Origin: Escherichia coli | GTDB lineage: Bacteria > Pseudomonadota > Gammaproteobacteria > Enterobacterales > Enterobacteriaceae | Strand: one strand, 5' to 3' | Assembly (NCBI RefSeq): GCF_024223415.1 | Contig: NZ_CP100500.1 | Length of the DNA: 64,000 nt | In this document: positions 1 to 64,000 of the stretch, in pieces | Layout: each line of letters opens with the position of its first letter | Position numbering within the stretch: position 1 is the first letter of the stretch | Position numbers and translations under genes: made by a program | The notes under the pieces: generated by a model | Database searches by the model: none | The model's input: the letters and a program-made list of their open reading frames with translations, nothing else | Told to the model about the DNA's origin: nothing

Positions 1-18
1 GACCAGGAGTCTGTACGA

Positions 19-1071
19 TTGAGTAAAAATAAACTCTCCAAAGGCCAGCAGCGCCGCGTGAACGCCAATCACCAGCGTCGTCTTAAAACGTCTAAGGAGA
101 AGTCCGACTACGACGACAATCTGTTTGGCGAGCCTGATGAAGGTATCGTCATCAGCCGCTTTGGTATGCACGCTGATGTGGAATCCGCCGATGGCGACGT
201 TCACCGCTGCAATATTCGCCGCACCATCCGTTCACTGGTAACCGGCGACCGCGTAGTCTGGCGTCCGGGTAAACCGGCGGCGGAAGGCGTAAATGTCAAA
301 GGCATCGTGGAAGCGGTGCATGAGCGCACCTCGGTGTTAACACGCCCGGATTTCTATGACGGCGTGAAACCCATCGCCGCCAACATCGACCAGATTGTCA
401 TTGTCTCCGCCATTTTGCCGGAGCTGTCACTCAATATTATCGACCGTTACCTGGTGGCCTGCGAAACCTTGCAGATTGAGCCGATTATTGTGCTCAACAA
501 GATAGACCTGCTGGACGACGAAGGTATGGAGTTCGTCAACGAGCAGATGGATATCTACCGCAATATCGGTTATCGCGTATTGATGGTTTCCAGCCATACT
601 CAGGATGGGCTAAAACCGCTGGAAGAGGCGTTGACCGGGCGCATCAGCATTTTTGCCGGGCAGTCTGGCGTTGGTAAATCCAGCCTGCTGAACGCGTTGC
701 TGGGGCTGCAAAAAGAGATCCTGACCAACGATGTCTCTGACAACTCGGGGCTCGGTCAGCACACCACGACCGCCGCTCGGCTGTATCACTTCCCGCACGG
801 CGGTGATGTGATTGATTCCCCTGGTGTGCGTGAGTTCGGCCTCTGGCACCTGGAGCCGGAACAAATCACTCAGGGCTTTGTCGAATTCCATGACTATTTA
901 GGTCTGTGTAAATATCGCGATTGCAAACACGATACCGATCCGGGCTGCGCTATCCGGGAAGCGGTTGAGGAAGGGAAAATCGCGGAAACCCGTTTCGAAA
1001 ACTATCACCGTATTCTGGAAAGCATGGCGCAGGTAAAAACGCGTAAAAACTTTTCTGATACGGATGACTGA
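19..1071 (+). CDS. rsgA: Small-subunit ribosome biogenesis GTPase RsgA (YjeQ)
   Basis: 350-aa ORF with P-loop GQSGVGKSS and C-terminal Cys cluster; matches recalled E. coli RsgA; TTG start as given by ORF track. Confidence 0.93.
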
Positions 1072-1167
1072 CAATTAAGCTAACCGTCGTTAGAATCGTC
1101 CCCTTTTTTTCAGGATCCGGCATGTAGGCCGGATCAGGAACGACAAAACAATGGCCTGGAGGCTACC

Positions 1168-2136
1168 TTGTTAAATTCATTTAAACTTTCGCTACAGTAC
1201 ATTCTGCCGAAACTATGGCTTACTCGCCTGGCGGGTTGGGGCGCAAGCAAGCGGGCAGGATGGCTGACAAAACTGGTTATCGATCTGTTCGTTAAATACT
1301 ACAAGGTCGACATGAAAGAGGCGCAAAAGCCGGACACCGCCAGCTACCGCACCTTTAACGAATTCTTTGTCCGTCCGCTGCGTGACGAAGTACGCCCAAT
1401 CGATACCGATCCGAATGTCCTGGTTATGCCTGCCGATGGCGTTATCAGCCAGTTGGGTAAAATCGAAGAAGATAAAATCCTGCAAGCCAAAGGCCACAAC
1501 TACAGCCTCGAAGCCCTGCTGGCAGGCAACTATCTGATGGCGGACCTGTTCCGCAACGGTACGTTTGTGACCACTTACCTCTCCCCGCGTGACTACCACC
1601 GCGTACACATGCCGTGCAACGGTATTCTGCGTGAGATGATCTACGTGCCGGGCGATCTCTTCTCCGTTAACCATCTCACGGCTCAGAACGTGCCGAATCT
1701 GTTTGCCCGTAACGAACGCGTGATCTGCCTGTTCGATACCGAATTTGGCCCAATGGCGCAGATTCTGGTCGGTGCGACGATTGTAGGCAGCATTGAGACT
1801 GTCTGGGCGGGCACCATTACGCCGCCGCGCGAAGGCATCATCAAGCGCTGGACCTGGCCTGCCGGGGAAAACGACGGTTCTGTGGCACTGCTGAAAGGCC
1901 AGGAAATGGGTCGTTTTAAACTCGGTTCCACCGTTATCAACCTGTTTGCACCGGGTAAAGTGAATCTGGTTGAGCAACTGGAAAGCCTGTCTGTCACGAA
2001 AATTGGCCAGCCGCTGGCAGTATCTACCGAAACCTTTGTTACGCCAGACGCTGAACCAGCTCCACTTCCTGCTGAAGAGATCGAAGCAGAACACGACGCC
2101 AGCCCATTGGTTGACGATAAAAAAGACCAGGTCTAA
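1168..2136 (+). CDS. psd: Phosphatidylserine decarboxylase proenzyme
   Basis: 322-aa ORF, matches recalled E. coli Psd (322 aa); conserved position after rsgA. Confidence 0.93.
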
Positions 2137-2157
2137 TCCATCAAAGGAAACGCTGAC

Positions 2158-5100
2158 GTGCGCCTGATTATCACTTTTCTGATGGCCTGGTGCCTCAGTT
2201 GGGGGGCGTACGCCGCGACGGCCCCCGATAGCAAACAAATCTCACAAGAACTGGAGCAGGCAAAAGCGGCGAAACCCGCACAGCCGGAAGTCGTAGAGGC
2301 GCTCCAGTCTGCCTTAAATGCGCTTGAGGAACGAAAAGGTTCCCTTGAGCGCATCAAGCAATATCAAGAAGTCATTGATAATTATCCGAAACTCTCCGCT
2401 ACTCTGCGCGCACAATTAAACAACATGCGTGACGAGCCGCGCAGCGTGTCGCCGGGGATGTCTACCGACGCGCTGAATCAGGAAATTCTCCAGGTCAGCA
2501 GTCAGTTGCTGGATAAAAGCCGTCAGGCCCAGCAAGAGCAGGAGCGCGCCCGCGAGATTGCCGATTCGCTGAATCAACTGCCGCAACAGCAAACCGACGC
2601 CCGCCGTCAGTTAAACGAGATCGAGCGCCGCCTGGGAACGCTTACCGGCAATACTCCGCTCAATCAGGCACAAAATTTCGCGTTGCAGTCTGACTCCGCA
2701 CGTCTTAAGGCGCTCGTTGATGAACTGGAGCTGGCGCAGCTGTCTGCCAATAACCGCCAGGAATTAGCGCGCTTGCGCTCAGAGCTGGCGGAAAAAGAGA
2801 GCCAGCAACTGGATGCGTATTTGCAGGCCTTGCGTAATCAATTGAACAGCCAACGCCAGCTTGAGGCAGAGCGGGCGCTGGAAAGTACCGAATTACTAGC
2901 AGAAAACAGTGCCGATTTGCCGAAAGATATCGTCGCGCAATTCAAAATTAACCGCGAACTATCGGCGGCTTTGAATCAACAGGCGCAGCGGATGGATCTC
3001 GTTGCCTCGCAACAGCGTCAGGCTGCCAGCCAGACGTTACAGGTCCGGCAGGCGTTGAATACGCTGCGTGAACAGTCGCAATGGCTGGGATCGTCCAATC
3101 TGCTCGGCGAAGCGTTGCGGGCGCAGGTGGCACGGCTGCCGGAAATGCCGAAACCACAACAGCTTGATACCGAAATGGCGCAGTTGCGTGTGCAACGGTT
3201 ACGTTATGAGGATCTGCTTAATAAACAGCCGCTGCTACGGCAAATTCATCAGGCCGACGGTCAGCCGCTGACTGCCGAGCAAAACCGTATTCTGGAAGCA
3301 CAGCTACGCACTCAGCGTGAGTTGCTGAACTCATTGTTGCAGGGTGGCGACACGCTACTGCTGGAACTGACCAAGCTGAAAGTCTCCAACGGGCAACTGG
3401 AAGATGCGCTGAAAGAAGTGAACGAAGCGACGCACCGCTATCTGTTCTGGACCTCTGACGTGCGCCCGATGACCATCGCCTGGCCGCTGGAAATCGCCCA
3501 GGATCTGCGTCGTCTCATTTCGCTGGACACCTTCAGTCAGTTGGGCAAAGCCAGTGTGATGATGCTGACCAGCAAAGAGACGATTTTGCCGCTGTTTGGC
3601 GCGTTGATTCTGGTCGGTTGCAGTATTTACTCGCGCCGCTATTTTACCCGTTTTCTTGAACGTTCGGCGGCGAAAGTCGGTAAAGTGACTCAGGATCACT
3701 TCTGGCTGACGTTACGCACTCTTTTCTGGTCGATTCTCGTCGCGTCACCGCTGCCGGTGCTGTGGATGACGCTGGGTTACGGCTTGCGCGAGGCGTGGCC
3801 TTATCCGCTGGCGGTCGCGATTGGCGATGGTGTAACGGCCACCGTGCCGCTGCTGTGGGTAGTGATGATTTGCGCCACCTTTGCCCGCCCGAACGGCTTG
3901 TTTATCGCTCATTTTGGCTGGCCGCGCGAACGTGTTTCTCGTGGGATGCGCTACTACCTGATGAGCATCGGGCTTATTGTGCCACTGATTATGGCGCTGA
4001 TGATGTTCGATAACCTCGACGACCGCGAATTTTCCGGTTCGCTGGGACGGCTTTGCTTTATCCTCATTTGCGGTGCGCTGGCGGTGGTCACCCTCAGCCT
4101 GAAAAAGGCCGGGATCCCGCTGTATCTCAACAAAGAGGGCAGCGGCGACAACATTACCAACCATATGCTGTGGAACATGATGATTGGCGCGCCACTGGTT
4201 GCCATTCTGGCGTCGGCGGTGGGTTATCTGGCAACGGCGCAGGCACTGTTAGCGAGGCTTGAAACCTCGGTTGCCATCTGGTTCCTGCTACTGGTGGTTT
4301 ATCACGTTATCCGCCGCTGGATGCTGATCCAACGACGCAGGCTGGCGTTTGACCGGGCGAAGCATCGCCGGGCAGAGATGTTAGCGCAACGTGCGCGTGG
4401 CGAAGAGGAAGCACATCATCACAGTAGCCCGGAAGGGGCAATTGAAGTCGATGAAAGCGAAGTCGATCTCGATGCCATCAGTGCGCAGTCCTTGCGGCTG
4501 GTGCGCTCAATTTTGATGTTGATCGCCCTGCTTTCGGTCATTGTGCTGTGGTCAGAAATCCATTCCGCTTTCGGCTTCCTCGAAAATATTTCGCTGTGGG
4601 ATGTCACCTCCACGGTACAGGGCGTAGAAAGTCTGGAGCCGATTACCCTCGGTGCGGTGCTGATTGCCATTCTGGTGTTTATCATCACCACGCAGCTGGT
4701 GCGCAATCTGCCCGCGCTGCTGGAACTGGCGATTTTGCAGCACCTGGATTTAACGCCGGGTACCGGCTACGCCATCACCACCATCACCAAATATCTGCTG
4801 ATGCTGATTGGCGGGCTGGTCGGCTTCTCGATGATTGGTATTGAGTGGTCGAAATTGCAGTGGCTGGTCGCCGCGCTCGGTGTTGGTCTCGGTTTTGGTT
4901 TGCAGGAAATTTTCGCCAACTTTATCTCTGGCCTGATCATCCTGTTCGAAAAACCGATTCGCATTGGCGATACGGTAACGATCCGCGATCTTACTGGTAG
5001 CGTGACAAAAATTAACACCCGCGCCACCACCATCAGCGACTGGGACCGTAAAGAGATAATCGTGCCGAACAAGGCGTTTATTACCGAGCAGTTTATCAAC

Positions 5101-5481
5101 TGGTCGCTCTCTGACTCGGTCACGCGCGTGGTGTTGACGATTCCGGCCCCTGCCGATGCCAACAGTGAAGAAGTGACGGAAATCCTGCTCACCGCAGCGC
5201 GTCGCTGCTCGCTGGTGATCGACAACCCGGCACCGGAAGTCTTCCTGGTGGATCTGCAACAGGGGATTCAGATTTTCGAGCTGCGTATTTACGCCGCTGA
5301 GATGGGTCACCGTATGCCGCTACGCCATGAGATCCACCAGCTGATTCTGGCTGGCTTCCATGCCCACGGTATCGATATGCCATTCCCGCCCTTCCAGATG
5401 CGTCTGGAAAGCCTCAACGGTAAACAAACGGGGAGAACGCTGACGTCTGCGGGCAAAGGTCGTCAGGCGGGAAGTTTGTAA
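2158..5481 (+). CDS. mscM: Miniconductance mechanosensitive channel MscM (YjeP)
   Basis: 1107-aa ORF: signal peptide, long coiled-coil periplasmic region rich in Q/E/R, multiple TM helices and MscS-like C-terminal domain; GTG start. Confidence 0.9.
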   Translation: MRLIITFLMAWCLSWGAYAATAPDSKQISQELEQAKAAKPAQPEVVEALQSALNALEERKGSLERIKQYQEVIDNYPKLSATLRAQLNNMRDEPRSVSPGMSTDALNQEILQVSSQLLDKSRQAQQEQERAREIADSLNQLPQQQTDARRQLNEIERRLGTLTGNTPLNQAQNFALQSDSARLKALVDELELAQLSANNRQELARLRSELAEKESQQLDAYLQALRNQLNSQRQLEAERALESTELLAENSADLPKDIVAQFKINRELSAALNQQAQRMDLVASQQRQAASQTLQVRQALNTLREQSQWLGSSNLLGEALRAQVARLPEMPKPQQLDTEMAQLRVQRLRYEDLLNKQPLLRQIHQADGQPLTAEQNRILEAQLRTQRELLNSLLQGGDTLLLELTKLKVSNGQLEDALKEVNEATHRYLFWTSDVRPMTIAWPLEIAQDLRRLISLDTFSQLGKASVMMLTSKETILPLFGALILVGCSIYSRRYFTRFLERSAAKVGKVTQDHFWLTLRTLFWSILVASPLPVLWMTLGYGLREAWPYPLAVAIGDGVTATVPLLWVVMICATFARPNGLFIAHFGWPRERVSRGMRYYLMSIGLIVPLIMALMMFDNLDDREFSGSLGRLCFILICGALAVVTLSLKKAGIPLYLNKEGSGDNITNHMLWNMMIGAPLVAILASAVGYLATAQALLARLETSVAIWFLLLVVYHVIRRWMLIQRRRLAFDRAKHRRAEMLAQRARGEEEAHHHSSPEGAIEVDESEVDLDAISAQSLRLVRSILMLIALLSVIVLWSEIHSAFGFLENISLWDVTSTVQGVESLEPITLGAVLIAILVFIITTQLVRNLPALLELAILQHLDLTPGTGYAITTITKYLLMLIGGLVGFSMIGIEWSKLQWLVAALGVGLGFGLQEIFANFISGLIILFEKPIRIGDTVTIRDLTGSVTKINTRATTISDWDRKEIIVPNKAFITEQFINWSLSDSVTRVVLTIPAPADANSEEVTEILLTAARRCSLVIDNPAPEVFLVDLQQGIQIFELRIYAAEMGHRMPLRHEIHQLILAGFHAHGIDMPFPPFQMRLESLNGKQTGRTLTSAGKGRQAGSL

Positions 5482-5631
5482 TGCATGAAGCTGCCAAATG
5501 ATGTCAACGTGGCTCATTTAGCAGCTTAACATCATCTTCAGTTATCACCGGCCCTGGAGAGTATCATCCATACGCATTACTTCCTGACAACTCATCGCCG
5601 GAGAGACGATGAGTTGCAGGATTTCATATGA

Positions 5632-7134
5632 TCAGTCGAGAGCTAACTCAGGTTTATTCGCCATGCGACTGCAATAGTTCTGGTAAATCGCCATCGCTAA
5701 CAGCGAGAAGAAGACAGGGCCGCCAATCATCCACAATGTGCTGTCCCAGTCTCCGGCTTCAACCACAGGCTGAATGATGGTGAAGACGTTCGCAAATGTC
5801 ACCACCAGTACGACAACCACTGTCGCAATCATTGCCGACAAATGCGTTTTGAAAATCACAAATGGTCTGTCGAGATCCTGACGTGCTTTAAAGAATGGGA
5901 AAGCCAGCGCGAGGAACAGGTAAGGAAGCGTCATAGACACGTTCGCCATCAGCGTCAGCTTGTTAAAGAACGCCGATGCGGTACCGCCACCAAACGAAAC
6001 CAGCAGGATGAAGACAGTAACCAACCCGCACTGCATCCACATGGCGATAGACGGCATCCCCATCGCATTCAGGCGCGTCATCGGTTCCGGCCACAACGCT
6101 TTCGGCGTCCCCTGGATGATGGCTTTCAGCGGTGAATAGCAAAGCGTAAAGAACGCACCGGTATAAGCGAGGAACATCGAAAGTCCGGTAATACGCGCAA
6201 ACCATACGCCCAGCGACAATGACGCTTCAGGTGACAAATGCAGTGCGTTACCCAGCGTCACCCCGAGGCTCTTCATCAGCACATAGGTAATATTGCCAAG
6301 GTTAACGGAACCATTACTTAATACCTGCTGCCAGTTTGTGCTGACGCCCCATAAAAATATTGCCAGCGAATAACCGATTGAAATAACAATAGCGGCAAAA
6401 ACAATACCTTTGGCAAAGTTCTTTTCTGGATTTTCCGTTTTATCGACCAGACCACCAACCGCTTCAATTCCGCCATAGGCAAAAATAGCAAATACCACAA
6501 ACGATAGCATTGCCAGACCGGACTGATAACCCGGGTTCGGCGATGCAAGGAAATTAATATCCTGCGCGAAATGCCCACCATTTAATAACAAAATAGTAAT
6601 GCTTACTAACAGCAATACTAAATTCAGACACATTACTGCAATACCGCCCACCGCAGTAATGCGGGCAATTTTATTAATCCCCTTAGAAGCAACGACGGTG
6701 ACCAGAATCATCCATGCCACTGCCAGCAGACCAACCACCTGCGTAGGCTCCAGTCCGGCAATACGCCAGTGCTGGGTCATGTCGCTACCATAGAGGAATG
6801 TTGAGAACGGTACCCAAACTTTCGCGGAGGTACTCACCATCCAGATGATATAAGAGGAAAACCACATAAACGTACCAATGAAGGCAAAACGTGGTCCGAC
6901 ACTATTATTCATCCAGGAATAGATACCACCTTCTTCTTTGCGATAAGCAGCTCCCATTTCAGCCATCATTAAGGCGAATGGAATAAAGAATAACAATGCA
7001 GAAAATATATAAAAGGGAATCGCACTATAACCCATTAAGTAATAAGCCGATGGGCTATTGGCAAATCCAAATACGGAAGTAAAGATCATCAATATGAGTC
7101 CTATCAGACTCATCTTTTTTATCGTGTGAGGCAT
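5632..7134 (-). CDS. yjeM: Inner-membrane amino acid/polyamine transporter family protein YjeM
   Basis: ORF 5632..7176 trimmed to internal Met (MPHTIKKMSLIG...) giving 500 aa; polytopic membrane protein; conserved K-12 neighbour. Confidence 0.85.
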   Translation of the reverse strand: MPHTIKKMSLIGLILMIFTSVFGFANSPSAYYLMGYSAIPFYIFSALLFFIPFALMMAEMGAAYRKEEGGIYSWMNNSVGPRFAFIGTFMWFSSYIIWMVSTSAKVWVPFSTFLYGSDMTQHWRIAGLEPTQVVGLLAVAWMILVTVVASKGINKIARITAVGGIAVMCLNLVLLLVSITILLLNGGHFAQDINFLASPNPGYQSGLAMLSFVVFAIFAYGGIEAVGGLVDKTENPEKNFAKGIVFAAIVISIGYSLAIFLWGVSTNWQQVLSNGSVNLGNITYVLMKSLGVTLGNALHLSPEASLSLGVWFARITGLSMFLAYTGAFFTLCYSPLKAIIQGTPKALWPEPMTRLNAMGMPSIAMWMQCGLVTVFILLVSFGGGTASAFFNKLTLMANVSMTLPYLFLALAFPFFKARQDLDRPFVIFKTHLSAMIATVVVVLVVTFANVFTIIQPVVEAGDWDSTLWMIGGPVFFSLLAMAIYQNYCSRMANKPELALD

Positions 7135-7352
7135 GAAACCATCCTTCATTTCAGCGCGTGTATAAAACGCGCCCACTGAACTGCACTGCCCAACATTGAG
7201 CGGGCAGCGTAAAAACCAATACAGAATTGATACCTGGATGATATCAAATATCCAGTCTTAAATTGTGGCCTTTAGCGGAAAAATGAAAACATATGCTACA
7301 GAATGGCGCTTATCACGCCATTCTTCGCTGTTAATTCAGTAATTTTTCAGAA

Positions 7353-8330
7353 TTATGCCCGGTCAACGCTAAAGGCGATGACTTCAGCCAGTGTCTCCGC
7401 ACCCAGCGCCAACATCACCAGACGATCAACACCTAATGCCACGCCGGAACAGTCAGGCATACCGACTTTCAAGGCTTCAATCAGATTCTGGTCAATGGGG
7501 TGCTGCGGCAAACCGCGCGCCGCGCGCTTACGGTTATCTTGTTCAAAGCGTTGTTGCTGCTCACGGGCATCCGTCAATTCATGGAAACCATTCGCCAGCT
7601 CAATACCTTTATAATAAACCTCAAAGCGTTCAGCGACCCGATGATCTTCGGTACTGATTTGCGCCAGTGATGCCTGGCTGGCTGGAAAGTGGTACACAAA
7701 GGTCGGTTTTTCTTTACCAATATTTGGCTCTACGCCAAAGGTAAACAGCAATTGTAGCAACGTGTCGCGGTCTTCTTCGGTATCAGCAACATTGCTCAAA
7801 TCCAGTTTCGCTGCCACTTCCCGCAGTTGCGTTTTGTCGGCAGAGAGTGGGTCAATTTCCAGATAACGCAAGAAAGCTTGTTGATAAGAAAGGCTTTCTG
7901 CTGCCGGGCAGTCCAGCACCTGTTGTAAGAGATCGTCCACCTCGTTCATCAACCGGTACATATCATAGTGCGGTCGATACCACTCCAGCATAGTGAACTC
8001 AGGGTTGTGATAACGCCCCATCTCTTCATTACGGAAACTGCGGCACAGCTGGAATACCGGCCCGCAACCGGCAACCAGCAGGCGTTTCATATGGTATTCC
8101 GGGCTGGTCATTAACCAGAGATTCATCCCCTGCGAATGCCCGGGGCCAACGAAACGTGTCTCAAACGGGACCAAATGAATATCGGTTACCGTCGCCTGGC
8201 TCATACAAGGCGTCTCCACCTCCAGCACTCCACGATCGGCAAAGAAACGACGGATCTCCGCCATAATCGCCGCGCGTTTTAATAAGTTAGGAATGGATGC
8301 GCTCGGCTGCCAGGATGCCGTTTCGCTCAT
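7353..8330 (-). CDS. epmA: Elongation factor P lysine(34) lysyltransferase EpmA (PoxA/GenX)
   Basis: ORF trimmed to Met giving 325 aa starting MSETASWQP; class-II aaRS-like (LysRS paralogue) sequence. Confidence 0.9.
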
Positions 8331-8508
8331 AGTTAAATCTCCAGTTTTTGACAAGGGCACGAAGTCTACTCGCAACGCGACGGCGAGACAAATTTTACGC
8401 AGGAATAAAACAACGGTGGGCAGTGACTAAAAAAAGCACGATCTGATGGTTTAGTAATTAAATTAATCATCTTCAGTGATAATTTAGCCCTCTTGCGCAC
8501 TAAAAAAA

Positions 8509-8522
8509 TCGATCTCGTCAAA
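8509..8522 (+). promoter_or_regulatory. Putative FNR-type dyad in frdA promoter region
   Basis: tcgatctcgtcaaa about 130 bp upstream of frdA start; resembles TTGAT-N4-ATCAA; frd operon is known FNR-activated. Confidence 0.35.
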
Positions 8523-8654
8523 TTTCAGACTTATCCATCAGACTATACTGTTGTACCTATAAAGGAGCAGTGGAATAGCGTTCGCAGACCGTAACTTTCA
8601 GGCACTTACCCTGAAGTACGGGGCTGTGGGATAAAAACAATCTGGAGGAATGTC

Positions 8655-10455
8655 GTGCAAACCTTTCAAGCCGATCTTGCCATTGTAGGCGCCGGTGGCG
8701 CGGGATTACGTGCTGCAATTGCTGCCGCGCAGGCAAATCCAAATGCAAAAATCGCACTAATCTCAAAAGTATACCCGATGCGTAGCCATACCGTTGCTGC
8801 AGAAGGGGGCTCCGCCGCTGTCGCGCAGGATCATGACAGCTTCGAATATCACTTTCACGATACAGTAGCGGGTGGCGACTGGTTGTGTGAGCAGGATGTC
8901 GTGGATTATTTCGTCCACCACTGCCCAACCGAAATGACCCAACTGGAACTGTGGGGATGCCCATGGAGCCGTCGCCCGGATGGTAGCGTCAACGTACGTC
9001 GCTTCGGCGGCATGAAAATCGAGCGTACCTGGTTCGCCGCCGATAAGACCGGCTTCCATATGCTGCACACGCTGTTCCAGACCTCTCTGCAATTCCCGCA
9101 GATCCAGCGTTTTGACGAACATTTCGTGCTGGATATTCTGGTTGATGATGGTCATGTTCGCGGCCTGGTAGCAATGAACATGATGGAAGGCACGCTGGTG
9201 CAGATCCGTGCTAACGCGGTCGTTATGGCTACTGGCGGTGCGGGTCGCGTTTATCGTTACAACACCAACGGCGGCATCGTTACCGGTGACGGTATGGGTA
9301 TGGCGCTAAGCCACGGCGTTCCGCTGCGTGACATGGAGTTCGTTCAGTATCACCCAACCGGTCTGCCAGGTTCCGGTATCCTGATGACCGAAGGTTGCCG
9401 TGGCGAAGGCGGTATTCTGGTCAATAAAAATGGCTACCGTTATCTGCAAGATTACGGCATGGGCCCGGAAACTCCGCTGGGCGAGCCGAAAAACAAATAT
9501 ATGGAACTGGGTCCACGCGACAAAGTCTCTCAGGCCTTCTGGCACGAATGGCGTAAAGGCAACACCATCTCCACGCCGCGTGGCGATGTGGTTTATCTCG
9601 ACCTGCGTCACCTCGGCGAGAAAAAACTGCATGAACGTCTGCCGTTCATCTGCGAACTGGCGAAAGCGTACGTTGGCGTCGATCCGGTTAAAGAACCGAT
9701 TCCGGTACGTCCGACCGCACACTACACCATGGGCGGTATCGAAACCGATCAGAACTGTGAAACCCGCATTAAAGGTCTGTTCGCCGTGGGTGAATGTTCC
9801 TCTGTTGGTCTGCACGGTGCAAACCGTCTGGGTTCTAACTCCCTGGCGGAACTGGTGGTCTTCGGCCGTCTGGCCGGTGAACAAGCGACAGAGCGTGCAG
9901 CAACTGCCGGTAATGGCAACGAAGCGGCAATTGAAGCGCAGGCAGCTGGCGTTGAACAACGTCTGAAAGATCTGGTTAACCAGGATGGCGGCGAAAACTG
10001 GGCGAAGATCCGCGACGAAATGGGCCTGGCTATGGAAGAAGGCTGCGGTATCTACCGTACGCCGGAACTGATGCAGAAAACCATCGACAAGCTGGCAGAG
10101 CTGCAGGAACGCTTCAAGCGCGTGCGCATCACCGACACTTCCAGCGTGTTCAACACCGACCTGCTCTACACCATTGAACTGGGCCACGGTCTGAACGTTG
10201 CTGAATGTATGGCGCACTCCGCAATGGCACGTAAAGAGTCCCGCGGCGCACACCAGCGTCTGGACGAAGGTTGCACCGAGCGTGACGACGTCAACTTCCT
10301 CAAACACACCCTCGCCTTCCGCGATGCTGATGGCACGACTCGCCTGGAGTACAGCGACGTGAAGATTACTACGCTGCCGCCAGCTAAACGCGTTTACGGT
10401 GGCGAAGCGGATGCAGCCGATAAGGCGGAAGCAGCCAATAAGAAGGAGAAGGCGA

Positions 10456-10463
<8 letters not shown>
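8655..10463 (+). CDS. frdA: Fumarate reductase flavoprotein subunit
   Basis: 602 aa, N-terminal FAD-binding GAGGAG motif; matches recalled FrdA. Confidence 0.97.
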
Positions 10464-11596
<1,133 letters not shown>

Positions 11597-11606
11597 GGAG
11601 CCTGAG

Positions 11607-13162
<1,556 letters not shown>

Positions 13163-13250
13163 AATTTCATCGGGTCCGAATTTTCGGACCTTTTCTCCGC
13201 TTTTCCTTGCTGTCATCTACACTTAGAAAAAAACCAGTAAGGAAACATTT

Positions 13251-13784
13251 ATGCGCCTGCTCCCTCTCGTTGCCGCAGCGACAGCTGCATTTCTGGTCGT
13301 TGCCTGCAGTTCTCCTACGCCGCCGCGTGGCGTGACCGTAGTGAATAATTTCGACGCTAAACGCTATCTCGGTACCTGGTATGAGATTGCCCGTTTTGAT
13401 CACCGCTTTGAACGTGGACTGGAAAAAGTCACCGCAACATACAGCCTGAGGGATGATGGCGGCCTGAATGTCATTAATAAAGGCTATAACCCTGACAGAG
13501 AAATGTGGCAGCAGAGTGAAGGGAAAGCGTACTTTACCGGCGCACCAACTCGCGCTGCGCTGAAAGTGTCATTCTTTGGTCCTTTCTATGGCGGTTATAA
13601 CGTTATTGCACTCGATCGGGAATACCGCCATGCGCTGGTTTGCGGCCCGGACCGCGACTACCTGTGGATACTCTCCCGCACGCCAACCATTTCTGACGAA
13701 GTGAAACAGGAGATGCTGGCAGTCGCGACCCGGGAAGGGTTTGATGTCAGTAAGTTTATTTGGGTACAGCAGCCCGGTAGTTAG
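13251..13784 (+). CDS. blc: Outer-membrane lipocalin Blc
   Basis: 177 aa, lipobox LVVAC, lipocalin GTWYEIA motif. Confidence 0.93.
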
Positions 13785-14098
13785 TGAGTGCTGAGTTTCA
13801 GACCAATAATCCCCAATACGATTAACGCCAGACTCGCCAGACGCATCGGGTTAGCGGACTCACCGAGCAGCACAATGCCGGTGATGGCCGCGCCGACTGC
13901 GCCAATACCCGTCCACACGGCATAAGCCGTCCCTACTGGTAACGATTTCATCGCCCAGGCAAGTAGCGCCATACTGACAATCATCGCCGTCACGGTAATA
14001 ACACTCGGCGTCAAACGACTAAAGCCGTGGGTATATTTCAGGCCAACGGCCCATACCACTTCCAGCAGACCAGCAATAACTAAGATAATCCAGGACAT
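13781..14098 (-). CDS. gdx: Guanidinium exporter Gdx (SugE), SMR family
   Basis: ORF trimmed to Met ([14 protein letters not shown]...), 105 aa, four-TM SMR protein. Confidence 0.92.
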
Positions 14099-14116
14099 AT
14101 CAGGCTCCGGAGAATT

Positions 14117-14162
14117 GGGGCCGTCCCCGGTGAAAAGAGGCGTTTGCAGGTCGTCCTGCAAA
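14117..14162 (-). promoter_or_regulatory. Guanidine-II riboswitch (mini-ykkC) in gdx leader
   Basis: On the gdx sense strand two short hairpins uugcagg-ACGA-ccugcaa and ccgggg-ACGG-cccc, each with an ACGR tetraloop, just upstream of the gdx start. Confidence 0.8.
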
Positions 14163-14230
14163 GCTGATGGTTGAACGGATATTTTGCCAGGTGGCAGAGG
14201 AATTTCAACTATTACCTTTGTGACTATCGC

Positions 14231-14267
14231 AAAAAAACAAACGGCACGACACAGCTGTCGTACCGTT
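14231..14267 (-). terminator. Rho-independent terminator after ecnB
   Basis: Near-perfect inverted repeat acggcacgaca-cagctg-tcgtaccgt followed (on minus strand) by U-run. Confidence 0.6.
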
Positions 14268-14278
14268 ATTGCTTATTG

Positions 14279-14425
14279 CTATTGCTGCGCTTTCGTTGCT
14301 GCGCCAGAAATCGCGTTACCGCCATCAGAAATGTCTTCACCAACGCCACGCGTAGTGTTGCAGGCAGTTAATACTGTTGAAAGCACCAGAACAGAAAAGA
14401 TCGCTGCAATTGTCTTCTTCACCAT
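14279..14425 (-). CDS. ecnB: Entericidin B lipoprotein
   Basis: 48-aa [51 protein letters not shown], lipobox LTAC; not in ORF track because short. Confidence 0.85.
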
Positions 14426-14535
14426 AACGTCTTCCTTTTAGGTAATGTTATTTATGTTTGCCTATAGCAAATTAATAATAGACAACATCGCCAAAAATGA
14501 TGGAAATCTGATGATTTTTCGGAAGAGAAGAAAAA

Positions 14536-14661
14536 TTAGCTGGCAGCGCGGGAGATGGAGTTGCCGAGATGTTTGATATCTTCGCCGAAACCGCGAGCGG
14601 TGTTACAGCCCGTGAGCAGCGTGCTGGCAAGCAAAACAAGAACGATAAGGCGTTTCATCAT
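14536..14661 (-). CDS. ecnA: Entericidin A lipoprotein
   Basis: 41-aa [44 protein letters not shown], lipobox LTGC. Confidence 0.85.
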
Positions 14662-14712
14662 CTCTGACCTGAATAAGTGATGGTGCAGCCTGCAGGCCGC
14701 ACCACAACCGCA

Positions 14713-15279
14713 TTACTTCACGCGAGAGACGTATTCACCAGAGCGGGTATCCACTTTGATGACTTCGCCGATTTGTACGAACAGCGGAACTTTAACCACA
14801 GCGCCAGTAGACAGGGTAGCCGGTTTGCCGCCAGTACCTGCGGTATCACCTTTCAGGCCCGGATCGGTATCAACGATTTCCAGTTCAACGAAGTTCGGCG
14901 GAGTAACGGAGATCGGCTGACCATTCCACAGAGTTACGATACACTCTGCCTGATCCAGCAGCCATTTCGCGTTGTCGCCAATTGCTTTTGCATCAGCAGA
15001 CAGCTGCTCGAAAGTTTCGTTGTTCATGAAGTGCCAGAACTCACCGTCGTTGTACAGGTAAGTCAGGTTCATATCGACAACATCAGCGCCTTCAGCGGAG
15101 TCAGTAGATTTGAAGGTTTTTTCTACGCGAGTACCGGTCAGCAGACGACGCAGTTTAACGCGAGCAAATGCCTGGCCTTTACCCGGTTTTACGAATTCAC
15201 TCGCTTCAACCGCGTAAGGTTCGCCGTCTAACATGATTTTAAGACCAGCACGAAAATCGTTGCTATAGTACGTTGCCAT
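14713..15279 (-). CDS. efp: Elongation factor P
   Basis: 188 aa, matches recalled E. coli EF-P including KPGKG loop carrying modified Lys34. Confidence 0.97.
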
Positions 15280-15320
15280 AAGGCCCTCTGAAATTTGTTA
15301 ATTGGTAGCTAAGCCACAAA

Positions 15321-16349
15321 ATGGCGCATATTGTAACCCTAAATACCCCATCCAGAGAAGATTGGTTAACGCAACTTGCCGATGTTGTGACCGATCCTGA
15401 TGAACTTCTGCGTCTTTTGAATATAGACGCGGACGAAAAACTGTTGGCCGGACGCAACGCCAAAAAGCTGTTTGCCCTGCGTGTGCCCCGCTCATTTATC
15501 GAGCGCATGGAGAAAGGCAATCCGGACGATCCGCTTTTGCGTCAGGTACTTACCTCGCAAGATGAGTTTGTCGTCGCGCCCGGATTCTCCACCGACCCGC
15601 TGGAAGAACAGCACAGCGTAGTGCCTGGTTTGTTGCATAAATACCACAACCGGGCGCTTTTGCTGGTCAAAGGCGGCTGCGCGGTAAATTGCCGTTATTG
15701 CTTCCGTCGCCACTTCCCTTATGCCGAAAATCAGGGCAACAAGCGTAACTGGCAAACTGCACTTGAGTATGTTGCTGCGCATCCGGAACTGGACGAGATG
15801 ATTTTCTCCGGCGGCGATCCGCTGATGGCGAAAGATCACGAGCTGGACTGGTTGCTCACACAACTGGAAGCCATCCCGCATATCAAACGTCTGCGGATTC
15901 ACAGTCGTCTGCCGATTGTGATCCCGGCACGCATCACAGATGCGCTGGTTGAACGCTTTTCACATTCTACGCTGCAAATCTTGCTGGTGAATCACATCAA
16001 CCATGCCAATGAGATAGATGAAACATTCCGTCAGGCGATGGCTAAGTTGCGCCGGGCGGGCGTTACTTTGCTGAACCAGAGCGTTCTGTTACGTGGTGTG
16101 AACGATAACGCACAAACGCTGGCAAACCTGAGTAATGCGTTGTTCGATGCAGGCGTGATGCCGTATTACCTGCATGTGCTCGATAAAGTACAGGGCGCGG
16201 CGCATTTTATGGTGAGTGATGACGAAGCACGGCAGATTATGCGTGAGTTGCTGACACTGGTGTCGGGATATCTGGTGCCGAAACTGGCGCGAGAAATTGG
16301 CGGCGAACCCAGCAAAACGCCGCTGGATCTCCAGCTACGCCAGCAGTAA
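15321..16349 (+). CDS. epmB: EF-P beta-lysylation protein EpmB (lysine 2,3-aminomutase-like, YjeK)
   Basis: 342 aa, radical-SAM CxxxCxxC (CAVNCRYCFRRH); divergent from efp. Confidence 0.93.
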   Translation: MAHIVTLNTPSREDWLTQLADVVTDPDELLRLLNIDADEKLLAGRNAKKLFALRVPRSFIERMEKGNPDDPLLRQVLTSQDEFVVAPGFSTDPLEEQHSVVPGLLHKYHNRALLLVKGGCAVNCRYCFRRHFPYAENQGNKRNWQTALEYVAAHPELDEMIFSGGDPLMAKDHELDWLLTQLEAIPHIKRLRIHSRLPIVIPARITDALVERFSHSTLQILLVNHINHANEIDETFRQAMAKLRRAGVTLLNQSVLLRGVNDNAQTLANLSNALFDAGVMPYYLHVLDKVQGAAHFMVSDDEARQIMRELLTLVSGYLVPKLAREIGGEPSKTPLDLQLRQQ

Positions 16350-16400
16350 CTGATTAAACAGGGAAGTTAAACATTAAAATTGAATGGATTTTCAATGAAC

Positions 16401-16436
<36 letters not shown>

Positions 16437-16698
16437 AGAGCAACCAACGCAAGTACAGCAACCTGCCATTAAACAGGGAAGTTTAATCTTTGCCCGTTGC
16501 ATAACCTTTAATTATTCATATACATTGCTGTTGTTACTCTTTATATAGCTAACACCAATAATTAACCTTTCTTTTCTGTTTATATAGAGTGAGCACGGCT
16601 ACTTATGTTATTTTAACAACTATTATTACCAAGCCCATTCATCTGGCTTATAAATTAAAATTAATTATTTAATTGAGAAATGGTTAGGGAGAACCTAC

Positions 16699-17568
16699 AT
16701 GGCCATAAGCATCAAGGGTGTTAATACCGGTGTTATTCGCAAGAGTAATAATTTCATTGCACTGGCGCTGAAAATTAAGGAACCTCGCAATAAAGAATCG
16801 TTGTTCTTTATGTCTGTCATGGAACTGCGCGACCTGCTGATTGCGCTGGAAAGTCGTCTGCATCAAAAGCATAAACTGGATGCTGCTACACGCCTTCAGT
16901 ATGAGCAAGCTCGCGATAAAGTCATTAAGAAAATGGCAGAAAATATCCCAGAAATTCTGGTTGATGAGCTTAAAAATGCCGATATTAATCGTCGGGTTAA
17001 CACGCTGGAACTTACCGATAATCAAGGCGAAAATCTTACCTTCGTATTAACGCTACATGACGGTAGCAAATGTGAGTTAGTCGTCAATGAGTTGCAGATT
17101 GAAATGCTGGCGCGAGCAATCATTCATGCAATTAATAATGCAGAAATGCGCGAACTGGCATTACGTATTACCTCACTGTTAGATTTCCTGCCGTTATACG
17201 ACGTTGACTGCCAGGAAAATGGCAATCTGGAATATGACACCTATTCCCAACCGGAATGGAAACATAACTTGTTCGACCATTATCTGGCGGTGCTTTACCG
17301 CTTTAAAGATGAAAGTGGCAAAGAACAATTTAGCGGCGCAGTGGTGAAAACGCGTGAAGCAACGCCGGGTAAAGAAATAGAGGCGATCACTCGCCGAATG
17401 CTTGATTTCAGCCCACGACTGAAAAAACTCGCGGGTGTGCCATGTCAGGTCTATGTTCGCACCGTAGCGGCGAATAACGCCCAACCGCTAACCCAGGATC
17501 AATGCTTACGCGCGCTGCATCACTTACGTGTTCAATCCACCAGCAAAACTGCACCACAGGCGAAATAA
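16699..17568 (+). CDS. yjeJ: Uncharacterized protein YjeJ
   Basis: 289-aa ORF in conserved position between epmB and yjeI; AT-rich. Confidence 0.75.
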   Translation: MAISIKGVNTGVIRKSNNFIALALKIKEPRNKESLFFMSVMELRDLLIALESRLHQKHKLDAATRLQYEQARDKVIKKMAENIPEILVDELKNADINRRVNTLELTDNQGENLTFVLTLHDGSKCELVVNELQIEMLARAIIHAINNAEMRELALRITSLLDFLPLYDVDCQENGNLEYDTYSQPEWKHNLFDHYLAVLYRFKDESGKEQFSGAVVKTREATPGKEIEAITRRMLDFSPRLKKLAGVPCQVYVRTVAANNAQPLTQDQCLRALHHLRVQSTSKTAPQAK

Positions 17569-17636
17569 TCTCATCTTTGCTAATGCGAGGCTGGAGCCAT
17601 CCAGCCTGAAATGACTGATAACGTGATCGTTGGTCA

Positions 17637-17740
<104 letters not shown>

Positions 17741-17760
17741 ATACGTTTGTCACCATCACA

Positions 17761-18114
17761 TCAGTTCGGGCACTTATATACCTGGCCGATAATCTGGCTA
17801 TCCGTCGGGACAAAACTGGACAACATTCCCTGCGACGGGCTACTGATGCCATAAATCACGTTACCGCCCATTGCAGCCGCCTGGTTGCGCAGATCGTTTG
17901 CTGCGCCGCGCATAGAACCGCCCTCTTCTCCGTGTTGCCCGGAAAGCCAGTTGCTTTGCTTACCTGTCGCAGTACCAATCAGCTGGCACTCTGCGCCTGG
18001 CTGCTCGTCCACAATGCGTACACTCTGACCGGCAGCACTCAATTCGTTGCTGGAGCTACAACCCGCCATCAGTAGCGCGGCACCGACAATCCCTGCTAAG
18101 TATTTTACGTGCAT
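17761..18114 (-). CDS. yjeI: Lipoprotein YjeI (DUF4156-like)
   Basis: ORF trimmed to Met (MHVKYLAGIVGAALLMAGCSSS...), 117 aa with lipobox. Confidence 0.8.
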   Translation of the reverse strand: MHVKYLAGIVGAALLMAGCSSSNELSAAGQSVRIVDEQPGAECQLIGTATGKQSNWLSGQHGEEGGSMRGAANDLRNQAAAMGGNVIYGISSPSQGMLSSFVPTDSQIIGQVYKCPN

Positions 18115-18251
18115 GTTATTCCCCATAATCAATGAGCTGGACGCCACTCGCGTCGTCCGTGTCTGAATCTTATACTAGAAAGATGACCAAAAGAAAAACC
18201 CCCAGACATTTCTGCCCGGGGGTTTGTTTATTTCTGCGAGGTGCAGGGCAA

Positions 18252-19910
<1,659 letters not shown>

Positions 19911-19941
19911 TTAAATTCGTATGTTCAGTGTCGTGCGAGGA

Positions 19942-20286
<345 letters not shown>

Positions 20287-20314
20287 TTACGTGGTTTCCC
20301 GGCTGGTGACCAGA

Positions 20315-20348
20315 GAAATGGGGATGAGGCTTCGCCCCTTCAAGGGGG
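20315..20348 (-). promoter_or_regulatory. Sigma-32 heat-shock promoter of groSL
   Basis: On the groS sense strand cccccttgaa (-35) then 14-15 nt spacer then ccccatttc (-10), matching the sigma-32 consensus CTTGAA / CCCCATNT, about 80 nt upstream of groS. Confidence 0.7.
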
Positions 20349-20510
20349 AAAAAGAAAAAAAATTCTGATCAGCACAAAATCGGGTGAAAACCCTGATTCA
20401 CCTCACATTTCATCGCAATTTCTTCATCGCCGTCATAAGCGAATCTGATTGTGCTACCATCGAAAATCTACGCAGTTGCCCAAAATTTGGGCGCAATCGG
20501 ACATCAACCC

Positions 20511-21767
20511 ATGAGTGGACTCAAACAAGAACTGGGGCTGGCCCAGGGCATTGGCCTGCTATCGACGTCATTATTAGGCACTGGTGTGTTTGCCGTTCCT
20601 GCGTTAGCTGCACTGGTAGCAGGCAATAACAGCCTATGGGCGTGGCCCGTTTTGATTATCTTAGTGTTCCCGATTGCGATTGTGTTTGCGATTCTGGGTC
20701 GCCACTATCCCAGCGCAGGCGGCGTCGCGCACTTCGTCGGTATGGCGTTTGGTTCGCGGCTTGAGCGAGTCACCGGCTGGCTGTTTTTATCAGTCATTCC
20801 CGTGGGTTTGCCTGCCGCGCTACAAATTGCAGCCGGATTCGGCCAGGCGATGTTTGGCTGGCATAGCTGGCAACTGTTGTTGGCAGAACTCGGTACGCTG
20901 GCGTTGGTATGGTATATCGGTACTCGCGGTGCCAGTTCCAGTGCAAATCTACAAACCGTTATTGCCGGACTTATCGTCGCACTGATTGTCGCTATCTGGC
21001 GGGCGGGCGATATCAAACCTGCGAGTATCCCCTTCCCCGCGCCAGGAAATATCGAACTTACCGGGTTATTTGCTGCGTTATCAGTGATGTTCTGGTGTTT
21101 TGTCGGTCTTGAAGCATTTGCCCATCTTGCCTCGGAATTTAAAAATCCAGAACGTGATTTTCCTCGTGCTTTGATGATTGGTCTGCTGCTGGCAGGATTA
21201 GTCTACTGGGGCTGTACGGTAGTCGTCTTACACTTCGACGCCTATGGTGAACAAATGGCCGCGGCAGCATCGCTTCCAAAAATTGTAGTGCAACTGTTCG
21301 GTGTAGGAGCGTTATGGATTGCCTGCGTAATTGGCTATCTGGCCTGCTTTGCCAGTCTCAACATTTATATACAGAGCTTCGCCCGCCTGGTCTGGTCGCA
21401 GGCGCAACATAATCCTGACCACTACCTGGCACGCCTCTCTTCTCGCCATATCCCGAATAATGCCCTCAATGCGGTGCTCGGCTGCTGCGTGGTGAGCACG
21501 TTGGTGATTCATGCTTTAGAGATCAATCTGGACGCTCTTATTATTTATGCCAATGGCATCTTTATTATGATTTATCTGTTATGCATGCTGGCAGGCTGTA
21601 AATTATTGCAAGGTCGTTATCGACTACTGGCGGTGGTTGGCGGGCTGTTATGCGTTCTGTTACTGGCAATGGTCGGCTGGAAAAGTCTCTATGCGCTGAT
21701 CATGCTGGCGGGGTTATGGCTGTTTCTGCCAAAACGAAAAACGCCGGAAAATGGCATAACCACATAA
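20511..21767 (+). CDS. yjeH: L-methionine/branched-chain amino acid exporter YjeH (APC family)
   Basis: ORF trimmed to ATG 20511 (MSGLKQELGLAQGIG...), 418 aa, 12-TM transporter. Confidence 0.88.
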   Translation: MSGLKQELGLAQGIGLLSTSLLGTGVFAVPALAALVAGNNSLWAWPVLIILVFPIAIVFAILGRHYPSAGGVAHFVGMAFGSRLERVTGWLFLSVIPVGLPAALQIAAGFGQAMFGWHSWQLLLAELGTLALVWYIGTRGASSSANLQTVIAGLIVALIVAIWRAGDIKPASIPFPAPGNIELTGLFAALSVMFWCFVGLEAFAHLASEFKNPERDFPRALMIGLLLAGLVYWGCTVVVLHFDAYGEQMAAAASLPKIVVQLFGVGALWIACVIGYLACFASLNIYIQSFARLVWSQAQHNPDHYLARLSSRHIPNNALNAVLGCCVVSTLVIHALEINLDALIIYANGIFIMIYLLCMLAGCKLLQGRYRLLAVVGGLLCVLLLAMVGWKSLYALIMLAGLWLFLPKRKTPENGITT

Positions 21768-21782
21768 TCCGGCGTTTCGACA

Positions 21783-22259
21783 TTAATCCTGGCGATCGTC
21801 TTTATGATCAAGGCGGTCGCGCTCATCATCCTTTCGCTGGTACTCACCATCAAAAGTATTACCGCCACCGGTCCCGGCGCTAAAACCGCCGCCTGGCATG
21901 CGAGAAAAGCGCAAATGTGGCATCAACTTCACTGTCAGATGCTTTTGCACCGGCGGCAATAAAAGCAGAAGACCGAGGAAGTCGGTGAAAAAGCCCGGTA
22001 ATAAAAGCAGCAAACCGGCAATGATCAGCGAAACACTTTTAATCATCTCCGCCGCAGGGTTTTCACCCGCCGCCATTTTTTGCTGCATCAGCACGAAATT
22101 CTTAAAGCCCTGGTTACGTACCAGTGACATACCGATAACTGACGTGAATATAACCAGCACGAGGGTCAACAATACCCCCAATACATGGGCAACCTGAATA
22201 AAGATTGAAATCTCAATATAGACATAAAGGAAAATGACAATAAAAGGTAACCAGCGCAA
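21783..22259 (-). CDS. fxsA: Inner-membrane protein FxsA
   Basis: 158 aa, N-terminal TM helices, acidic/basic C-terminal tail; conserved neighbour of aspA. Confidence 0.9.
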   Translation of the reverse strand: MRWLPFIVIFLYVYIEISIFIQVAHVLGVLLTLVLVIFTSVIGMSLVRNQGFKNFVLMQQKMAAGENPAAEMIKSVSLIIAGLLLLLPGFFTDFLGLLLLLPPVQKHLTVKLMPHLRFSRMPGGGFSAGTGGGNTFDGEYQRKDDERDRLDHKDDRQD

Positions 22260-22595
22260 AGGTTTCTCCTGTAATAGCAGCCGGTTAACCCCGGCTACCT
22301 GAATGGGTTGCGAATCGCGTTCAGCTTATATTGTGGTCATTAGCAAAATTTCAAGATGTTTGCGCAACTATTTTTGGTAGTAATCCCAAAGCGGTGATCT
22401 ATTTCACAAATTAATAATTAAGGGGTAAAAACCGACACTTAAAGTGATCCAGATTACGGTAGAAATCCTCAAGCAGCATATGATCTCGGGTATTCGGTCG
22501 ATGCAGGGGATAATCGTCGGTCGAAAAACATTCGAAACCACATATATTCTGTGTGTTTAAAGCAAATCATTGGCAGCTTGAAAAAGAAGGTTCAC

Positions 22596-24032
22596 ATGTC
22601 AAACAACATTCGTATCGAAGAAGATCTGTTGGGTACCAGGGAAGTTCCAGCTGATGCCTACTATGGTGTTCACACTCTGAGAGCGATTGAAAACTTCTAT
22701 ATCAGCAACAACAAAATCAGTGATATTCCTGAATTTGTTCGCGGTATGGTAATGGTTAAAAAAGCCGCAGCTATGGCAAACAAAGAGCTGCAAACCATTC
22801 CTAAAAGTGTAGCGAATGCCATCATTGCCGCATGTGATGAAGTCCTGAACAACGGAAAATGCATGGATCAGTTCCCGGTAGACGTCTACCAGGGCGGCGC
22901 AGGTACTTCCGTAAACATGAACACCAACGAAGTGCTGGCCAATATCGGTCTGGAACTGATGGGTCACCAGAAAGGTGAATATCAGTACCTGAACCCGAAC
23001 GACCATGTTAACAAATGTCAGTCCACTAACGACGCCTACCCGACCGGTTTCCGTATCGCAGTTTACTCTTCCCTGATTAAGCTGGTAGATGCGATTAACC
23101 AACTGCGTGAAGGCTTTGAACGTAAAGCTGTCGAATTCCAGGACATCCTGAAAATGGGTCGTACCCAGCTGCAGGACGCAGTACCGATGACCCTCGGTCA
23201 GGAATTCCGCGCTTTCAGCATCCTGCTGAAAGAAGAAGTGAAAAACATCCAACGTACCGCTGAACTGCTGCTGGAAGTTAACCTTGGCGCAACAGCAATC
23301 GGTACTGGTCTGAACACGCCGAAAGAGTACTCTCCGCTGGCAGTGAAAAAACTGGCTGAAGTTACTGGCTTCCCATGCGTACCGGCTGAAGACCTGATCG
23401 AAGCGACCTCTGACTGCGGCGCTTATGTTATGGTTCACGGCGCGCTGAAACGCCTGGCTGTGAAGATGTCCAAAATCTGTAACGACCTGCGCTTGCTCTC
23501 TTCTGGTCCACGTGCCGGCCTGAACGAGATCAACCTGCCGGAACTGCAGGCGGGCTCTTCCATCATGCCAGCTAAAGTAAACCCGGTTGTTCCGGAAGTG
23601 GTTAACCAGGTATGCTTCAAAGTCATCGGTAACGACACCACTGTTACCATGGCAGCAGAAGCAGGTCAGCTGCAGTTGAACGTTATGGAGCCGGTCATTG
23701 GCCAGGCCATGTTCGAATCCGTTCACATTCTGACCAACGCTTGCTACAACCTGCTGGAAAAATGCATTAACGGCATCACAGCTAACAAAGAAGTGTGCGA
23801 AGGTTACGTTTACAACTCTATCGGTATCGTTACTTACCTGAACCCGTTCATCGGTCACCACAACGGTGACATCGTGGGTAAAATCTGTGCCGAAACCGGT
23901 AAGAGTGTACGTGAAGTCGTTCTGGAACGCGGTCTGTTGACTGAAGCGGAACTTGACGATATTTTCTCCGTACAGAATCTGATGCACCCGGCTTACAAAG
24001 CAAAACGCTATACTGATGAAAGCGAACAGTAA
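22596..24032 (+). CDS. aspA: Aspartate ammonia-lyase
   Basis: ORF trimmed to ATG 22596 ([18 protein letters not shown]...), 478 aa; fumarase/aspartase family signature [10 protein letters not shown]. Confidence 0.97.
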
Positions 24033-24056
24033 TCGTACAGGGTAGTACAAATAAAG

Positions 24057-24087
24057 AAGGCACGTCAGATGACGTGCCTTTTTTCTT
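24057..24087 (+). terminator. Rho-independent terminator after aspA
   Basis: aaggcacgtcagatgacgtgcctt hairpin followed by tttttt. Confidence 0.75.
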
Positions 24088-24149
24088 GTGAGCAGTAACT
24101 TAAAAATAACAATCTAATATCAACTTGTTAAAAAACAAGGAAGGCTAAT

Positions 24150-25451
24150 ATGCTAGTTGTAGAACTCATCATAGTTTTGCTGGCGATCTTCTTGGGCGCC
24201 AGATTGGGGGGAATAGGTATTGGTTTTGCAGGCGGATTGGGGGTGCTGGTTCTTGCCGCTATTGGCGTTAAACCCGGTAACATCCCGTTCGATGTCATTT
24301 CCATTATCATGGCGGTTATCGCCGCTATTTCTGCCATGCAGGTTGCTGGCGGTCTGGACTATCTGGTTCATCAGACAGAAAAGCTGCTGCGCCGTAACCC
24401 GAAATACATCACGATCCTCGCACCGATCGTGACCTATTTCCTGACTATCTTTGCTGGTACTGGCAACATCTCTCTGGCGACACTGCCAGTTATCGCTGAA
24501 GTTGCGAAGGAACAAGGCGTTAAACCTTGCCGTCCGCTGTCTACTGCAGTGGTATCCGCTCAGATTGCGATCACCGCATCGCCAATCTCAGCGGCAGTGG
24601 TTTACATGTCTTCCGTGATGGAAGGTCATGGCATCAGCTACCTCCATCTGCTCTCCGTGGTCATCCCGTCCACCCTGCTGGCGGTTCTGGTGATGTCCTT
24701 CCTGGTCACTATGCTGTTCAACTCCAAACTCTCTGACGATCCGATTTATCGCAAGCGTCTGGAAGAGGGCCTGGTTGAACTGCGCGGTGAAAAGCAGATT
24801 GAAATCAAATCCGGTGCAAAAACGTCCGTCTGGCTGTTCCTGCTGGGCGTAGTTGGCGTGGTTATCTATGCAATCATCAACAGCCCAAGCATGGGTCTGG
24901 TTGAAAAACCGCTGATGAACACCACCAACGCAATCCTGATCATCATGCTCAGCGTTGCAACTCTGACCACCGTTATCTGTAAAGTCGATACCGACAACAT
25001 CCTCAACTCCAGCACCTTCAAAGCAGGTATGAGCGCCTGTATTTGTATCCTGGGTGTTGCGTGGCTGGGCGATACTTTCGTTTCCAACAACATCGACTGG
25101 ATCAAAGATACCGCTGGTGAAGTGATTCAGGGTCATCCGTGGCTGCTGGCCGTCATCTTCTTCTTTGCTTCTGCTCTGCTGTACTCTCAGGCTGCAACCG
25201 CAAAAGCACTGATGCCGATGGCTCTGGCACTGAACGTTTCTCCGCTGACCGCTGTTGCTTCTTTCGCTGCGGTGTCTGGTCTGTTCATTCTGCCGACCTA
25301 CCCGACGCTGGTTGCTGCGGTACAGATGGATGACACGGGTACTACCCGTATCGGTAAATTCGTCTTCAACCATCCGTTCTTCATCCCGGGTACTCTGGGT
25401 GTTGCCCTGGCCGTTTGCTTCGGCTTCGTGCTGGGTAGCTTCATGCTGTAA
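24150..25451 (+). CDS. dcuA: Anaerobic C4-dicarboxylate transporter DcuA
   Basis: 433 aa polytopic membrane protein MLVVELIIVLLAIFLGARLGGIGIG... Confidence 0.95.
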   Translation: MLVVELIIVLLAIFLGARLGGIGIGFAGGLGVLVLAAIGVKPGNIPFDVISIIMAVIAAISAMQVAGGLDYLVHQTEKLLRRNPKYITILAPIVTYFLTIFAGTGNISLATLPVIAEVAKEQGVKPCRPLSTAVVSAQIAITASPISAAVVYMSSVMEGHGISYLHLLSVVIPSTLLAVLVMSFLVTMLFNSKLSDDPIYRKRLEEGLVELRGEKQIEIKSGAKTSVWLFLLGVVGVVIYAIINSPSMGLVEKPLMNTTNAILIIMLSVATLTTVICKVDTDNILNSSTFKAGMSACICILGVAWLGDTFVSNNIDWIKDTAGEVIQGHPWLLAVIFFFASALLYSQAATAKALMPMALALNVSPLTAVASFAAVSGLFILPTYPTLVAAVQMDDTGTTRIGKFVFNHPFFIPGTLGVALAVCFGFVLGSFML

Positions 25452-25566
25452 TGACCAATCGCGGGGCGTTCACGCCCCGCTTTCTTTCCCGCCGACTAAC
25501 ATCCTTCCCCCGTCCGTTGTATAGTGACCTCTCTCTTGCGGTTCCATCTGTTCTTGCGAGGTGTTT

Positions 25567-25905
25567 ATGCTTGATGAAAAAAGTTCGAATACCGCGTCTG
25601 TCGTGGTGCTATGTACCGCACCGGATGAAGCGACAGCCCAGGATTTAGCCGCCAAAGTGCTGGCGGAAAAACTGGCGGCCTGCGCGACCTTGATCCCCGG
25701 CGCTACCTCTCTCTATTACTGGGAAGGTAAGCTGGAGCAAGAATACGAAGTGCAGATGATTTTAAAAACTACCGTATCTCACCAGCAGGCACTGCTGGAA
25801 TGCCTGAAGTCTCATCATCCATATCAAACCCCGGAACTTCTGGTTTTACCTGTTACACACGGAGACACAGATTACCTCTCATGGCTCAACGCATCTTTAC
25901 GCTGA
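25567..25905 (+). CDS. cutA: Divalent-cation tolerance protein CutA
   Basis: ORF trimmed to ATG 25567 ([21 protein letters not shown]...), 112 aa. Confidence 0.92.
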
Positions 25906-27578
25906 TCCTGCTACTTTGCAGCACTTCCGTTTTTGCCGGATTATTCGACGCGCCGGGACGTTCACAATTTGTCCCCGCGGATCAAGCCTTTGCTTTTGAT
26001 TTTCAGCAAAACCAACATGACCTTAATCTGACCTGGCAGATCAAAGACGGTTACTACCTCTACCGTAAACAGATCCGCATTACGCCGGAACACGCGAAAA
26101 TTGCCGACGTGCAGCTGCCGCAAGGCGTCTGGCATGAAGATGAGTTTTACGGCAAAAGTGAGATTTACCGCGATCGGCTGACGCTTCCCGTAACCATCAA
26201 CCAGGCGAGTGCGGGAGCGACGTTAACTGTCACCTACCAGGGCTGTGCTGATGCCGGTTTCTGTTATCCGCCAGAAACCAAAACCGTTCCGTTAAGCGAA
26301 GTGGTCGCCAACAACGCAGCGTCACAGCCTGTGTCTGTTCCGCAGCAAGAGCAGCACACCGCGCAATTGCCCTTTTCCGCGCTCTGGGCGTTGTTGATCG
26401 GTATTGGTATCGCCTTTACGCCATGCGTGCTGCCAATGTACCCACTGATTTCTGGCATCGTGCTGGGTGGTAAACAGCGGCTCTCCACTGCCAGAGCATT
26501 GTTGCTGACCTTTATTTATGTGCAGGGGATGGCTCTGACTTACACGGCGCTGGGTCTGGTAGTTGCCGCCGCAGGGTTACAGTTCCAGGCGGCGCTACAG
26601 CACCCATACGTGCTCATTGGCCTCGCCATCGTCTTTACCTTGCTGGCGATGTCAATGTTTGGCTTGTTTACTCTACAACTCCCCTCCTCGCTGCAAACGC
26701 GCCTCACGCTGATGAGCAATCGCCAACAGGGCGGCTCACCCGGCGGAGTGTTTATTATGGGGGCGATTGCCGGACTGATCTGTTCACCATGCACCACCGC
26801 ACCGCTTAGCGCGATTCTGCTGTATATCGCCCAAAGCGGGAACATGTGGCTGGGCGGCGGCACGCTTTATCTCTATGCGTTGGGCATGGGCCTGCCGCTG
26901 ATGCTAATTACCGTCTTTGGTAACCGCTTGCTGCCGAAAAGCGGCCCGTGGATGGAACAAGTCAAAACCGCGTTTGGTTTTGTGATCCTCGCACTGCCGG
27001 TCTTCCTGCTGGAGCGAGTGATTGGTGATATATGGGGATTACGCTTGTGGTCGGCGCTTGGTGTCGCATTCTTTGGCTGGGCCTTTATCACCAGCCTACA
27101 GGCCAAACGCGGCTGGATGCGCGTGGTGCAAATAATCCTGCTTGCAGCGGCATTGGTTAGCGTGCGCCCACTTCAGGATTGGGCATTTGGTGCGACGCAT
27201 ACCGCGCAAACTCAGACGCATCTCAACTTTACACAAATCAAAACGGTAGATGAGTTAAATCAGGCGCTCGTTGAAGCCAAAGGCAAACCGGTGATGTTAG
27301 ATCTTTATGCCGACTGGTGCGTCGCCTGTAAAGAGTTTGAGAAATACACCTTCAGCGACCCGCAGGTGCAAAAAGCGTTAGCTGACACGGTCTTACTTCA
27401 GGCCAACGTCACGGCCAACGACGCACAAGATGTGGCGCTGTTAAAGCATCTTAATGTCCTTGGCCTACCGACAATTCTCTTTTTTGACGGACAAGGCCAG
27501 GAGCATCCACAAGCACGCGTCACGGGCTTTATGGATGCTGAAACCTTCAGCGCACATTTGCGCGATCGCCAACCGTGA
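25881..27578 (+). CDS. dsbD: Thiol:disulfide interchange protein DsbD (DipZ)
   Basis: ORF trimmed to ATG 25881 ([19 protein letters not shown]...), 565 aa; signal peptide, central TM domain with CxxC, C-terminal thioredoxin-like domain (WCVACK); overlaps cutA 3' end. Confidence 0.95.
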
Positions 27579-27614
27579 ACGACACTTGCAGTGGGAAAGA
27601 CGGAGGAAAATAGC

Positions 27615-28190
27615 GTGCAACGTGAAGATGTACTGGGAGAAGCCCTGAAATTATTAGAATTACAAGGGATTGCCTACACCACGCTGGAGATGGTTGCTGA
27701 ACGTGTGGATTATCCACTGGACGAGCTGCGCCGCTTCTGGCCAGACAAAGAGGCAATCCTCTACGATGCGCTGCGTTATCTTAGCCAACAGATAGATGTC
27801 TGGCGTCGTCAGCTGATGCTGGACGAAACGCAAACCGCCGAACAAAAGCTGCTGGCACGTTATCAGGCGTTATCGGAGTGCGTTAAAAACAACCGCTATC
27901 CGGGCTGTCTATTTATCGCTGCCTGTACGTTTTATCCCGATCCTGGCCACCCTATTCATCAACTGGCCGATCAGCAAAAAAGCGCGGCCTACGATTTCAC
28001 CCACGAACTGTTAACCACGTTGGAAGTTGACGATCCGGCGATGGTAGCAAAGCAGATGGAACTGGTGCTGGAAGGCTGTTTAAGCCGAATGCTGGTAAAT
28101 CGTAGCCAGGCGGATGTCGACACTGCACATCGGCTGGCGGAAGATATCCTGCGCTTCGCCCGCTGCCGCCAGGGTGGCGCATTGACCTGA
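27615..28190 (+). CDS. yjdC: TetR-family transcriptional regulator YjdC
   Basis: GTG start at 27615 ([28 protein letters not shown]...), 191 aa, N-terminal HTH. Confidence 0.85.
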
Positions 28191-28296
28191 CAGAAACACA
28201 GAAAAGAAGCGATTTGCCGCAATCTTAAGCAGTTGAATCGCTTTTACTGAAATTAGGTTGACGAGATGTGCAGATTACGGTTTAATGCGCCCCGTT

Positions 28297-28372
28297 GCCC
28301 GGATAGCTCAGTCGGTAGAGCAGGGGATTGAAAATCCCCGTGTCCTTGGTTCGATTCCGAGTCCGGGCACCA
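28297..28372 (+). tRNA. pheU: tRNA-Phe (anticodon GAA), pheU-type
   Basis: 76-nt cloverleaf GCCCGGATAGCTCAGTCGGTAGAGCAGGGGATTGAAAATCCCC...GGTTCGATTCCGAGTCCGGGCACCA with encoded CCA; sits where pheU lies relative to yjdC. Confidence 0.97.
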
Positions 28373-28381
28373 AATTCATAT

Positions 28382-28409
28382 AAACGGACCTCCACGGAGG
28401 TCCGTTTTT
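28382..28409 (+). terminator. Rho-independent terminator after tRNA-Phe
   Basis: aaacggacctcc-acgg-aggtccgttttt hairpin with T-run. Confidence 0.8.
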
Positions 28410-28569
28410 CGTTTCAGGACGCCACGATTTAAGCGTCCTGCCGCCAAATCAATTCTACCGAACTCAACCAGACTCCCCCCACATCAACCCCATTGTGTGG
28501 GTATAATTGCGGGTATACCCCAGTTCGACAGAATTTGTACCCTCTTTAACGCATTCAGAAGGCTGAACT

Positions 28570-29832
28570 ATGGCACTGACTGACGCAAAAATCCGGGCTG
28601 CAAAGCACACTGACAAGGCTTATAAACTCACTGACGGGGCTGGCATGTTCCTGCTGGTACATCCTAATGGTTCCCGTTACTGGCGTCTCCGTTATCGCAT
28701 TCTGGGTAAGGAGAAAACTCTGGCACTTGGTGTATACCCGGAGGTTTCTCTCTCCGAAGCTCGTACAAAACGGGATGAGGCCCGAAAACTGATTTCGGAG
28801 GGGATTGACCCTTGCGAACAGAAAAGAGCTAAAAAAGTAGTCCCTGATTTACAACTCTCTTTTGAACATATTGCACGACGCTGGCATGCCAGTAATAAAC
28901 AATGGGCACAATCACACAGCGATAAGGTACTCAAAAGCCTCGAAACACACGTTTTCCCCTTTATCGGCAACCGGAACATCACAACACTCAATACCCCGGA
29001 CCTGCTTATCCCTGTTCGTGCTGCAGAAGCTAAACAAATTTATGAAATCGCCAGTCGTCTGCAGCAAAGAATATCTGCTGTAATGCGTTATGCCGTACAG
29101 TCTGGCATCATCAGATATAATCCTGCTCTGGATATGGCTGGCGCATTGACTACGGTAAAACGCCAGCATCGCCCCGCTCTTGATCTTTCTCGCCTGCCTG
29201 AACTTTTGTCGCGTATTGGCAGTTACAAGGGGCAACCTGTCACCCAGCTTGCCGTTATGCTGAATTTACTGGTTTTTATTCGTTCCAGTGAACTCAGATA
29301 CGCCCGCTGGTCTGAAATTGATATTGACAATGCCATGTGGACTATTCCAGCCGAACGCGAACCCCTGCCAGGCGTAAAATTCTCACACCGGGGCTCCAAG
29401 ATGCGAACACCACATCTTGTGCCACTCAGCAAACAGGCTGTAGCCATACTGACAGAACTACAGACATGGGCTGGTGAAAATGGTCTGATCTTTACGGGAG
29501 CACATGACCCGCGTAAACCAATCAGTGAAAATACTGTAAATAAAGCCCTGAGGGTGATGGGGTATGACACAACCCAGGATGTCTGTGGCCATGGATTCCG
29601 GGCGATGGCGTGCAGTGCATTGATTGAATCAGGTTTGTGGTCCCGCGATGCTGTGGAACGTCAGATGAGCCATCAGGAGCGTAATGGTGTACGTGCTGCG
29701 TATATCCATAAAGCAGAACATCTGGAAGAACGTCGACTGATGCTACAGTGGTGGGCAGATTTTCTGGATGCGAACAGAGATAAGGGTATCAGCCCGTTTG
29801 AATATGCAAAGATTAACAATCCATTAAAATAG
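28570..29832 (+). CDS. int: P4-type tyrosine integrase (island integrase)
   Basis: 420 aa; N-terminal MALTDAKIRAAK...YWRLRYR typical of P4-like integrases; C-terminal catalytic region with R...HGFR...Y; first gene 3' of tRNA-Phe. Confidence 0.9.
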   Translation: MALTDAKIRAAKHTDKAYKLTDGAGMFLLVHPNGSRYWRLRYRILGKEKTLALGVYPEVSLSEARTKRDEARKLISEGIDPCEQKRAKKVVPDLQLSFEHIARRWHASNKQWAQSHSDKVLKSLETHVFPFIGNRNITTLNTPDLLIPVRAAEAKQIYEIASRLQQRISAVMRYAVQSGIIRYNPALDMAGALTTVKRQHRPALDLSRLPELLSRIGSYKGQPVTQLAVMLNLLVFIRSSELRYARWSEIDIDNAMWTIPAEREPLPGVKFSHRGSKMRTPHLVPLSKQAVAILTELQTWAGENGLIFTGAHDPRKPISENTVNKALRVMGYDTTQDVCGHGFRAMACSALIESGLWSRDAVERQMSHQERNGVRAAYIHKAEHLEERRLMLQWWADFLDANRDKGISPFEYAKINNPLK

Positions 29833-30097
29833 TAAGCAGTCCGGGCTGATTGCCCGGACTGCTTTAACTGATTATTTTTCTTTGTAAATGATGACGAAGA
29901 TTGATGTTCTGGCAAGTTACTCCGGCTTCCATTAAAGTCCCTTCGTCATGTTCTTCAGGCTATTTATGACTGTGATTAGCACCAGGAATATCTGGTTTCC
30001 ATGAGAGCAGGTAATAACCCCCGGTGTTTTCGGCTGTTCTGGTATCCTTGTCCAACACAGGCAGTCATTATAAACGGTAAAAAATGTGGATTTGCCC

Positions 30098-31003
30098 CTA
30101 TATTTCCAGACATCTGTTATCACTTAACCCATTACAGGCCCGCTGCCGCAGATATTCCCGTGGCGAGCGATAACCCAACGCACTATGCGGATGCCATTCG
30201 TTATAATGCTCGAACGCCTCTGCAAGGTTCTTTGCTGCCGTTAACCCGTCTGGTTTGGGCATGACACTGATGTAGTCACGCTTTATCGTTTTCACGAAGC
30301 TCTCTGCTATGCCGTTACTCTCCGGACTCCGCACCGCCGTGTTCTTCGGTTCAAGCCCCAACATCCGGGCAAACTGCCGTGTTTCATTAGCCCGGTAGCA
30401 TGAACCATTATCCGTCAGCCACTCTACTGGAGACGCCGGAAGCTCGTTGCCGAAGCGGCGTTCCACCGCTCCTGGCATGACGTCCTGTACTGTTTCACTG
30501 TTGAAGCCGCCCGTAGTGACCGCCCAGTGCAGTGCCTCACGGTCACAGCAGTCCAGCGCGAACGTGACTCGCAGTTTTTCTCCGTTATCACAGCGGAACT
30601 CGAACCCGTCAGAGCACCATCGCTGATTACTTTCTTTCACAGCCACTCTGCCGGTATGTGCCCGTTTCGATGGCGGTACAGCGGTTTTTCGCTCAAGCAA
30701 CAGCGCATTCTGGCGCATGATCCGGTAAATACGTTTGGCATTGATCGCAGGCATACCATCAAGTTCTGTTTGTCTGCGAAGCAGCGCCCATACCCGACAA
30801 TAACCATATGTGGGTAGCTCTCCGATAACATGGTGTATACGGCGAAGCACATCCGTATCATCCGTGTGACGGCTGCGGCGGCCGTCCTTCCAGTCATCGG
30901 CTCGTCTGAGAATGACGTGCAACTGCGCACGCGACACCCGGAGACAACGGCTGACGAAGCTTACTCCCCATCCCCGGGCAATAAGGGCGCGTGCGCTATC
31001 CAC
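30098..31003 (-). CDS. insD: IS2 transposase InsD (OrfB)
   Basis: 301 aa, near-identical to recalled IS2 InsD ([34 protein letters not shown]...). Confidence 0.92.
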
Positions 31004-31326
31004 TTTTTTGCTCGCCCATATTCAACGGCTTCTTTAAGGAGTTCATTTTCCATCGTTTTTTTGCCGAGCAGACGCTGGAGTTCTTTAATCTGCTTCATGG
31101 CGGCAGCAAGTTCAGAGGCAGGAACGACCTGTTCTCCGGCAGCCACAGCAGTAAGACTTCCCTCCTGGTATTGCTTACGCCAGAGAAATAGCTGGCTGGC
31201 TGCCACACCATGTTGCCGGGCAACAAGGGAGACCGTCATTCCCGGTTCAAAGCTCTGCTGAACGATAGCGATCTTTTCCTGTGTAGTACGCCGTCTGCGT
31301 TTCTCCGGCCCTAAGACATCAATCAT
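30961..31326 (-). CDS. insC: IS2 InsC (OrfA, HTH regulator)
   Basis: ORF trimmed to Met ([26 protein letters not shown]...), 121 aa; overlaps insD as expected for frameshift fusion. Confidence 0.9.
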
Positions 31327-31543
31327 CTGTTCTCCAATGACTAGTCTAAAAACTAGTATTAAGACTATCACTTATTTAAGTGATATTGGTTGTCTGGAGA
31401 TTCAGGGGGCCAGTCTAAAATGTATTCACTGTTATGAAATCAATAGTTCTGACGTACTGTTGAATGTGCTTGCGTTCTGAACCTTGTACAACCAGTACAT
31501 TTGATACCGAATTATAAACAAAACATTGCATCCAACTTTTTCA

Positions 31544-31566
31544 ATATGGACAATAGTTGTCCATAT
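31544..31566. promoter_or_regulatory. Perfect 10-3-10 palindrome (operator-like) in leader of helicase-nuclease gene
   Basis: atatggacaa-tag-ttgtccatat, perfect inverted repeat 54 bp upstream of the ATG at 31620. Confidence 0.4.
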
Positions 31567-31619
31567 GGTGGTTTTATATTCGATAAATCAATGGATTTCA
31601 TTGAGTCATAGGACTGGTA

Positions 31620-34600
31620 ATGGATGAAAATGCTTTAGGGTTTGCCTCATACTGGCGCAACTCGCTTGCGGATGCTGAGTCAGGAAAGGGCAGTTTTGAA
31701 CGGAAAGACGCCAAAAATTTCACTCATTGGCATGGGATAGCGGCGGGACGTCTTGACGAAGCGATTGTCAGTAAATTTTTTAAGGGAGAAAAAGACGATG
31801 TCGAAACGGTCGATGTCATCTTGCGCCCAAAAGTTTATTTCCGGTTACTGCAGCATGGTAAGGACCGTTCTGCAGGTGCGCCTGATATTGTTACCCCGAT
31901 AGTGACGCCAGCCTTGCTAAGCCGTGAGGGTTTTTTATATCCGACGCCAGCGACCTCCATTCCCAGAGACCTGCTTGAACCTTTGCCAAAAGGAGCATTT
32001 TCGATTGGTGAGATTGGGCAGTATGACAAATACAAGACGACCCATACCACGTTCTCTATCAACTTTGATGACAGCGTTGATAAGACTGCCGAAACGCATG
32101 AAGAACGGGAAGCACGATATGCCGCCTTGCAGCAGGAGTGGCGTCAATATCTGTATGACTCAGAGAGGCTACTGAAGAGCGTTGCCAGCGACTGGATTGA
32201 AAAACCTGAGCAATATGAACTCGCTGAGCACGGTTATATTGTTAAAACGGCGCAATCTGGCGGTGCCAGTTTCCATATCCTTTCTCTTTATGATCACCTG
32301 CTTGTTTGCAATAAGGATGTGCCGCTCTTCAATCGATTCGCCTCGCGAGAGGTTCATGCTGCAGAGTCTTTGCTGGCCCCTGGAGCAAAATTCAGCGACA
32401 GGCTTGGACACTCCGGAGATAAGTTTCCGCTGGCAAAGGCTCAGCGCGATGCCTTAAGCCATTTTCTGGATGCTAAACATGGCGATATCCTTGCTGTTAA
32501 TGGCCCTCCTGGAACCGGAAAAACCACGCTGGTGCTTTCTATCATCGCCACGCAGTGGGCCAGAGCGGCTCTCGAAAAATCTGAGCCTCCGGTTATTATC
32601 GCGACTTCAACGAATAACCAGGCTGTAACGAACATTATTGAGGCATTCGGGAAAGACTTTTCGCAAGGTTCAGGTGCGATGGCCGGGCGATGGTTGCCAG
32701 AGCTGAAAAGCTTCGGCGCTTATTTTCCCTCAAGCAGCCGTAAAGCTGAAGCAGCCAAAAAATATCAAACTGAAGATTTCTTCAACCAGGTTGAGTCAAA
32801 AGAGTATGTAGAAGATGCACTGCTGTTTTATCTGGAAAAGGCTAAGGCAGCCTTTCCTGAAAAAGAGTGTTCATCCCCTGAAAAGGTCATTGAACTCCTG
32901 CATGGTCAGTTGGCAGCAAAATCCGAGCAACTGATAAGACTGAACGCAACATGGCAAACGTTAAGCCAGATTCGGGCTGCGCGTGAGCTTATTGCTAATG
33001 ATATTGAGCAATATCTCAATAATTTAAATAAATTACTTTCCGGACAAGAACAAAAAATCACTCTACTGAAGAGTGCTAAAACGGAATGGAAAAAATATCG
33101 CGCCGGTGAATCACTGATCTATTCATTATTTTCCTGGCTTCCGGCGGTTCGCAGTAAGCGACAGTACCAAATACAGCTGTTTCTCGAAGATAAATTAGGT
33201 GCGCTGATTGCAGGAAATCAATGGTCTGATCCTGAAACTATCGAAAGTAATATTGATGGGCTGCTCAATTCCGCTGAGCGCGAGCAAACAACATACCGGC
33301 AGCAGATTGACTCCGCCCATGAAATCATTCTTAAAGAACAGCAGGCGGTTCAGGAGTGGCAGAGACTGGCTCTTGATTTAGGGTATGAGGGCGACGAGGA
33401 ACTGAGCTTCTCACAGGCCGATGAACTGGCTGATACGCAGATTCGCTTCCCTGCATTTTTACTGACGACTCACTACTGGGAAGGTCGTTGGCTGATGGAT
33501 ATGGCCAGCATTGATGATCTGCAGGAAGAGAAGAAGAAAAAAGGCGCTAAAGGGGTAACCGCCCGTTGGCAACGTCGAATGAAACTCACTCCATGTGTGG
33601 TGATGACATGCTATATGCTGCCCGGCAATATGCAGATAAGTGAGCACAAAGGACAGCGTAAATTCGAGAAAAGTTATTTGTATGATTTTGCCGATTTACT
33701 CATTGTCGATGAAGCCGGGCAGGTGCTTCCTGAAGTGGCTGCTGCCTCGTTTGCATTAGCTAAGAAGGCATTAGTGATTGGCGATACGGAGCAGATCCCG
33801 CCAATATGGAGTATTGCTCCTGCGATTGATATCGGTAACATGCTGGCGGAAAAAATTCTGTCTGGCAGTACGCAAGAAGAGATTACCGAGAAATATACGG
33901 CAATCGCAGACCTTGGTAAAAGTGCCGCATCTGGCAGCGTTATGAAAATAGCGCAGTTTGCTTCGCGCTATCAATATGATCCCGAACTGGCTCGTGGTAT
34001 GTACCTATATGAACACCGCCGGTGCTACGACAATATTATTGGATACTGTAATACGCTCTGCTATCACGGTAAGTTGTTGCCTAAAAGAGGGCGTGAAGAG
34101 AGCAATTTAATGCCCGCAATGGGGTATCTCCATATTGATGGTAAAGGAGAGCTGGCAAGTAGTGGAAGTCGATATAATTTGCTTGAGGCTGAAACGATAG
34201 CGGTCTGGTTGGCAGAGAACCAGCAAAATATTGAAGCGCATTACGGTAAATCGCTTCATGAAGTTGTCGGTATTGTGACGCCTTTTAGCGCTCAGGTATC
34301 CACTATCAAACAGGTGCTGGGCAAACAAGGTATCAGTACAGGCACGAATGAAAAGTCGCTCACAGTGGGCACCGTGCACTCTCTTCAGGGAGCGGAAAGA
34401 GCGATTGTGATATTCTCGCCAGTCTATTCAAAACATGAAGACGGCGGGTTTATTGATAGCGATAACAGCATGCTGAATGTTGCAGTCTCCCGTGCGAAGG
34501 ACAGTTTTCTGGTCTTCGGCGATATGGACCTGTTTGAGGTCCAGCCAGCCTCATCGCCACGGGGATTACTGGCAAAATACCTCTTTGAGTCAGAGAAGAA

Positions 34601-35135
34601 TGCGCTCTCTTTTGATTATAAAGAGCGTAAGGATTTAAAAACCGCCGGGACCAAAATCTACACACTTCATGGTGTGGAGCAACATGATAATTTCCTGAAT
34701 CAGACATTTGAAAATACCAGTAAACACATCACGATAGTTTCTCCATGGCTGACCTGGCAAAGGCTGGAGCAAACCGGTTTTCTTGATTCCATGATTGCGG
34801 CGTGTTCACGTGGAATTAACGTCACGATAGTCACTGACAGAAGCTACAACACTGAACATAATGATTTTGAGAAGCGAAAAGAGAAGCAGCAGAACTTTAA
34901 AGCGGCGCTGGAGAAACTGAATGCGCTGGGTATTGCTACAAAGCTGGTAAACCGTGTTCATAGCAAAATTGTTATTGGTGATGATGGTTTGCTGTGCGTG
35001 GGATCGTTCAACTGGTTTAGTGCGACACGGGAAGCGCGATATGAACGATACGATACATCAATGGTTTATTGCGGTGATAACCTGAAGGGTGAGATTGAGG
35101 CTATTTATAATAGTCTTGAGAGGCGGCAGGTTTAG
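31620..35135 (+). CDS. Superfamily-1 (Upf1/DNA2-like) helicase fused to C-terminal PLD-family (HKD) nuclease domain; candidate single-gene defence protein
   Basis: 1171 aa. Walker [10 protein letters not shown] (nt 32502-32528, aa 295-303); Walker B/motif II DEAGQ (nt 33708-33722, aa 697-701); SF1 motifs [18 protein letters not shown] and [16 protein letters not shown]; C-terminal HSKIVIGDD...GSFNWF = HxK(x4)D(x6)GSxN PLD signature (nt 34959-35030). About 290-aa N-terminal region and about 390-aa insert between Walker A and B have no motif I recognise. Confidence 0.75.
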
Positions 35136-35243
35136 AGCAGGAATGGTGAGTAGCCATCTTACCGATCGTTTTCGAGCGTAAGATGGCTGAATGGAATGGC
35201 TATTATTGCACAGTCCTTAATTATAACATTCATACCGACATGA

Positions 35244-36743
35244 TTATCTTCTGTCCGGAAGAATCAGAGGCTGTGGTTTCAGACTGTCTGCCGGTACATT
35301 CCTGTCTCCGTTAAAAACAATAACGGGTTCATTATCTTCGTCTGTCAGCGGATTGAATGGCGGTATATTTTCAGTACGAATGCCGGTCAGCCACTGAAAA
35401 ATACCTGCGAAATGACGGGCACTGATTTTTCTGCTGACGGACTGATGAGACGTGATGTCACTGGCGGTAATAATCAGGGGAACGCTGTAGCCTCCTTGTA
35501 TATGGCCATCATGATGAACAGGATTAGCACTGTCGCTGACCGACAGACCATGGTCAGAAAAGTAAAGCATGGCAAAATGACGGGAGTGCCGGCGAAGGAT
35601 ACCATCAAGCTGACCGAGAAAGTTATCCAGTTTACTGATGCTGGCGAGGTAACAGGCAATCTTTCGGGGATACTGCTCCAGGTAATGATTCGGCCAGGAG
35701 TTAAGTCGGTCACACGGATTCGGATGAGAGCCAATCATGTGCAGGAATATCACCTTCGGAGAGGATTTATCCGCCAGTGCACGTTCTGTTTCCTGTAACA
35801 ACAACATGTCATCCGTTTTACGGGAAGCAAAGCTGCCTTTCTTGAGGAAAACGGTATGCTCCGCATCAGAAGCAATAACAGAGATGCGTGTATCATGCTC
35901 CCCCAGTTTTCCCTGATTGGATATCCACCATGTGCTGTATCCTGCTTTTGCTGCCAGCGCCACCACGTTGTTGCCGGAGTCAGGGTTCTGCTCATAGTCA
36001 TAAATCAATGTCCGGCTCAGGGAAGGTACGGTACTGGCTGCTGCCGATGTATAGCCGTCAATAAATAAACCGGGAGCCGTATTCAGCCATGGTGTGGTTG
36101 GCACGGGATAGCCATATACCGACATATAATCCCTGCGCACACTCTCACCAGTAACGATAACAATCGTGTCATACAACGGTGTTCCCGGCAGGATTTTCCA
36201 GTTGTCAGCCCCGTGCTGACTCAGTTGTTTATAACGCTGCATTTCACGCAATGTGTCAGTTGTTCCCACAACAATTCCTTTAACCATCCGCAACGGCCAG
36301 CTGTTTACAGAGCATAATACGAACAGCAGCAGTGCCAGCCAGTTACGGTGACCGCGGTGGTGTGTCCGCCAGAAAATCACCATGAATACCAGAATCGCGG
36401 CACTGACCAGAAAATGATAAACAGGAATCATCCCGGTAAACTCTGCAGCCTCATCAGCCGTGGTCTGCAGCAACGCGACAATAAAACTGTTGTTGATTTT
36501 ACCGTACGTCATACCCGCAGGCGCATACAGTGCACAACAGAACAGAAATAACAGCGTTGTAATGGATGTGAGGGTATTTCTGTGTGCAAGGAGCAGAAGG
36601 AGAAACAGAAGCAGCACATTTCCTGTGGCATTCTTCTCAGTGTATCCGCATGCAATTGTGATTATCACAGAAATAACAAAAAAGAATAAAAACAATAAAA
36701 TCCGGGGTGTGTCGCCCGGACAAAACAGTTTTCTGATATTCAT
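35244..36743 (-). CDS. Sulfatase-family inner-membrane protein, probable phosphoethanolamine transferase (YhbX/YbiP/OpgE-like)
   Basis: 499 aa; N-terminal multi-TM region then periplasmic domain with alkaline-phosphatase-superfamily motifs (VTGESVRRDY, HMIGSHPNPCD, YFSDHG); AT-rich flanks. Confidence 0.6.
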   Translation of the reverse strand: MNIRKLFCPGDTPRILLFLFFFVISVIITIACGYTEKNATGNVLLLFLLLLLAHRNTLTSITTLLFLFCCALYAPAGMTYGKINNSFIVALLQTTADEAAEFTGMIPVYHFLVSAAILVFMVIFWRTHHRGHRNWLALLLFVLCSVNSWPLRMVKGIVVGTTDTLREMQRYKQLSQHGADNWKILPGTPLYDTIVIVTGESVRRDYMSVYGYPVPTTPWLNTAPGLFIDGYTSAAASTVPSLSRTLIYDYEQNPDSGNNVVALAAKAGYSTWWISNQGKLGEHDTRISVIASDAEHTVFLKKGSFASRKTDDMLLLQETERALADKSSPKVIFLHMIGSHPNPCDRLNSWPNHYLEQYPRKIACYLASISKLDNFLGQLDGILRRHSRHFAMLYFSDHGLSVSDSANPVHHDGHIQGGYSVPLIITASDITSHQSVSRKISARHFAGIFQWLTGIRTENIPPFNPLTDEDNEPVIVFNGDRNVPADSLKPQPLILPDRR

Positions 36744-36924
36744 CGGAGTATATCGACAACATTATTATGAAGAGAACAGGATAATAAAAATCAGAAATTA
36801 TCTGTAAAACAGATAACAGACAACCCTGCAGCAATAGACTGCAGGGTGTTTCTGTTTAATTGCAGAAGATATACAATTATATTAATTACAGAATATTCGT
36901 GATTATCTCTCAGGAACAGTGTTG

Positions 36925-37665
36925 TCAGAAGTTATAAGTCACACCAAGCATGATGTCATGACTTTTAACATCAACTTCTGACTTATATTTATCGCCCCAC
37001 TCGTCCTTGTAACTCACACTGCTGTCACCTGCATCAAGATAGCGATAGCTGAGGTCCAGAGCGATATCCGGGGTTACGTCATAGCGGACACCCGCGCCAA
37101 GGTTCCATGCGAAGTTGTCAGCAGAGCCTGAACGTGACAACGATTCGCGACCACTGCTTCCGTACTCATAATCCCAGGTACTGATACCGGTTGTTTTCTG
37201 GTGAATTCTGGCGTAGCCAATCCCTGCAGATATCCAAGGTGTGAATGCGCTGTCATTCCGGAAGTCATAGTACGCATTCAGCATTAGTGTGTTGACTGAC
37301 ACCTCATTCTTCAGGTCATCACGCCAGTAACCACCTGACCAACTGTCTTTATCTACGTTATACTTCGAATCAGCTTTTCCACGAGCGTAAAACTCCAGTT
37401 CTGTACGAACCGGAATACTGAACTGCGGATAAAAATCATAACCAGCCGCGATACCACCACTGAATACCGTATCATGGTCATCGCCGCCTTTATACTTTGA
37501 CGTTTCTTCCTCATCTCCTGACAGGAAACGCTGGTCTGAAAGTGACACCACAGAGGTACCGGCTTTACCGGTCAGATAAAAACCGCTTTTACCTTCCTCA
37601 GCACCTGCATTTGCTGCAAATACACAGGCTGCGGCCACCACTGAAACAGCAAAAACCTTTTTCAT
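36925..37665 (-). CDS. Outer-membrane beta-barrel protein, MipA/OmpV-like
   Basis: 246 aa; signal peptide MKKVFAVSVVAAACVFAANA, alternating amphipathic strands, C-terminal ...GVTYNF with terminal Phe; resembles MipA family but unverified. Confidence 0.5.
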   Translation of the reverse strand: MKKVFAVSVVAAACVFAANAGAEEGKSGFYLTGKAGTSVVSLSDQRFLSGDEEETSKYKGGDDHDTVFSGGIAAGYDFYPQFSIPVRTELEFYARGKADSKYNVDKDSWSGGYWRDDLKNEVSVNTLMLNAYYDFRNDSAFTPWISAGIGYARIHQKTTGISTWDYEYGSSGRESLSRSGSADNFAWNLGAGVRYDVTPDIALDLSYRYLDAGDSSVSYKDEWGDKYKSEVDVKSHDIMLGVTYNF

Positions 37666-37741
37666 TTCAATTATCTCCGTTATTGCTCCGTTGCTGCAAG
37701 CAGTACTCAGTGCATTTTAAAACCCGCCATGCGATAGCCTC

Positions 37742-37782
37742 AATCGAATAAAATCGATCGAATCGATCGATGATATCGATCG
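37742..37782. repeat. Short tandem/palindromic ATCGATCG repeat tract
   Basis: caatcgaataaaatcgatcgaatcgatcgatgatatcgatcg: three or four copies of atcgatcg immediately upstream of the MipA-like gene. Confidence 0.6.
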
Positions 37783-38152
37783 TCATTAACCAGAAATTTT
37801 TATCGTATTCAGTCAGCACAGACACAACAAATGCATGCCATGCAGGCAGCCATGCCCCGTCGCGACAGATGGTAGCAGTGGGCTGGCGAAGAGCAGAATT
37901 AATAAAATTTGTTTATTCTGTCAGGAGATAAGGTGTCACCTGTTCATGAACACAATTAAGGAAGAGACATACATGAGCTGACTGGCAGTCCAGAGTGCAT
38001 GCGGTTACAAGCCGGAAAGGTGAACCGGTATAACCAGTGAGCAGAGTTTGTGAAGGGGGGATATAAAAAAGCCCACTGCATGGCAGCGGGTAAAGAGTCA
38101 GTTATTTCCGGCGTTTTTCAAGGTAGTTGTCGCCTGATGTAATAAAATTACG

Positions 38153-38524
38153 TTATGCCGCTTCTTTTTCTGGATTCAGATAAACTGCCTGAATGAGTTC
38201 CCAGTCACGCAACTGTTTGCTCCAGCGCTCAGGATGACGCTTGCGAGCTTCGCGATAAACTTTTTTTCTGGCTTCCAGTATTTGTGCATCAATTCCGCGA
38301 TGGCGTTCATCCGGAGTAACATACTTAATACCGCTGTGCTTGTGTTCCAGGTTGTACCATTGCGTGAACTTGCTTAACCAACTTCTGGCTTCATCTATGG
38401 TTCGAAAACCATTCTCCGGCCACCATGAACAATACTTAATCGTCCGGAAGAGCGATTCGGAATAAAGAAGTGTTACTGGCAGTTCTTTCATCGCATCAGT
38501 GAAAACCAGCAGGGCACTGCTCAC
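38153..38524 (-). pseudogene. Transposase C-terminal fragment (DDE integrase core, IS3/IS481-like)
   Basis: 123-aa ORF with ...WYNLEHKHSGIKYVTPDERHRG... typical of transposase C-termini; lacks N-terminal domain. Confidence 0.45.
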
Positions 38525-38942
38525 CAGAGCAACACAGGAAAGTGAACCCGAACAAAAGTTCCTGTACCATTTTCTCCCAGCAGACGTGAGGCTTGTTCCA
38601 GTGACTCTGGTATACGTCCCAGCCGGACATCAAGTGCGCCGATGGCTATTGCCTGAAATCGCATCGTACAGCAAATCACCAACAGGACACCGACAGACAT
38701 TAAAGGTAACCCCCTGTAATCCAGTAGTTCCGACAGCCAGCGGTCATTTAGGGAGTCAGAAAACCAATCGCCAGAATCGTGCCCGGAAAGGCATAACCCA
38801 GCGACGCCACTCTCATCACACCGCGCCTGAACAGTGGCATAGCGTTGAGGAATTCCGGGCATTCCAGACTACGAGCAGACTGACAAAAATTACGACAAAG
38901 CGTTGAAGGAAGCCAGCGCGCGGACTGACAGGACTTTACCAT
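38521..38942 (-). pseudogene. ABC-transporter permease fragment (ThiP/FbpB-like), frameshifted
   Basis: Two overlapping short ORFs containing permease-like segments LGYAFPGTILAIGFLTP and ...IPESLEQASRLLGENGTGTFVRVHFPVL; far too short for an intact permease. Confidence 0.35.
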
Positions 38943-38991
38943 AAAAACACAGGCTAACCGCGCCTGCGTTTTTAATGACGGATAAACAGAA

Positions 38992-40971
38992 TCAGGTGCC
39001 GATTATGCCGCCGTCGGCTTTTACGATAACGACAGTTGAGGAGCGCGGACGACCAGCCTTATCGCCGTCAGGCCAGCTTGATACTGCCGTCGGATGCTGC
39101 GGATCGCTAAGCCCTTCGCTTGGCTCGCCAGGGTGCTGGATGTTAATAAACAGCGTCCGGTTATCCGGAGTGAACGCGATGCCGGTGATTTCGCAGCCGC
39201 GCGGGCCGGTCAGGAAGCGGCGGAACTCATTGGTACCGGGGATCGTCGCCACCATCTGGTTGTTGCCCATGCCTTTGTAATCTTTAATATTTATGGTTGA
39301 TGACGACACGTCGGTCTGGATCCATAGCACGCCGCGGTGATCGAAGCTCAGGCCATCGGCGCTGCCGAATTCCGCACCCTTCATGCTGCCTTTGGTTTCC
39401 GGTTTGTCTGTATCGGTGCGACCGCCCATCACAAGAATATCCCAGGCAAACTGCAGCGCGGTCGGGTCACCGTTATGCTCCAACCAGTGAATGATGTGGC
39501 CGTAAACGTTTTTGGCGCGCGGGTTGGCCGCATCCACTGGCGCTTTTCCTTCCGTACCGCGATCGCTGTTGTTGGTGAGCGTGCAGTAAACGCTGCCGGC
39601 GTGATATGGATCGACCGCAATCCACTCCGGGCGGTCCATTTTAGTGGCCCCCACGGCGTCTGCCGCCAGACGGGTTTTAATCAACAGGTCGCCCTGGTTT
39701 TCAAACCCTTTACTGGCGTCGAGCCCATTTTGTCCGAACACCAGCGGTAGCCACTCGCCTTTGCCGTCGTCGTTAAATTTCGCCACGTACAGAGTGCCTT
39801 TTTCCAGCAGGTGCATGTTGGCTTTGCGATCCTGCGGGTTGAATTTTCCTTCCGAGACAAATTTATATATGTATTCGAATTTCTGGTCATCGCCCATATA
39901 GACCACAACGCGGTTATCCGGGGCAATTGTCACCGCTGCGCCTTCGTGTTTGATGCGACCAAGCGCGGTGTGCTTGCGCGGCACTGAATGCGGATCGTAT
40001 GGATCGATTTCCACCACCCAGCCGAAGCGGTTCGGCTCGTTCGGCGTGGCGTCGACGCTGAACCTTTTATCCACTTCGTTCCAGCGGTAAGAGTCGTCGC
40101 TCCCGCTGATACCGTAACGTTTTTCCAGCGGGTTCATCTCTGCTTTTTTTACGAAAATATCGGACCAGTTCTCTTCACACGTCAGATAGGTGCCCCACGG
40201 CGTAAATCCGTTGGCACAGTTCTGCATGGTGCCGAGAATGATTTCGCCTTTCGGATCGTCAACTGTTTGCATCAGTGGGTTATGCAGCGCCGGACCGGTG
40301 ATTTTCATCGGCGTGTTAACGGTGATGCGGCGTGCGAACGATGACGGGCGCACCACTTCCCAGCCCAGGGGCACTTTTTTTACTTCAATGACCGACACGC
40401 CCATCGCGTTCTGGCCTTTAAGAGCTTTATCGGCGCTCCAGTTGGCATCGCCATCTTTAAACAGTAGACCGTTATCGATGTATTCATGGTTTATGGCAAG
40501 CAGGCCGTGATCGGAGCTGTTCCCGCCCTGCGGCAGGCTAAACCACGCCATGCCGTCGTGGTGCATCCCGGCCTGCGCCGCCTGTTCTTCCGTGGTGTTG
40601 CTACCGTCGGTTTTAAAAACCGGCAGATTTCCGGCAATCCCGGTGGCGTCGCCCCATTTGTAGAAGGGCTTCGCGATGTATCCTTCCGGCACGATAACGG
40701 TATCTTCCGTGGAAACCGGCAGGCTGGTGAAACCGAGCGTCGTCGCTTTGCCGAGGTTACCGCTTGCTTTGGAGACCACTTTCGCCAGCGCGTTTTCCTG
40801 TTTCAGCAGAAATGGGAACGCTGCCGCGGCACCGGCGACCGTGCCTGCCTGTAACAGACGGCGGCGTGACAAATAGACTTCCGCCACCTGCGAAAACGCG
40901 CGGTTATCGCTCGGGTTACTGATTTCTTCACTATGCTCACGTTTGAATAAAGTTTTTAACGGTCTGCCCAT
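38992..40971 (-). CDS. Tat-exported PhoX-family alkaline phosphatase (DUF839-like)
   Basis: 659 aa; twin-arginine signal SRRRLLQAGTVAGAAAAFPFL; length and composition as recalled for PhoX family; not part of K-12 core. Confidence 0.6.
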   Translation of the reverse strand: MGRPLKTLFKREHSEEISNPSDNRAFSQVAEVYLSRRRLLQAGTVAGAAAAFPFLLKQENALAKVVSKASGNLGKATTLGFTSLPVSTEDTVIVPEGYIAKPFYKWGDATGIAGNLPVFKTDGSNTTEEQAAQAGMHHDGMAWFSLPQGGNSSDHGLLAINHEYIDNGLLFKDGDANWSADKALKGQNAMGVSVIEVKKVPLGWEVVRPSSFARRITVNTPMKITGPALHNPLMQTVDDPKGEIILGTMQNCANGFTPWGTYLTCEENWSDIFVKKAEMNPLEKRYGISGSDDSYRWNEVDKRFSVDATPNEPNRFGWVVEIDPYDPHSVPRKHTALGRIKHEGAAVTIAPDNRVVVYMGDDQKFEYIYKFVSEGKFNPQDRKANMHLLEKGTLYVAKFNDDGKGEWLPLVFGQNGLDASKGFENQGDLLIKTRLAADAVGATKMDRPEWIAVDPYHAGSVYCTLTNNSDRGTEGKAPVDAANPRAKNVYGHIIHWLEHNGDPTALQFAWDILVMGGRTDTDKPETKGSMKGAEFGSADGLSFDHRGVLWIQTDVSSSTINIKDYKGMGNNQMVATIPGTNEFRRFLTGPRGCEITGIAFTPDNRTLFINIQHPGEPSEGLSDPQHPTAVSSWPDGDKAGRPRSSTVVIVKADGGIIGT

Positions 40972-41393
40972 TGCGGTTTCCTTTCAAAAAATCGATTTCA
41001 AGGGGAATCATTTTTATGCACGTGAGTCTACGGAAAGATTGTTACGGAAATATAACAATTGTCATAAAAAACCGGCGATAAAATCATCTATGGTCGGGAC
41101 GCGGTTTCAGGTATGATGTGAGGCTAGAATTCTGAACGCTCTCTTTTGTTGAGCATATATGGACGTCCCGGGTGAGGCAAGTACTGGTTCGATGCGGTTT
41201 GCGACCATATATCCGGCGTCGTTAGTAGGTTCAATGACCTGCGCCATGATGTTATCCGGGCCCTATTTCCTAATCACTACACCGGTATTTGATTACCCAG
41301 GTCAACTTCAGACTGTTACAGGGGCGGTAGCCGTTATCTCATCAGTGAATGTAAACTCAGTTAAAAATATTTTCTATAACTTACTGTTTTTAT

Positions 41394-41603
41394 TTAATTC
41401 ATCACAACGGCCTTCTGCATATTAAAATCAATACTATCGCTCAAAACACGCCAGATGATTCTTGTCAGCTTGTTCGCCAGCGCACCAGTGGTTTTCAGGA
41501 ACCCTCGACGGGCTTCCATCCTTTGCAGACAAATACTCAGACTGTCAGTGAGCTTTTTCACACAGCGCATTACAGACTGAAATGGCACACTGAATTTGGT
41601 CAC
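41394..41603 (-). pseudogene. Transposase C-terminal fragment (IS110-family-like)
   Basis: 69-aa ORF ending ...ALANKLTRIIWRVLSD..., resembling IS110-family transposase C-termini. Confidence 0.3.
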
Positions 41604-41649
41604 CTGAACAGAGGTGATATGCTCACCTCAGAACAAGACTGGTGCCCTA

Positions 41650-42350
<701 letters not shown>

Positions 42351-42356
42351 CTAGCT

Positions 42357-42393
<37 letters not shown>

Positions 42394-42732
42394 TAATTAC
42401 ACTGTGGGTTGACGCCGGAAGAATCAGAGAACAGATACCGTTCTTACTGTAAAACGTGGCTAATATTAATTGAGCACTGCAGTGTTCAGAGCACAAAGAA
42501 GAAAAAAGATGTGTGCGAATGCCTGTAATGTGTTAAAAGAATGTTCCGCGTTTCCGGTACGCTTTTCGTAACTAACAATGCAGGGTGACGTAACGCTGGT
42601 TGTGCCGGAAACGCGTCCCTCCCCCTATCTTTCCTGTTTGGATTTGCCCCTATATTTCTGGATTATCCGACAAAACCGGCGTGAAGTATTACTCTCGTCG
42701 CCCAGCACCATAAGGATAACGCCCATAAAATC

Positions 42733-43098
42733 ATGAAACTTTTCTTCCAGATTGGATACAATCAGGCCGTATCCCGTATTACAGGCTTATCACGTGTGAC
42801 AGTCAGTCTCTGGGTGTGTTCAGGAACATTCCCTGAAATGTCAACCCGGCCTCCAGAGCGAGGACTTCTGGACCCATGGAGGGAGTGGTTAAAAGAGCAA
42901 CGAGAAAGTGGTAACTTCGGCGCGTGGCTGCAAGGATGGCAGCTGATGCTGCGGCTATATGTGAGGCAATCAGCAGTCGCTGGAATAATGGGGGTTGTCG
43001 AAAGTCATGTAAATCGACTAAAAATGCTGAAAGGCCAGATGTATGGTCGAGCCGGATTTGAACTACTCAGGCAGAGGGTCATGAGTCCACTGGCATGA
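42733..43098 (+). CDS. Hypothetical protein with AlpA-like HTH N-terminus
   Basis: 121-aa ORF; N-terminal ...AVSRITGLSRVTVSLWVCSGTFPE resembles AlpA-family phage/ICE regulators; weak. Confidence 0.3.
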   Translation: MKLFFQIGYNQAVSRITGLSRVTVSLWVCSGTFPEMSTRPPERGLLDPWREWLKEQRESGNFGAWLQGWQLMLRLYVRQSAVAGIMGVVESHVNRLKMLKGQMYGRAGFELLRQRVMSPLA

Positions 43099-43306
43099 AA
43101 ATCTCCATCCAGGTTGCGTAAGAGCCACTTTTCATCCGTCGTCGATATCTGGGATAGCCATAGTGAAATAAAAAGCTGTCTGAATTAAATTATTTTGCAC
43201 ATATATTTTAATCCTGCACTGAATTAAGAATGGGTAATCAGTGACCGCTTGGACGGTCACTTTTAAGAGAAGGCATTAACAGAGAATGGTAAACAGGCTC
43301 AATATA

Positions 43307-43757
43307 TTATGTTGTTGGCACTACAGATGAATGATGGGATGATATTTTCCAATCCTTTCCATCCCACTCATAAGCGAAACTATAGCGTGCTGAAACTTGT
43401 TTTTTATCTTCAAAAGTAAACGTGTAATTCCCTGTATCAAGAGCCATATTGCATCCAATGCGAATAGTTCTGAAGTTTATTTCTCCAACAGTTTTTTTTT
43501 CAAAAAATGCTCAAAATAGTCAACTCTTTCTGCATCTGTAATCCTAATTTTTTTTGATACTGTGGGCAGTAAGATCGCATCACTTAAATAGTTATCAGCA
43601 ACCTTCTTGGCATCACCTGTTTTTAATGATTCATTCCAGCGATCGAATAACCTTTCAATGTCTTTACTATCTACCCGAATACACTTAACATTATCTACGT
43701 CACTTGCCCACGACGCTCCAGAAAACAGACACAGAATTAAAATATTTATTTTTTCAT
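43307..43757 (-). pseudogene. Small secreted NTF2-like (SnoaL/DUF4440-like) protein gene interrupted at two homopolymer tracts
   Basis: AGGAGG then ATG at 43755-43757 followed by A6 and immediate stop; +1 frame encodes signal peptide KINILILCLFSGASWASD...; second shift at A9 tract (plus-strand T9, 43492-43500); restoring A7 and A10 gives about 150-aa ORF ending ...WDGKDWKISSHHSSVVPTT. Confidence 0.5.
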
Positions 43758-43991
43758 AACTCCTCCTGATCAGCCTGAAACTTTTTTAAAGTTTAATCAT
43801 ATTAATACAGTGCAACTATTTGATAGTAAAAACGATGTTCTCTATTTTGTTAATAGATACTTCCTATTGTGTATATATTATGAGATTATTAAGAATAATA
43901 CTCTCTGGGTCGTAGAGACAGGGTATAAGTCACAGGCTGGTGTGGTTCGGATGTTCTTGCCCCCTCAATATCAGACTGCTATTGTATCTTA

Positions 43992-44370
43992 AGTTAACGT
44001 TATCCGCTGACGTCGATATTCCCGTGGTGAGAGATAACCTAACGCACTATGCGGATGGTTTTCATTGTAATGCTCGAACGCCTCTGCAAGGTTATGCAAT
44101 GCCGTTATTACATTCAGTTTCGGCATGAACGCGATGTAGTCTTCATTCACGTTTTCACGAACCTTTCTGCCATTCTATTGCTCTGAGGGCTACTGACTGC
44201 CGTCGTGCAGGGCTCCAGATTCAACTCTCTGGCGAATTGCCGTGTTTCATGAGCCGTATAAGCCGAACCGTTATCCGTCCGCCACTGGATTGCTCGTTCC
44301 GGTCCTTTATCGCCAAAGCGTTTTTCTATCGCTCCTAACATCACATCCTGCACTGTCGGCTTTATCGTAA
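43992..44370 (-). pseudogene. Diverged IS2-group 3' fragment (partial InsD-like orfB plus terminal repeat)
   Basis: About 80% nucleotide similarity to the IS2 3' region at 30120-30520; encodes ...[45 protein letters not shown] similar to InsD. Confidence 0.7.
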
Positions 44371-44655
44371 CCTCCCGTACTGGTCACGGGCAGACTGTTC
44401 ATCATGTTAAACCCAGCCGCTGTCAGATCATGCACCGGCCGGATGGCGGGCTGACCTGCCCCGCCGCGCTGCTGCCCGCCAATCCATTTCTTACCTTCCT
44501 TCCCGGTGGCCTGACGTCCGGCCTCGTCCCCTTTCACCGCATCACCGTCACCGCTGTTCACCACCTTCTTGTACTCTTCCAGCATCGCTGGCCTGCGTCC
44601 ATTTGCTGCGATCAGAAAAGTCCATCATCCGTTTTGCCATGTTCTGGCAGTTCAG

Positions 44656-45117
44656 TTACGCCTTGTCGAAAGCCACATTCGCCTGCAGCACACCGTTGGT
44701 GATCATGTCGTACAGGCCGGGGTTGGCACGCTGTATCACCATCGCCGGCAGACTGGCAGCGGCGCCGGTCGCCCCCTGAATCACATCCCCCATCAGATTT
44801 TTAAAGCCGTCGGTCAATCCGTTAAGATGATTACCCACCGTGGTCTTCAGGTCAAAGTTGCCGCACATCAGATCGCTGCTCCAGCCCAGGTCCATACCCA
44901 GCTTCTGCATGTTGCTGCGCGTGGCCAACTGTGAGATCACCGAGCCGCCACCCAGCGTATAGAACAGTTTGTCGGATACGGCGCCATCCACGGATTTCCC
45001 GTAACCGAACGTGCTGTCATTCAGTTTCGGCAGGGAAAGAAGATCAGCCATCGCCGGAATACTGCAGTACAGCATCACACTCAGTGCCACCATACCTGTT
45101 TTCATCTTCATCATCAT
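44656..45117 (-). pseudogene. Conjugative-element transfer protein fragment (TraH-like?), 3'-truncated
   Basis: 153-aa ORF with signal peptide MMMKMKTGMVALSVMLYCSIPAMA; reading frame breaks downstream and abuts the IS2-like fragment; family assignment tentative. Confidence 0.3.
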
Positions 45118-45123
45118 GGTTCC

Positions 45124-46098
45124 TTAAAAATTCGTACTGCCAAGGAATCGCTGCCCGCGCTTTTCGAAGCAGCTGTAAGGCTGCCACAGTGCAAAGGCTG
45201 CATTACCGTTCTCCGCTGCCTGGTGTTCACCATCCGGGAAAACGGCACAGGAACGCGACACTGACGGCGTCAGTCGCTGCCATTTGTGATTGCGGGTGCC
45301 GGTGTTTTCCTCCACCGCCTCCGGGGGCCACTAGCCGTCACGTTTCACGCCCTTAACCTCCCTGTAGACATGCGACTCCCCCATCCGCGTGATAATGTCG
45401 GCCACCCGCTGAGCCCCCACCGCCGCGGCCCGGTCATCATCGGTCTGCATCACAAAACCACTCCGGTGATAAACGCTCCCCCACATGTTTTTATCGGCCT
45501 AGCTGCCAATCTCGCGTTTGCCGGGAACCTGTGCCTCTGGATACAGGGATTCAGGTAATCCCGTTCGCTAGACGATGCTGTCCAGGGTACTGAGGAAATA
45601 GGCCATGGCCGGTGTCACCGGTGAATCACAGCTGAATCCGGGTACCATCCCGCCGATAAGCTGTGTGGCCGGATGACCCAGCGCATCTGCGTATTTGAAA
45701 CGAATGGCTGAACGGCGCTTCCCCTGTATTTTCATATCCGCCGGATTTCCCCCGCCGGCACTCAGCCCGGACAGGCCGTCAGTGATGGCATTCTCCGGGC
45801 CACCTGCGGTCCGGCTGACCAGCGACATCTCTTTCCAGGGATTACCACCCGGTGCCGTATAGGTGGAAATAACCACTTCCGGGATGAAATGTGTCACCTT
45901 CACGGAAATTCTGACCGTACAGCCAGACGCGCTGCAGTAAAGCCAGTAACAAATCCCGCTGACACGCCAGCTGATATAGTCCGGTGCCGCAGTACTGGCG
46001 ATAATGCTGGCGGTGTTCAGTGATACAGACGCCAGGGGCAGTGATGCCACACTCAGTAACAGCACGCCGGTACGCAGACGACATTTCAGGGACATCAT
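45124..46098 (-). pseudogene. Conjugative-element transfer protein (TraU-like?) split by frameshifts/stops
   Basis: 176-aa N-terminal ORF with signal peptide and Cys-rich segment (ICYWLYCSASGC), continued in other frames to about 45124; total about TraU size. Confidence 0.3.
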
Positions 46099-46211
46099 GG
46101 CTGCACTCCTCCCTCAGCACGGATTTTCCCGGCCATCACCACATCCATGGTGCCGTAAACCACCTCACTGTCATCAAACACCACGGCAGGGTATTTCTTC
46201 ACGCCCAGCGA

Positions 46212-46490
46212 CTAGGCATGTGCCACATCGCGGTAATGACCGGCCAGTTCCGCCTGCATCGTCTGCCATTCGGGAGACTTCATACGTACCCTGACCACCG
46301 ATTCAGCCTCACCCGCATCAGCAGGCAACAGGCCCCAAAAGCGGCTCTGAAGCTGCTCAGGCGCATCCAGCAGAACCACCCTGACACCATCAGGAGGATT
46401 AACGGGAAGATGCTGAGAATCGGTATAAATTGTTGTGCCGGCAGACGCTGCCAGCGGCAGGAAAAACAGGGAACAGAAAATCCGGTACAT
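46212..46490 (-). CDS. Small secreted protein of conjugative-element remnant
   Basis: 92-aa ORF with signal peptide MYRIFCSLFFLPLAASA; upstream of the TraU-like fragment on same strand. Confidence 0.3.
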   Translation of the reverse strand: MYRIFCSLFFLPLAASAGTTIYTDSQHLPVNPPDGVRVVLLDAPEQLQSRFWGLLPADAGEAESVVRVRMKSPEWQTMQAELAGHYRDVAHA

Positions 46491-46686
46491 CGCACGCTGT
46501 CAGTCAGATATTATCTGACTGACAGCGTGCGAAGAAAGCGCTCATTTATCAGCAATAAATTAAAAACGGGATTAAAAAATTACGGTGGGATCCGGGGAAG
46601 TGTATCTGCCAAGCATAACAGACAGTCTGTGATTATACCCGGCCTTTCACAAAGCCGGGGAACTGATTCATACCAAGTGGTGATTT

Positions 46687-46938
46687 TCAACAATAAGTAT
46701 AATGAGGTTGTCCCGGCACCGGTGGCAGTGGTTCGAGATAGACGTCATCAACAAAAACACAGGGGAATTTTTCAACTGCACATCCAGCACGCTCAGACAT
46801 TACCTTCAGACTGATACCATGTTTCTCAGCATCAATAAAGAGGACATCTGCCCCTGTTTCATCCCGGAGATTTGTCGCATGATGCATGATCCGGTGTACT
46901 GAAGGACATGTTTTGTAACCAAAAACACATATACGCAT
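46687..46938 (-). CDS. Small thioredoxin-fold/glutaredoxin-like protein (monothiol CPS motif)
   Basis: ORF trimmed to Met (MRICVFGYKTCPSVHRIMHH...), 83 aa; beta-alpha-beta start with CP motif; weak. Confidence 0.3.
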   Translation of the reverse strand: MRICVFGYKTCPSVHRIMHHATNLRDETGADVLFIDAEKHGISLKVMSERAGCAVEKFPCVFVDDVYLEPLPPVPGQPHYTYC

Positions 46939-47424
46939 GTTGCACCTCCTGATCACTGGTTGACGCCGATAATAAAACAATAATGTGAGCGTAAAAAATG
47001 CACCTCATACCACATTTCTGTAAAAGGCTCTGGCTATCACTGCAAAAAGCAAAATCTTAATTCCAGCATCACTTGTTACTCTCATTCCGTCACTTATATT
47101 TACCCACATGGCGATGTATTTAATTACTGCCCATAAGAATAAAAGCCGCTGGCGGATTATTTCTTTATTACCCGGATGCGGTCACAAGCCCACACATCGT
47201 CAACTACCTGCCGGTAATATTAACTGTCAGAAGAACGCATACATCCGGATGTTTACAGAGTCGCGCGCCTGGTCACAGGTGACAACAGAAGTATGCCATA
47301 CTAAAGGAGTAAACGGCGGGTCACTGGTGATCAAACACCTGCATCGTGTGTTGCTGCCACTGCCCTCAGGTGACAGAGGCAGCATCTTTACGTATTATAA
47401 TGCGTTATATCGGGTTTGTTGTTA

Positions 47425-49512
47425 TCAGAACTGATAGTTCAGCGACATCCAGTAATTTCTCTCAGGTATCACATAACCCGTTGTCGATGCCCCCGTCTGG
47501 AAGTAATCACCCGCATAAAGCGTACCACTGCCGGCACGATACAGACTTACGTCACTGTAATCCTTGTTAAGCACATTATTCACCGCTGCATTCAGCATCA
47601 GTGCATCCGTCACTTTCCACGACATGCCCGCATCCAGTACCGTCCAGGCTTTCAGATATTCACCTTTCTCATCATACACTTTCTTCTGTACAGCTGAGAG
47701 TGACGAATAATTCTGGGTGAAACGTGGCGTTTTCCCGCGGTAACGGGCACCCAGCCATGATGTCACCTCTTCAGTAATCTGCCAGTTCAGTTTCGCATTC
47801 ACCATATGCTCAGGGGTGTAACTCAGTGGTGCACCTTTATTATCCCCATCCCGTTGTTCACTCTGCGTCCAGGTATAATTCAGAGACAGAGTCACATCCT
47901 CTGACAACAGAGGCAGTGTGCCGGCAAATTCCACGCCCTGAGTCCTGGCCTTTCCGCTGTTTGTGTAGCTGCGGGTATTATCATCAATGGAATAAGATAC
48001 GATCTTGTTGGAGAATTCTGTCATAAAGCCCGTGATATTGGCGTTCAGACCGGCATGATTATCGTAATACACGCCCGCTTCATAACTGACACTCTCCTCC
48101 GGCTTCAGGTCCGGGTTACCGAGAAGATTCGTACGCCCCTGACCGGACACACCGCTGATCCCCTTATGTAACTGCCCCATGCTGGGCGCCTTATATCCCG
48201 TGGTCACCCCACCTTTCAGCGTCCACGCATCAGTCACATCCCAGACCATATATGCCCGGGGACTGAAGTGTCCTCCGAACACCTCATAGCGTTCATAGCG
48301 GCTACCCGCAGTCAGTGCAAATGCATCCGTGATATACCACTCATCCTCAACAAATGCCGACCAGCTTTTCTGACGGAAGGTTTCACCAGTACTGGCGAGA
48401 ACAACCCCGTCTTTCATGGAGGAGTTCTGATACTCACCACCGACGGTAACCTTGTGTGATTCCCCCAGAGGTGCAAACAGTAATGAGCTCAGGATAAGAT
48501 TCGACTCCTTAAGCTCCCTCGGCTGGCCGGCAAGCCCCCATTTATCACGCTGCAGTACGCTACGTACAAGCTGACGGCCTTTATTTTCCGTCTCATTCCA
48601 GTTCAGGGATGACTTCCAGGCTCCGAAGGTGAATGTATGATCATAGCCTGCTGAAATTTTATTACGCTCATAGCGCAGGGTGCGATCATAACCGCCCGTC
48701 AGACTGCCCAGCTGGCCATCTCGGTTATCATAACGCTGCCGGGCGATATCCATATCAATCCAGAGTACATCCTTGTCCGTCGCTTTCCAGTCAAGACGAC
48801 CACCTGCATTATAATTCTGTGATTCCGTGGGATAAGGGATACGCGTAGCTGAGGTGTCGCTCAGTGATGTGACCGATGAGCCCTGACGCTGCTGTGTGCT
48901 GCCACGTACCTGAAGGCTGAGTGAATCATCCACAAGGGGACCGCTGCTCCAGAAATTAAACTGGCTGCTGTTCCCCCATTTGTTACTTTCCTGCAGGTTC
49001 AGCCCGGCATTAACCGAAGAGCGCCATTTGTCTGCATTCTTTTTGGTGATGATATTCACCACGCCCCCCATGGCATCAGAGCCGTACAGAGTGGACATGG
49101 GGCCCCTGATAATCTCAATACGTTCGATGGCGGCCAGAGGTGGCATAAAACCCGTATTCATGGCAGCATAACCGTTTGGGGTTACGTCACTGCTCCCGCC
49201 CTGACGGACACCATCGATCAGTATCAGCGTATAACTGGCAGGCATTCCGCGGATGCTGATTTCCAGCCCACCTGTTTTACCCGTACCGCTTTCAACATCC
49301 ACCCCCTCTACGGATCTCAGTGCCTCCCCCAGATCATGATACTGGCTGGATCGCAAATCCTCCTGGCTGATCACTGAAACACTCGCAGCTGCACTGGTTA
49401 ATTTTTTTTCATAGCCAGACGCCGTGACTACCATCACATCTTCCGCAGCCATACTGCTGACTGAAAACCCGAGACAAGGGATGGCTACTGAAGCCAGAGT
49501 GGTTACTCGCAT
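47425..49512 (-). CDS. iha: TonB-dependent outer-membrane siderophore receptor/adhesin, IrgA homologue (Iha-like)
   Basis: 695 aa; signal peptide, TonB box region (DVMVVTAS), plug motif IERIEIIRGPMSTLYGSDAMGGVVNIITKK, C-terminal ...WMSLNYQF; closely resembles recalled IrgA/Iha. Confidence 0.7.
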   Translation of the reverse strand: MRVTTLASVAIPCLGFSVSSMAAEDVMVVTASGYEKKLTSAAASVSVISQEDLRSSQYHDLGEALRSVEGVDVESGTGKTGGLEISIRGMPASYTLILIDGVRQGGSSDVTPNGYAAMNTGFMPPLAAIERIEIIRGPMSTLYGSDAMGGVVNIITKKNADKWRSSVNAGLNLQESNKWGNSSQFNFWSSGPLVDDSLSLQVRGSTQQRQGSSVTSLSDTSATRIPYPTESQNYNAGGRLDWKATDKDVLWIDMDIARQRYDNRDGQLGSLTGGYDRTLRYERNKISAGYDHTFTFGAWKSSLNWNETENKGRQLVRSVLQRDKWGLAGQPRELKESNLILSSLLFAPLGESHKVTVGGEYQNSSMKDGVVLASTGETFRQKSWSAFVEDEWYITDAFALTAGSRYERYEVFGGHFSPRAYMVWDVTDAWTLKGGVTTGYKAPSMGQLHKGISGVSGQGRTNLLGNPDLKPEESVSYEAGVYYDNHAGLNANITGFMTEFSNKIVSYSIDDNTRSYTNSGKARTQGVEFAGTLPLLSEDVTLSLNYTWTQSEQRDGDNKGAPLSYTPEHMVNAKLNWQITEEVTSWLGARYRGKTPRFTQNYSSLSAVQKKVYDEKGEYLKAWTVLDAGMSWKVTDALMLNAAVNNVLNKDYSDVSLYRAGSGTLYAGDYFQTGASTTGYVIPERNYWMSLNYQF

Positions 49513-49561
49513 ATCTTCTCTCCGATTATATTAATCAGAGAGAAGATAAACAAACGCAAGA

Positions 49562-49580
49562 GATAATGAGAATGATTTGC
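49562..49580. promoter_or_regulatory. Fur box upstream of iha-like receptor
   Basis: gataatgagaatgatttgc, 15/19 match to Fur consensus GATAATGATAATCATTATC, about 50 bp upstream of the receptor start. Confidence 0.65.
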
Positions 49581-49824
49581 TTTTGGTTTTTACATAAAAA
49601 AGTAAAAAATTACAAAATATTACATAAGGTTCTACTATACCCCGAATTTCAGTTGAGGACGTTCTTTTCTCTAGGGGAAAGTAACGGATAGCAATCGTTG
49701 ACGATCCATATCGGATTTTTGCACTATGGGTATTTATCCAATCTTTATCAGTTTCTTGTCCTTGGATATGTTAATCATACACTATCGGATATTTCGTACA
49801 TCAGACAGGTGAATATAATTAATA

Positions 49825-50109
49825 ATGAGGAGTTTTATGGACAATAGAACAATTACTCTGCAGGAATTACTCGAGTACATGTCAATGCTTCGAGACGACA
49901 TGAATGCTCTCACGGTTGCATTTTCATATCTGGCTTCATCGCTTCCTAAGGAACAGATGATACAAATACTGGCATTCATTCATTTTGAATCAAATAATTC
50001 CAGATGGTCTTCAGAACAGCAGAAATCTTTCAAATGGCTAGCATCACTACTGGAGGGCTGTTATACAGTTCACACAAACATTTTTGATATACCATCAAAG
50101 AACCACTAG
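49825..50109 (+). CDS. Hypothetical small protein (AT-rich, island cargo)
   Basis: 94-aa ORF with ATG start, divergent from iha-like gene; no recognisable motif. Confidence 0.3.
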   Translation: MRSFMDNRTITLQELLEYMSMLRDDMNALTVAFSYLASSLPKEQMIQILAFIHFESNNSRWSSEQQKSFKWLASLLEGCYTVHTNIFDIPSKNH

Positions 50110-50432
50110 TACATTATGATACATTCCCTCTGAAATATATTTCTACTTTGAGCGCCTCTGACTTTATGAGGCGCTTTGTCCAGCAAACCAAACATACTCG
50201 CTGGAAACAGAGTAAAGTATTATTATCCCCGATACATCTATATTTTACAACAGCGCATCCATATATTAATTAACGATGCAGTTAAGTTCCCCATTCTACC
50301 CAATTTACTGTTTTTGTTGTTTGAAAGAAGACTCTCATTAAGTGAGAGCCATCTGTAAGTATCCCGCATAATCGCTCCATTCATATTTAGAGATCATCCG
50401 GAATAATCAATCTGATAACGAAGAAAATCGCT

Positions 50433-50558
50433 ATGCGTAAAGCCCGTATTACTGAGTATTAGATCATCGCTGTAATTAAATCGGTTGAAACCGGACGAAC
50501 AATTAAAGATGTTTGTCGGGAAGCCGGTATTTCTGAAGCCACTTACTACATCTATTGA
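50433..50558 (+). pseudogene. IS3-family orfA fragment with in-frame stops
   Basis: MRKARITEY*IIAVIKSVETGRTIKDVCREAGISEATYY - HTH region typical of IS3-family OrfA. Confidence 0.5.
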
Positions 50559-50773
50559 CTACCTCAGTTTTGCAAGCACTGATTCTGGTTTTGGATTGTT
50601 GCTTACATCTATCCGGCATCAGGAAAACCTGTGCCCAAATAGGGAATCCACACACAATCGCCTCTACAACTGGACGACCTCTGAGGCCAGTACAAAAATC
50701 AGGTTCCGATTGTGCAGGTGCAACCCGTCACCATTTCTCAGTACGCTGCAACTTTTGCTGAAAGAGATTAACT

Positions 50774-51250
50774 TCACACTGCCTGATATTCTGTATCATT
50801 TATCAGCATCGACCAGATTATTCTCGCGTATTTGTTAGCAATCTCCACAGTAGTTTTATTAAATTCGCGACTCTCCTTTAACTGCTTAACCCACTGATTT
50901 AGGTATACATCATTATTATTCGTAGCAACTCTAACGACAGCACGGACGCCATGAATAAAAAGTGTTTGCAGATGCTTGTCGCCTTTTTTCGTTATATTCA
51001 TGAGAACTTACCTGCAGCAACTCTAGTGCAGGCATGGAAGCAGACCAAGCCATGCAGCACAGTGACGATCATTCTTAAATTCAGTGCCTTTGCCAATAAT
51101 AACAGCAACAACGCTCGTGACAATTTCAGGACCAATGCCTTTAGCTTTTGCAATACGCTGACAGCATTCAGATTACCTGGACAGGTCTCTATTTATTTAT
51201 CAAAAAAGTTTATACTACGACCGAGATCGTTAAAGAGATCATCTAAATAG
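50774..51250 (-). pseudogene. IS110-family transposase C-terminal fragment with internal stop
   Basis: ...AKAKGIGPEIVTSVVAVIIGKGTEFKNDRHCAAWLGLLP... then ...KKGDKHLQTLFIHGVRAVVRV...ANKYARIIWSMLIND. Confidence 0.55.
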
Positions 51251-52380
51251 CTGCGCCTAATACCACTACACTTTTGCCAGCCCATGTTTGCCTCCGGGGA
51301 ACGGGCTGATGGTTTCCATAAAATGGCGAATTTTTTTCAACAGTTGCCACATTGAGCGGCACTGATGATTACGCGTTATTGTGTCGTGAAGTGCCTGCCA
51401 TAGCCGTTCAACATGATTCACCCATGGCAAGTAAACCGGCTGATAAATGACCCTGAACTTCGGGTTCTCCTTCAACCAGCGCTGTGTTTCCCGGCTTTTG
51501 TGGATAATGTAGTTGTCCACGATCAGTGTGATGGTTTTCACCCGAAGGTATGTCGCTTTAAGCCGCTTCAGCAGGCTGATGAACAGCGCCGAACTTTTGC
51601 TGTTGCCGCCCACATAGCTGACTTTACCTGTCCCGCTGTGCAGCGCTCCGGCCAGATCATATTTTTCATTCTGTCCCGGCGTGACCACCCGTTTTTGCTG
51701 TCCGCGCAGTTGCCAGTCCGCACCGATTTTGGGATTAAGATGGATATCCACTTCATCTTCATAAAAGACCGGATGCTCTGTGCTGCATTCGTCCAGTGCT
51801 TTATGGATTGCTGCCATCTTTTCATCTTTATGCGGGTCACGGATACGCAGAGTTGGCGCAGCCCTTCGCCACACAATCCCCGCAGACGGCAACCAGCGGC
51901 GAACGGTTCCGGCATTTAACTGGCAATCGGTTATCTCATTGATTTTTATTGCCAGCAGTTCTGTACTCCAGCGTGAACGCTGGTAGCCAAAGTCGCCGGG
52001 AGAATGTTTTACCAGCTCACGTAACAGTGTGCAGATATGCTCAAACGACCAGAGACGGGCTCGCCCGGCAGGTAATGATTTCAGTCCCTCAACACCCGAC
52101 TGCGTGAACCAGTTAATCCAACATCCAACAGAGGAACGGGCGCAGCAGAGCGTTCTGGCAACGTCGCTGACACGGTCGCCCCGGTGCAGCATCAGCATGG
52201 CAGTCAGTCTGCGGGCATAATTTTTATCGTGTGTTTTATGGATGGCTTTCTGCATCAGGCGTCGTTCGTCACGGGAAATTGGTGCTATGATCGGCATTGC
52301 TCAGTCCGGTTGGTGATTTGTTTTGATTTGGCGATTGATCAGATCGCACAATCCAGGCTGAGCTCCCTCAAAGTGATCTA
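51230..52380 (-). mobile_element. IS630 copy (boundaries approximate)
   Basis: Contains intact 343-aa transposase matching recalled IS630; element is about 1.15 kb; exact ends and TA duplication not resolved. Confidence 0.7.
51266..52297 (-). CDS. IS630 transposase
   Basis: 343 aa MPIIAPISRDERRLMQKAIHKTHDKNYARRL...HGLAKV. Confidence 0.9.
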   Translation of the reverse strand: MPIIAPISRDERRLMQKAIHKTHDKNYARRLTAMLMLHRGDRVSDVARTLCCARSSVGCWINWFTQSGVEGLKSLPAGRARLWSFEHICTLLRELVKHSPGDFGYQRSRWSTELLAIKINEITDCQLNAGTVRRWLPSAGIVWRRAAPTLRIRDPHKDEKMAAIHKALDECSTEHPVFYEDEVDIHLNPKIGADWQLRGQQKRVVTPGQNEKYDLAGALHSGTGKVSYVGGNSKSSALFISLLKRLKATYLRVKTITLIVDNYIIHKSRETQRWLKENPKFRVIYQPVYLPWVNHVERLWQALHDTITRNHQCRSMWQLLKKIRHFMETISPFPGGKHGLAKV

Positions 52381-52639
52381 CTATTCCGCGCAGCTATTTA
52401 GTTCCGCTATCGTTCTGCACATACAAGCTCTTAACTCGTTTATGCATCCTCAAGGCTCAGCAGAATAGCTGTCAGCGCCAATGATATAAGACAGTAATGG
52501 GGATGCGGACGATTTCCTGGACTCTCAGGAGATGAAACATGTTTACTGAAGAAGAAAAAATCCGCGCCATTGAGCTTTATTTCAAATATGTGACCCGTCC
52601 TGAATAGCGTTGACACGTTCCTACTTAAATCCGGAGAAC

Positions 52640-53870
52640 GTAATGATGACTTAGCTCAAACGCACCCAACGTGATTATCCTCTATCCTTTAAAATAGCTG
52701 TTGTTGAGCAGGTTGAAAAAGGCGAGATGACTTATAAACAGGCCCAGCAGCGGTATGGCATTCAGGGGCGCTCCACCGTTCTTGTCTGGTTACGTAAATA
52801 TCCTGGACTTCCTGAGCTGGTGAAGAGGAAACTGCCTGTGACTCAGACAACTATCCCGCTCACACCCGAGCAAAGAATCAGGGAACTTGAAACGTAGCTT
52901 GAGCTGGCGAACCAGAAAGCTACGTTTTTTGAGTCAGTTATCAATGTCCTGAAAAATGATTACGGGGTGAGTATCGTAAAAAGCGGCCCGGCAAGTCCTC
53001 GCGCAAAGTCCGGTCCCCAAAATAACTGTGACGCGTGCAGTCTGTTCCTGGGACACAGCAGACAGGCATGGTATCAGGACAATGCAAGGCGCAGAAAACG
53101 GCAGGAACATCATGCTCAGGTTCTTGATTTTGTTGCCCGTGTCAGATGTCGTCAGCCCCGAATCGGTGCGCGTAAGCTGCACTATCTGCTGAACACTCAG
53201 GCCGATAAAAGGCTGAATATCGGGCGAGACCGCCTGTTTAACCTGCCCGATGAATACCGACTCCTGGTGCCAGTAAAACGGTCATATCACAAAACTACCA
53301 ACAGCCATCATCGCTTCTACCGACATCCAAACCTGCTTAAACCAGGCCCTGAACAGGTTACTGCTCTTGAACCAGAACAGGTCCGGGTCGCCGATATTAC
53401 TTACCTTCCACTGCGCAATAGTTCGGCCTATCTGAGTCTGGTCACCGATGCCTGCTCCAGAAAAATTATGGGCTACCATGTTGGGGAAAACCTGCAGACA
53501 GAAAATGTGGTAAAAGCGTTCAGACAGGTGCTGAAGCTGAGAAAAACGACGAGTCCCCTGGTGCATCATTCTGGCAGGGGCTGCAATACTGTTCAGCGCT
53601 CTATCAGTCAGTTCATGAAAGAAATGAAATAACCTGTTCAATGACTGATGGTTATGACTGCTACCAGCATTGGCTGAGTGAATAAATGGTACCCTGAAAA
53701 ATGAGTTTTTACTCTCGCGTCCTGCAGACCTGGCTCAGGCCCGGGAAATGGTCCAAGAGTCCGTGGCAATTTATAACCATGAGCGGCCACACCTGGCTCT
53801 GAAATACAAAACGCCCTATGACGTTCATCAGGCGTTTTACAGACAGAAAAGTGTCAACTTATACCAAGAC
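52640..53870 (+). pseudogene. IS3-family element, orfA/orfB broken by stops and frameshifts
   Basis: Segments ...RDYPLSFKIAVVEQVEKGEMTYKQAQQRYGIQGRSTVLVWLRKY..., ...RIGARKLHYLL..., ...VAIYNHERPHLALKYKTPYDVHQAF... Confidence 0.6.
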
Positions 53871-53876
53871 TAGTCA

Positions 53877-54493
53877 ATGGTAAGAAGCTGGCTCCCGTCG
53901 TACGCGAACTGGGCTACCCTTCGAAAAGAAATCTGCGGCGTTGGATCCGTTCATAGGAATCAGGTGGCGGAGCAAAAGAATCCATTCGCCATAAGCCCCG
54001 TTACACAGATGAGCAAAAACAAGTTGCCGTTGAACATTATCTTAACCACGGCTGCTGCCTAGCGTTTACCAGTAGAACTCTGGGTTATCCCTGTACCGAT
54101 GTGCTCGCTCGCTGGGTTAATGAACGTTACCCCGGCAGACGACGTATATTTACCAGTAAGACCAGTCCGGTTGCGCCCTTTGAACCAGAAGTCAAACGTC
54201 AGGCTGTCATGGCATTCTGTACACGACAAATATCAGCCAGTGAAATCTCTAGGCGTATTGGTGTCAGTCGTGCGGTATTGTATAAATGGAAAGATGAAAT
54301 TATCGGCAACAGTGCTTACCAGACTATGCGTAAACATAACGAACCTTCCCTGGAGGCAGAACGCGATGCGTTGCGGGAGGAAGTCGCCCGACTGAATCAG
54401 GAAATACGCCGCCGGCAGATGGAACTGGATATTCTGAAAAAAGCGGAGGAAATCATAAAAAATCTATGGTCACCCCCGTTTTTGCTACACTGA
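53877..54493 (+). pseudogene. IS3-family orfA (HTH + leucine-zipper), one internal stop, truncated at slippery site
   Basis: ...VAPFEPEVKRQAVMAFCTRQISASEISRRIGVSRAVLYKWKDEI...EVARLNQEIRRRQMELDILKKAEEII then non-IS sequence. Confidence 0.6.
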
Positions 54494-54895
54494 TTTTTGA
54501 TTAATGGTGGGCTTGCTTAAATCTATCCGGCGTCTCTGTGGACAAGGAGACCCGCGCCTCGATGAGTTCCGCACCTGATAATCCTAAAAAGACCCTCGGC
54601 TTCAGTGAGCCATTTTTTCTGTCAGGTTTTTAATCAGGTCTATTTGCCGTTCATGTCATCAATAATCAGTCTTCGCAAAACCAGACAGGTAACTTGTATC
54701 TTATTTTTTAAAATAAGCTAATTGAGTTTTGTCAGTATCTATATCAGGCCTGATATTCTTTGTGCAGAGCAGTGATTGCCCAGGCTATTCGGGCCAGTTT
54801 ATTTGCCAGAGCGCAGGCGACAATATTTGAATGCTTATTGTCGAGTTGCTTTTGAACCCATTCAGCAACTCTGCCCTATTGATGCTCCAGCCGCA

Positions 54896-55740
54896 TCATG
54901 AACGAGCGGGCGTACAGAACAAGTAACCGACTCGTTTGCTGATCCCCAGCAGCATTGATTTACCACCGGTACTGTATTGTCGGGGAACAAGTCCTGTGGA
55001 TGCTGCAAAATCCCTACTGCACGAAAATTGTTTACCATCACCAAGCTGGGATGATAGCAGGCTGGCCGTCATCGGCCCAACACCGGGGATTGTCATGATT
55101 CGTTGCACAGTAGCGTCAGCTTTGATTGACTGGTTTAACTCTGATTCCAGTTCTGTTATTTGCTCAATACGATAAAGATAGTGAGCATGTAATTTCATCA
55201 GCAAGCGACTCAGATATTCAGGTATTTCGTGTTCAGCTAACGCCAGAGACAACCATTTTATTGCGGCATCCCCTGTCGGCAGTCTGATTCCAAATTCCAG
55301 CAAGAAACCGTGGATCTGGTTGGTTTTTTTCACCTTATCTCTGATGAGCGATTCTCTGACCCGGTGTAATGCCCTCATTGCCTGCTGGGTTTCTGTTCTG
55401 GGCTGGACAAAACGCATTGATGGTCGTGAAGCCGCTTTGCATATGGCTTCTGCATCAATAAAATCATTCTTATTACCTTTGACAAACGGACGCACGAATT
55501 ACGGAGAGATAAGTTTTTCTTCATGACCGATGTCGCTGATACGCCGGGCCATAAAATGCGTACCAGCGCAGGCTTCCATAACAACTACTGAGGATGGACA
55601 TGTTGCCAGAAACTGCATCAGCTTCGTACGCGTAAACTTTTTACGCAAAAGCGCATTGCCAGATTTATCTTGACAATGAATATGGAAAGAATGTTTACCG
55701 AGATCGATACCAATAAGCGCAACGTTTTACATGATGGTGC
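54896..55740 (-). pseudogene. IS110-family transposase (N-terminal and central parts), frameshifted and 3'-truncated; inserted between orfA and orfB of an IS3-family element
   Basis: 199-aa ORF with ...MTIPGVGPMTASLLSSQLGDGKQFSCSRDFAASTGLVPRQYSTGGKSMLLGISKR... plus upstream N-terminal piece in another frame. Confidence 0.6.
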
Positions 55741-55780
55741 CCTCTAAAATAACCCACCCTGTCAGCGTACCGCTCACAGG

Positions 55781-56689
55781 GTGGGGGTGACCATCTCATT
55801 AGACCCGGGCATCAGTATCAGTCACCTAAACAACAGAGAAAAAACAAATATCGCTGATGCCCTGAGACAAACATATCCCCTGACAGAATTACTGCATGTT
55901 CTGGGCCTTGCCCGTAGCAGTTATTTTTATCACCGGGCTGCACTGAAAGCCGGTGATAAATACGCCACGATACGTACGATGCTGACAGATATAGTTAACA
56001 GTAATTACCAGTGTTATGGCTATCGTCGCCTGCATGCGATGCTCAGGCATGAGGGGGTCAGCTATCAGAAAAGGTTGTAAGCAGACTTATGGTGAAGGAA
56101 CAGCTTGTCGTCAGCCGTAACCGTCGTCGCCGCTACAGCTCATATTGCGGAGAAATCGGACCGGATCCGGATAACCTTATCGCCAGAGATTTTAAGGAGG
56201 ACCAACCTAATCAGAAATGGCTGACAGATATAACGGAGTTCCAGCTTCCTGCAGGAAAAGTCTGGCTGTCACAGGTGGTGGACTGCTTCGATGGAAAAGT
56301 TGTGAGCTGGTCTCTCAGTACACGCCCCGACGCAGAACTGGTTAACGCTATGCTGGATAACGCTGTCAAAACGTTAAATGCTGGCGAACGACCGATGATA
56401 CACAGTGGCAGAGGTGGGCATTATCGCTGGCCAGGCTGGCTGGCTGGAAAGAGTTAATGCCGCAGGTCTTATTCACTCAATGTCCCGTAAGGATGATGCC
56501 GCATGCGAAGGCTTTTTCGGCAGACTGAAAACGGAAATGTATTATGGGCGTAAATGGTCGGGCATCATGCCGGAAAAGTTCATGCAGCATGTGGATGCTT
56601 ACATCAGAGGGTATAACGAGCGGCGTATAAAATTATCGCTGGGTGAAGACAGCCCTGAAATGTACCGCCAACAATGTAGGCTGGCATAA
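55781..56689 (+). pseudogene. IS3-family orfB split into three frames
   Basis: ORFs 55781-56080, 56089-56457, 56405-56689 together give a DDE transposase (...WLTDITEF..., ...SMSRKDDAACEGFFGRLKTEMYYGRKW..., ...YIRGYNERRIKLSLGEDSPEMYRQQ). Confidence 0.65.
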
Positions 56690-57279
56690 TAAAGAAGTCC
56701 AGGAAATCGTCCGCATCCCCAAAACGGCCAATAATCTTGGCGTTGACATAGCACGACGATCTCTTGAAACTACCGCGCCGATAGTTATTCCCCAATCAAG
56801 CAACAGTCCCCTGATTTGACAAACGGTCACATTAACAATATGCTGCCTTGCCCGGTGCAAAGCGTAGATATCCTGTTGTTCCGAGCTTTTTGGAGGCATG
56901 AACAGCATTGTCGGTTACATCAGAAGCACTGCGATGGCCTGTGCATCATTACCGTCATTTTTTGCCCACAGACAAAGGGAGTTACATACTGTGGGTTGAG
57001 GACCTTTACGTTATGCCCCAGTTTTTTAAATTCACTCTGCCAGTAAAATTCCCATGTGGATGCCCTACATCAATTAGGAAGGCCGGAATATTCGCCACTA
57101 TTTGGAGTAATTCTTTTCGGCCAATACGTTTTGAATAAACCGGATTACCGACCTAATTTAACCCGCAGAGCTGAAAGATATTTTTATCCAGATCAACACC
57201 CAGGAATACGATATTCATTGTGATTCCCCTGCTGAGTGAGTGCATTTCGTACAGTTAACCGCAGAAGGAGGGGGTACTC

Positions 57280-57980
57280 CATTCCATGAACTGGAAGCCC
57301 AGATACGATGCATAGAGTCACCTGATATTAAAAAGAACGAGGATCTTGAGGACGAGAACCGACGTCCAAAACAGATGCTTGCCGACCTTAGCCTAGAGAA
57401 CCGGCATTGAAAGACATTATCGAAAAAAGCTTTAAAACCAGCCTGTAAGCGTGAGCTTGTTACTCATCAGATAACGACATTTGGACTCAGTGTCCATCAG
57501 GCCTGCCGGAGTCTGAACCAGAGCAGAACGGTTTCCCATTACCGTCCGGATACCACGTGGTACGACCCCGTTATTGTGGTGGTGCAGGCAGTGGACGAGC
57601 GATATCCTCGATACGGTTTTTCAAAACTTTTTCAGGTTCTGAGGCAGCAGGTTCGCGGCAAATCGCAGTTATCCGGTCATGCTGCGCATAGATAATGGTT
57701 CGGAATTTATCTCTCTAACGCTGGCTGAATGGGCTGATATACACGCAGTAAAACGGGAGTTTATCCAGCCGGGTAAGCTGACGTAGAACGCTTTTATTGG
57801 GCGTTTTAACAGGACACACCGTACAGAAATACTCGATTTTTATCTGTTCAGAACGCTGAATGAAGTTCTAGAAATTACGGAGAAATGGTTATCAGAATAT
57901 AGCTATGAACGCACACATGAATCACTGAACAATAAGACGCTGGAAGAATATCGACGACACCATTATTTGACCAAGATATA
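57280..57980 (+). pseudogene. IS3-family transposase remnants (heavily degraded)
   Basis: Fragments ...LTLAEWADIHAVKREFIQPGKLT.NAFIGRFNRTHRTEILDFYLFRTLNEVLEITEKWLSEYSYERTHESLNNKTLEEY... across several frames. Confidence 0.5.
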
Positions 57981-58140
57981 AAAATGCATGGAATTAAAAC
58001 GGGGCATATTTATATATGAATAACACAACTATATCGCTAAGGTAAAGGTGTATCCAAACGGAAAATACAGCACTAACAGCATATATTCATCCAAATTAAT
58101 AAAATATGACCGAGAACATAGAATATTAAACATTTTTAAA

Positions 58141-59400
58141 TTATGCTTTTCTCGCTAACGCTTCTATATCCGAAAAATACTCTTTAATTCCCTCTAGGAT
58201 AGATTCTGCCACTTGTTGTTGGAATCTTGCCGTTTTCAGTTTGCGCTCTTCCTCAACGTTACTGATAAACGCCGTTTCGACCAGAATGGAGGGAATATCA
58301 GGTGCTTTCAGCACGGCAAACCCGGCCTGTTCAACCTGATTTTTATGCAGCTTGTTGATTTTACCGAGCTTATTCAGCACCGCTTTACCCAACTTCAGGC
58401 TGTCGGCAATGGTCAGAGACTGCACCATATCGAACATGGTGTGGTCGACATAGCGGTCACCGCTTTTGCTCACGCCGCCAATCAAGTCCGAGGCGTTCTG
58501 GGTTTGTGCCAGATATTTTGCCGCAGTACTTGTCGCGCCTTTGGTCGAAAGCGCAAACACGGAAGAACCGCTCGGCTGGCGACTGGTAAAGGCATCAGCA
58601 TGGATAGAAACAAAAAGGTCAGCACGTTGTTTCTGTGCTTTTGCTACACGCACTTGCAACGGAATGAAGATGTCTTCATTGCGCGTCATGTACACCTTCA
58701 TATTACCCTCTTTTTCGATCAGAGAGCGCAGACGGCGAGCTATTTGCAATACCACGTCTTTTTCGCGTGTTTTGTATTTCCCCACCGCACCGGGGTCTTC
58801 GCCACCGTGGCCGGGGTCAAGCATAATGACAATCGGACGATCACGCCCTGCTTTACCCGGTTGTGGACCACTTTGTGCTGGCGGCACCTGCTTTTCGAGG
58901 TCGCCTTTGTTGTAATCCTCCAGCAGCGCCAGCAGCGGGTCCTGCATATCCTGTGCATTGGCCGGATAGAGGTCCATCACCAGACGCTCTTTAAACCCGG
59001 CGACCGGCGCAAGGGCAAACAGCTGCGGTTTTACGTTTTGCTTTAATTCAAAAACCATGCGTACGGTTTGCGGGTCAAATTGCCCGACGCGCGCCGACTT
59101 GATGAACGGGTCGTCTGCACGAATTTGTGCCGCCATCCCCTTGAGTACCGAGTTCAGGTTTACATCTTCGATATCCACCACCACACGTTCAGGGTTACTT
59201 AACGCGAACTGCTTATATTGCAGCTGACGATTTGATTCTACCGTCACGCGGGTGTAGCTGGACGCAGGCCAGACGCGTACCGCCACGACCTGGCTGACCG
59301 CAGCCAGGCTGACCTGACTTACGCTCAATAGCCACATGGCGCCCGCACCTTGCAGTAAACGACGACGGCTGATTACATAATTATAGTTAGATACCAGCAT
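58141..59400 (-). CDS. amiC: AmiC-family N-acetylmuramoyl-L-alanine amidase (Tat signal, AMIN domain, Amidase_3 domain)
   Basis: 419 aa; twin-arginine motif [24 protein letters not shown]; catalytic-domain segments [18 protein letters not shown] and SIHADAF; close to recalled AmiC but N-terminal residues differ; ATG at 59398-59400. Confidence 0.75.
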
Positions 59401-60054
59401 ACCTTACCTAAGCAATACAATGTTCAATAATATAACTATGCTCTAATAAATTTTTACAGGTGTTTAAAGAAATAATCACACGTATTCTTATCTTTGCAAT
59501 CTAATCTAATTTTAAATAAAGGTCAATATCTTATTTTTTTGATATAAGTTTTCTTAAATACCACGATATAAAAACATTTTATTTAAGTGATTTCTTTTAG
59601 TTTGCTTTTCAAATAAAAGGGATGTACTCATGACATTTTAAATATGTACATCATGCACAGCAATATTATAGTTTTTTATCTGATTACTGAGAAGTATCTA
59701 TCAATAGAACAATGTTTTTTAGTTTGTATAGGGAAGAGTTGGGTTGAATTGAGAATAAAAACTAGAGATTACTGGGGAAGGAACTTTTCAAATCCGAAAT
59801 CATGGTCTACAATGAAAAAATGATGTTCTAAGTATTCCTATCATGAATAAGAATGCACCATATTTTGAATAGTATAATTTTATATTTATATATCCTTTAC
59901 TGTACGATGATGATATTTTATACCTGAATGACAAGGGTGTTATTTTATACCACATATAAATTTGCAGAAAATATAAAATGAGAAGCACTGAATAATCGCG
60001 GCTTCTGGCTATGATTTAAATGCTTTTACATTTTTTCAAAGTAAATTCAGTTCA

Positions 60055-60265
<211 letters not shown>

Positions 60266-61342
60266 TCAAGCAGTTATCGGGGTGCTGTTGATCTGCCTGT
60301 TTTGATTACGCAGTAATGTATAAACTTCGTGTGAGATATAGCGCTTCAGGCTGCGTATTGTTTCCATTTTTGTATGCCCTTCCGCTACTCGTCTGGCGAC
60401 ATATTCCTTCGTTTTATCGTCAGTTCGCAAACGTCCGATGGAAATGATGTGAAGTGCACTATTTGCAGCACGATCTCCACCCCGGTTAAGTCGATAACGA
60501 TTCGTTTTTCCTGAAGATACGGGAACAGGGCTGACACCACACAGTGCCGCAAAACCTGATTCTGATCTTAATCGTTGGGGATTGTCTCCGGCAGTGATCA
60601 GCAACTGTGAAGCGCTTTCGTATCCAATAGCATTACGTTTAATCAGTGCAGGTGCCAGCTCATCCACAATTGCCGCAATCATAACATCCAAATCAGCGAT
60701 TTCGTCATGTAACTCGAGATAGCGTCGGGCAAGGGACTTTAATGAAATACGATAAACGTTGGTAACATTGAGCTATTCACTGGCATCAGGCCGCCAGGAT
60801 CTCAGAGTCCTGATGAGCTGCATGCGCGTCATATTTCTGAGCTGTTCACGTAATTCATCCGGGGCAGAGATAATATTGGAATGGTTAATCTGGAGAGCGA
60901 CTCAGCGGGCTGATATTGCTGTTTTTCGGCAAGTTTTTAATACCCGCAGAGACTCAATCATACCATTGCGCGTTTTGGGTGTGACAGTTCTTATTCCGGA
61001 GCATGCGGCGTGAGCGGCACATTCAGCATCAATCGTGTCACTTTTACCCCGTTTGCGTCGCTCCATCCGATCTGGCACAGCCACCTCAAGAACTTCTAAC
61101 CCGGCATTCTGTAAATAGCGAAGCAGACCTGATCCATAGGTGCCTGTACACTCAACACCAATTCGCTTTAATGCCCCAAACGAAGCCATCCATGCCAGCA
61201 TCTGCCGGTAACCTTGCCGTGTTGTGGAGAAAAACGGGGTCCCCAGAACTTTATTGTTCTGATCTACGACAGCGGCAACGTGCAGATCTTTATGTATATC
61301 CACGCCACCCACAACAGCGGTTTCCGTAACTTTACCTGCCAT
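60266..61342 (-). pseudogene. IS110-family transposase in two pieces (frameshift in 60692-60901)
   Basis: N-terminal ORF 60902-61342 (MAGKVTETAVVGGVDIHKDLHVAAVV...) and C-terminal ORF 60266-60691 (...LCGVSPVPVSSGKTNRYRLNRGGDRAANSALH...). Confidence 0.6.
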
Positions 61343-62010
61343 AACAGAGCTCCTGTGAGGAAACAGAGTTGAATCTCCAGACAGATAACCCGGACAGGAC
61401 AGTAACGAGACAAGCCGTCAGGCCCTTCTTGAGTCACGCGCATCGGTGAGGAGACGCCTCGCATGAAGGCGTTTCCGACATCCTCTCTGTTCATCGGCAG
61501 ATAGCCTATTTCATCCAGGATCAACACCCGGGCATAACTCAGTTGCTGTAGCTGACGCTCCAGCCGGTTTTCCTGTTTCGCTTTCATCAGTGTCGCGATC
61601 AGTCTGTCCAGTGGCATAAACAGTACCCGATGTCCCGCATCCACCGCTTTCACGCCAAGAGCTATGGCCAGATGAGTTTTTCCGACACCAGGAGGTCCCA
61701 GCAGGATCACGTTTTCGCTGCGCTCCACGAACGCCAGACCAGCCAGTTCCCGGACAACCTTACGGTAGATGCCCGGCTGGAAGGTAAAGTCGAACTGCTC
61801 CAGCGTTTTGACCCACGGCAGACGAGCCTGCTTCAGCCTGGACTCCATACCGCGCTGATGCCTGCCGTTCCATTCCTGCTGTAGCGCCATGCACAGGAAC
61901 TCCCGGTAGTTCAGCTCTTTTTTAGCTGCCTGTTCCAGCAGGCTTTCAACGTGATAACTCAGATGCTCCATTTTCAGGCGACTCAGCAGGACTTCCAGCT
62001 CATGCATCAC
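61264..62010 (-). pseudogene. istB: IS100 (IS21 family) IstB ATP-binding helper, C-terminus replaced after DEIGYLPMNRE
   Basis: N-terminal 170 aa match recalled IS100 IstB incl. Walker A GPPGVGKTH; downstream sequence unrelated, coinciding with the adjacent IS110-family element. Confidence 0.7.
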
Positions 62011-63179
62011 AACAGCTCCTCATAGGCACTCAGTAGTCGATGTTCCACCTGACTGACCTGCTGCCAGAGCGGGGTGTGATGCTCCGGCACTGTCTGCCAG
62101 CCAGACGATGCCGAACAGAGGCGATGTGAGGCCACCAGTTTCTCATTACTGTAGATCCGCAACTCGTCATCCAGCGATATTCGTATCGATACCGGCTGAC
62201 CACACAGCGCTTCGGGAACGCTGTAACGATTACCACCAACCTCGATATAGCTGTCCCAGGACACATGGCGGATGTCAAAGTAACTGGTATCGAAGTCCGT
62301 ATCCGGTAACGGCTGCAGATATTCCTGCTCCAGCGCGAAGCGCTGTTCCGGCGTTTCTTTGAACTGACGAAGCTCCCGTTTGTCAGCCACATCGGCTATC
62401 CATTGCTCCAGTTGTTGATTGACATGAGTGAAGCTGTCGAACCTGCGGTACCGGACGAAGAAGTTCTCCTTGAGGTATTTCACCATCCGCTCAACCTTAC
62501 CTTTTGTTCTGGCCCTGCGTGGACGGCATGCCCGTGGCAGGAAGTTATAGTGGTCAGCCAGCAACAGAAATCCGGAGTTGAACACGACTTTCCCGTTGTT
62601 ATTCTTCAGCACCGCAGCCTTCTGGTTATCAACCAGCACCGTTTTCACACAACCACCGAAGTAGCGGAAGGCGCGAACCAGTGATTCGTAGGTATTCTCA
62701 GCATCCTGTTTTGGGGCAGCGAAGACATGAAAGCGGCGGGAGAACCCCAGCGCATTAACCGCAAAGTTAACTTTGCACGGTTGCCCGGCAACTTCCACCT
62801 CAACTTCGCCCCAGTCGTGCTGGAGCTGGTATCCAGGCTGAGTTTCGAAGCGAACTGTTCTTTTTGACGGACGCATTTTACGTTTGGGCTGGATGTAGTA
62901 ACGCAGCATGGAACGTCCGCCCGTATAGCCCATTGCCTTAATCTCCGCGAAGATAACCGCGCTATTCCAGACATTCTCTGCCAGGCGCATGTCGATGTAA
63001 TCCATAAACGGTTTCAGCTTAACCATTTTGTGGCGGGTCCTTCTGGCTGGCGGTTCAGGGTATTTGAGGTAGCGTCTGACCGTTCGTTCAGAGCAACCAA
63101 TCTGAGTCACAATATCGACAATGTACGCGCCCTGCTGGCGCATTTGCTTTATCATGTAAAAGTCCTCTCTGCTCAGCAT
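62007..63179 (-). CDS. istA: IS100 (IS21 family) transposase IstA
   Basis: 390 aa MLSREDFYMIKQMRQQGAYIVDI...; near-identical to recalled IS100 IstA. Confidence 0.9.
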   Translation of the reverse strand: MLSREDFYMIKQMRQQGAYIVDIVTQIGCSERTVRRYLKYPEPPARRTRHKMVKLKPFMDYIDMRLAENVWNSAVIFAEIKAMGYTGGRSMLRYYIQPKRKMRPSKRTVRFETQPGYQLQHDWGEVEVEVAGQPCKVNFAVNALGFSRRFHVFAAPKQDAENTYESLVRAFRYFGGCVKTVLVDNQKAAVLKNNNGKVVFNSGFLLLADHYNFLPRACRPRRARTKGKVERMVKYLKENFFVRYRRFDSFTHVNQQLEQWIADVADKRELRQFKETPEQRFALEQEYLQPLPDTDFDTSYFDIRHVSWDSYIEVGGNRYSVPEALCGQPVSIRISLDDELRIYSNEKLVASHRLCSASSGWQTVPEHHTPLWQQVSQVEHRLLSAYEELL

Positions 63180-63226
63180 GTTGATGTCCTTTCTGGTGTG
63201 AGAACCTTAAGGAAACAACATGTTGG

Positions 63227-63565
63227 GTGGAGCGGACAATCCAAATGGTGAATTACCGTCTTATATCACTGGCGCTGACAGGCTTTAACGGCCTGTCCTC
63301 AAAAGTTCAGAACGTCCTGAAGGATGACCCGTTCTCCGGGCATATCTTCGTCTTCCGGGGCCGCAGTGGCAAAATGGTGAAAATACTGTGGGCCGATCGT
63401 GATGGGTTATGCCTGTTCGCCAAACGCCTGGAACGGGGCCGCTTCATCTGGCCGGTGACCCGGGAAGGGAAAGTGCACCTGACGCCAGCTCAGTTATCCA
63501 TGCTACTGGAGGGGATCGCGTGGCAACATCCCAAACGGACAGAACGGCCTGGCATCCGGATATAA
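63227..63565 (+). pseudogene. IS66-family TnpB (orf2), probably 5'-truncated by IS100
   Basis: ...FNGLSSKVQNVLKDDPFSGHIFVFRGRSGKMVKILWADRDGLCLFAKRLERGRFIWP... matches IS66 TnpB core; N-terminal residues do not. Confidence 0.65.
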
Positions 63566-63584
63566 CCCGTTGCAAAGCGAGTAT

Positions 63585-64000
63585 ATGGACACCTCACTTG
63601 CTCATGAGAATCCCCGCCTGCGGGCACTGTTGCAGACGCAACAGGACACCATCCGCCAGATGGCTGAATACAACCGCCTGCTCTCACAGAGGGTGGCGGC
63701 TTATGCTTCTGAAATCAACCGGCTGAAGGCGCTGGTTGCGAAACTGCAACGTATGCATTTCGGTAAAAGCTCAGAAAAACTTCGCGCAAAAACCGAACGA
63801 CAGATACAGGAAGCACAGGAGAGAATCAGCACACTTCAGGAAGAAATGGCGGAAACGCTGGGTGAGCAATATGACCCGGTACTGCCATCCGCCGCCCTGC
63901 GTCAGTCTTCAGCCTGTAAACAGTTACCGGCCTCACTTCCCCGTGAAACCCGGGTTATCCGGCCAGAAGAGGAATGCTGTCCTGCCTGTGGTGGTGAACT
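63585..64000 (+). CDS. IS66-family transposase TnpC, 5' part (runs off window)
   Basis: MDTSLAHENPRLRALLQTQQDTIRQMAEYNRL...leucine-zipper-like N-terminus then CPACGGE zinc-finger start, typical of IS66 transposase; ORF open to window end. Confidence 0.75.
   Translation, partial: MDTSLAHENPRLRALLQTQQDTIRQMAEYNRLLSQRVAAYASEINRLKALVAKLQRMHFGKSSEKLRAKTERQIQEAQERISTLQEEMAETLGEQYDPVLPSAALRQSSACKQLPASLPRETRVIRPEEECCPACGGE

Follow-up and report, generated by a model that had tools for sequence, protein, structure and literature searches.

The short leader upstream of gdx (sugE) in Escherichia coli raises the question of whether this RNA senses guanidine and, if so, how it keeps the gene silent when guanidinium is lacking. 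We addressed this question in a stretch of 64,000 nucleotides of E. coli DNA (contig NZ_CP100500.1), here called the window, for which the original prediction had proposed a riboswitch based on two adjacent hairpins with ACGA and ACGG tetraloops on the gdx sense strand. Considering the evidence presented below, we hold with high confidence that the element at 14117-14162 is a guanidine-II (mini-ykkC) riboswitch located in the gdx (sugE) 5' leader and acting as a translational ON switch. The motif was first described as mini-ykkC and later validated as guanidine-II.

The whole window was scanned with Rfam 15 against all 4227 families, as had been proposed for checking the guanidine-II identity upstream of gdx/sugE. 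On the minus strand, positions 14162..14116 matched the Guanidine-II family (RF01068; E = 5.2e-7). The covariance-model score was 50.4 bits, where the gathering score is 32, and the alignment covered model positions 1-48 of 48. The coordinates proposed earlier, 14117..14162, agree with this match within one base. On the gdx sense strand (minus) the positions 14162..14116 read UUUGCAGGACGACCUGCAAA-CGCCUCUUUUCACC-GGGGACGGCCCC-A, and both this sequence and its MFE fold bear out the two adjacent hairpins. The coordinates of the features are collected in Table 1.

Table 1. Features of the gdx leader and its surroundings (window coordinates; MFE, minimum free energy fold).
Feature	Position	Strand	Description	Basis
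gdx (sugE) coding sequence	13781..14098	minus	105 aa; SMR-family guanidinium/H+ antiporter; regulated gene	open reading frame and annotation
Expression platform	14116..14096	minus	AAUUCUCC; SD GGAG 14108-14105, 6-nt spacer CCUGAU, AUG 14098-14096
P2 hairpin	14128..14117	minus	GGGG-ACGG-CCCC; four G-C pairs; ACGG tetraloop 14124-14121	sequence, Rfam, MFE
Linker L1/2	14142..14129	minus	CGCCUCUUUUCACC; 14 nt; pyrimidine-rich, G-poor
P1 tetraloop	14154-14151	minus	ACGA	sequence, Rfam alignment, MFE fold
P1 hairpin	14162..14143	minus	UUUGCAGG-ACGA-CCUGCAAA; 8-bp stem, 14162-14155 with 14150-14143
Putative sigma-70 promoter	14208..14181	minus	TTGAAA, 16-nt spacer, CAAAAT, with upstream TG	inferred from consensus scan

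The MFE fold of the 47-nt element (-17.4 kcal/mol) consists of exactly P1 and P2 (z = -2.78), and none of 200 shuffled sequences was as stable. Both hairpins carry an ACGR loop closed by two G-C pairs, GG-ACGA-CC in P1 and GG-ACGG-CC in P2, and the core pattern GGACGRCC-N14-44-GGACGRCC has a single occurrence in the 64-kb window and none in 100 dinucleotide-preserving shuffles. The 14-nt linker compares with 13-23 nt in 45 homologous leaders and with a family range of 7-40 nt (PMC5558903). Besides, the element is placed directly in front of the translation start, with 8 nt from the end of P2 to the GGAG, which is labelled as the SD in Fig. 1 of PMC13064478, and 18 nt from the end of P2 to the gdx AUG.

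Conservation was assessed in a non-circular way, with 80 gdx-homologue loci taken by Gdx protein similarity alone and scanned with Rfam afterwards. Guanidine-II was found on the gdx strand in 45 of the 80 loci, and it lies in the gdx leader in 44 of these 45, the exception being a Mesorhizobium locus (L068) described below. The 20 closest loci, one of them a plasmid copy, are from Enterobacterales, and all 19 with a readable leader were positive; the twentieth (L010) has lost its leader at a contig end. In these 19 loci the match ends 13-29 nt before the gdx start, and in the 21 Enterobacterales leaders (window included) P2 is separated from the start codon by 13-28 nt. Guanidine-I, -III and -IV gave no match at the gathering score in any of the 80 gdx loci. 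Within E. coli, the 91-nt leader was matched in 5412 of 5426 genomes, of which 3152 were at least 99% identical.

The stems are conserved as base pairs and not only as sequence. In an alignment of the gapless P1 and P2 cores of the 45 leaders, 91.8% of the stem cells were paired, compared with 67.6% in shuffles and 33-59% in slid-partner controls, and compensatory changes were observed in 10 of the 13 stem pairs (P1, 7/8; P2, 3/5). The covariation score was 0.645, compared with 0.179 for shuffles and at most 0.254 for slid controls. The GG-ACGR-CC columns were invariant or at least 90% conserved across the 45 leaders, and none of the 45 had ACGG in both loops, in agreement with the published account, in which GG loop variants are rare (PMC9300104). 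All features of RF01068 that can be tested in sequence were thus found, i.e., score, ACGR hairpins, linker length, covariation and a position 5' of the SD and start codon. The original prediction was open to refutation on two points and stood on both, as the Rfam match exists and the hairpins show both conservation and covariation in orthologous leaders picked by protein similarity only. We found no evidence against the identity of the element.

The survey of homologues also gave several observations beyond the E. coli leader. The remaining 35 of the 80 loci (within L002-L081) encode Gdx homologues 59-73% identical to that of E. coli and had no guanidine-class match at the gathering score in their 1.2-kb flanks. 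At least one of the 35 is the truncated locus L010, whose leader is not readable; a riboswitch in the others may score below the threshold, like the copy in the gdx leader of L068. The plasmid p8538-NDM-1 of Providencia vermicola (L007) carries a gdx copy with an intact guanidine-II riboswitch at 1138-1182. The chromosome of Citrobacter werkmanii (L006) has the same 45-nt aptamer, and the two copies show two differences farther downstream in the compared stretch. The Citrobacter ampC-blc-sugE module is known to be mobilised, and the sequence of the plasmid copy is consistent with such an event. In eight Mesorhizobium gdx leaders (L050, L051, L056, L064, L066, L069, L071 and L076), an extra 43-65 nt was observed between P2 and the SD. 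This extra sequence contains what appear by eye to be palindromes able to form hairpins, so the expression platform may be more elaborate there than that of Enterobacterales.

In the exceptional locus of Mesorhizobium ephedrae (L068, NZ_PXYK01000034.1), the Guanidine-II match (245-289, 34.5 bits) lies 19 nt upstream of a neighbouring ORF (309-1058, 249 aa), whose product is an ATP synthase A-chain protein with the full domain (PF00119, 218.8 bits). The gene following this stand-alone subunit a homologue is gdx and not atpE, and a second riboswitch precedes gdx at 1122-1170 with 31.8 bits, just under the gathering score. To our knowledge, no ATP synthase subunit a homologue is known to be under guanidine control.

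The locus itself lies on the E. coli chromosome. Of 5426 complete E. coli genomes, 5425 contain its 801 bases, which are 100% identical to those of strain S51 over that length, and the genes are arranged as frdABCD, ampC and blc, followed on the opposite strand by gdx/sugE, ecnB, ecnA and efp, and then by epmB. The gdx start is annotated at ATG 14098 in the RefSeq records of both S51 and K-12; a 126-aa ORF beginning at TTG 14161 was rejected as an artefact based on this annotated start. The putative gdx promoter follows closely on the ecnB terminator hairpin (14267..14240) and, judging from its consensus elements, would start transcription approximately 12 nt before P1. The original prediction remarked that the element is often unannotated, and this holds for the two records examined, since a riboswitch feature is absent from both the K-12 MG1655 and the PGAP-annotated S51 RefSeq records.

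The gdx product matches the NCBIfam SugE equivalog NF008512 with 193.5 bits (cutoff 126), while the Qac and EmrE models all scored far under their cutoffs on it, and its nearest solved structures are 6WK5/6WK8 (E = 1.5e-32) rather than EmrE. It had been claimed that the riboswitch confirms gdx as a guanidinium exporter. The function itself is supported by the SugE equivalog and by the K-12 RefSeq product name, 'guanidinium exporter', whereas the riboswitch alone is no proof of transporter specificity, which rests on published transport work (PMC12186494, PMC13064478).

Elsewhere in the window, a tRNA-Phe(GAA) gene (28297-28372) is directly followed by a tyrosine integrase and an island that extends from approximately 28549 to at least 50000 in the S51 annotation. 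Its cargo comprises a LacI-type regulator, an alpha-galactosidase, an MFS transporter, a GH32 hydrolase, a porin, IS1 and a phosphoethanolamine transferase, together with the DNA phosphorothioation genes dndB/dndC. The tRNA-Phe site at 28297 is a pheU-type integration hotspot. The Rfam scan also matched isrN, an Hfq-binding sRNA family, at 57434-57576 on the minus strand (138.2 bits, gathering score 44), which is past the stretch of the island covered here by annotation.

The identity of the element is correct but already known. The leader of the window is, base for base, the sequence of K-12 MG1655 from upstream of P1 into the gdx start, i.e., that of the K-12 sugE/gdx guanidine-II element of published structural work (RF01068; P1 structure 5NDI; Gdn49 NMR construct), so the finding is not new. 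The neighbourhood of ampC, blc, gdx, ecnB, ecnA and efp is also the same, and only the strain background differs. Previous studies on this sequence by NMR and SAXS reported that the 49-mer has a KD of 130 uM and gains new G-C imino signals when the ligand binds, and showed by NMR that P1 with its ACGA loop is the stronger guanidinium site. The isolated E. coli P2 (ACGG) had no clear ligand binding until G44A was introduced, and the 49-mer was prone to form P1-P1' dimers in vitro (PMC9300104). By smFRET and coarse-grained simulation, for which the P1 crystal structure 5NDI was used, three states were described, one of them a ligand-dependent intramolecular kissing state (PMC9094411). E. coli is listed among the guanidine-II hosts, and the switch is classed as translational ON, as predicted from bioinformatics (PMC12186494, PMC5558903).

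Based on these data, the following scheme can be proposed. Each ACGR tetraloop binds one guanidinium ion and the two loops form a kissing contact by means of their C-G pairs, as reported for the same sequence, which brings P1 and P2 together head to head. With the hairpins locked in the kissing complex, the leader could not mask the SD and the start codon just 3' of P2; the exposed RBS would allow ribosome initiation, and the Gdx guanidinium/H+ antiporter would be made and the ligand exported. For this scheme, our analysis contributes the identity, the conservation, the stem covariation and the position relative to the SD and AUG, while ligand binding, loop-loop kissing and derepression on P2 deletion are taken from the literature on the same sequence. 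Which nucleotides mask the RBS in the OFF state we infer from the comparisons given below.

Two deletion alleles bear on the role of P2. The cesium-resistant E. coli ZX-1 carries a 20-bp deletion, delAGAATTGGGGCCGTCCCCGG (PMC13064478), which maps exactly to 14111..14130 of the window, so that P2 and AAUUCU are lost and the linker is retained. In this strain gdx was constitutive by RNA-seq, with n = 1 per condition, and guanidinium addition was found to boost the gdx-dependent phenotype (PMC13064478); being obtained by RNA-seq, the ZX-1 evidence reports the mRNA level and not translation. A direct repeat of 4 nt, CCGG, borders the deletion (CA-CCGG...UUCU-CCGG-AG, window 14107..14130) and suggests that the deletion arose by microhomology-mediated slippage. 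Owing to this repeat, the published coordinates of the deletion (-30 to -11) are offset by 2 nt relative to the literal match. Strain 167, a human urine isolate (NZ_CM132950.1; position 2539/2540 of locus L083), carries a 29-nt deletion corresponding to window 14113..14141, which takes the linker, P2 and AAUU and leaves P1 one base (C) upstream of CUCCGGAG. This allele resembles the lab-evolved deletion of ZX-1. Among 5426 complete E. coli genomes, strain 167 is the only one with this allele, and none carries the ZX-1 junction; loss of the element is thus rare in nature.

Considering this retention, it is hardly conceivable that the hairpins are chance or relic structures without a regulatory role. 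Such a reading could draw only on the motif being small, with 16 conserved nucleotides, and it is opposed by the Rfam E-value, the absence of the core pattern from all 100 shuffles, the compensatory changes in the stems, the 19 positive Enterobacterales leaders out of 19 assessable ones and the published ligand binding (PMC9300104), in addition to the near-universal presence of the element in E. coli. Control acting mainly at the mRNA level is improbable. It could operate by premature termination, either at P1 with the CUCUUUU tract or by Rho on the untranslated leader, or by RNase E decay. A simple scan marks P1 plus CGCCTCTTTT as terminator-like; the tract, however, stands 6 nt off the 8-bp P1 stem and is broken by C's, and most orthologue linkers are not U-rich (e.g., CGCAUCACUCAUC and CGCAUCAAUCAUUC), and P1 with the U-tract was rejected as an intrinsic terminator on these grounds. 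The ZX-1 deletion was seen as raised gdx mRNA (PMC13064478), an effect that is also expected as a secondary consequence of translation. In favour of such control, guanidine-III has been reported to shield its mRNA from RNase E (PMC12186494, PMC9094411). Against it, guanidine-II is classed as translational in the literature (PMC5558903, PMC12186494), and the end of the aptamer 8 nt from the SD, together with the spacers of 13-28 nt between P2 and the start codon in Enterobacterales, is the layout of a translational switch. A mechanism at the mRNA level may act as a secondary layer; as the main level of control it is unlikely, given a U tract that is distant from the stem, interrupted and not conserved.

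Within translational control, the linker is drawn as the anti-SD in the literature (PMC9300104, PMC9094411). For E. coli this role is computationally unsupported. The best duplex between the linker and the translation initiation region (TIR) reached -3.5 kcal/mol in RNAduplex (z = +1.09 in the window), linker-TIR complementarity across the 45 leaders was no better than in shuffles (mean z = +0.28), and an in-silico exchange of CCUCUUUU for A8 left the cost of opening GGAG..AUG+5 unchanged (7.74 vs 7.56 kcal/mol). An alternative, which we entertain only tentatively, is that the nucleotides of P2 itself, together with a local hairpin formed by the SD with codons 2/3, mask the RBS in place of the linker. 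GGGAC of P2 would pair with G-UCCU (the G of AUG and the next four bases, codons 2-3), and GGC/CC with GCC/GG of the SD region, and ligand locking P2 would remove the share of P2 in the masking. The MFE fold computed with the expression platform retains P1 and exchanges P2 for such an alternative helix, with the SD G's more than 98% paired, which, along with the weak linker duplex and the inert A8 exchange, favours this alternative. Changes in the P2 stem or loop lowered the opening cost by approximately 1.3-1.4 kcal/mol, a predicted 8-10-fold gain in accessibility, and the two natural or evolved deletions lowered it further, by 2.9 kcal/mol for the 20-bp deletion of ZX-1 (about 100-fold predicted) and by 1.9 kcal/mol for the 29-nt deletion of strain 167 (about 24-fold predicted). 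Masking by P2 would also retrodict the constitutive expression in ZX-1 despite the retained linker (PMC13064478). When P1 and P2 were forced, however, at a cost of 1.4 kcal/mol relative to the ensemble, the RBS opening cost fell by only approximately 1.4 kcal/mol, roughly 10-fold, which is a small predicted gap between ON and OFF, and the GG of the SD was still paired with codon 3 in the local hairpin.

The comparative data lend weak support to masking by P2. Bradyrhizobium-type leaders have, between the SD and the AUG, the sequence GGGUCGUC, which is exactly complementary to GACGACCC in P2 (z of about -3), yet across the 45 leaders the complementarity of the P2 loop and 3' strand to the TIR was non-significant (mean z = -0.26, p = 0.17; reversed-sequence control, p = 0.09). 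The P2 loop and 3' strand were thus rejected as a general anti-SD, and they are convincing in this role only in some alphaproteobacterial leaders. The fourth base of the P2 loop (A/G) showed an association with the base that follows GGAG (Fisher p = 0.024, uncorrected for phylogeny), while within Enterobacterales the same association had p = 0.063, also uncorrected, so that the relation between this loop base and a pyrimidine at SD+1 is suggestive only. Of the 16 Ser codons at codon 2, 15 are UCC, whereas the synonymous sites of codons 4-12 vary freely, in line with pairing of this codon to P2. RNAalifold on 20 Enterobacterales platforms, on the other hand, returned the P2 hairpin alone and no conserved alternative helix, and there is no covariation to test at GGGAC because it is invariant for aptamer reasons. 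Overall, the folding calculations mildly favour occlusion by P2 with the SD-codon 2/3 hairpin over a linker anti-SD. It is possible, although doubtful, that the drawing of the linker as anti-SD is wrong for E. coli and that the modelled OFF state uses the ligand-binding nucleotides of P2 and this hairpin; considering the weak comparative support, we keep masking by P2 as a rival and not as the main conclusion, which remains a guanidine-II translational ON switch.

The guanidine-II riboswitch of Pseudomonas aeruginosa (Reiss and Strobel 2017, PMC5558903) shares with that of E. coli the two ACGR hairpins, which dimerise by their loops on guanidinium, and the translational ON model. For P. aeruginosa, the linker together with the 5' end of P1 has been put forward as the pairing partner of the SD (PMC5558903), whereas no useful complementarity between linker and SD was computed for E. 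coli. A further difference is the P2 loop of E. coli, whose ACGG sequence binds more weakly (PMC9300104). Guanidine-I (ykkC), -III and -IV have in common with guanidine-II the ligand and a regulon of gdx/sugE-type exporters and guanidine carboxylases (PMC12186494). Their folds and mechanisms are unrelated to those of guanidine-II, with -I and -IV being transcriptional and -III being a pseudoknot that governs the access of RNase E as well.

These results add no new biology at the level of the element, the exact E. coli sequence having already been studied by crystallography, NMR and smFRET. Their value lies in the annotation, since they account for the silence of gdx when guanidinium is absent and mark an element that is missing from the K-12 MG1655 and S51 records. 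If masking by P2 were true, P2 would be sensor and repressor at once, which would explain the derepression in ZX-1, where P2 is lost and the linker kept. The identity of the nucleotides that form the OFF state matters for engineering this very small riboswitch, and also for reading the riboswitch deletions that raise the tolerance to cesium, ionic liquids and quaternary ammonium compounds.

Follow-up and report, generated by a model that had tools for sequence, protein, structure and literature searches.

Two short genes on the minus strand between efp and gdx/sugE were found in the window (the whole stretch of 64,000 nucleotides of Escherichia coli DNA that was analysed), and they are ecnA and ecnB, the long-known chromosomal entericidin locus of E. 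coli, which has been in the literature since 1998 (Bishop et al., J Mol Biol 280:583, as cited in PMC7296081). Their identity is certain, and the ecnA and ecnB of the window are already known, already annotated, ordinary genes. The function of ecnAB is less firmly settled than the identity. The overall explanation, in which the identity, the lipoprotein processing, the expression and the function of EcnB and EcnA proposed here are taken jointly, has a probability of about 0.9.

Both ORFs, encoding 41 and 48 amino acids, are present in the program-made ORF list and start with ATG (Table 1). The earlier note had described minus-strand genes of 41 and 48 codons between gdx and efp, and its span, strand and lengths are matched exactly. 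Beyond the flanking genes, blc and ampC are located on one side and epmB on the other. The two products are 55% identical to each other (E=4e-14), and both were assigned to the Pfam Entericidin EcnA/B family (PF08085, cut-off 23.3), EcnA with 26.4 bits and EcnB with 30.2 bits, each covering 20 of the 20 profile positions. The NCBIfam equivalogs distinguish between them: NF007319 (EcnA, cut-off 86) gives 114.9 for EcnA and only 46.5 for EcnB, whereas NF007487 (EcnB, cut-off 94) gives 121.9 for EcnB and only 44.5 for EcnA. The product names attached to these models are 'lipoprotein antitoxin entericidin A' and 'lipoprotein toxin entericidin B', respectively. Moreover, EcnA and EcnB of the window are 100% identical to EcnA (b4410, YP_026283.1) and EcnB (b4411, YP_026284.1) of E. 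coli K-12 MG1655. The same note had taken the pair for entericidins and had proposed a homology check against EcnA and EcnB, the absence of homology being what would speak against this reading; homology was found by all three models, by the complete identity to the K-12 proteins and by the same gene order, and the entericidin reading stands.

Of the 5,426 complete E. coli genomes, 5,425 are matched by a 701-nt query covering the locus, and 5,419 contain 80% or more of the region; about 11 of the 5,425 matching genomes are without full coverage of the locus. The locus of the window is 100% identical to that of E. coli strain S51 and several others, and ecnB, ecnA and efp are annotated under the match in all RefSeq records among the matches listed. 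The statement that the pair had been missed by the ORF track is correct in so far as both genes are below the first-stage length cut-off, but the genes are neither unannotated nor new, since RefSeq records annotate both.

Table 1. Features of the entericidin locus and its surroundings (window positions, unless another record is given)
Feature	Position	Strand	Basis and remarks
efp	14713..15279	-	flanks ecnA
Hairpin directly 3' of the efp stop codon	14672..14709	-	-24.4 kcal/mol, z=-2.6; ~15 nt before the ecnA start
ecnA, entericidin A prolipoprotein	14536..14661	-	41 aa; ORF list, PF08085, NF007319, K-12 identity
Antisense ORF over ecnA	14555..14680	+	41 aa; overlaps ecnA
ecnA-ecnB spacer with ecnB promoter and 5'UTR	14426..14535	-	110 nt; sequence and cross-genus comparison
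Sigma-S-like -10 block TCTATTATTAA	14482..14472	-	coordinates inferred from the published description
-10-like element TGCTATAGG, downstream of the -10 block	14469..14461	-	matches the sigma-38 pause signal of ecnB P (PMC5389655); putative mapping
ecnB transcription start	~14467-14469	-	predicted from the published description
ecnB Shine-Dalgarno AAGGAAG	14437..14431	-	canonical; 7 nt upstream of the ATG
ecnB, entericidin B prolipoprotein	14279..14425	-	48 aa; ORF list, PF08085, NF007487, K-12 identity
Antisense ORF over ecnB	14184..14441	+	85 aa; overlaps ecnB
ecnB intrinsic terminator	14240..14267	-	11-12 bp GC-rich hairpin, then TTTGTTTTTTT; terminator scan
Promoter-like site TTGAAA-16-CAAAAT before the riboswitch	14208..14181	-	-35 region conserved in Salmonella
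Guanidine-II (mini-ykkC) riboswitch	14116..14162	-	Rfam RF01068, 50.4 bits vs 32, E=2.4e-8
gdx/sugE	13781..14098	-	flanks the pair on the ecnB side
UPEC129 deletion	L009 (E. coli UPEC129) 3009..3109 = window 14684..14165		513 bp; removes ecnA and ecnB
Salmonella LuxR-type regulator	L010 (Salmonella sp. pPJT1-452kb) 1078..1665	-	453-kb IncHI2A record

Judged from the sequences, the lipoprotein architecture of EcnA and EcnB is certain. The N-termini of both proteins are K/R-rich and are followed by a hydrophobic core and a lipobox matching [LVI][ASTVI][GAS]C. In EcnA, the signal peptide (residues 1-18) and the lipobox LTG-C19 precede a mature lipopeptide of 23 aa with a net charge of +1 plus one His; in EcnB, the signal peptide (residues 1-21) and the lipobox LTA-C22 precede a mature lipopeptide of 27 aa with a net charge of -1. 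The core C-N-T-x-R-G-x-G-E-D-I-x3-G-N-x-I-S is common to both mature peptides. Signal peptide, lipobox Cys and G-x-G-E-D-I core (present as G-F-G-E-D-I and G-V-G-E-D-I) had already been recognised from the letters as the common architecture of the pair, and all three are found in both proteins. Both scores for the Pfam LPAM_1 model are below its cut-off of 20 (16.4 for EcnA and 10.8 for EcnB), so the lipoprotein assignment rests on the lipobox motif and on the conservation of its Cys, which is kept in 7 of the 7 homologs compared.

The mature peptides have a strongly amphipathic periodicity, with helical hydrophobic moments of 0.62 (EcnA) and 0.43 (EcnB), values that were reached by 0 of 5,000 shuffles for EcnA and by 0.02% for EcnB. 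They are, however, rich in Gly (3 of 23 residues in EcnA and 5 of 27 in EcnB), which weakens the case for a stable helix. No solved structure was found for the entericidin family, the best PDB match (E=0.66) being an unrelated sulfite oxidase. The signal peptides would direct EcnA and EcnB to export, after which the lipobox Cys (C19 in EcnA and C22 in EcnB) would be modified with diacylglycerol by Lgt, the signal peptide would be removed by LspA and the new N-terminus would be acylated by Lnt. According to the '+2 rule', the residue following the lipoprotein Cys governs sorting to the outer membrane, and the Asn present at this position in both proteins may lead to their Lol-dependent sorting to the outer membrane. 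For EcnB, the predicted sorting is consistent with its class in Shigella sonnei, where it is an outer membrane lipoprotein and the most abundant lipoprotein of outer membrane blebs (PMC4820968). Acylation of EcnB at C22 is given by UniProt curation, and intact EcnB was unseen by top-down mass spectrometry (PMC12529367).

Expression of ecnB probably takes place from a promoter located in the ecnA-ecnB spacer. The block GATGTTGTCTATTATTAA of this spacer is conserved in Salmonella, and the Klebsiella spacer retains TTGTCTAT and has TCTATGCTTA at the -10 region; both the form of E. coli and Salmonella and that of Klebsiella resemble a sigma-S extended -10. An alignment of eight E. coli alleles (those of the window, of K-12 and six of the more divergent ones, a small sample chosen for divergence) was used to follow variation within the species. 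The ecnB promoter and 5'UTR (14426..14489, minus strand) are invariant in 8 of these 8 alleles, whereas 14 sites vary within the 123 nt of ecnA that precede them, which suggests strong constraint on the regulation of ecnB. In vitro, ecnB P is transcribed by the sigma-38 holoenzyme and is recognised poorly by the sigma-70 holoenzyme, with a pause at +17/+18 at a site that overlaps an OmpR site (PMC5389655). The terminator of ecnB has a folding energy of -21.4 kcal/mol (z=-4.7), which none of 200 shuffled sequences equalled. Its hairpin is conserved in Klebsiella and Salmonella, and 14254 and 14252, where E. coli alleles vary, are loop positions. Taken together, ecnB would be a separate, highly expressed unit with its own sigma-S-dependent promoter, reported to be repressed by OmpR, a canonical Shine-Dalgarno sequence and an intrinsic terminator. 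High sigma-S-driven expression of ecnB is well supported by the literature, as is, more indirectly, the outer membrane location of its product. Few small proteins of E. coli are detected as often as EcnB by mass spectrometry (PMC12529367).

The expression signals of ecnA are of another kind. The hairpin directly following the efp stop codon has no U-run in E. coli, is followed by a T-rich tail in Salmonella and Klebsiella and is kept in Salmonella with changes on both arms; probably, it is a leaky efp terminator. The ribosome-binding site of ecnA is weak, with a Shine-Dalgarno-like AGG/GAG. Given its position directly behind the efp hairpin and its weak ribosome-binding site, ecnA probably has a low expression that depends largely on read-through from efp. 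The terminator scan called no site of terminator type between ecnA and ecnB, so that transcripts of ecnA may also continue into ecnB. The gene opens with a tandem ATG ATG (14656..14661, minus strand), and because the Klebsiella ortholog aligns to the second ATG only, the true start of E. coli ecnA may be M2, giving a protein of 40 aa.

The locus of K-12 has the same gene order, efp-ecnA-ecnB-gdx-blc-ampC, and its spacer, promoter block and terminator depart from those of the window only by single bases; from the window, the K-12 locus is separated by three synonymous coding SNPs and a few intergenic SNPs. At the ecnB stop (14279..14284, minus strand), the window has a 6-bp insertion relative to K-12, an extra GCAATA tandem-repeat unit that leaves the protein unchanged: the gene ends CAG CAA TAG CAA TAA in the window and CAG CAA TAA in K-12, the stop codon being TAG in the former and TAA in the latter. 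The insertion allele matches at 99% or more over a 61-nt probe in 1,434 of the 5,426 complete E. coli genomes. The loci of Salmonella and Klebsiella also have the order efp, ecnA-like gene, ecnB and sugE, with the ecnB terminator hairpin and the guanidine-II leader of sugE conserved. Their EcnB proteins show 92-96% identity, whereas their EcnA orthologs, of 43-44 aa, differ by signal-peptide indels. In Salmonella, a LuxR C-terminal-type regulator, absent from E. coli and Klebsiella, lies between ecnB and sugE and is convergent with ecnB; in Citrobacter, this gene is called ecnR. A tblastn match to the Salmonella-type regulator in E. coli (14175..14309) was syntenic but non-significant (E=0.49) and was rejected as a remnant: DNA alignment of the E. 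coli spacer matched only the sugE-proximal promoter/riboswitch part and the ecnB terminator and gave no ecnR-type remnant.

A natural loss of the locus was found in E. coli UPEC129 (NZ_CP071522.1), where a clean 513-bp deletion removes ecnA, ecnB and the promoter-like site of sugE. The deletion is flanked by 7-bp direct repeats ACCATCA (window 14684..14678 and 14171..14165), and in what remains the efp hairpin is fused to the guanidine-II riboswitch. The loss of both genes indicates that the locus is dispensable.

Selection on the two reading frames was followed in the same eight divergent E. coli alleles, in which 19 of the 20 variable sites within both ORFs are third-position synonymous (binomial P=1.2e-8 for at least 19 of 20 at the third position), the single non-synonymous exception being T14A in the EcnA signal peptide. 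A plus-strand ORF lies over each of the two genes, and it might be supposed that these plus-strand ORFs are the real genes and that the minus-strand frames are incidental. Both are indeed open, and the wobble positions of each fall on those of the gene that it overlaps, so that these ORFs stay open and look 'conserved' within E. coli, and sense and antisense are inseparable by third-position periodicity within this species alone. As a proof of frame, this periodicity was therefore only partly informative, and it was the Salmonella and Klebsiella orthologs that settled the frame. When E. coli ecnB is compared with its Salmonella and Klebsiella orthologs, the variable sites are distributed 5/3/32 by codon position, and EcnB differs at 2-6 of 48 residues with a length of exactly 48 aa throughout. 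In the same comparison, the antisense frame of ecnB has 4-10 amino acid changes versus 2-6 in the sense frame, plus a gained stop codon, and it begins and ends differently from genus to genus (85, 46 and 91 aa); the 85-aa ORF crosses the ecnB terminator and the 6-bp indel. The antisense frame of ecnA has internal stop codons in both Salmonella and Klebsiella, and in the tail of this ORF outside ecnA 3 of 3 variable sites are amino-acid-changing. Neither antisense ORF had a Pfam match. As read from these alignments, the comparisons show purifying selection on the ecnA and ecnB frames and not on the overlapping antisense ORFs; the latter are by-products, not genes, and plus-strand genes are highly improbable. 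It is even less probable that the interval between efp and gdx holds only short ORFs open by chance, or a non-coding RNA locus. The short ORF length alone would fit chance ORFs, but family matches above the curated cut-offs, the above codon-position bias (P=1.2e-8), the protein length and sequence kept across genera and the detection of EcnB by mass spectrometry (PMC12529367) are all against it, and an Rfam search of 13000-16000 gave no RNA element other than the guanidine-II riboswitch downstream of the pair.

With the genes identified as ecnA and ecnB, the alternatives concern their function, and the 'toxin' and 'antitoxin' product names carried by RefSeq and NCBIfam go back to the 1998 over-expression account. 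As summarised in PMC7296081, Bishop et al. (1998) reported that lysis increased when EcnB was over-produced and that this effect was opposed by ecnA in cis; for the lytic and the antidote activity alike, this one over-expression study is the source. In the same account, ecnB expression rises in stationary phase and is controlled by RpoS and EnvZ/OmpR. A true toxin-antitoxin or programmed-death module, in which EcnA keeps a bacteriolytic EcnB in check and cells lyse when EcnA is lost at high osmolarity in stationary phase, could account for these data and for the names. It is also in keeping with the position of the putative antitoxin gene upstream of the toxin gene, with the opposite charges of the two peptides (+1 and -1) and with the secreted EcnB homolog of Enterobacter C6-6, which PMC7296081 cites as bacteriolytic on Flavobacterium (Schubiger 2015). 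Similarly to type II toxin-antitoxin modules, such as MazEF and RelBE, ecnAB is a pair of small neighbouring genes in which the gene of the proposed antidote comes first. Unlike in these modules, the two products are paralogous and both are exported as lipoproteins, ecnB is served by a sigma-S promoter of its own, there is no plasmid enrichment and the antitoxin knockout is viable, an ecnA deletion being part of the Keio collection (PMC7296081). Owing to this promoter, the two genes are not strictly co-expressed, and an inhibitor of LolCDE raised ecnB 6.7-13-fold while ecnA was not induced (PMC5105897). Up to ~70,000 copies of EcnB per cell have been reported, in an account that mentions neither lysis nor EcnA (PMC12529367), and EcnB dominates the lipoproteins of S. 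sonnei outer membrane blebs, where again neither lysis nor EcnA was reported (PMC4820968). The clean loss of both genes in UPEC129 shows dispensability and is by itself no argument against a toxin-antitoxin pair.

The distribution of homologs also bears on the toxin-antitoxin module. The pair is kept in the Enterobacteriaceae examined, but obligate pairing across homologs was not observed. Homologs in other Proteobacteria (Agrobacterium Atu8019, Burkholderia and Paroceanicella) have the signal peptide, the lipobox and a C-N-T-x-x-G-[VI]-G-E-D-[IV] core in ~44-53 aa, and, unlike ecnAB, they are single genes without an adjacent paralog; no second entericidin ORF was found near the Paroceanicella and Burkholderia homologs. 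The lipoprotein Atu8019 is exposed on the surface, is carried on outer membrane vesicles and has a part in vesicle docking, and no lytic activity, lysis or pore formation, was detected for it (PMC7296081). Association with plasmids or mobile elements was not observed either: tblastn found EcnB homologs in just 17 of 72,556 plasmid records, most of them replicons of 0.4-5.4 Mb that carry a plasmid label, and in the E. coli collection 3 of 5,430 matching places are on plasmids. On balance, a true toxin-antitoxin module is unlikely. Most likely, an excess of EcnB perturbs membranes and EcnA is a modulating paralog: EcnB would be an abundant outer membrane lipopeptide of stationary phase and envelope stress that causes bacteriolysis when over-produced, and EcnA would be a paralog able to counteract it, possibly by interacting with EcnB.

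It is also possible to go further and suppose that ecnAB is no toxin-antitoxin pair at all, that EcnB, under sigma-S control and present in very large amounts, is a lipopeptide with a structural or surface role in the outer membrane, that EcnA is its low-abundance, oppositely charged tuning paralog and that the lysis of 1998 was an over-expression artefact; we hold this tentatively, at slightly less than even odds. If true, EcnB might have a role in the properties of the outer membrane or of vesicles, in adhesion or in the response to stalled lipoprotein trafficking. Such a reading concerns the whole gene family and nothing special to the window. The propagated 'toxin' and 'antitoxin' names rest on thin evidence, and the comparative data add modest weight to the existing doubts because of the near absence from plasmids, the single-copy homologs, the separate promoters and the natural double deletion. 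For the window itself the significance is little, since b4410 and b4411 occur in practically all E. coli genomes and standard pipelines annotate them. For sequence scans in general, a length cut-off in the ORF track systematically removes real, highly expressed small lipoprotein genes of this type.

The plasmid collection contains several entries of 4.8-5.4 Mb that are evidently complete chromosomes under a plasmid label, and these inflate the apparent plasmid carriage of chromosomal genes such as ecnB. The efp-ecn-sugE copy of Salmonella pPJT1-452kb lies on a record typed as a conjugative megaplasmid.

The ecnB-gdx spacer is filled by the guanidine-II riboswitch, which has two hairpins with ACGR loops, is located just upstream of gdx/sugE and is preceded by a promoter-like site (Table 1). 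This riboswitch is the known leader of the guanidinium exporter gene gdx/sugE.

Follow-up and report, generated by a model that had tools for sequence, protein, structure and literature searches.

A probable composite island of the GI-pheV/pheU family at the pheU tRNA gene of Escherichia coli

The window, a 64,000-nucleotide stretch of E. coli DNA, has the genes rsgA...aspA-dcuA-cutA-dsbD-yjdC (dicD) as the left flank of a tRNA-Phe gene. Given its position downstream of dsbD-yjdC, we assign this tRNA locus to pheU. The features from the tRNA gene to the end of the window are given below; IS coordinates were transferred from the 99.9%-identical annotation of strain E41, and the open reading frames were checked against NCBIfam.

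28297-28372, + strand: tRNA-Phe (GAA), pheU copy (ARAGORN, Rfam)
28382-28407, + strand: terminator-like hairpin on the island side of the junction, also present in unoccupied-site genomes
28570-29832, + strand: intact P4-type tyrosine integrase gene (int), 420 aa (Pfam, comparison with P4 Int)
30087-31417, - strand: intact IS2, 1,331 bp, in the spacer between int and mkoC (TnpA and TnpB above cut-offs)
31620-35135, + strand: mkoC, predicted Mokosh type II anti-phage protein, 1,171 aa (PADLOC, Pfam)
35244-36743, - strand: phosphoethanolamine transferase, CptA/EptA-like, 499 aa (Pfam Sulfatase and EptA_B_N)
36925-37665, - strand: small beta-barrel outer-membrane protein, 246 aa (Pfam OMP_b-brl)
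38153-38896, - strand: junction debris, an IS3-family transposase tail and an iron ABC-transporter permease fragment (NCBIfam, E41 annotation)
38992-40971, - strand: PhoX alkaline phosphatase, 659 aa (Pfam PhoX, 1e-165)
41614-43151, + strand: IS3-family fragment (41614-42341) and ISL3 fragment (42770-43151) (NCBIfam ORF checks)
43307-43757, - strand: frameshifted SgcJ/EcaC-family gene (E41 comparison)
43989-46490, - strand: IS3 fragment, then dead conjugative-element genes (NCBIfam, E41 annotation)
47425-49512, - strand: intact iha, TonB-dependent siderophore receptor/adhesin, 695 aa (NCBIfam PRK13486)
50463-57997, no strand assigned: IS graveyard (NCBIfam, E41 annotation, Rfam)
51266-52297, - strand: intact IS630-family transposase gene within the graveyard
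57434-57576, - strand: isrN sRNA match (Rfam)
58141-59400, - strand: island-borne amiC, a second copy of the gene, 419 aa (NCBIfam AmiC at 792 bits, over its cut-off)
60106-64000, no strand assigned: IS3 fragment, IS110 pseudogene, IS21-family element and IS66 fragments (NCBIfam, E41 annotation)

The last 23 nt of the tRNA gene (28350-28372) are the attL/attB core. A preliminary description of this DNA held that core synteny ends exactly at the tRNA 3' end. Foreign DNA does begin there, but "exactly" is too strong: similarity to unoccupied-site genomes (for example, NCTC10444) runs 114 nt past the tRNA, to 28486, because "empty" sites retain the remnant of a related element. Scanning for promoters and terminators near int and IS2 gave nothing informative except the post-tRNA hairpin. 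The same description had read the segment as an island rather than as a gene order universal downstream of pheU, and the genome comparison bears this out. Of the 5,426 complete E. coli genomes, 3,678 (68%) have the order yjdC-pheU-remnant-cadC with no insert, and in NCTC10444, SCU-316 and KV7 the unoccupied pheU has a left flank 100% identical to that of the window. These data support the pheU segment as a genomic island of an ordinary, well-known E. coli kind. Its base composition is only mildly atypical, with a GC content of 48.2% against 51.5% in the core; module by module, GC varies between 27% and 57%. The closeness of the two averages, together with the E. coli-like GC of iha and amiC, is what could be said for taking the segment as plain core or ancestral Escherichia sequence that happens to sit beside a tRNA gene. 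That reading is refuted by the unoccupied genomes, identical-flank strains among them, and it is further opposed by the location of the segment at pheV, pheU and ynjA in different strains, by the direct repeats that bound the E41 island, and by the integrase gene at the start and the defunct conjugation genes inside; we give it practically no chance of being right.

The integrase open reading frame begins 197 nt after the tRNA, in agreement with the earlier placement of a P4-type integrase within 200 bp, and the type assignment holds by both domains and identity. Its Pfam domains are Arm-DNA-bind_3, Phage_int_M and Phage_integrase, it shares 54.4% identity with phage P4 Int across 97% of its length (E = 3e-150), and HGFR and AAYIH sequences, candidates for the HxxR motif and the tyrosine, are visible in the full-length translation. 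The match to NCBIfam PRK09692 scores 246 bits, under the model cut-off of 434. Genomes with the same integrase family number 1,307 beside pheU and 2,950 beside pheV.

The spacer between int and the first cargo gene is occupied by an IS2 with OrfA and OrfB, inverted repeats and a 5-bp target duplication (AAATG), both read from the sequence, and a length of about 1.33 kb, which together make up the full set of IS2 characters. It is missing in L26, Br_112_kylling and HCM-27C-1 and has a same-site copy in E41 and AR_0085; it is a fresh insertion into this first module. The cargo gene itself belongs to the Mokosh type II defence systems and has a predicted anti-phage role: the PADLOC MkoC match (E = 0, 1693 bits) joins residues 1-1169 to profile positions 1-1135 of 1136, and Pfam detects AAA_11, AAA_12, PLDc_2 and a PLDc active-site motif, a layout that joins an SF1 (Upf1-like) helicase to a PLD nuclease at the C terminus. 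With IS2 inserted 202 nt before the start codon, expression of mkoC is uncertain. For the phosphoethanolamine transferase every NCBIfam match falls far under its cut-off, and on this ground membership in the MCR family was rejected. The outer-membrane protein gene closes the module, which ends near 37683. The copy in HCM-27C-1 is 96% identical and its match stops at 37683, with no repeat at this right boundary.

To the right of the junction debris, the PhoX phosphatase carries a weak Tat-signal match. The IS3 and ISL3 fragments that follow are module breakpoints relative to L26, whose colinearity stops at 42769. The SgcJ/EcaC gene has two 1-nt deletions relative to the intact E41 gene, and no open reading frame is left on the - strand. 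The conjugative-element remains comprise TIGR03755 in two pieces, TIGR03756 and TIGR03757, all truncated or split and annotated as pseudogenes in E41; the window thus holds only three genes of what would be a complete conjugation gene set. The virulence or fitness cargo present consists of intact iha, with mkoC as a defence gene. The iha product matches PRK13486 with 1538 bits, above the cut-off, and its E41 counterpart, named Iha in RefSeq, shows zero nucleotide differences.

Beyond iha, IS3, IS110 and unclassified transposase pseudogenes surround the IS630-family gene. The island amiC shares about 95% nucleotide identity with the core amiC gene, precedes a 27% GC stretch (59401-60100), and occurs in this arrangement in only 57 genomes. 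We considered whether this amiC is the core gene, which would imply a large rearrangement, and rejected the idea for an extra copy of about 95% identity amid IS fragments. In the IS21-family element istA is intact (62007-63179) and istB is truncated, and the IS66 tnpB/tnpC fragments run off the window end. At least six IS families are present, namely IS3 (including the intact IS2), ISL3, IS630, IS110, IS21 and IS66, and their share, summed from the transferred coordinates, is roughly 13 of 35.6 kb. The decay by IS elements noted earlier is therefore real and heavier than stated: the count of "at least eight" copies or fragments was correct as a minimum but an underestimate, as we find about 19 transposase genes or fragments. 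A self-repeat scan of the island returned one weak IS3-related pair and no boundary-marking repeat.

Comparison with other genomes places these parts in context. In E41 a 90.3 kb island at pheV (NZ_CP069707.1, 803,731-894,050), flanked by perfect 23-nt repeats, is colinear with window positions 28297-64000 (35.7 kb) with 14 substitutions and 4 indels, and shares the IS2 insertion and every IS fragment. Colinearity begins at the tRNA, which is identical in the window and at E41 pheV, and the upstream flanks differ (yjdC in the window, yqgA in E41). The core beside pheU is 1.6% diverged between E41 and NCTC10444, used here as a stand-in for the lineage of the window, so divergence in the island is about 40-fold lower than in the core, a sign of recent horizontal spread. 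From the shared part onward the E41 island carries ibrAB, sodC, sitABCD and aerobactin genes.

Other relatives carry the modules separately or in part. The first module of HCM-27C-1 is a separate second unit directly after an attR-like repeat, TTTCATTCCGAGTCCGGGCACCA, and the segment from 38456, where colinearity resumes, to the window end lies inside a pheU island of about 101 kb with a different integrase. L26 has the first module and the PhoX segment at pheU, and everything from 43928 rightward in an island at ynjA. The same composite is found at pheU in Br_112_kylling and in draft GCA_052459205.1 (window 21620-45133 at 99.75%), and AR_0085 has, by annotation, at least pheU-int-IS2-mkoC-ept in common. 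The site of the modules thus varies by strain among pheV, pheU and ynjA. Only E41 and Br_112_kylling in the genome collection cover at least 80% of window 26000-50000, and the full arrangement at pheU was found in no complete genome of the collection.

The near-perfect match to an island at pheV raises a different history, in which the island was acquired at pheV and then moved by an inversion across oriC between pheU and pheV, which are identical genes in inverted orientation, with homology between integrase remnants adding to that of the tRNAs. The two tRNA-Phe loci of E41 do lie in opposite orientations, and the closest core relatives of the window keep a tRNA and an integrase remnant at pheU that could supply such homology. 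However, with E41 and Br_112_kylling the only genomes above the coverage threshold, we found no genome near the lineage of the window with the composite at pheV, whereas the same modules truly sit at pheU in several unrelated genomes: in Br_112_kylling the pheU-side phn genes follow the island, and the long HCM-27C-1 island starts at pheU and ends with the attR-like repeat. P4-type integrases are, moreover, documented at alternative tRNA-Phe sites (PMC7545054), and we consider an inversion very unlikely.

The absence of a second tRNA 3' end in the window, reported previously, held up. When internal or degenerate copies of att were sought with a 23-mer and a 19-mer (up to 3 mismatches) and a 14-mer (up to 1 mismatch), the tRNA itself was the sole match in the window. 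In E41, by contrast, attR is an exact repeat of the tRNA 3' 23-mer. It had been proposed that the island is either longer than 35.6 kb or has lost its distal end. The first option is better supported, by the E41 island with its attR and by draft contig UDHK01000023.1, which differs from window 52007-64000 by one mismatch, stays colinear for at least 9.2 kb beyond the last base of the window, into IS66, IS100 and ibrAB, and by its length would extend about 39.7 kb beyond that base. The island of the source genome therefore very probably runs on well past the window, whose right end is colinear up to base 64000 with E41, L26, HCM-27C-1 and this contig. For the far junction, a lookup of the exact NCTC10444 CadC protein, a very common allele, returned unoccupied sites only; lookups with a 155-aa transposase fragment and with IucA, both of them widespread, did not include UDHK01000023.1 among the loci returned, and each of these loci was more distant from the window than L014.

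Truncated relatives show how the second option, loss, could come about. In Br_112_kylling the island halts just after iha and joins truncated yjdN/phnC, with cadC through yjdM deleted, and in AR_0085 it goes no further than an ISVsa5 copy behind the phosphoethanolamine transferase gene, where it is joined to the idn/leuX region; both are ISVsa5-associated rearrangements of islands at pheU. An IS-mediated deletion or rearrangement might likewise have removed the distal part in the source genome, perhaps with cadCBA and core neighbours, leaving no attR, and the island is IS-dense, with intact IS2, IS630-family and IS21-family istA genes. Against this, the window contains no ISVsa5, follows the full-length islands of E41, L26 and HCM-27C-1 to its last base, and is matched by a closest relative (one mismatch in 12 kb) that stays colinear beyond it. 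We therefore hold truncation to be unlikely, although less so than an inversion.

Based on this data, we propose that window 28373-64000 is very probably the tRNA-proximal part (35.6 kb) of a large composite genomic (pathogenicity) island in the GI-pheV/pheU family, built by accretion at pheU. A P4-type tyrosine integrase would recombine the attP of an element with the final ~23 nt of a tRNA-Phe gene; pheU and pheV are identical, so either could serve, and in the source genome the target would have been pheU. Rather than one acquisition, we infer that smaller tRNA-Phe islands and a conjugative element accumulated in tandem, and that IS insertions and IS-mediated deletions erased internal att sites and integrases and fused the pieces. 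The first piece would be an "integrase-only" defence islet (int, mkoC, the phosphoethanolamine transferase and the outer-membrane protein), the second the PhoX/ABC-transporter remnant, the third a dead conjugative-element fragment with iha, and the fourth the IS graveyard with a captured amiC copy. Judging by the relatives, ibrAB, sodC, sitABCD, iucABCD-iutA, a yee/cbtA end module and an attR before cadC probably follow beyond the window. If the island is full-length, a copy of TTCGATTCCGAGTCCGGGCACCA and then cadC should lie roughly 50-60 kb downstream.

Some observations count against the composite reading. The window contains no internal att remnants to support tandem accretion and no attR, and the GC deviation is small. 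The conjugation genes are dead and would not account for the transfer of 90 kb between lineages. One speculative answer is that the island, 90 kb long, with dead IS DNA over more than a third of its length and without working conjugation genes, moved as one block between pheV and pheU of lineages that differ by 1.6% in the core, at about 0.04% substitutions; in that case the P4-type integrase would still excise and integrate the whole composite, and some helper element would transfer it. A related reading starts from the backbone int-slot-phosphoethanolamine transferase-(outer-membrane protein), which recurs at pheU and pheV, with int and the transferase (pseudo)gene recurring at leuX and ynjA; the slot may be dedicated to defence genes such as mkoC. 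Taken jointly, we put these two ideas forward tentatively, as somewhat doubtful.

The relevance of these findings beyond annotation is small. An "AAA domain protein" can be reannotated as a Mokosh type II defence gene and an "amiC" as an island-borne extra copy, and a single long "island" becomes several separately circulating modules joined by IS activity, with the same composite documented at pheU and pheV alike. In strain typing, the region ties the genome to E. coli associated with poultry, pigs and humans and carrying an iha/ibrAB/sit/aerobactin island, and the comparison predicts content beyond the window. Relative to the preliminary description, the module fusion, the occurrence of the same island at pheV in another lineage, and Mokosh type II as the first cargo gene are additions.

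Among known systems, the closest is the GI-pheV/pheU family. GI-pheV is described as a mosaic of IS-flanked modules with intP4 as the sole conserved gene (PMC11537424). The island resembles the family in its insertion at the tRNA-Phe 3' end, intP4 next to the tRNA and an IS-flanked mosaic, in the iha, ibr, aerobactin and yee end module of colinear relatives, and in the 19-23 nt direct repeats, seen in E41. It differs from GI-pheV in lying at pheU, and the combination of mkoC islet, PhoX and dead conjugative fragment/iha with the amiC graveyard is not among the GI-pheV types in the available part of PMC11537424. The E41 island, unlike that of the window, is at pheV, in a lineage with a core about 1.6% diverged, and has an intact SgcJ/EcaC gene. 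Islands are catalogued as PAI-...-pheV or PAI-...-pheU, and pheU, pheV and selC are alternative sites for aerobactin and LEE islands (PMC7545054). By their description, PAI-ED1a-pheU (44 kb, Iha and aerobactin) and SHI-2/SHI-3 (aerobactin) are alike in iron-uptake cargo but much smaller, and the ED1a and SHI-3 islands also lie at pheU (PMC7545054); unlike in these, the aerobactin genes of the source genome would lie beyond the window. The first module is like the "integrase-only" defence islands at E. coli tRNA hotspots (PMC10121019), with an integrase, a single-gene defence and no other mobility genes, and unlike them in its fusion to a large virulence island and its extra phosphoethanolamine transferase/outer-membrane protein pair. 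Finally, the full-length MkoC match agrees with Mokosh type II (Millman et al. 2022, cited in PMC13276650).

The only tRNA in the window is a tRNA-Phe (GAA) at 28297-28372 on the + strand (ARAGORN, with a concordant Rfam call), and the 28 kb to its left are colinear with and 100% identical to SCU-316, O78 strain 3, NCTC10444, KV7 and other complete E. coli genomes. Because the gene order of this flank (rsgA ... frdABCD, ampC, efp, groSL, aspA, dcuA, cutA) runs on to dsbD, yjdC (dicD) and the tRNA-Phe, the locus is pheU. A 420-aa ORF begins 197 nt past the tRNA. Given its Arm-DNA-bind_3, Phage_int_M and Phage_integrase domains and its 54.4% identity to Int of satellite phage P4 across 97% of its length, the name "P4-type" used in a preliminary description is right. 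NCTC10444, which has the same left flank as the window, carries a 160-nt integrase remnant between pheU and cadC-cadB-cadA. With this pheU-remnant-cadC junction as query, we find an unoccupied site in 3,678 of 5,426 complete E. coli genomes (68%); in the same set, an integrase of the same family adjoins yjdC-pheU in 1,307 genomes and yqgA-pheV in 2,950. Because of these empty junctions, and with such an integrase beside pheU in 1,307 genomes, the gene order downstream of pheU lacks the universality expected of core DNA, and the earlier call of an island is correct but routine. That description also had core similarity ending exactly at the tRNA. In detail the match to empty-site genomes extends 114 nt beyond, to 28486, because empty sites keep the scar of a related element.

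As first described, the window holds no second copy of the tRNA 3' end: searches within it for the 23-mer TTCGATTCCGAGTCCGGGCACCA and the 19-nt core ATTCCGAGTCCGGGCACCA (each at up to 3 mismatches) and for a 14-mer (at up to 1) hit the tRNA alone. The far end of the same element is found in the pig isolate E41, to whose chromosome window positions 28249-64000 align in a single piece; from the tRNA onward, the two differ by just 14 substitutions and 4 indel events. The E41 copy is located at pheV, in the yqgA-speC flank. Beyond the window's equivalent it continues with IS66/IS100 debris, ibrAB, a group II intron, sodC, sitABCD and iucABCD-iutA, then a YadA-like adhesin and a yee/cbtA end module, and terminates beside yghD, where the last 23 nt of the tRNA recur without a mismatch. 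The E41 island measures 90.3 kb between repeats, of which the window covers the first 35.6 kb. Island divergence between the window and E41 is about 0.04%, against 1.6% for the core DNA by pheU between E41 and NCTC10444 (the proxy for the window's lineage). This difference means that the island spread recently across lineages and between the two identical tRNA-Phe genes. A minor alternative is that a pheU/pheV inversion placed the island at pheU. The pheU side of E41 itself (locus L010, 1-16000) carries another island, with SrfABC-like, vWA and tellurite-resistance-domain genes, which ends at IS1A by yjdJ; cadC through ghoS are absent from the viewed stretch.

Island features inside the window, based on ORFs and families called here and on positions carried over from E41
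28373 to about 37683: module 1, comprising the integrase, IS2, mkoC, a phosphoethanolamine transferase gene and an outer-membrane protein gene
30087-31417: intact IS2 with a 5-bp target duplication, AAATG
31620-35135: mkoC, 1,171 aa, full-length match to the PADLOC MkoC profile (E=0, 1693 bits), with helicase (AAA_11/AAA_12) and PLD domains
in module 1: phosphoethanolamine transferase, CptA/EptA-like (family calls)
in module 1: small beta-barrel outer-membrane protein (family call)
37684-38456: IS3-family tail and ABC-permease fragment
38456 to about 43866: PhoX, IS3 and ISL3 fragments, frameshifted SgcJ/EcaC gene
from 43928 rightward: IS3 fragment; broken TIGR03755, TIGR03756, TIGR03757 conjugative-element genes
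47425-49512, within the preceding segment: intact iha (siderophore receptor/adhesin)
IS graveyard: IS630 (transposase gene intact), IS3 and IS110 remains, IS21-family element (istA intact, istB truncated), IS66 remains
57434-57576, - strand: full-length match to the Hfq-binding sRNA isrN (Rfam 138 bits, gathering score 44)
58141-59400, - strand: intact second copy of amiC, amid IS fragments of the graveyard

The mkoC product is a predicted Mokosh type II protein. IS2 lies 254 nt beyond the integrase stop and 202 nt ahead of the mkoC start, in an orientation opposing both genes, and may separate mkoC from its native promoter or supply a new one. This insertion, with its target duplication, is recent; at this site IS2 is present in E41 and AR_0085 and absent in L26, Br_112_kylling and HCM-27C-1. 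Further right, the SgcJ/EcaC-family frameshift reflects two single-base deletions relative to E41 (window 43492 and 43755), which may represent genuine decay or sequencing errors at homopolymers. Transposase-derived sequence, summed from transferred coordinates, amounts to about 13 kb, or 37% of the island sequence in the window. The island amiC has ~95% nucleotide identity to core E. coli amiC, a divergence that in our judgement exceeds within-species expectation, and this arrangement occurs in only 57 of 5,426 genomes. Directly upstream, 59401-60100 is 700 nt of 27% GC, with no ORF of at least 80 aa and no Rfam family match. The isrN match sits inside an IS3-family "integrase core" pseudogene. 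A 604-nt IS3-family fragment (window 41738-42341) has a 99.8%-identical repeat ~33 kb further in the E41 island (locus L004, 38113-38716); judging from locus orientations the pair is inverted, and it could drive inversions.

The preliminary description held that the island is either longer than the window or has lost its distal end. Such loss, a rival reading for the source genome, has real precedents. The same composite occupies pheU in Br_112_kylling. Additional copies of ISVsa5 are present there, and a deletion that begins just past iha and reaches into yjdN/phnC has removed cadCBA through yjdM, ~40 kb of core genes (locus L002, 26404-27044). AR_0085 has pheU-int-IS2-mkoC-ept (ept being the transferase gene) in common with the window; its break lies at an ISVsa5 copy past the transferase gene, where the island is joined to the idn/leuX region (locus L011, 9119-10991). 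Both strains with truncated pheU islands are rich in ISVsa5 (IS10-like). The composite also occurs at pheU in draft genome GCA_052459205.1, colinear with window 21620-45133. Contig UDHK01000023.1 (GCA_900482235.1), reached through an IstA allele identical to the window's, differs from window 52007-64000 by a single mismatch and has the window's variants relative to E41 in common. It stays colinear with E41 over the 9.2 kb readable past the window end and, from its size and match position, would reach about 39.7 kb past it. Because this near-identical contig runs on colinear with E41, an island longer than the window appears clearly more likely than a lost distal end. The inferred start of the contig coincides with the 604-nt IS3-family fragment.

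Parts of the island also circulate separately. L26 carries module 1 and the PhoX segment (to 42769) at pheU, followed by different cargo; its sequence from 43928 rightward lies entirely at ynjA, in an island with a different integrase in front. In HCM-27C-1, a ~101-kb pheU island opens with another integrase and sugar-utilisation genes, joins the window sequence at 38456, and stays colinear beyond the end of the window, as far as sit, iuc, yee and parDE. It terminates at an attR-like repeat, TTTCATTCCGAGTCCGGGCACCA, directly past which lie a second module 1 copy (96% identical) and then dptF. This layout gives direct evidence that units accreted in tandem at pheU and that module 1 is an islet in its own right. 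Past the second mkoC islet lie a partial integrase gene and the phosphorothioation-dependent restriction gene dptF (locus L009, 12044-14001), and the locus thus holds an array of defence cargo. The trio of mkoC, transferase and outer-membrane protein genes occurs in 625 genomes, and the transferase without mkoC, whether or not the outer-membrane protein gene accompanies it, in many more. Behind P4-type integrases the transferase gene (here with the outer-membrane protein gene, window 35244-37665) recurs at pheU and pheV, and it or a pseudogene/fragment also lies beside integrases at leuX (locus L011, 16258-20631) and ynjA (locus L005, 7998-9655). The integrase-proximal gene, mkoC in the window, differs among these islets, which look like a conserved backbone in which one slot varies.

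An intact P4-type integrase at the tRNA-Phe 3' end, perfect att repeats round the same element in E41, the occupation of both pheU and pheV, and the tandem units of HCM-27C-1 all bear on how the island formed. We propose that the integrase would have catalysed attP x attB insertion at pheU, that successive integrations may have followed at the site, and that IS elements probably removed internal att sites and integrases to leave one fused island. Among known systems, the GI-pheV family is described as mosaic, with modules flanked by IS elements, intP4 as its one conserved gene and repeats of 19-23 nt; ibr, yee and aerobactin are among the modules (PMC11537424). Alternative sites on record are pheU, pheV and selC, and the pheU island of ED1a carries Iha and aerobactin (PMC7545054). 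Defence islets of integrase-only type are described at tRNA hotspots (PMC10121019), and Mokosh is counted among nuclease-based defence systems (PMC13276650).

Follow-up and report, generated by a model that had tools for sequence, protein, structure and literature searches.

We analysed a 64,000-nucleotide stretch of Escherichia coli DNA (hereafter, the window), which is 100% identical to the chromosome of the pig isolate E. coli E41 (NZ_CP069707.1). Read from left to right, the locus under study consists of a tRNA-Phe gene that is the attachment site of an island, the tyrosine integrase of that island, a copy of IS2, and the gene mkoC of the type II Mokosh defence system (Table 1). Here a well-known mobile element occupies a site that is new but unremarkable, beside a known and published defence gene. 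The finding is of little importance in itself, given that IS2 was matched in 4924 of the 5426 complete E. coli genomes and that type II Mokosh has been published. What it offers is a locus that can be annotated exactly, as regards the IS2 isoform, the AAATG duplication, mkoC and the pheV island in which they lie.

Table 1. Features at the integrase-mkoC locus, in window coordinates
Feature	Position	Strand	Basis or remark
tRNA-Phe (pheV), island attachment site	28297-28372	+	ARAGORN; yqgA upstream in E41 RefSeq annotation
Island tyrosine integrase (P4-type), 420 aa	28570-29832	+	RefSeq WP_077521113.1; NCBIfam integrase domain E = 3e-73
13-bp GC-rich hairpin, terminator-like, just past integrase stop	29834-29864		Pattern scan
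AAATG target-site duplication, left copy	30082-30086		Sequence; empty-site alleles with single AAATG
IS2, complete, 1331 bp	30087-31417	minus	Isoform 96.0% identical to K-12 IS2A
IRR, 41-bp right inverted repeat, terminus ...AAATCCA	30087-30127	minus	Faces integrase side; repeat definition PMC3299598
orfB (InsD/TnpB, DDE catalytic part), 301 aa	30098-31003	minus	Zero stop codons
orfA (InsC/TnpA), 121 aa	30961-31326	minus	Identical to K-12 protein
A6G programmed -1 frameshift window, AAAAAAG on minus strand	31003-31009	minus	IS coordinates 409-415
P_IRL, inward promoter TGATAGTCT	~31362-31370	minus	Just inside IRL; directed away from mkoC
IRL, 42-bp left inverted repeat, terminus TAGACTGG...	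31376-31417	minus	Faces mkoC; repeat definition PMC3299598
AAATG target-site duplication, right copy	31418-31422		Sequence
Conserved mkoC leader module, -145 to -1	31475-31619	+	Only upstream DNA common with the SG150/L006/Salmonella type
Perfect 10-bp inverted repeat ATATGGACAA-TAG-TTGTCCATAT	31544-31566		Pattern scan; 54-76 bp upstream of ATG
mkoC, type II Mokosh, 1171 aa, intact; SF1/Upf1-like helicase and PLD nuclease	31620-35135	+	PADLOC, Pfam

The IS2 element, mkoC and the surrounding island

IS2, which is among the best-characterised insertion sequences, belongs to the IS3 family and undergoes copy-out/paste-in transposition via a minicircle. The junctions of the window copy read ...ACGGTAAAAAATG|TGGATTTGCCCC...(IS2)...GGGGGCCAGTCTA|AAATGTATTCAC..., and on its own, minus strand the element starts with TAGACTGGCCCCCTGAATC... 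(IRL) and ends with ...GGGGCAAATCCA (IRR). The span first noted for the insertion, 30082-31422, therefore comprises IS2 together with both copies of AAATG, and the original prediction described the element exactly to the base. Both IS2 protein models of NCBIfam matched over their full length and above their cutoffs, TnpA (NF006928) with 275.8 bits against 229 and TnpB (NF006918) with 697.7 bits against 597. RefSeq annotates the transposase as an intact programmed-frameshift product and carries no pseudogene mark. The role of the A6G frameshift window in IS2, as well as the placement of TGAT (P_IRL) at IS positions 48-51, has been described (PMC3299598). The same study reports that the -35 in IRR forms, with the terminus of IRL, the promoter Pjunc in the minicircle (PMC3299598). 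Guided by it, and reading the sequence by the 17-bp spacer rule to position the Pjunc hexamers, we identify the outward -35-like hexamer in IRR as TGGAAA.

By every sequence-level test, the element is an IS2. It is intact, as had been claimed for it: with both ends, OrfA, OrfB and the A6G window complete, it is full-length and coding-competent, and all sequence requirements for transposition are present. Copies in other genomes were mostly 95-99% identical to it, with only 292 records at 99% or above, and the window copy belongs to the variant commonest in non-K-12 E. coli.

The neighbouring gene had been put forward as a candidate for defence. It is a known and named defence gene and no mere candidate, being matched in PADLOC by MkoC of type II Mokosh (E = 0, 1693.5 bits, model positions 1-1135 of 1136). 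Pfam places AAA_11 at residues 272-492 and 679-729, AAA_12 at 777-969 and PLDc_2 at 1028-1138, and neither the Walker A motif (residue 295, GPPGTGKT) nor the HxK(x)4D motif of the PLD nuclease (residue 1114, HSKIVIGD) is disrupted. For type II Mokosh, Millman et al. (10.1101/2022.05.11.491447) found that the ATP-binding and PLD catalytic motifs are both required for defence, and supplementary file 11 of that work (Millman et al. 2022) marks SG150, from E. coli 5-366-08_S1_C1, as validated. The SG150 protein is 96.0% identical to the window MkoC over the 399 residues shown. The full-length protein of L006 (2016C-3878), which is near-identical to that of SG150, differs from E41 MkoC at 46 of 1171 positions. 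All of the sequence-level tests identify the window gene as mkoC, and its 96% identity to the validated SG150 system suggests that E41 MkoC would protect against phage. In 2016C-3878 (NZ_CP029747.1), the stretch 3552-10172 holds genes for an HNH endonuclease, a hypothetical protein, MkoC, a restriction endonuclease and a TIR-domain protein, beside a prophage integrase.

Besides the element itself and the mkoC leader, two features lie between the integrase gene and mkoC. The hairpin just past the integrase stop was flagged on the minus strand; being palindromic, it could form on either. The second is what is left, in degenerate form, of the C-terminal part of a phosphoethanolamine-transferase gene (...FFTVYNDCLCWTRIPEQPKTPG...), about 170 bp long and on the minus strand (~29933-30086 and, on the other side of IS2, 31423-31432), which is an annotated pseudogene fragment in JNEC-KY208. 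Since the IS2 target lies at the 5' edge of this dead remnant, no functional gene was broken by the insertion. An intact phosphoethanolamine-transferase gene, to which the remnant is unrelated, lies at 35244-36743 in the window, and the notion that the leader is a duplicate of it was dropped, as neither blastx nor blastn gave a match.

Other strains also carry insertion sequences in this position. In F829 (NZ_OY754443.1), an independent IS2 occupies the integrase-mkoC spacer at 3820-5150, in the same orientation and with a TCACG duplication, at a site that corresponds to about window position 29946, roughly 137 bp further upstream. It is followed there by ISKpn26 and IS1, to which most of mkoC has been lost, the gene being truncated by ISKpn26. 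In VTB97420v, an IS2 end lies inside mkoC. An ISEc11 in FDAARGOS_944, considered as a further leader insertion, sits in the integrase instead. The integrase-proximal slot gathers IS elements, as E41, F829 and VTB97420v illustrate.

Further along, the remainder of the pheV island (35244-52000) encodes a phosphoethanolamine transferase, an outer membrane protein, a PhoX family protein and the siderophore receptor/adhesin iha. Decayed remains of an integrating conjugative element, among them TIGR03756 and TIGR03757 pseudogenes, and numerous IS fragments are found there too. At 42639-42658, among other transposase pseudogenes, lies a solo 20-bp IS2 IRR terminus (TGGATTTGCCCCTATATTTC) with no adjoining IS2 sequence, left over from an earlier copy of IS2. 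The stretch 44004-44356 contains an IS3-family relative that is 71% identical to IS2. The pheV island is a mosaic, degraded pathogenicity island.

Empty and filled sites

The empty site was sought with a 401-nt query in which the flanks of IS2 were joined with one AAATG, centred on the junction ...AAACGGTAAAAAATGTATTCACTG..., and matches with at least 80% coverage were counted in 5426 complete E. coli genomes. At least 738 of these, ABU 83972, ST131, S88 and O104:H4 C227-11 among them, have the site without interruption, and the best match, in Br_112_kylling, is 100% identical. In a 2701-nt search, the empty alleles measured exactly 1365 bp, that is, 2701 less 1331 and 5. A 5-bp repeat would arise at random with a chance of about 1 in 1000, and such a chance match as the origin of the flanking repeat is ruled out by the empty-site alleles, which have a single AAATG; the target duplication is real. 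The original prediction had joined the flanks to reconstruct the empty site and had concluded from the two ends and the repeat that this was a simple insertion and no recombination scar. For the window strain that conclusion stands, since the joined-flank site was found, and the predicted sequence is present verbatim in hundreds of genomes.

The filled site, sought with junction-spanning queries, occurs in three of the 5426 genomes: E41, AR_0085 and GPEC1031. The insertion had also been called probably recent. It is indeed rare and, measured against the island, young, though E41 is not the only strain to have it. Both the left and the right IS2 junctions are identical in E41 and AR_0085, and the island that carries them lies at pheV beside yqgA in the former and at pheU beside dicD in the latter. 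GPEC1031 retains an intact right junction (IS2|AAATGTATTC, with mkoC next to it), and its left junction is on the other strand, at a distance of about 28.6 kb. Because the two junctions are separated in this way, the arrangement in GPEC1031 points to an inversion between two inverted IS2 copies, mkoC included. That the same insertion is found in AR_0085 (at pheU) and in GPEC1031 indicates that it is older than the spread of the island.

The copies of IS2 at this shared site are not the same. E41 and AR_0085 are the same all the way from tRNA-Phe up to the IS, and mkoC, over 3.5 kb, shows 4 differences between them; inside IS2 there are 21, of which 19 fall within 30623-30901. Across the filled sites, the IS2 copies differ by 18-28 nt (1.4-2.1%) in clustered tracts, and the flanks by no more than 0.1%. 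This pattern suggests gene conversion or recombination among IS2 copies. It could also be taken to mean that IS2 entered a hotspot three separate times, always at one position and in one orientation, and that the filled sites do not descend from a single event; on that account, elements that differ by up to 2.1% between flanks that differ by at most 0.1% would be expected, and the second IS2 in the same spacer of F829, together with non-random IS2 insertion as reported in work that appears in the reference list of PMC3299598, would fit as well. Yet the junctions are identical to the base and of one orientation, in islands whose flanks are otherwise identical, and the F829 insertion lies elsewhere, with a different duplication (TCACG). 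The differences, moreover, come in tracts, as in AR_0085, which is what gene conversion would be expected to leave, and GPEC1031 has demonstrably recombined with another IS2 copy in its inversion, an event that yields chimeric elements. Independent hotspot hits are less parsimonious than gene conversion, and we consider them very improbable.

A full-length IS2 transposed into the 451-bp integrase-mkoC spacer of the tRNA-Phe island and duplicated AAATG. Under the single-insertion history that we favour, this would have happened once, in an island lineage that is otherwise 99.9-100% identical to the empty-site alleles. The insertion would then have reached at least three strains, being found at pheV in one, at pheU in another and in an inverted arrangement in a third, and parts of the element's interior would have been replaced through gene conversion by, or recombination with, IS2 copies elsewhere. 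The main practical consequences would be one more IS2 donor, predicted to be active, and a portable patch of homology that may drive rearrangements next to mkoC. The inversion in GPEC1031 shows that IS2 has already been a recombination substrate beside mkoC, and exemplifies the reshuffling of integrase-proximal defence slots by insertion sequences. The filled alleles of E41, AR_0085 and GPEC1031, set beside empty ones such as that of Br_112_kylling, also provide natural, isogenic-like pairs with which the effects of an insertion sequence on a defence gene can be studied.

The mkoC leader and the prospect of IS2 control

Two types of mkoC leader exist. The leader of E41 and that of the SG150/L006/Salmonella type are homologous only over the last 143-145 bp, where they are 83-88% identical. 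The leader module is the most AT-rich stretch of the region (34.5% GC, in a given range of 34-38%), and within it TTGCA(T/G)-N16/17-GACAAT and TATATT are conserved. SG150 gave defence in E. coli when cloned together with 326 bp of its own upstream DNA, taken "to include the native promoters" (10.1101/2022.05.11.491447). The last 143 of those 326 bp are homologous to the E41 leader and the other 183 bp are unrelated to it, and the same boundary is seen in Salmonella. The native mkoC promoter presumably lies within the -145 to -1 module.

No strong sigma-70 consensus promoter was found in 31423-31619, where a relaxed scan gave weak candidates only, and for this reason the position of the promoter is drawn only from conservation and from the heterologous construct. 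Sigma-70 and terminator scans of 29800-31750 returned no more sites than shuffled sequence does. In the mkoC leader, the sole scored site was the AT-rich palindrome, which scored as terminator-like. In an Rfam search of 29700-31800 at E <= 1, neither the leader nor the junctions matched an RNA family, and the folding of the leader RNA is not distinctive (z = -1.46). Both leader types keep the core of the palindrome, TGGACAATAGTT(G/A)TCCA, with changes that are not compensatory; the palindrome resembles a protein operator more than it does an RNA hairpin. No obvious regulator gene lies near it. Phage and plasmid collections yielded only three small Salmonella records, with the SG150 leader type, and so contributed no independent third context.

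The original prediction proposed that mkoC expression may be IS-controlled in this strain, and the anatomy of the locus speaks against this. IS2 ends 203 bp before the mkoC ATG at 31620 (202 nt with the right AAATG copy counted) and 52-58 bp upstream of the -145 to -1 module, so that the module remains unaltered. With the orientation read against K-12 IS2A, IRL (31417) points toward mkoC and IRR (30087) toward the 3' end of the integrase gene, and the transposase frames and P_IRL run away from mkoC. IS2 fusion promoters are made up of the outward -35 of IRR and a -10 that the flanking DNA supplies (PMC9330008, PMC3299598). The IRR flank has no usable -10 at 17-18 bp spacing (the hexamers there are ATTTTT and TTTTTT), and nothing sensible lies there for an outward -35 to drive. 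Both features of a fusion promoter that the sequence allows to be tested fail, the wrong end being directed toward mkoC and a correctly spaced -10 being absent. As for distance, promoters inside an IS3-family element have to be no further than about 150 bp from a reporter if expression is to be detectable (PMC12095673). The IS ends tested in that work, the right end of IS2 (2R) included, were picked for having no detectable promoter activity (PMC12095673).

There are nonetheless four routes by which IS2 might raise or lower mkoC expression measurably: the displacement of silencing or activating DNA, a block to read-through from the integrase, outward transcription from IRL, and binding of OrfA/OrfAB or DNA bending at IRL. 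There is precedent for such control in the activation of ampC, acrEF and neoR by IS2, which occurs via fusion promoters (PMC9330008); the known outward -35 is, however, in IRR, and it is IRL that faces mkoC. The only candidate promoter at the IRL flank is a junction-spanning site, TGGAGA-N15-TAAAAT (31395-31421). The terminal TA of IS2 and the duplicated AAAT here make up TAAAAT (31416-31421), which matches the -10 consensus in 5/6 positions, and TGGAGA, 15 bp upstream, matches the -35 in 4/6. A 15-bp spacer is poor, though, and the combined 9/12 match is at chance level, the scan being expected to yield 2.5 +/- 1.4 sites per 1950 nt. Even without the insertion, the site has comparable A-rich strings that resemble a -10 (GTAAAAAATG).

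Displacement deserves separate consideration. IS2 moves 254 bp of native upstream DNA away from mkoC, with which H-NS binding, DNA curvature or integrase read-through could change, and a leader as AT-rich as this one (34.5% GC) is typical of H-NS-bound, horizontally acquired DNA. It also favours IS2 control that the leader remaining next to mkoC has no predicted strong consensus promoter. The case for an untouched promoter is weakened by the SG150 construct, in which the 183 bp of unrelated upstream DNA, or the vector, could have contributed transcription. The end of the IS, on the other hand, lies 58 bp beyond the conserved module. Nor is there any sign of selection for a particular regulatory geometry, because the filled site is rare (3 of 5426 genomes) and the independent IS2 of F829, 137 bp upstream, lies beside a truncated mkoC.

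Taken together, these features of the sequence make an effect of IS2 on mkoC expression, in either direction, unlikely. We hold it to be far less probable still that the IRL terminus and AAATG act as a new outward promoter (31395-31421), or that a loss of silencing DNA has occurred, such that Mokosh expression would be reset in a small island lineage. Were this so, phage resistance or the cost of autoimmunity would be reset with it, and a defence gene would be tuned by an insertion sequence through IRL, an end not known for that. The reading that we prefer, with good though not complete confidence, is that of one simple IS2 insertion which spread with the island and which, because the putative promoter module is untouched, is most likely neutral or nearly so for Mokosh expression.

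Comparison with known systems

The window copy can be compared with K-12 IS2A, which interrupts yaiX in MG1655. The two are alike in their length of 1331 bp, their IRL and IRR termini, the identical 121-aa OrfA, the 301-aa OrfB, the register and IS coordinate (409) of the A6G slippery site, and the 5-bp duplication. They are set apart by 53 nucleotide differences and by about 15 amino-acid substitutions in the OrfB of the window copy.

The mkoC gene is likewise close to the type II Mokosh system SG150, with which it shares a single 1171-aa Upf1-like SF1 helicase with a C-terminal PLD nuclease, the 96% identity, the motifs and the -145 to -1 leader. The contexts differ, however. In the window, mkoC occupies the integrase-proximal slot of a tRNA-Phe island; its counterpart lies in a prophage-adjacent defence cluster (HNH, restriction endonuclease, TIR). 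The leaders upstream of -145 are unrelated, and it is there that IS2 sits in E41. The presence of mkoC in two contexts implies that the mobile cassette consists of the gene and about 145 bp of leader.

With respect to regulation, the precedents are ampC::IS2 (Jaurin and Normark 1983) and acrEF::IS2 (PMC9330008). The present locus resembles them in that IS2 precedes a chromosomal gene for which the amount of expression has phenotypic consequences. In the known IS2 fusion promoters, the -35 of IRR abuts a -10 in the flank with 17-bp spacing, and the element lies inside or next to the promoter. Here, by contrast, it is IRL that faces mkoC, the element ends 203 bp before the ATG, and the flank of IRR is without a usable -10.

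What the first reader, a model, noticed from the sequence alone, without database searches (positions are those of the whole stretch)
31486..31566. Perfect palindromes in the leader of the helicase-nuclease gene
atatggacaa-tag-ttgtccatat (31544-31566) is a perfect 10-bp-arm inverted repeat centred about 65 bp before the ATG; a second dyad tgtac-aacca-gtaca lies at 31486-31500. Perfect dyads this long are unlikely by chance in 200 bp and suggest a dimeric repressor operator or an RNA hairpin in the 5' UTR. No regulator gene is adjacent on this side, so the factor could be host- or phage-encoded.
Basis: seen in the sequence. Interest (0 to 1): 0.5.

Follow-up and report, generated by a model that had tools for sequence, protein, structure and literature searches.

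The report
Palindrome on Mokosh defence-gene promoter
The perfect 23-bp palindrome is real, but it sits on what looks like the core promoter of a known single-gene anti-phage system (Mokosh type II, mkoC); only its left half is conserved in relatives, so it is most likely an ordinary promoter whose symmetry arose recently in one E. coli lineage, not a conserved operator or RNA switch.

Summary
The main dyad ATATGGACAA-TAG-TTGTCCATAT is at 31544-31566, centred 65 bp before the ATG at 31620. The second dyad is at 31485-31499, one base off, and is at chance level.

The gene is a full-length MkoC, the single-gene Mokosh type II defence protein (SF1 helicase plus PLD nuclease). It lies in a pheU island, with an IS2 inserted about 200 bp upstream.

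The roughly 100-bp leader travels with mkoC into different islands and genera and is about as conserved as the coding sequence. Fifty unique orthologous leaders share TTGC, then 16-17 nt, then TGGACAAT, then NN, then TTAAYCAT. I read this as a -35 element, a -10 element (GACAAT, inside the left arm) and a start site at the conserved CAT inside the right arm. This is inferred; no start site was mapped.

The right arm is conserved as TTAAYCAT, not as the complement of the left arm, so symmetry is not what is selected.

The perfect form is in 131 of about 890 E. coli carriers. The 9/10, 8/10 and 6/10 alleles are commoner, and 6/10 is ancestral.

I found no conserved RNA fold, no Rfam match, no other genomic copies and no conserved neighbouring regulator. 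A lineage-specific operator remains possible but unsupported.

The parts
31544..31566 (.). Perfect inverted repeat ATATGGACAA-TAG-TTGTCCATAT (10-bp arms, 3-nt loop).
   Evidence: As RNA it folds at -11.2 kcal/mol, z = -2.8.
31547..31554 (+). TGGACAAT, the invariant block within the left arm plus the first loop base. It contains the inferred -10 hexamer GACAAT (31549-31554).
   Evidence: Invariant in all 16 leaders found by protein search or E. coli DNA-similarity search. Also present in 50 unique leaders, but there it was part of the search pattern for the metagenome subset. In the crude PWM scan, TTGCnn-16/17-GACAAT is the only candidate at the same position in all 13 orthologues scanned.
31526..31531 (+). 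TTGCAT, the inferred -35 element. It lies 17 nt upstream of GACAAT here and 16 nt in all other clades.
   Evidence: TTG is invariant and C is at least 90% conserved. Conservation of the leader begins just upstream of it.
31516..31525 (+). A-rich tract AAACAAAACA directly upstream of the -35 element. It resembles the promoter-proximal part of an UP element; this is inference from memory.
   Evidence: Partly conserved (AAcaAatta) in 50 leaders.
31557..31566 (+). Right arm TTGTCCATAT. The conserved residues are TT (31557-31558) and CAT (31562-31564). The A at 31563 is the inferred transcription start.
   Evidence: The orthologue consensus here is TTAAYCAT, not the complement of the left arm. All indels among leaders lie downstream of this CAT.
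31573..31613 (+). Conserved blocks of the inferred 5' UTR: TTTATA (31573-31578), AATCAATGGATTT (31586-31598) and the Shine-Dalgarno AGGA (31610-31613).
   Evidence: RNAalifold finds no consensus structure.
31620..35135 (+). mkoC, the Mokosh type II defence gene (1171 aa; SF1 Upf1-like helicase plus C-terminal PLD nuclease).
   Evidence: PADLOC MkoC model PDLC03924: E = 0, 1693 bits, residues 1-1169 against profile 1-1135 of 1136. Pfam: AAA_11, AAA_12, PLDc_2.
31485..31499 (.). Second, short dyad TGTAC-AACCA-GTACA. Chance level and not conserved.
30087..31417 (-). IS2 (1331 bp) inserted about 200 bp upstream of the mkoC ATG. The 5-bp target duplication AAATG is at 30082-30086 and 31418-31422. 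IS2 is not part of the dyad but bounds the leader.
   Evidence: NCBIfam IS2 TnpA and TnpB. Comparison with the uninterrupted E. coli 536 sequence.

Best explanation
The dyad lies on the core promoter of mkoC, a stand-alone Mokosh type II anti-phage gene.

Shown: a compact leader of about 100 bp moves with the gene between islands and genera. Its conserved skeleton is an A-rich tract, TTGC(G/A)n, a fixed 16-17-nt spacer, (C)GTGGACAAT, NN, TTAAYCAT, and then a stretch that tolerates indels and ends in a Shine-Dalgarno sequence.

Inferred: TTGCnn is the sigma-70 -35 element. GACAAT, inside the left arm, is the -10 element. Transcription starts at the conserved CAT inside the right arm, near 31563, giving a 5' UTR of about 57 nt.

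On this reading the left arm is invariant because RNA polymerase reads it. The right arm is constrained as the discriminator and start-site region.

Shown: the perfect 10/10 symmetry is a recent, lineage-specific state found in some E. coli and E. albertii. Four transitions in an ancestral 6/10 quasi-palindrome produced it, during a wider remodelling of that promoter segment.

My reading is that the symmetry itself has no conserved function. If any protein does bind it, the position (-19 to +4) predicts repression by promoter occlusion.
For: 1. Gene identity: MkoC, E = 0, full length; helicase and PLD domains. Type II Mokosh is defined as a single gene with these two domains. The systems in that study, Mokosh among them, were synthesised with their intergenic regions to keep native promoters, and three Mokosh systems defended E. 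coli (bioRxiv 10.1101/2022.05.11.491447).

2. The leader travels with the gene. The same leader is found at pheU, leuX and selC islands and next to unrelated neighbours. No neighbouring gene is conserved.

3. Conservation pattern. Identity over -100..-1 is about equal to that of the coding sequence in most pairs (for example 0.77/0.77 and 0.88/0.86). Over -200..-101 it falls to about 0.45-0.50 in distant pairs. A promoter for this mobile cassette therefore has to lie within the conserved 100 bp.

4. Promoter candidate. TTG(C) and TGGACAAT are invariant, at a fixed spacing of 16 nt (17 in the window's clade), in 16 leaders found without using those motifs. All indels lie downstream of CAT. In a crude PWM scan, TTGCnn-16/17-GACAAT is the only candidate at the same position in all 13 orthologues, and it ranks in the top three in each.

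5. Asymmetry. In 50 unique leaders the right-arm region is conserved as TTAAYCAT. The complement of the left arm would be TTGTCCA. The central pairs C-G and A-T hold in only 4 and 8 of 16 leaders.

6. Allele counts in 5,426 E. coli genomes: 10/10 in 131, 9/10 in 265, 8/10 in 343 and 6/10 in 143. The 6/10 allele is also found in Salmonella, Enterobacter hormaechei, Citrobacter and an MkoC only 88% identical.

7. The window's allele differs from the 6/10 type at about 10 of 47 nt in -100..-54, while the coding sequences are 97% identical.
Against: - No transcription start site has been mapped. The promoter is inferred from conservation alone.
- The hexamers are weak. TTGCAT/GACAAT match the consensus at 7 of 12 positions here, and TTGCGA/GACAAT at 8 of 12 in other clades.
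- The tool's consensus scan (9 of 12 needed) reports no promoter in 31100-31800.
- My PWM score of 6.6-7.9 bits is only about the median best score of random 200-bp pieces of the window.
- TGGACA could instead be read as a -35 element (5 of 6 matches).
- Part of the dyad does persist in orthologues: TGG..AA / TT..CCA, with 75.6% of cells paired when G-U is counted, against 28-49% for the slid controls.
- All four substitutions that made the dyad perfect repair mispairs. Simulated p is 0.0003-0.004, but the case was picked because it is perfect. Some selection for symmetry in this lineage cannot be excluded.
Confidence: 0.6

Rival explanations
1. Lineage-specific operator. In the E. coli/E. albertii sub-lineage the -10/+1 region became a true binding site for a dimeric repressor, encoded by the host or by a phage or other mobile element. 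The repressor occludes the mkoC promoter.
For: The dyad spans the inferred -10 and start site. Four of four derived substitutions restore complementarity, simulated p 0.0003-0.004. The promoter segment is remodelled relative to the coding sequence. A perfect 10-bp arm is rare locally, p = 0.0037 per 200 bp.
Against: The perfect form is in only 15% of E. coli carriers, and the 8/10 and 9/10 alleles are commoner. There is no other copy of the dyad or half-site above chance in the window. No copy occurs outside mkoC in 5,426 genomes. No adjacent or conserved regulator exists. Mokosh systems cloned with their native intergenic regions defended E. coli. The p-value suffers from ascertainment, since the case was chosen for being perfect.
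Confidence: 0.17
2. Binding site for a nucleoid-associated protein, Fis. The 15-mer GGACAATAGTTGTCC (31548-31562) is a Fis site that modulates the promoter with growth phase.
For: It matches the Fis consensus GnnYAnnnnnTRnnC (PMC10380432) at all six specified positions. Reading the alignments by eye, the right-arm positions that the consensus specifies (T at +3, R at +4, C at +7) are kept in most orthologous leaders. Fis is a host dimer shared across Enterobacterales, which would explain the lack of a linked regulator.
Against: The consensus is very degenerate. It occurs 50 times in the window against 56.6 expected from shuffles. Other conserved right-arm bases (the A at +5, and the A and T of the CAT at +8/+9) are not explained by it. 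No binding data exist because K-12 lacks the gene.
Confidence: 0.08
3. RNA hairpin. The dyad is transcribed and acts as a 5' stabilising stem-loop, an attenuator or a weak intrinsic terminator (hairpin followed by GGUGGUUUUAUAUU).
For: It folds at -11.2 kcal/mol, z = -2.8. The terminator-like scan flags it.
Against: One terminator-like site is what shuffles give (mean 0.7). The stem has only 3 G-C pairs, and 5 nt separate it from the U run. Orthologues do not fold: -4.3 kcal/mol with z = +0.2 for the 6/10 allele, and no stable fold in distant ones. RNAalifold gives -1.27 kcal/mol, 4 pairs and no compensatory change. There is no Rfam match. Nothing upstream of -100 is conserved that could be a promoter feeding it. 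Under the inferred promoter the left arm is not transcribed.
Confidence: 0.05
4. Pure coincidence with the promoter elsewhere. The conserved blocks have another role, for example TGGACA as a -35 element paired with a downstream -10, or a site for an unknown monomeric factor. The palindrome is then an accident of drift or of quasi-palindrome template-switch mutation.
For: About 0.6-1 perfect 10-bp dyad is expected per 64 kb scanned. TGGACA matches TTGACA at 5 of 6 positions. All four perfecting changes are transitions at A:C or G:T mispairs.
Against: The distance from TGGACA to the conserved TTTATA block is 18-20 nt and varies by 2. The candidate -10 hexamers at 16-18 nt are not conserved and mostly lack the A at position 2. 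A single template switch cannot produce the observed pattern, because the corrections go in both directions.
Confidence: 0.1

Closest known systems
Sigma-70 promoters with an overlapping palindromic operator (the lac O1, LexA-box or phage-repressor type of arrangement; from general knowledge)
   Same: An inverted repeat covers the inferred -10 hexamer and start site, so any bound dimer would block RNA polymerase.
   Different: There is no cognate repressor gene and no second copy of the site. The two half-sites are conserved unequally: the left is invariant, while the right follows its own non-complementary consensus TTAAYCAT. The perfect form is a minority allele.
Mokosh type II defence system (MkoC; Millman et al., bioRxiv 10.1101/2022.05.11.491447)
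   Same: The downstream gene is a full-length MkoC: a single polypeptide with a Upf1-like SF1 helicase and a C-terminal PLD nuclease, with no conserved partner gene, located in integrase-associated islands.
   Different: Nothing about its promoter or regulation appears in the literature I could search. The leader anatomy given here is new description, not a new kind of system.
Rho-independent terminators and attenuators
   Same: A hairpin followed by a U-rich stretch, flagged by the simple scan.
   Different: The stem is A+T-rich with 3 G-C pairs, and the U run starts 5 nt after it. The hairpin is absent from most orthologues, and no conserved upstream promoter feeds it.
Fis binding sites (GnnYAnnnnnTRnnC, PMC10380432)
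   Same: The central 15 bp of the dyad fit the consensus, as do most orthologous leaders.
   Different: The consensus matches at the chance rate in this window (50 observed, 56.6 expected). This is a lead only.
Quasi-palindrome 'perfecting' mutations by template switching (Ripley-type; from memory)
   Same: An imperfect inverted repeat (6/10) became perfect through changes that each copy the opposite arm.
   Different: The corrections run in both directions, and intermediate alleles (9/10, 8/10) exist. Several independent point transitions explain the pattern at least as well.

Membership tests
Mokosh type II (MkoC), for the gene downstream | A single protein matching the MkoC profile over its full length. 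| tested here: met
   PADLOC PDLC03924: E = 0, 1693.5 bits, residues 1-1169 against profile 1-1135 of 1136.
Mokosh type II (MkoC), for the gene downstream | An N-terminal SF1/Upf1-like helicase plus a C-terminal PLD nuclease in one polypeptide. | tested here: met
   Pfam AAA_11 (272-492, 679-729), AAA_12 (777-969), PLDc_2 (1028-1138).
Mokosh type II (MkoC), for the gene downstream | Stand-alone gene, with no MkoA/MkoB partner. | tested here: met
   Neighbours differ among loci and none is conserved.
Mokosh type II (MkoC), for the gene downstream | Protects against phage. | not testable with these tools
   Reported for three cloned Mokosh systems in E. coli. Not shown for this allele.
Sigma-70 core promoter | -35 and -10 hexamers resembling TTGACA and TATAAT, 16-18 nt apart. 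| tested here: inconclusive
   TTGCAT-17-GACAAT matches at 7 of 12 positions (8 of 12 in other clades), with A at position 2 and T at position 6 of the -10. It falls below the tool's 9-of-12 threshold. The PWM score is about the random median. It is, however, the only candidate conserved in position and spacing in all orthologues.
Sigma-70 core promoter | A mapped transcription start 5-9 nt downstream of the -10 element. | not testable with these tools
   No start-site data are available. The A at 31563, in the conserved CAT, is inferred.
Operator of a dimeric repressor | Both half-sites conserved as a dyad in orthologous promoters. | tested here: not met
   The left arm is invariant. The right arm is conserved as TTAAYCAT, not as the complement. 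The central pairs hold in 4 of 16 and 8 of 16 leaders.
Operator of a dimeric repressor | A cognate regulator gene linked to the site, or further sites elsewhere (a regulon). | tested here: not met
   No regulator is adjacent or conserved. There is a single copy per genome, always at mkoC, in 880 E. coli genomes. Half-sites occur at the chance rate in the window. The one viral-contig match lies inside an unrelated ORF.
Operator of a dimeric repressor | Protein binding to the site. | not testable with these tools
   Needs EMSA, footprinting or pull-down.
Intrinsic terminator or attenuator | A G+C-rich stem directly followed by a U run, conserved among orthologues. | tested here: not met
   The stem has 3 G-C pairs out of 10, and the U run starts after GGUGG. 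Flagged sites occur at the chance rate. The hairpin is absent from orthologues.
Known cis-regulatory RNA (Rfam) | A match to a curated covariance model. | tested here: not met
   The best E-values are 0.6-10, far below the gathering scores, and all hits are to eukaryotic or unrelated families.
Fis site | A match to GnnYAnnnnnTRnnC. | tested here: met
   31548-31562 matches, but the pattern occurs 50 times in the window against 56.6 expected, so the match carries little information.
Fis site | Fis binding or Fis-dependent expression. | not testable with these tools
   No data. K-12 lacks the locus.

The most novel reading that the evidence does not exclude
In one E. coli/E. albertii sub-lineage, selection converted the -10/+1 region of the Mokosh II promoter into a perfect 23-bp palindrome through four symmetry-restoring transitions. 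This would create a new operator, or a supercoiling-sensitive or cruciform element, that places the constitutive defence gene mkoC under control of an unlinked host- or phage-encoded dimeric factor.
Probability: 0.1. Interest if true: 0.45.

Novelty: new member of a known kind. Interest (0 to 1): 0.2.

Why it matters
Nothing about how Mokosh type II is expressed turned up in the papers I could search. This work gives the leader a concrete anatomy that can be tested: an inferred -35 element, -10 element, start site and a 5' UTR of about 57 nt. These travel with the gene across Enterobacterales.

It also identifies four natural promoter alleles (10/10, 9/10, 8/10 and 6/10 symmetry) that form a ready-made allelic series for reporter assays.

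For the scan, the lesson is cautionary. A locally improbable perfect palindrome can be a lineage-specific embellishment of an ordinary promoter element. Comparing orthologues, rather than judging perfection in one sequence, is what tells an operator from a promoter hexamer.

If the minority reading is true, it would be an example of a defence-gene promoter acquiring an operator through point mutations.

Tried and rejected
1. Second dyad (31485-31499): 5-bp arms occur 512 times in the window. It is not conserved. Chance.

2. Upstream ORF: ATG at 31546 to TAG at 31611 gives 21 codons ([21 protein letters not shown]). There is no Shine-Dalgarno sequence. In orthologues the frame stops after 4-6 codons or runs on. 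Stop-preserving variants (TAA, TAG, TGA) are no commoner than expected. Rejected.

3. TGGACA as a -35 element with the TTTATA/TATATy block as the -10: the spacing is 18-22 nt and varies by 2, and the last -10 position is C in most clades. Rejected in favour of TTGCnn/GACAAT.

4. A sigma-54-type reading (TGGCAC-N5-TTGC): the spacing is one base short and the right arm is not conserved. By inspection only. Rejected.

5. Terminator for the upstream integrase: the integrase has its own 13-bp G+C-rich hairpin at 29834-29864, directly after its stop codon. Rejected.

6. Part of IS2 or an IS2 InsA target: IS2 ends at 31417, 127 bp away. The perfect dyad also occurs without IS2, in the E. albertii locus L011. 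Rejected.

7. Dispersed repeat or mobile-element end: one copy per genome, none on plasmids, and no inverted partner downstream of mkoC. Rejected.

8. Viral collection scan for TATGGACAANNNTTGTCCATA: one hit, inside an unrelated 320-aa ORF. Chance.

9. Rfam search and RNAalifold: nothing.

10. Literature search on Mokosh regulation: nothing found.

11. TGCGA-N6-TCGCA dyad over the -35 element and spacer in the distant clade: it looked operator-like in 7 genome loci. With 32 more leaders the right arm varies (TCACA, TCTCA, TCGTA). The left arm was fixed by my search pattern, so covariation could not be judged. Left open and recorded in passing.

Full report
**Observation**

The main dyad is exactly as described. 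ATATGGACAA-TAG-TTGTCCATAT lies at 31544-31566, with 10/10 complementary arms and a 3-nt loop. Its centre is 65 bp before the ATG at 31620.

The second dyad, TGTAC-AACCA-GTACA, is at 31485-31499, one base lower than stated.

In first-order Markov simulations with the leader's composition (33.5% GC), a perfect arm of at least 10 bp with a loop of at most 8 nt appears in 0.37% of 200-bp sequences. The dyad is therefore locally improbable. The window has 6 such loci, most of them G+C-rich hairpins that look like terminators.

Five-bp arms like those of the second dyad occur 512 times in the window. The second dyad is broken in close relatives. It is chance.

**Context**

The window is an E. coli chromosome segment: dsbD, dicD/yjdC, then tRNA-Phe (28297-28372), then a P4-type integrase (28570-29832).

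An IS2 of 1331 bp lies on the minus strand at 30087-31417. Its 5-bp target duplication AAATG is at 30082-30086 and 31418-31422.

Next come the leader and a 1171-aa ORF (31620-35135), followed by a convergent phosphoethanolamine transferase gene.

The ORF is a full-length MkoC. The PADLOC model PDLC03924 matches with E = 0 and 1693 bits, end to end. Pfam finds AAA_11 and AAA_12 helicase domains and a C-terminal PLDc_2 domain.

[quoted passage not shown] The systems in that study were synthesised with their intergenic regions so as to keep their native promoters, and three Mokosh systems defended E. coli (bioRxiv 10.1101/2022.05.11.491447).

**The leader is part of a mobile gene cassette**

The leader plus the start of the gene occurs in 891 of 5,426 complete E. 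coli genomes. It is always chromosomal and usually present once.

It is found at pheU (this window; AR_0085 is 100% identical and has the same IS2), at leuX (E. coli 536 and WW2) and at selC (VTB96933v). The upstream and downstream genes differ between these sites.

A protein-based scan of one genome per species found 15 loci, 12 of them in Enterobacterales with 62-96% identity (Citrobacter, Enterobacter, Tatumella, Erwinia, Phytobacter and others) and 3 in Ruegeria and related Rhodobacteraceae at about 40%. Look-ups of database proteins added Salmonella, E. hormaechei and an MkoC that is 88% identical.

No neighbouring ORF is conserved among these loci. There is therefore no linked regulator.

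Nucleotide identity over -100..-1 is about the same as in the coding sequence in most pairs. Over -200..-101 it drops to about 45-50% in distant pairs. Whatever drives mkoC has to lie in the 100 bp before the ATG.

**Phylogenetic footprint**

I aligned 16 leaders found by protein search or by E. coli DNA-similarity search. The invariant columns are:
- TTG(C);
- after a fixed 16 nt (17 nt in the window's clade), TGGACAAT;
- then TT and CAT inside the right arm;
- then TTTAnA, AAnTCAA....TT and a Shine-Dalgarno sequence.

A DNA-pattern scan of metagenomes (TTGCGA-N12-CGTGGACAATNNTT) returned 51 loci. In 38 of them an MkoC homologue or its conserved start follows about 92 nt downstream. The other 13 are unrelated, which is about the number expected at random.

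Fifty unique leaders give this consensus:
AAcaAattaTTGCgatCg..cTcgCAtCGTGGACAATg.TTAacCAT.....g..TTTAtAtcaac.AaATCAAta...GGAtggg.AATGGAc

For the metagenome subset the bases of the search pattern are fixed by construction. The informative part is everything outside the pattern.

Two points follow:
1. All indels lie downstream of CAT, and the TTGC-to-GACAAT spacing never varies beyond 16-17 nt. This is the behaviour expected of -35/-10 elements followed by a UTR.
2. The right-arm region is conserved as TTAAYCAT. The complement of the invariant left arm would be TTGTCCA. The two central positions are conserved as non-complementary bases.

The constraint is therefore on two different sequence elements, not on symmetry.

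Pair counts agree. The outer TGG/CCA and AA/TT pairs persist. The central C-G and A-T pairs hold in only 4 and 8 of 16 sequences. Changes on both sides occur only at the two outermost pairs, no more often than in shuffled controls.

**Promoter reading (inferred)**

I read TTGCAT (31526-31531), a 17-nt spacer and GACAAT (31549-31554) as the promoter. The conserved CAT (31562-31564) would supply the start site at about 31563. An A-rich tract (31516-31525) lies just upstream.

In a crude PWM scan that I wrote from textbook hexamer frequencies, this is the only candidate at the same position in all 13 orthologues. It ranks in the top three in each.

The weaknesses are real:
- The hexamers match the consensus at only 7-8 of 12 positions.
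- The tool's scan, which needs 9 of 12, finds no promoter.
- The PWM score is about the median best score of random 200-bp pieces of the window.

The evidence is positional conservation, not motif strength.

The alternative of TGGACA as a -35 element fails on spacing. The distance to the TTTATA block is 18-20 nt and variable, and the -10 candidates at 16-18 nt are not conserved.

On my reading the left arm of the dyad is the -10 region and the right arm is the discriminator and start site. The left arm would then not be transcribed.

**The perfect symmetry is recent and a minority state**

Four 31-mers account for 882 of the 891 E. coli carriers:

| Allele | Pairs | Genomes |
|---|---|---|
| Window type (perfect) | 10/10 | 131 |
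| ...CCATAC | 9/10 | 265 |
| E. coli 536 type (AGCTGTCCATAC) | 8/10 | 343 |
| ACGTGGACAATAGTTATCCATAC | 6/10 | 143 |

The 6/10 allele is also the one found in Salmonella, E. hormaechei, C. koseri, Citrobacter NCU1 and the 88%-identical MkoC. The next outgroup, UBA7338, shares its ACG and TTATCC states. It is therefore ancestral.

The window's allele differs from the 6/10 allele at about 10 of 47 nt in -100..-54, although the coding sequences are 97% identical. The promoter segment was remodelled or recombined.

Four of these changes fall in the dyad. All four are transitions that repair A:C or G:T mispairs. Four random substitutions achieve this with p = 0.0003 if all positions are free, or p = 0.004 if only the variable positions can change.

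That result is suggestive. It is weakened because the dyad was picked for being perfect, and because imperfect alleles predominate in nature.

**RNA-level readings**

As RNA the window's dyad folds at -11.2 kcal/mol (z = -2.8). The 6/10 allele gives -4.3 kcal/mol (z = +0.2). Distant orthologues have no stable hairpin.

RNAalifold finds 4 pairs at -1.27 kcal/mol with no compensatory change. Rfam has no credible match.

The terminator-like flag is at the chance rate, one site found against 0.7 expected. The stem has only 3 G-C pairs, and a 5-nt gap precedes the U run.

**Other copies**

The window has no second copy at up to 3 mismatches, and half-sites occur at the chance rate.

A word-11 blastn of the 31-mer against 5,426 E. 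coli genomes finds 880 genomes, with one place each (at most two) and none on plasmids. This is essentially the set of mkoC carriers.

The single match in the viral collection lies inside an unrelated ORF.

**Host factors**

The central 15 bp fit the Fis consensus GnnYAnnnnnTRnnC (PMC10380432), as do most orthologous leaders. That pattern occurs 50 times in the window against 56.6 expected. It is a lead, not evidence.

**Verdict**

The best-supported explanation is that the dyad lies on the core promoter of a known defence gene. Its left half is the conserved -10 region. Its perfect symmetry is a lineage-specific state with no demonstrated function.

An operator in this sub-lineage is possible, and its position predicts repression. 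Start-site mapping and a reporter series of the four natural alleles would settle the question.

Noticed in passing
window 30087-31417 (IS2), 30082-30086 and 31418-31422 (AAATG): A complete 1331-bp IS2 with a 5-bp target duplication lies between the P4-type integrase and the mkoC leader, about 105 bp upstream of the inferred -35 element. The same insertion is in E. coli AR_0085 (100% identical). The IS2 end that faces mkoC is the one next to the IS2 tnpA gene.
   Followed up: partly
window 31586-31598: AATCAATGGATTT in the inferred 5' UTR fits the IHF consensus WATCAAnnnnTTR (PMC10380432) at 12 of 13 positions. The columns that the consensus specifies (A, A, T, C, A, A ... T, T) are the ones conserved across 50 leaders.
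   Followed up: partly
window 31580-31589: TCGATAAATC resembles the H-NS high-affinity motif TCGATAAATT (recalled from memory). The leader is 33.5% GC, against about 45-49% for mkoC. The motif is present only in the E. coli-type clade.
   Followed up: no
L007, L008, L010, L015-L018 and the metagenome loci L024-L072, about -93 to -77 from the ATG: Distant mkoC clades carry a different dyad, TGCGA-N6-TCGCA, covering the -35 element and spacer, with a variable centre. The right arm varies in some members (TCACA, TCTCA, TCGTA). The left arm was fixed by my search pattern, so covariation could not be judged.
   Followed up: partly
L003 (E. coli VTB96933v) 4833-5003 and 8828-9838; window 29866-30086 and 35244-36743: A C-terminal fragment of a phosphoethanolamine transferase gene is annotated upstream of the mkoC leader, and a second copy (complete in the window) lies downstream. 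mkoC and this gene appear together in pheU, leuX and selC islands, which hints at a past duplication or an insertion into that gene.
   Followed up: no
window 46490-46532: A very long perfect palindrome (21-bp arms, 1-nt centre): TCGCACGCTGTCAGTCAGATA-T-TATCTGACTGACAGCGTGCGA. It abuts the start of a 92-aa minus-strand ORF (46212-46490). It is by far the longest dyad in the window.
   Followed up: no
window 28382-28407 and 29834-29864: G+C-rich perfect hairpins lie directly after tRNA-Phe (12-bp arms) and directly after the integrase stop codon (13-bp arms). They are probably terminators. In E. coli 536 the loop of the second one is inverted (GATTG against CAATC), which looks like a small loop inversion.
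   Followed up: no
window 31546-31611: A 21-codon ORF starts at the ATG inside the left arm and ends 8 nt before the mkoC ATG. It has no Shine-Dalgarno sequence, and in most orthologues it is cut to 4 codons (GTG GAC AAT NNT TAA).
   Followed up: yes

Follow-up and report, generated by a model that had tools for sequence, protein, structure and literature searches.

The window, a 64,000-nucleotide stretch of Escherichia coli DNA, carries an integrase-bearing island inserted at a tRNA-Phe gene (Table 1). This tRNA gene follows dcuA, dsbD, and yjdC/dicD (identified with NCBIfam) and is therefore pheU. A 100%-identical copy of the helicase–nuclease gene described below, located beside yqgA in strain E41, had suggested pheV as the site, which was ruled out by these 3 upstream genes; in E41, the same island occupies pheV, with 99.93% identity over 26.9 kb. 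Downstream of the integrase and an IS2 element lies an intact open reading frame (ORF) on the plus strand (31620..35135), which begins with ATG, ends with TAG, and has its nearest in-frame 5′ stop codon at 31602. The encoded protein of 1171 residues has a computed mass of 131.5 kDa and is labeled “AAA domain-containing protein” in RefSeq. We refer to the gene as mkoC.

Table 1. Features of the pheU island around mkoC and domains of the encoded protein, in window coordinates.
Feature	Position	Strand	Basis
tRNA-Phe (pheU, 28297..28372) and P4-type integrase (28570..29832)	28297..29832	+	ARAGORN; NCBIfam
IS2, 1331 bp, between the integrase gene and mkoC, with 5-bp target duplication AAATG (context only)	30087..31417	-	NCBIfam IS2 TnpA/TnpB, empty-site comparison, junctions
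Native upstream region kept, 202 bp, including the IS2 target-site duplication (31418..31422)	31418..31619	+	Collinearity with strain L26, whose locus is IS-free
N-terminal domain, residues 1–270, mixed α/β, specific to the MkoC family	31620..32429	+	
RecA1, first part, residues 271–345, Walker A GPPGTGKT (K301)	32430..32654	+	Pfam AAA_11 and AAA_30, conservation, AF2 model
Helical insert in RecA1, residues 346–658	32655..33593	+	AF2 model; in all full-length homologs
RecA1, second part, residues 659–776, Walker B DEAGQ (697–701), motif III GD (721–722)	33594..33947	+	Pfam AAA_11 (679–729), invariant or near-invariant residues
RecA2, residues 777–985, with Q923, R927, and R958	33948..34574	+	Pfam AAA_12 (2.2e-21)
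PLD nuclease domain, residues 1012–1171, single HKD (H1114, K1116, D1121), GSxN (1128–1131)	34653..35132	+	Pfam PLDc_2 and PLDc, residue conservation
Allele-variable patch in the N-terminal domain, residues 141–195	32040..32204	+	Codon differences, density of variable sites

An ORF and motif check bore out the 1171-residue ORF described in an earlier note on this DNA, along with all the motifs listed there, namely Walker A (GPPGTGKTT, residues 295–303) and, approximately 394 residues further on, Walker B, 2 more helicase motifs of 15 residues each (residues 918–932 and 954–968), the HKD stretch HSKIVIGDD (residues 1114–1122), and GSFNWF (residues 1128–1133). The pattern HxK(x)4D occurs exactly once in the chain, at residue 1114, as that note had also claimed. 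Its proposal of an SF1 Upf1/Dna2-like helicase fused to a PLD nuclease is confirmed by Pfam matches to AAA_11 (residues 272–492 and 679–729), AAA_12 (residues 777–969), and PLDc_2 (residues 1028–1138; 1.2e-9). Across 65 homologs, K301, D697, E698, H1114, K1116, and D1121 are invariant or nearly so, and the Walker A lysine and the catalytic residues of the HKD motif are all intact in the window protein.

The protein consists of an N-terminal domain, an Upf1-like SF1B helicase in which RecA1 is split by a stalk and followed by RecA2, and a C-terminal PLD domain. When the whole AF2 model (pLDDT 93.1, pTM 0.88) was aligned by Foldseek, the best fold matches were SETX, UPF1, IGHMBP2, Aquarius, Sen1, and Dna2, with E-values of 1e-16 to 1e-11 yet only 11–15% identity to these eukaryotic helicases. 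No solved Mokosh structure turned up in a search for one; sequence matches in the PDB were limited to Upf1-family helicases (SETX, UPF1, and DNA2) and covered RecA2 alone. Comparison of MkoC with UPF1, SETX/Sen1, IGHMBP2, Aquarius, and DNA2 revealed that (i) all are built on a RecA1/RecA2 core whose RecA1 domain carries inserted accessory domains; (ii) in the model, the MkoC insertion is an all-helical stalk much larger than its eukaryotic counterparts; (iii) the MkoC nuclease is a C-terminal PLD domain, whereas that of DNA2 is of the PD-(D/E)xK type; and (iv) the MkoC N-terminal domain is unrelated to these helicases. The region between Walker A and Walker B, which had been described as a 390-residue insert lacking a recognizable motif, is predicted to be a long helical stalk of approximately 310 residues that splits RecA1 (helices at residues 420–458, 462–496, 508–530, 538–586, and 597–630). 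Residues 1–270, part of the first 290 residues that had been described in the same way, matched no solved structure and form a domain found only in MkoC-type proteins, with the conserved motifs YWRNSLAD (residues 11–18), IPRDLLEP (residues 114–121), and LYD (residues 223–225). Both the first 290 residues and the insert of approximately 390 residues are conserved throughout the MkoC family.

The PLD domain gave partial profile matches to PADLOC MkoB and DrmC and to NCBIfam NucT, those to NucT and DrmC being weak. It shares one HxK(x)4D motif and GSxN with Nuc/NucT, BfiI, Zucchini/PLD6, and DISARM DrmC, all of which are single-HKD PLD nucleases and obligate homodimers. Unlike these enzymes, MkoC has its PLD domain tethered to a helicase.

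The protein matches the PADLOC MkoC profile PDLC03924 over its full length (1693.5 bits, E = 0; residues 1–1169 against positions 1–1135 of 1136), which bears out the earlier naming of type II Mokosh as the nearest architecture. It is identical to WP_000344089.1 of E. coli PCN033 at 1134 of 1171 positions (96.8%) without gaps. The founding member of the type, the 1171-residue MkoC of E. coli 5-366-08_S1_C1, is listed as SG150 “Mokosh type II” and marked “v” for verified (Millman et al. 2022, Table S2). Over the 399 residues printed in that table, the SG150 protein is 96.0% identical to the window protein and 100% identical to the PCN033 protein; the comparison with SG150 thus covers residues 1–399, and we infer the identity beyond residue 399 through the PCN033 protein. 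The suggestion of a distinct or unclassified variant does not survive the full-length profile match and the approximately 97% identity to the verified E. coli MkoC. Judged by its sequence, the gene is real and already known: it is an ordinary allele, at approximately 97% identity, of mkoC, which by itself constitutes the type II Mokosh system. The length of 1171 residues, the domain order, and the catalytic motifs are all shared with SG150 MkoC/EcMokosh II, and the truncation boundary A995/L996 used by Ragucci et al. (2025) fits the numbering of the window protein.

As in other MkoC proteins, one polypeptide carries a COG1112/Upf1-like SF1 helicase N-terminal to a PLD nuclease. By contrast, type I Mokosh comprises 2 genes, the kinase-helicase gene mkoA and the separate PLD gene mkoB; the window protein has no Ser/Thr kinase domain by Pfam, and its N-terminal domain differs from that of MkoA. 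The likeness to type I is confined to the shared modules, with MkoA matching residues 692–974 at 1.9e-36 (MkoA profiles as a group are confined to residues 692–994) and MkoB matching residues 1011–1138 at 8.7e-17. The trigger and evasion data for type I (the SECphi27 protein, T4 Alt, and DNA glucosylation) are not transferable to the window protein. The gene appears to act without MkoB or any other obligatory partner gene, as the earlier note had supposed in calling it a stand-alone defense gene: there are no PADLOC matches among its neighbors (IS2, a phosphoethanolamine transferase, an outer-membrane protein, and PhoX), its flanks vary between loci, and mkoC is the sole gene in the 3903-bp verified clone of SG150 (Millman et al. 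2022).

Of the genomic context previously described, the pheU island, the integrase, and the IS elements are all present, but “typical defense island” overstated the case, since the tested island ORFs yielded no other PADLOC defense gene. A PADLOC match to DrmD in the island was a false positive, which NCBIfam assigns to the IS21 helper ATPase IstB. The island bears virulence cargo and is not a cluster of defense systems.

At both pheU and pheV, mkoC comes directly after the P4-type integrase while the other cargo differs, and this integrase–mkoC module recurs with differing downstream cargo in APEC O1, O104:H4, and L26. This fixed place beside the integrase would be accounted for if MkoC mainly served the island, by excluding rival plasmids and ICEs or by processing island DNA, rather than acting against phages. 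Purified EcMokosh II nicks plasmid DNA, and its measured phage range is very narrow, confined in one panel to the ssDNA phage SECphi17 (Ragucci et al. 2025). We nevertheless consider such a main role highly improbable. MkoC on its own, removed from the island, protects E. coli from phage (Millman et al. 2022); mkoC of PCN033, in contrast to that of the window, adjoins restriction genes away from any tRNA-Phe integrase; and MkoC homologs are encoded on plasmids and across many phyla with no such integrase alongside. Anti-plasmid activity would be an added role, not a replacement.

The window locus also differs from the PCN033/SG150-type locus by the IS2 inserted 202 bp upstream of mkoC, which could alter expression of the gene. 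IS remnants lie downstream of mkoC, IS fragments and pseudogenes crowd the remainder of the island, the pheU copy of mkoC in O104:H4 C227-11 is frameshifted, and copies in other genomes are IS-interrupted or truncated; the window copy might likewise have fallen silent or lost its function, as a relic of an island in decay. Several observations make this very unlikely. The ORF is intact, equals the verified protein in length, and keeps its catalytic residues, and the exact protein is present on 354 public contigs. IS2 is oriented away from mkoC, and within the 202 bp of native upstream sequence, approximately 157 bp can be aligned with the upstream DNA of the functional, promoter-bearing clone of Millman et al., the last approximately 130 bp being nearly identical. 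A scan of these 202 bp found no sigma-70 promoter-like site, and a terminator scan found a palindrome with a 10-bp stem (31544..31566). Comparison with PCN033 gave 69 synonymous against 37 non-synonymous codon differences, an excess that points to purifying selection on mkoC overall. Of 5426 complete E. coli genomes, 888 carry the gene.

The 37 substitutions that set the window protein apart from the PCN033/SG150-type protein are concentrated in the variable patch of the N-terminal domain, where 10 non-synonymous and 3 synonymous differences were found, as against 27 and 66 in the remainder of the gene. Across 9 alleles, variable sites are also most tightly packed in this patch, a window that was picked post hoc. 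Because these substitutions separate the window protein from the tested type of allele and 10 of them cluster here, the phage range of the window allele could differ. One speculative reading, to which we give a low probability, is that the N-terminal 270-residue domain is an infection sensor or the target of a phage inhibitor, with the helix at residues 141–195 under an arms race and alleles differing in the phages that they stop.

Published work on E. coli type II Mokosh gives the mechanism its outline. Mutations in the helicase ATP site (Walker A) and in the PLD active site (HKD) abolish Mokosh defense (Millman et al. 2022); cloning with the native leader and mutation of both motifs have thus already been done on a near-identical allele. 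EcMokosh II is a monomer in solution (approximately 138 kDa by mass photometry), cuts only ssDNA among the substrates tested, a panel without RNA, and still cleaves in vitro when Walker A or Walker B is mutated (Ragucci et al. 2025). The in vitro and in vivo results do not coincide, the ATPase motifs being required for defense and dispensable for ssDNA cleavage. Among the papers that we searched, none beyond Millman 2022 and Ragucci 2025 was dedicated to the mechanism of type II Mokosh.

We consider it very probable that the locus as a whole is best explained as mkoC, a one-protein type II Mokosh system that is the first cargo after the integrase of the pheU island and acts as follows. The helicase module would engage single-stranded nucleic acid exposed during infection, candidate targets being ssDNA phage genomes or their replication intermediates and possibly phage RNA or RNA–DNA hybrids, and the PLD domain would then cut the single strand and block phage replication. 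ATP-driven translocation may select or reach the targets in the cell, and the N-terminal domain may serve sensing or regulation. The window allele would be expected to act like the characterized E. coli protein, to which it is approximately 97% identical, including in phage protection.

Among the candidate targets, RNA deserves separate consideration, since the discoverers' hypothesis predicts RNA substrates (Millman et al. 2022). MkoC could be a surveillance nuclease of the Upf1 or MOV10L1/Zucchini kind acting on phage transcripts, its ssDNA cleavage being a side activity in vitro. The closest solved folds are indeed those of the RNA helicases SETX, UPF1, IGHMBP2, and Sen1, structural alignment pairs the fused E. 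coli Mokosh with MOV10L1 and PLD6, and RNA was absent from the published substrate panel. However, the sole activity measured is ssDNA cleavage, the lone phage restricted in the panel has an ssDNA genome, and the same helicase family includes Dna2, an enzyme that acts on ssDNA; we therefore regard RNA as an unlikely main target.

For cleavage of ssDNA by the PLD domain, the earlier note had held that one HKD motif would require dimerization. This is reasonable by analogy with other PLD nucleases, yet the E. coli protein, unlike the homodimeric single-HKD enzymes, was measured as a monomer and still cleaves ssDNA. A monomer with one HKD motif is unusual for a PLD nuclease. A canonical active site with two HKD motifs may arise when two PLD domains meet on the substrate.

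Type II Mokosh has carried its name since 2022 and was already cloned, mutated, and partly characterized biochemically, so that the copy described here has little discovery value; standard defense finders would label it at once, and the practical gain is a corrected annotation only. The details that are new here, namely the N-terminal domain, the helical stalk, the variable patch at residues 141–195, the IS2 upstream, and the virulence cargo, are all minor. The broader questions, about the role of the N-terminal domain, the cleavage of ssDNA by a monomer with a single HKD motif, and the need for ATP binding in the cell but not in vitro, concern the whole MkoC family rather than this locus. Modestly useful is the finding that mkoC is a conserved, integrase-proximal passenger of the pheU/pheV pathogenicity islands of avian and extraintestinal E. 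coli.

The profile, sequence and domain comparisons below concern the 1171-aa protein MkoC and its gene mkoC. Type II Mokosh was defined as one gene whose product has an Upf1-like helicase at its N-terminus and a PLD nuclease at its C-terminus, and Mokosh defence is abolished by mutations in the ATP site and in the PLD site (Millman et al., bioRxiv 10.1101/2022.05.11.491447). SG150, the verified type II example, comes from E. coli 5-366-08_S1_C1 and consists of a 3903-bp fragment whose single gene encodes a 1171-aa MkoC (Table S2, bioRxiv 10.1101/2022.05.11.491447). Comparison of the window protein with these references revealed that (i) the MkoC profile of PADLOC matched it with E = 0 and 1693.5 bits, aligning residues 1–1169 with positions 1–1135 of the 1136 in the profile, and the type I profiles MkoA and MkoB covered just the helicase core and the PLD domain; (ii) it differed from SG150 at 16 of the 399 residues printed in Table S2 (96.0% identity); (iii) these 399 SG150 residues were 100% matched by the first 399 of WP_000344089.1 from E. 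coli PCN033, to which the window protein could be aligned over its full length without gaps (1134/1171 positions matching); and (iv) the last ~130 bp upstream of mkoC were nearly identical to the cloned SG150 fragment, with alignable sequence extending to about 157 bp. The profile match and the near-identity to SG150 and PCN033 identify the gene as an allele of the founding MkoC and not a separate variant class. The earlier note had recognized type II Mokosh, which stands; its alternative of a distinct or unclassified variant does not. The feature is real, was described correctly and is the canonical type II Mokosh gene, validated by experiment and already known; RefSeq labels its product just "AAA domain-containing protein".

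The reading frame runs from ATG to TAG over 1171 codons with no interruption, and an in-frame stop lies 18 nt 5' of the ATG. All motifs quoted in the earlier note were found at their claimed positions, both the helicase and the nuclease halves are supported by Pfam domains, and exactly one HxK(x)4D motif is present, as claimed.

Features of the window and of MkoC
Feature	Position	Strand	Remarks
tRNA-Phe (pheU)	28297..28372
P4-type integrase	28570..29832
IS2	30087..31417		1331 bp; AAATG target duplication; transposase genes point away from mkoC
mkoC	31620..35135	+
Phosphoethanolamine transferase (CptA/EptA-like, distantly MCR-like) and Adr/Tia-like outer-membrane protein	35244..37665	-	directly 3' of mkoC
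AmiC (cell-wall amidase) paralogue	58141..59400	-	NCBIfam, 792.6 bits; amid IS110 and IS3 fragments
GPPGTGKTT	aa 295-303
DEAGQ	aa 697-701
15-residue motif	aa 918-932
15-residue motif	aa 954-968
HSKIVIGDD	aa 1114-1122
GSFNWF	aa 1128-1133
AAA_11	aa 272-492 and 679-729		Pfam
AAA_12	aa 777-969		Pfam, 2.2e-21
PLDc_2	aa 1028-1138		Pfam, 1.2e-9
N-terminal domain, mixed alpha/beta	aa 1-270		AlphaFold2 model
RecA1, two pieces	about aa 271-345 and 659-776		AlphaFold2 model
All-helical insertion splitting RecA1	helices aa 420-458, 462-496, 508-530, 538-586, 597-630		AlphaFold2 model; helices of 23-49 residues
RecA2	aa 777-985		AlphaFold2 model
PLD domain	aa 1012-1169		AlphaFold2 model

An AlphaFold2 model of MkoC, based on 65 homologues, was confident (pLDDT 93.1, pTM 0.88). 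Its Foldseek matches in the PDB, SETX (1e-16), UPF1, IGHMBP2, Aquarius, Sen1, Dna2, nsp13 and ZNFX1, place the modelled protein among the Upf1-like SF1B helicases. These helicases typically have accessory domains inserted in RecA1, and the version in the MkoC family is enlarged. The 390-aa insert that had been reported as unrecognized corresponds to this insertion; taken together, the model and the fold matches indicate that both regions regarded as unrecognized, the N-terminus and the insert, are standard MkoC features.

The tRNA-Phe gene is preceded by dcuA, dsbD and yjdC/dicD and is therefore pheU, as the earlier note had it. IS2 lies between the island integrase and mkoC, leaving 202 bp of native DNA before the mkoC ATG; it is also present in strain E41, whereas the L26 locus, collinear in other respects, lacks it. 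Among the ~44 genomes with the island module, most reach only ~91% query coverage, consistent with a lack of IS2 there. In avian-pathogenic strains, the pheU/pheV islands retain the two genes directly 3' of mkoC together with it, and the cargo farther downstream comprises a PhoX-family protein, iha, ICE remnants and many IS fragments. SMS-3-5 and E41 have the AmiC paralogue in their equivalent islands as well. Among the tested island ORFs besides mkoC, PADLOC models gave no match except a spurious one to DrmD of DISARM (1e-34; 61264..62010, minus strand), which was rejected as the protein is the IS21 helper ATPase IstB; such matches probably give rise to false-positive defence calls. The "typical defence-island context" was thus overstated: the island carries virulence and fitness cargo and a single defence gene, not several clustered defence systems.

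The integrase–mkoC pair heads the pheV island in E41, which is 99.93% identical to the window over 26.9 kb (window 28249..55133), so both identical tRNA-Phe genes serve as attachment sites. The pair also heads the pheV island in APEC O1, with tia and pap, and the pheU island in the 2011 outbreak strain O104:H4 C227-11, whose mkoC (9001..12517 of locus L004) is annotated as frameshifted. Some other genomes carry mkoC copies that are broken by ISEc52 or IS1, or truncated. PCN033 has mkoC at another site, where its neighbours are an HNH endonuclease, a restriction endonuclease, a TIR pseudogene and a type I R-M system.

The intact frame, the retention of all catalytic residues and the mostly synonymous differences from PCN033 mkoC (69 synonymous, 37 non-synonymous; rough dN/dS near 0.2) point to a functional window copy. 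Residues 141–195 (32040..32204) depart from this pattern, with 10 non-synonymous and 3 synonymous differences from PCN033, compared with 27 and 66 elsewhere in the gene; the Fisher p of 0.0013 is optimistic because this segment was picked post hoc. It is also the densest run of variable sites among nine full-length alleles, and the L26 allele, 99.6% identical, differs at 10 amino acids, 7 of them within residues 160–195. Diversifying selection acting on a recognition surface might account for this hypervariability, as might a small patch of recombination. A perfect palindrome with a 10-bp stem (ATATGGACAATAGTTGTCCATAT, then GGTGGTTTTA; 31544..31566) lies 54 nt 5' of the mkoC start and may act as an operator or leader hairpin; the upstream DNA of the functional SG150 clone has an imperfect version.

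By megablast, mkoC is present in 888 of 5426 complete E. coli genomes (78 at ≥99% identity, 805 at 95–99%), chromosomally in every case; a separate, independent survey arrived at 975 Mokosh II instances for E. coli. Exact copies of the protein are encoded on 354 public contigs, and at 90% identity it belongs to a cluster of 2941 distinct members. Among 1.84 billion representative proteins, 1142 matched at E ≤ 1e-30, including dozens of full-length homologues at 31–52% identity; homologues are also found on plasmids of Agrobacterium, Vibrio, Pseudomonas and other genera. Relatives of ~970–1030 residues (P0029, P0036, P0038, P0039, P0040, P0047, P0048) align to MkoC residues 1 to ~996 and lack the PLD domain; they may belong to split systems, or the helicase may be paired with a different effector encoded nearby.

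Nuc, BfiI and Zucchini are the basis for reading a single HKD motif as a sign of dimerization. By contrast, apo EcMokosh II, whose operon Ragucci et al. took over from the discovery paper, was measured by mass photometry as a monomer of about 138 kDa (bioRxiv 10.1101/2025.07.10.664194); two PLD domains might pair on the substrate. The calculated mass of the window MkoC is 131.5 kDa, and the truncations of Ragucci et al., M1-A995 and L996-end, fit its numbering exactly. EcMokosh II cuts ssDNA substrates only and also nicks plasmid, its in-vitro cleavage is unaffected by Walker A or Walker B mutation, and in the tested panel it defended only against the ssDNA phage SECphi17 (bioRxiv 10.1101/2025.07.10.664194). 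Based on these in-vitro data and the in-vivo ATP-site requirement of Millman et al., the most likely mechanism is one in which the helicase module would find or track along single strands exposed through infection, which the tethered PLD domain would then cut; translocation would thereby have a role in defence, and the N-terminal domain may be sensory or regulatory. RNA is a possible cellular target: it was put forward by the discoverers (Millman et al., bioRxiv 10.1101/2022.05.11.491447), is in keeping with the MOV10L1/PLD6 parallel, and was not part of the published EcMokosh II substrate panel (bioRxiv 10.1101/2025.07.10.664194). Mokosh II provides stand-alone defence needing both active sites and is specific for ssDNA in vitro (bioRxiv 10.1101/2022.05.11.491447; 10.1101/2025.07.10.664194), properties that would be expected to carry over to the window allele. 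Questions about the N-terminal domain, a monomeric nuclease with a single HKD motif, and ATP dependence in vivo versus in vitro concern the MkoC family in general and are not specific to this locus.
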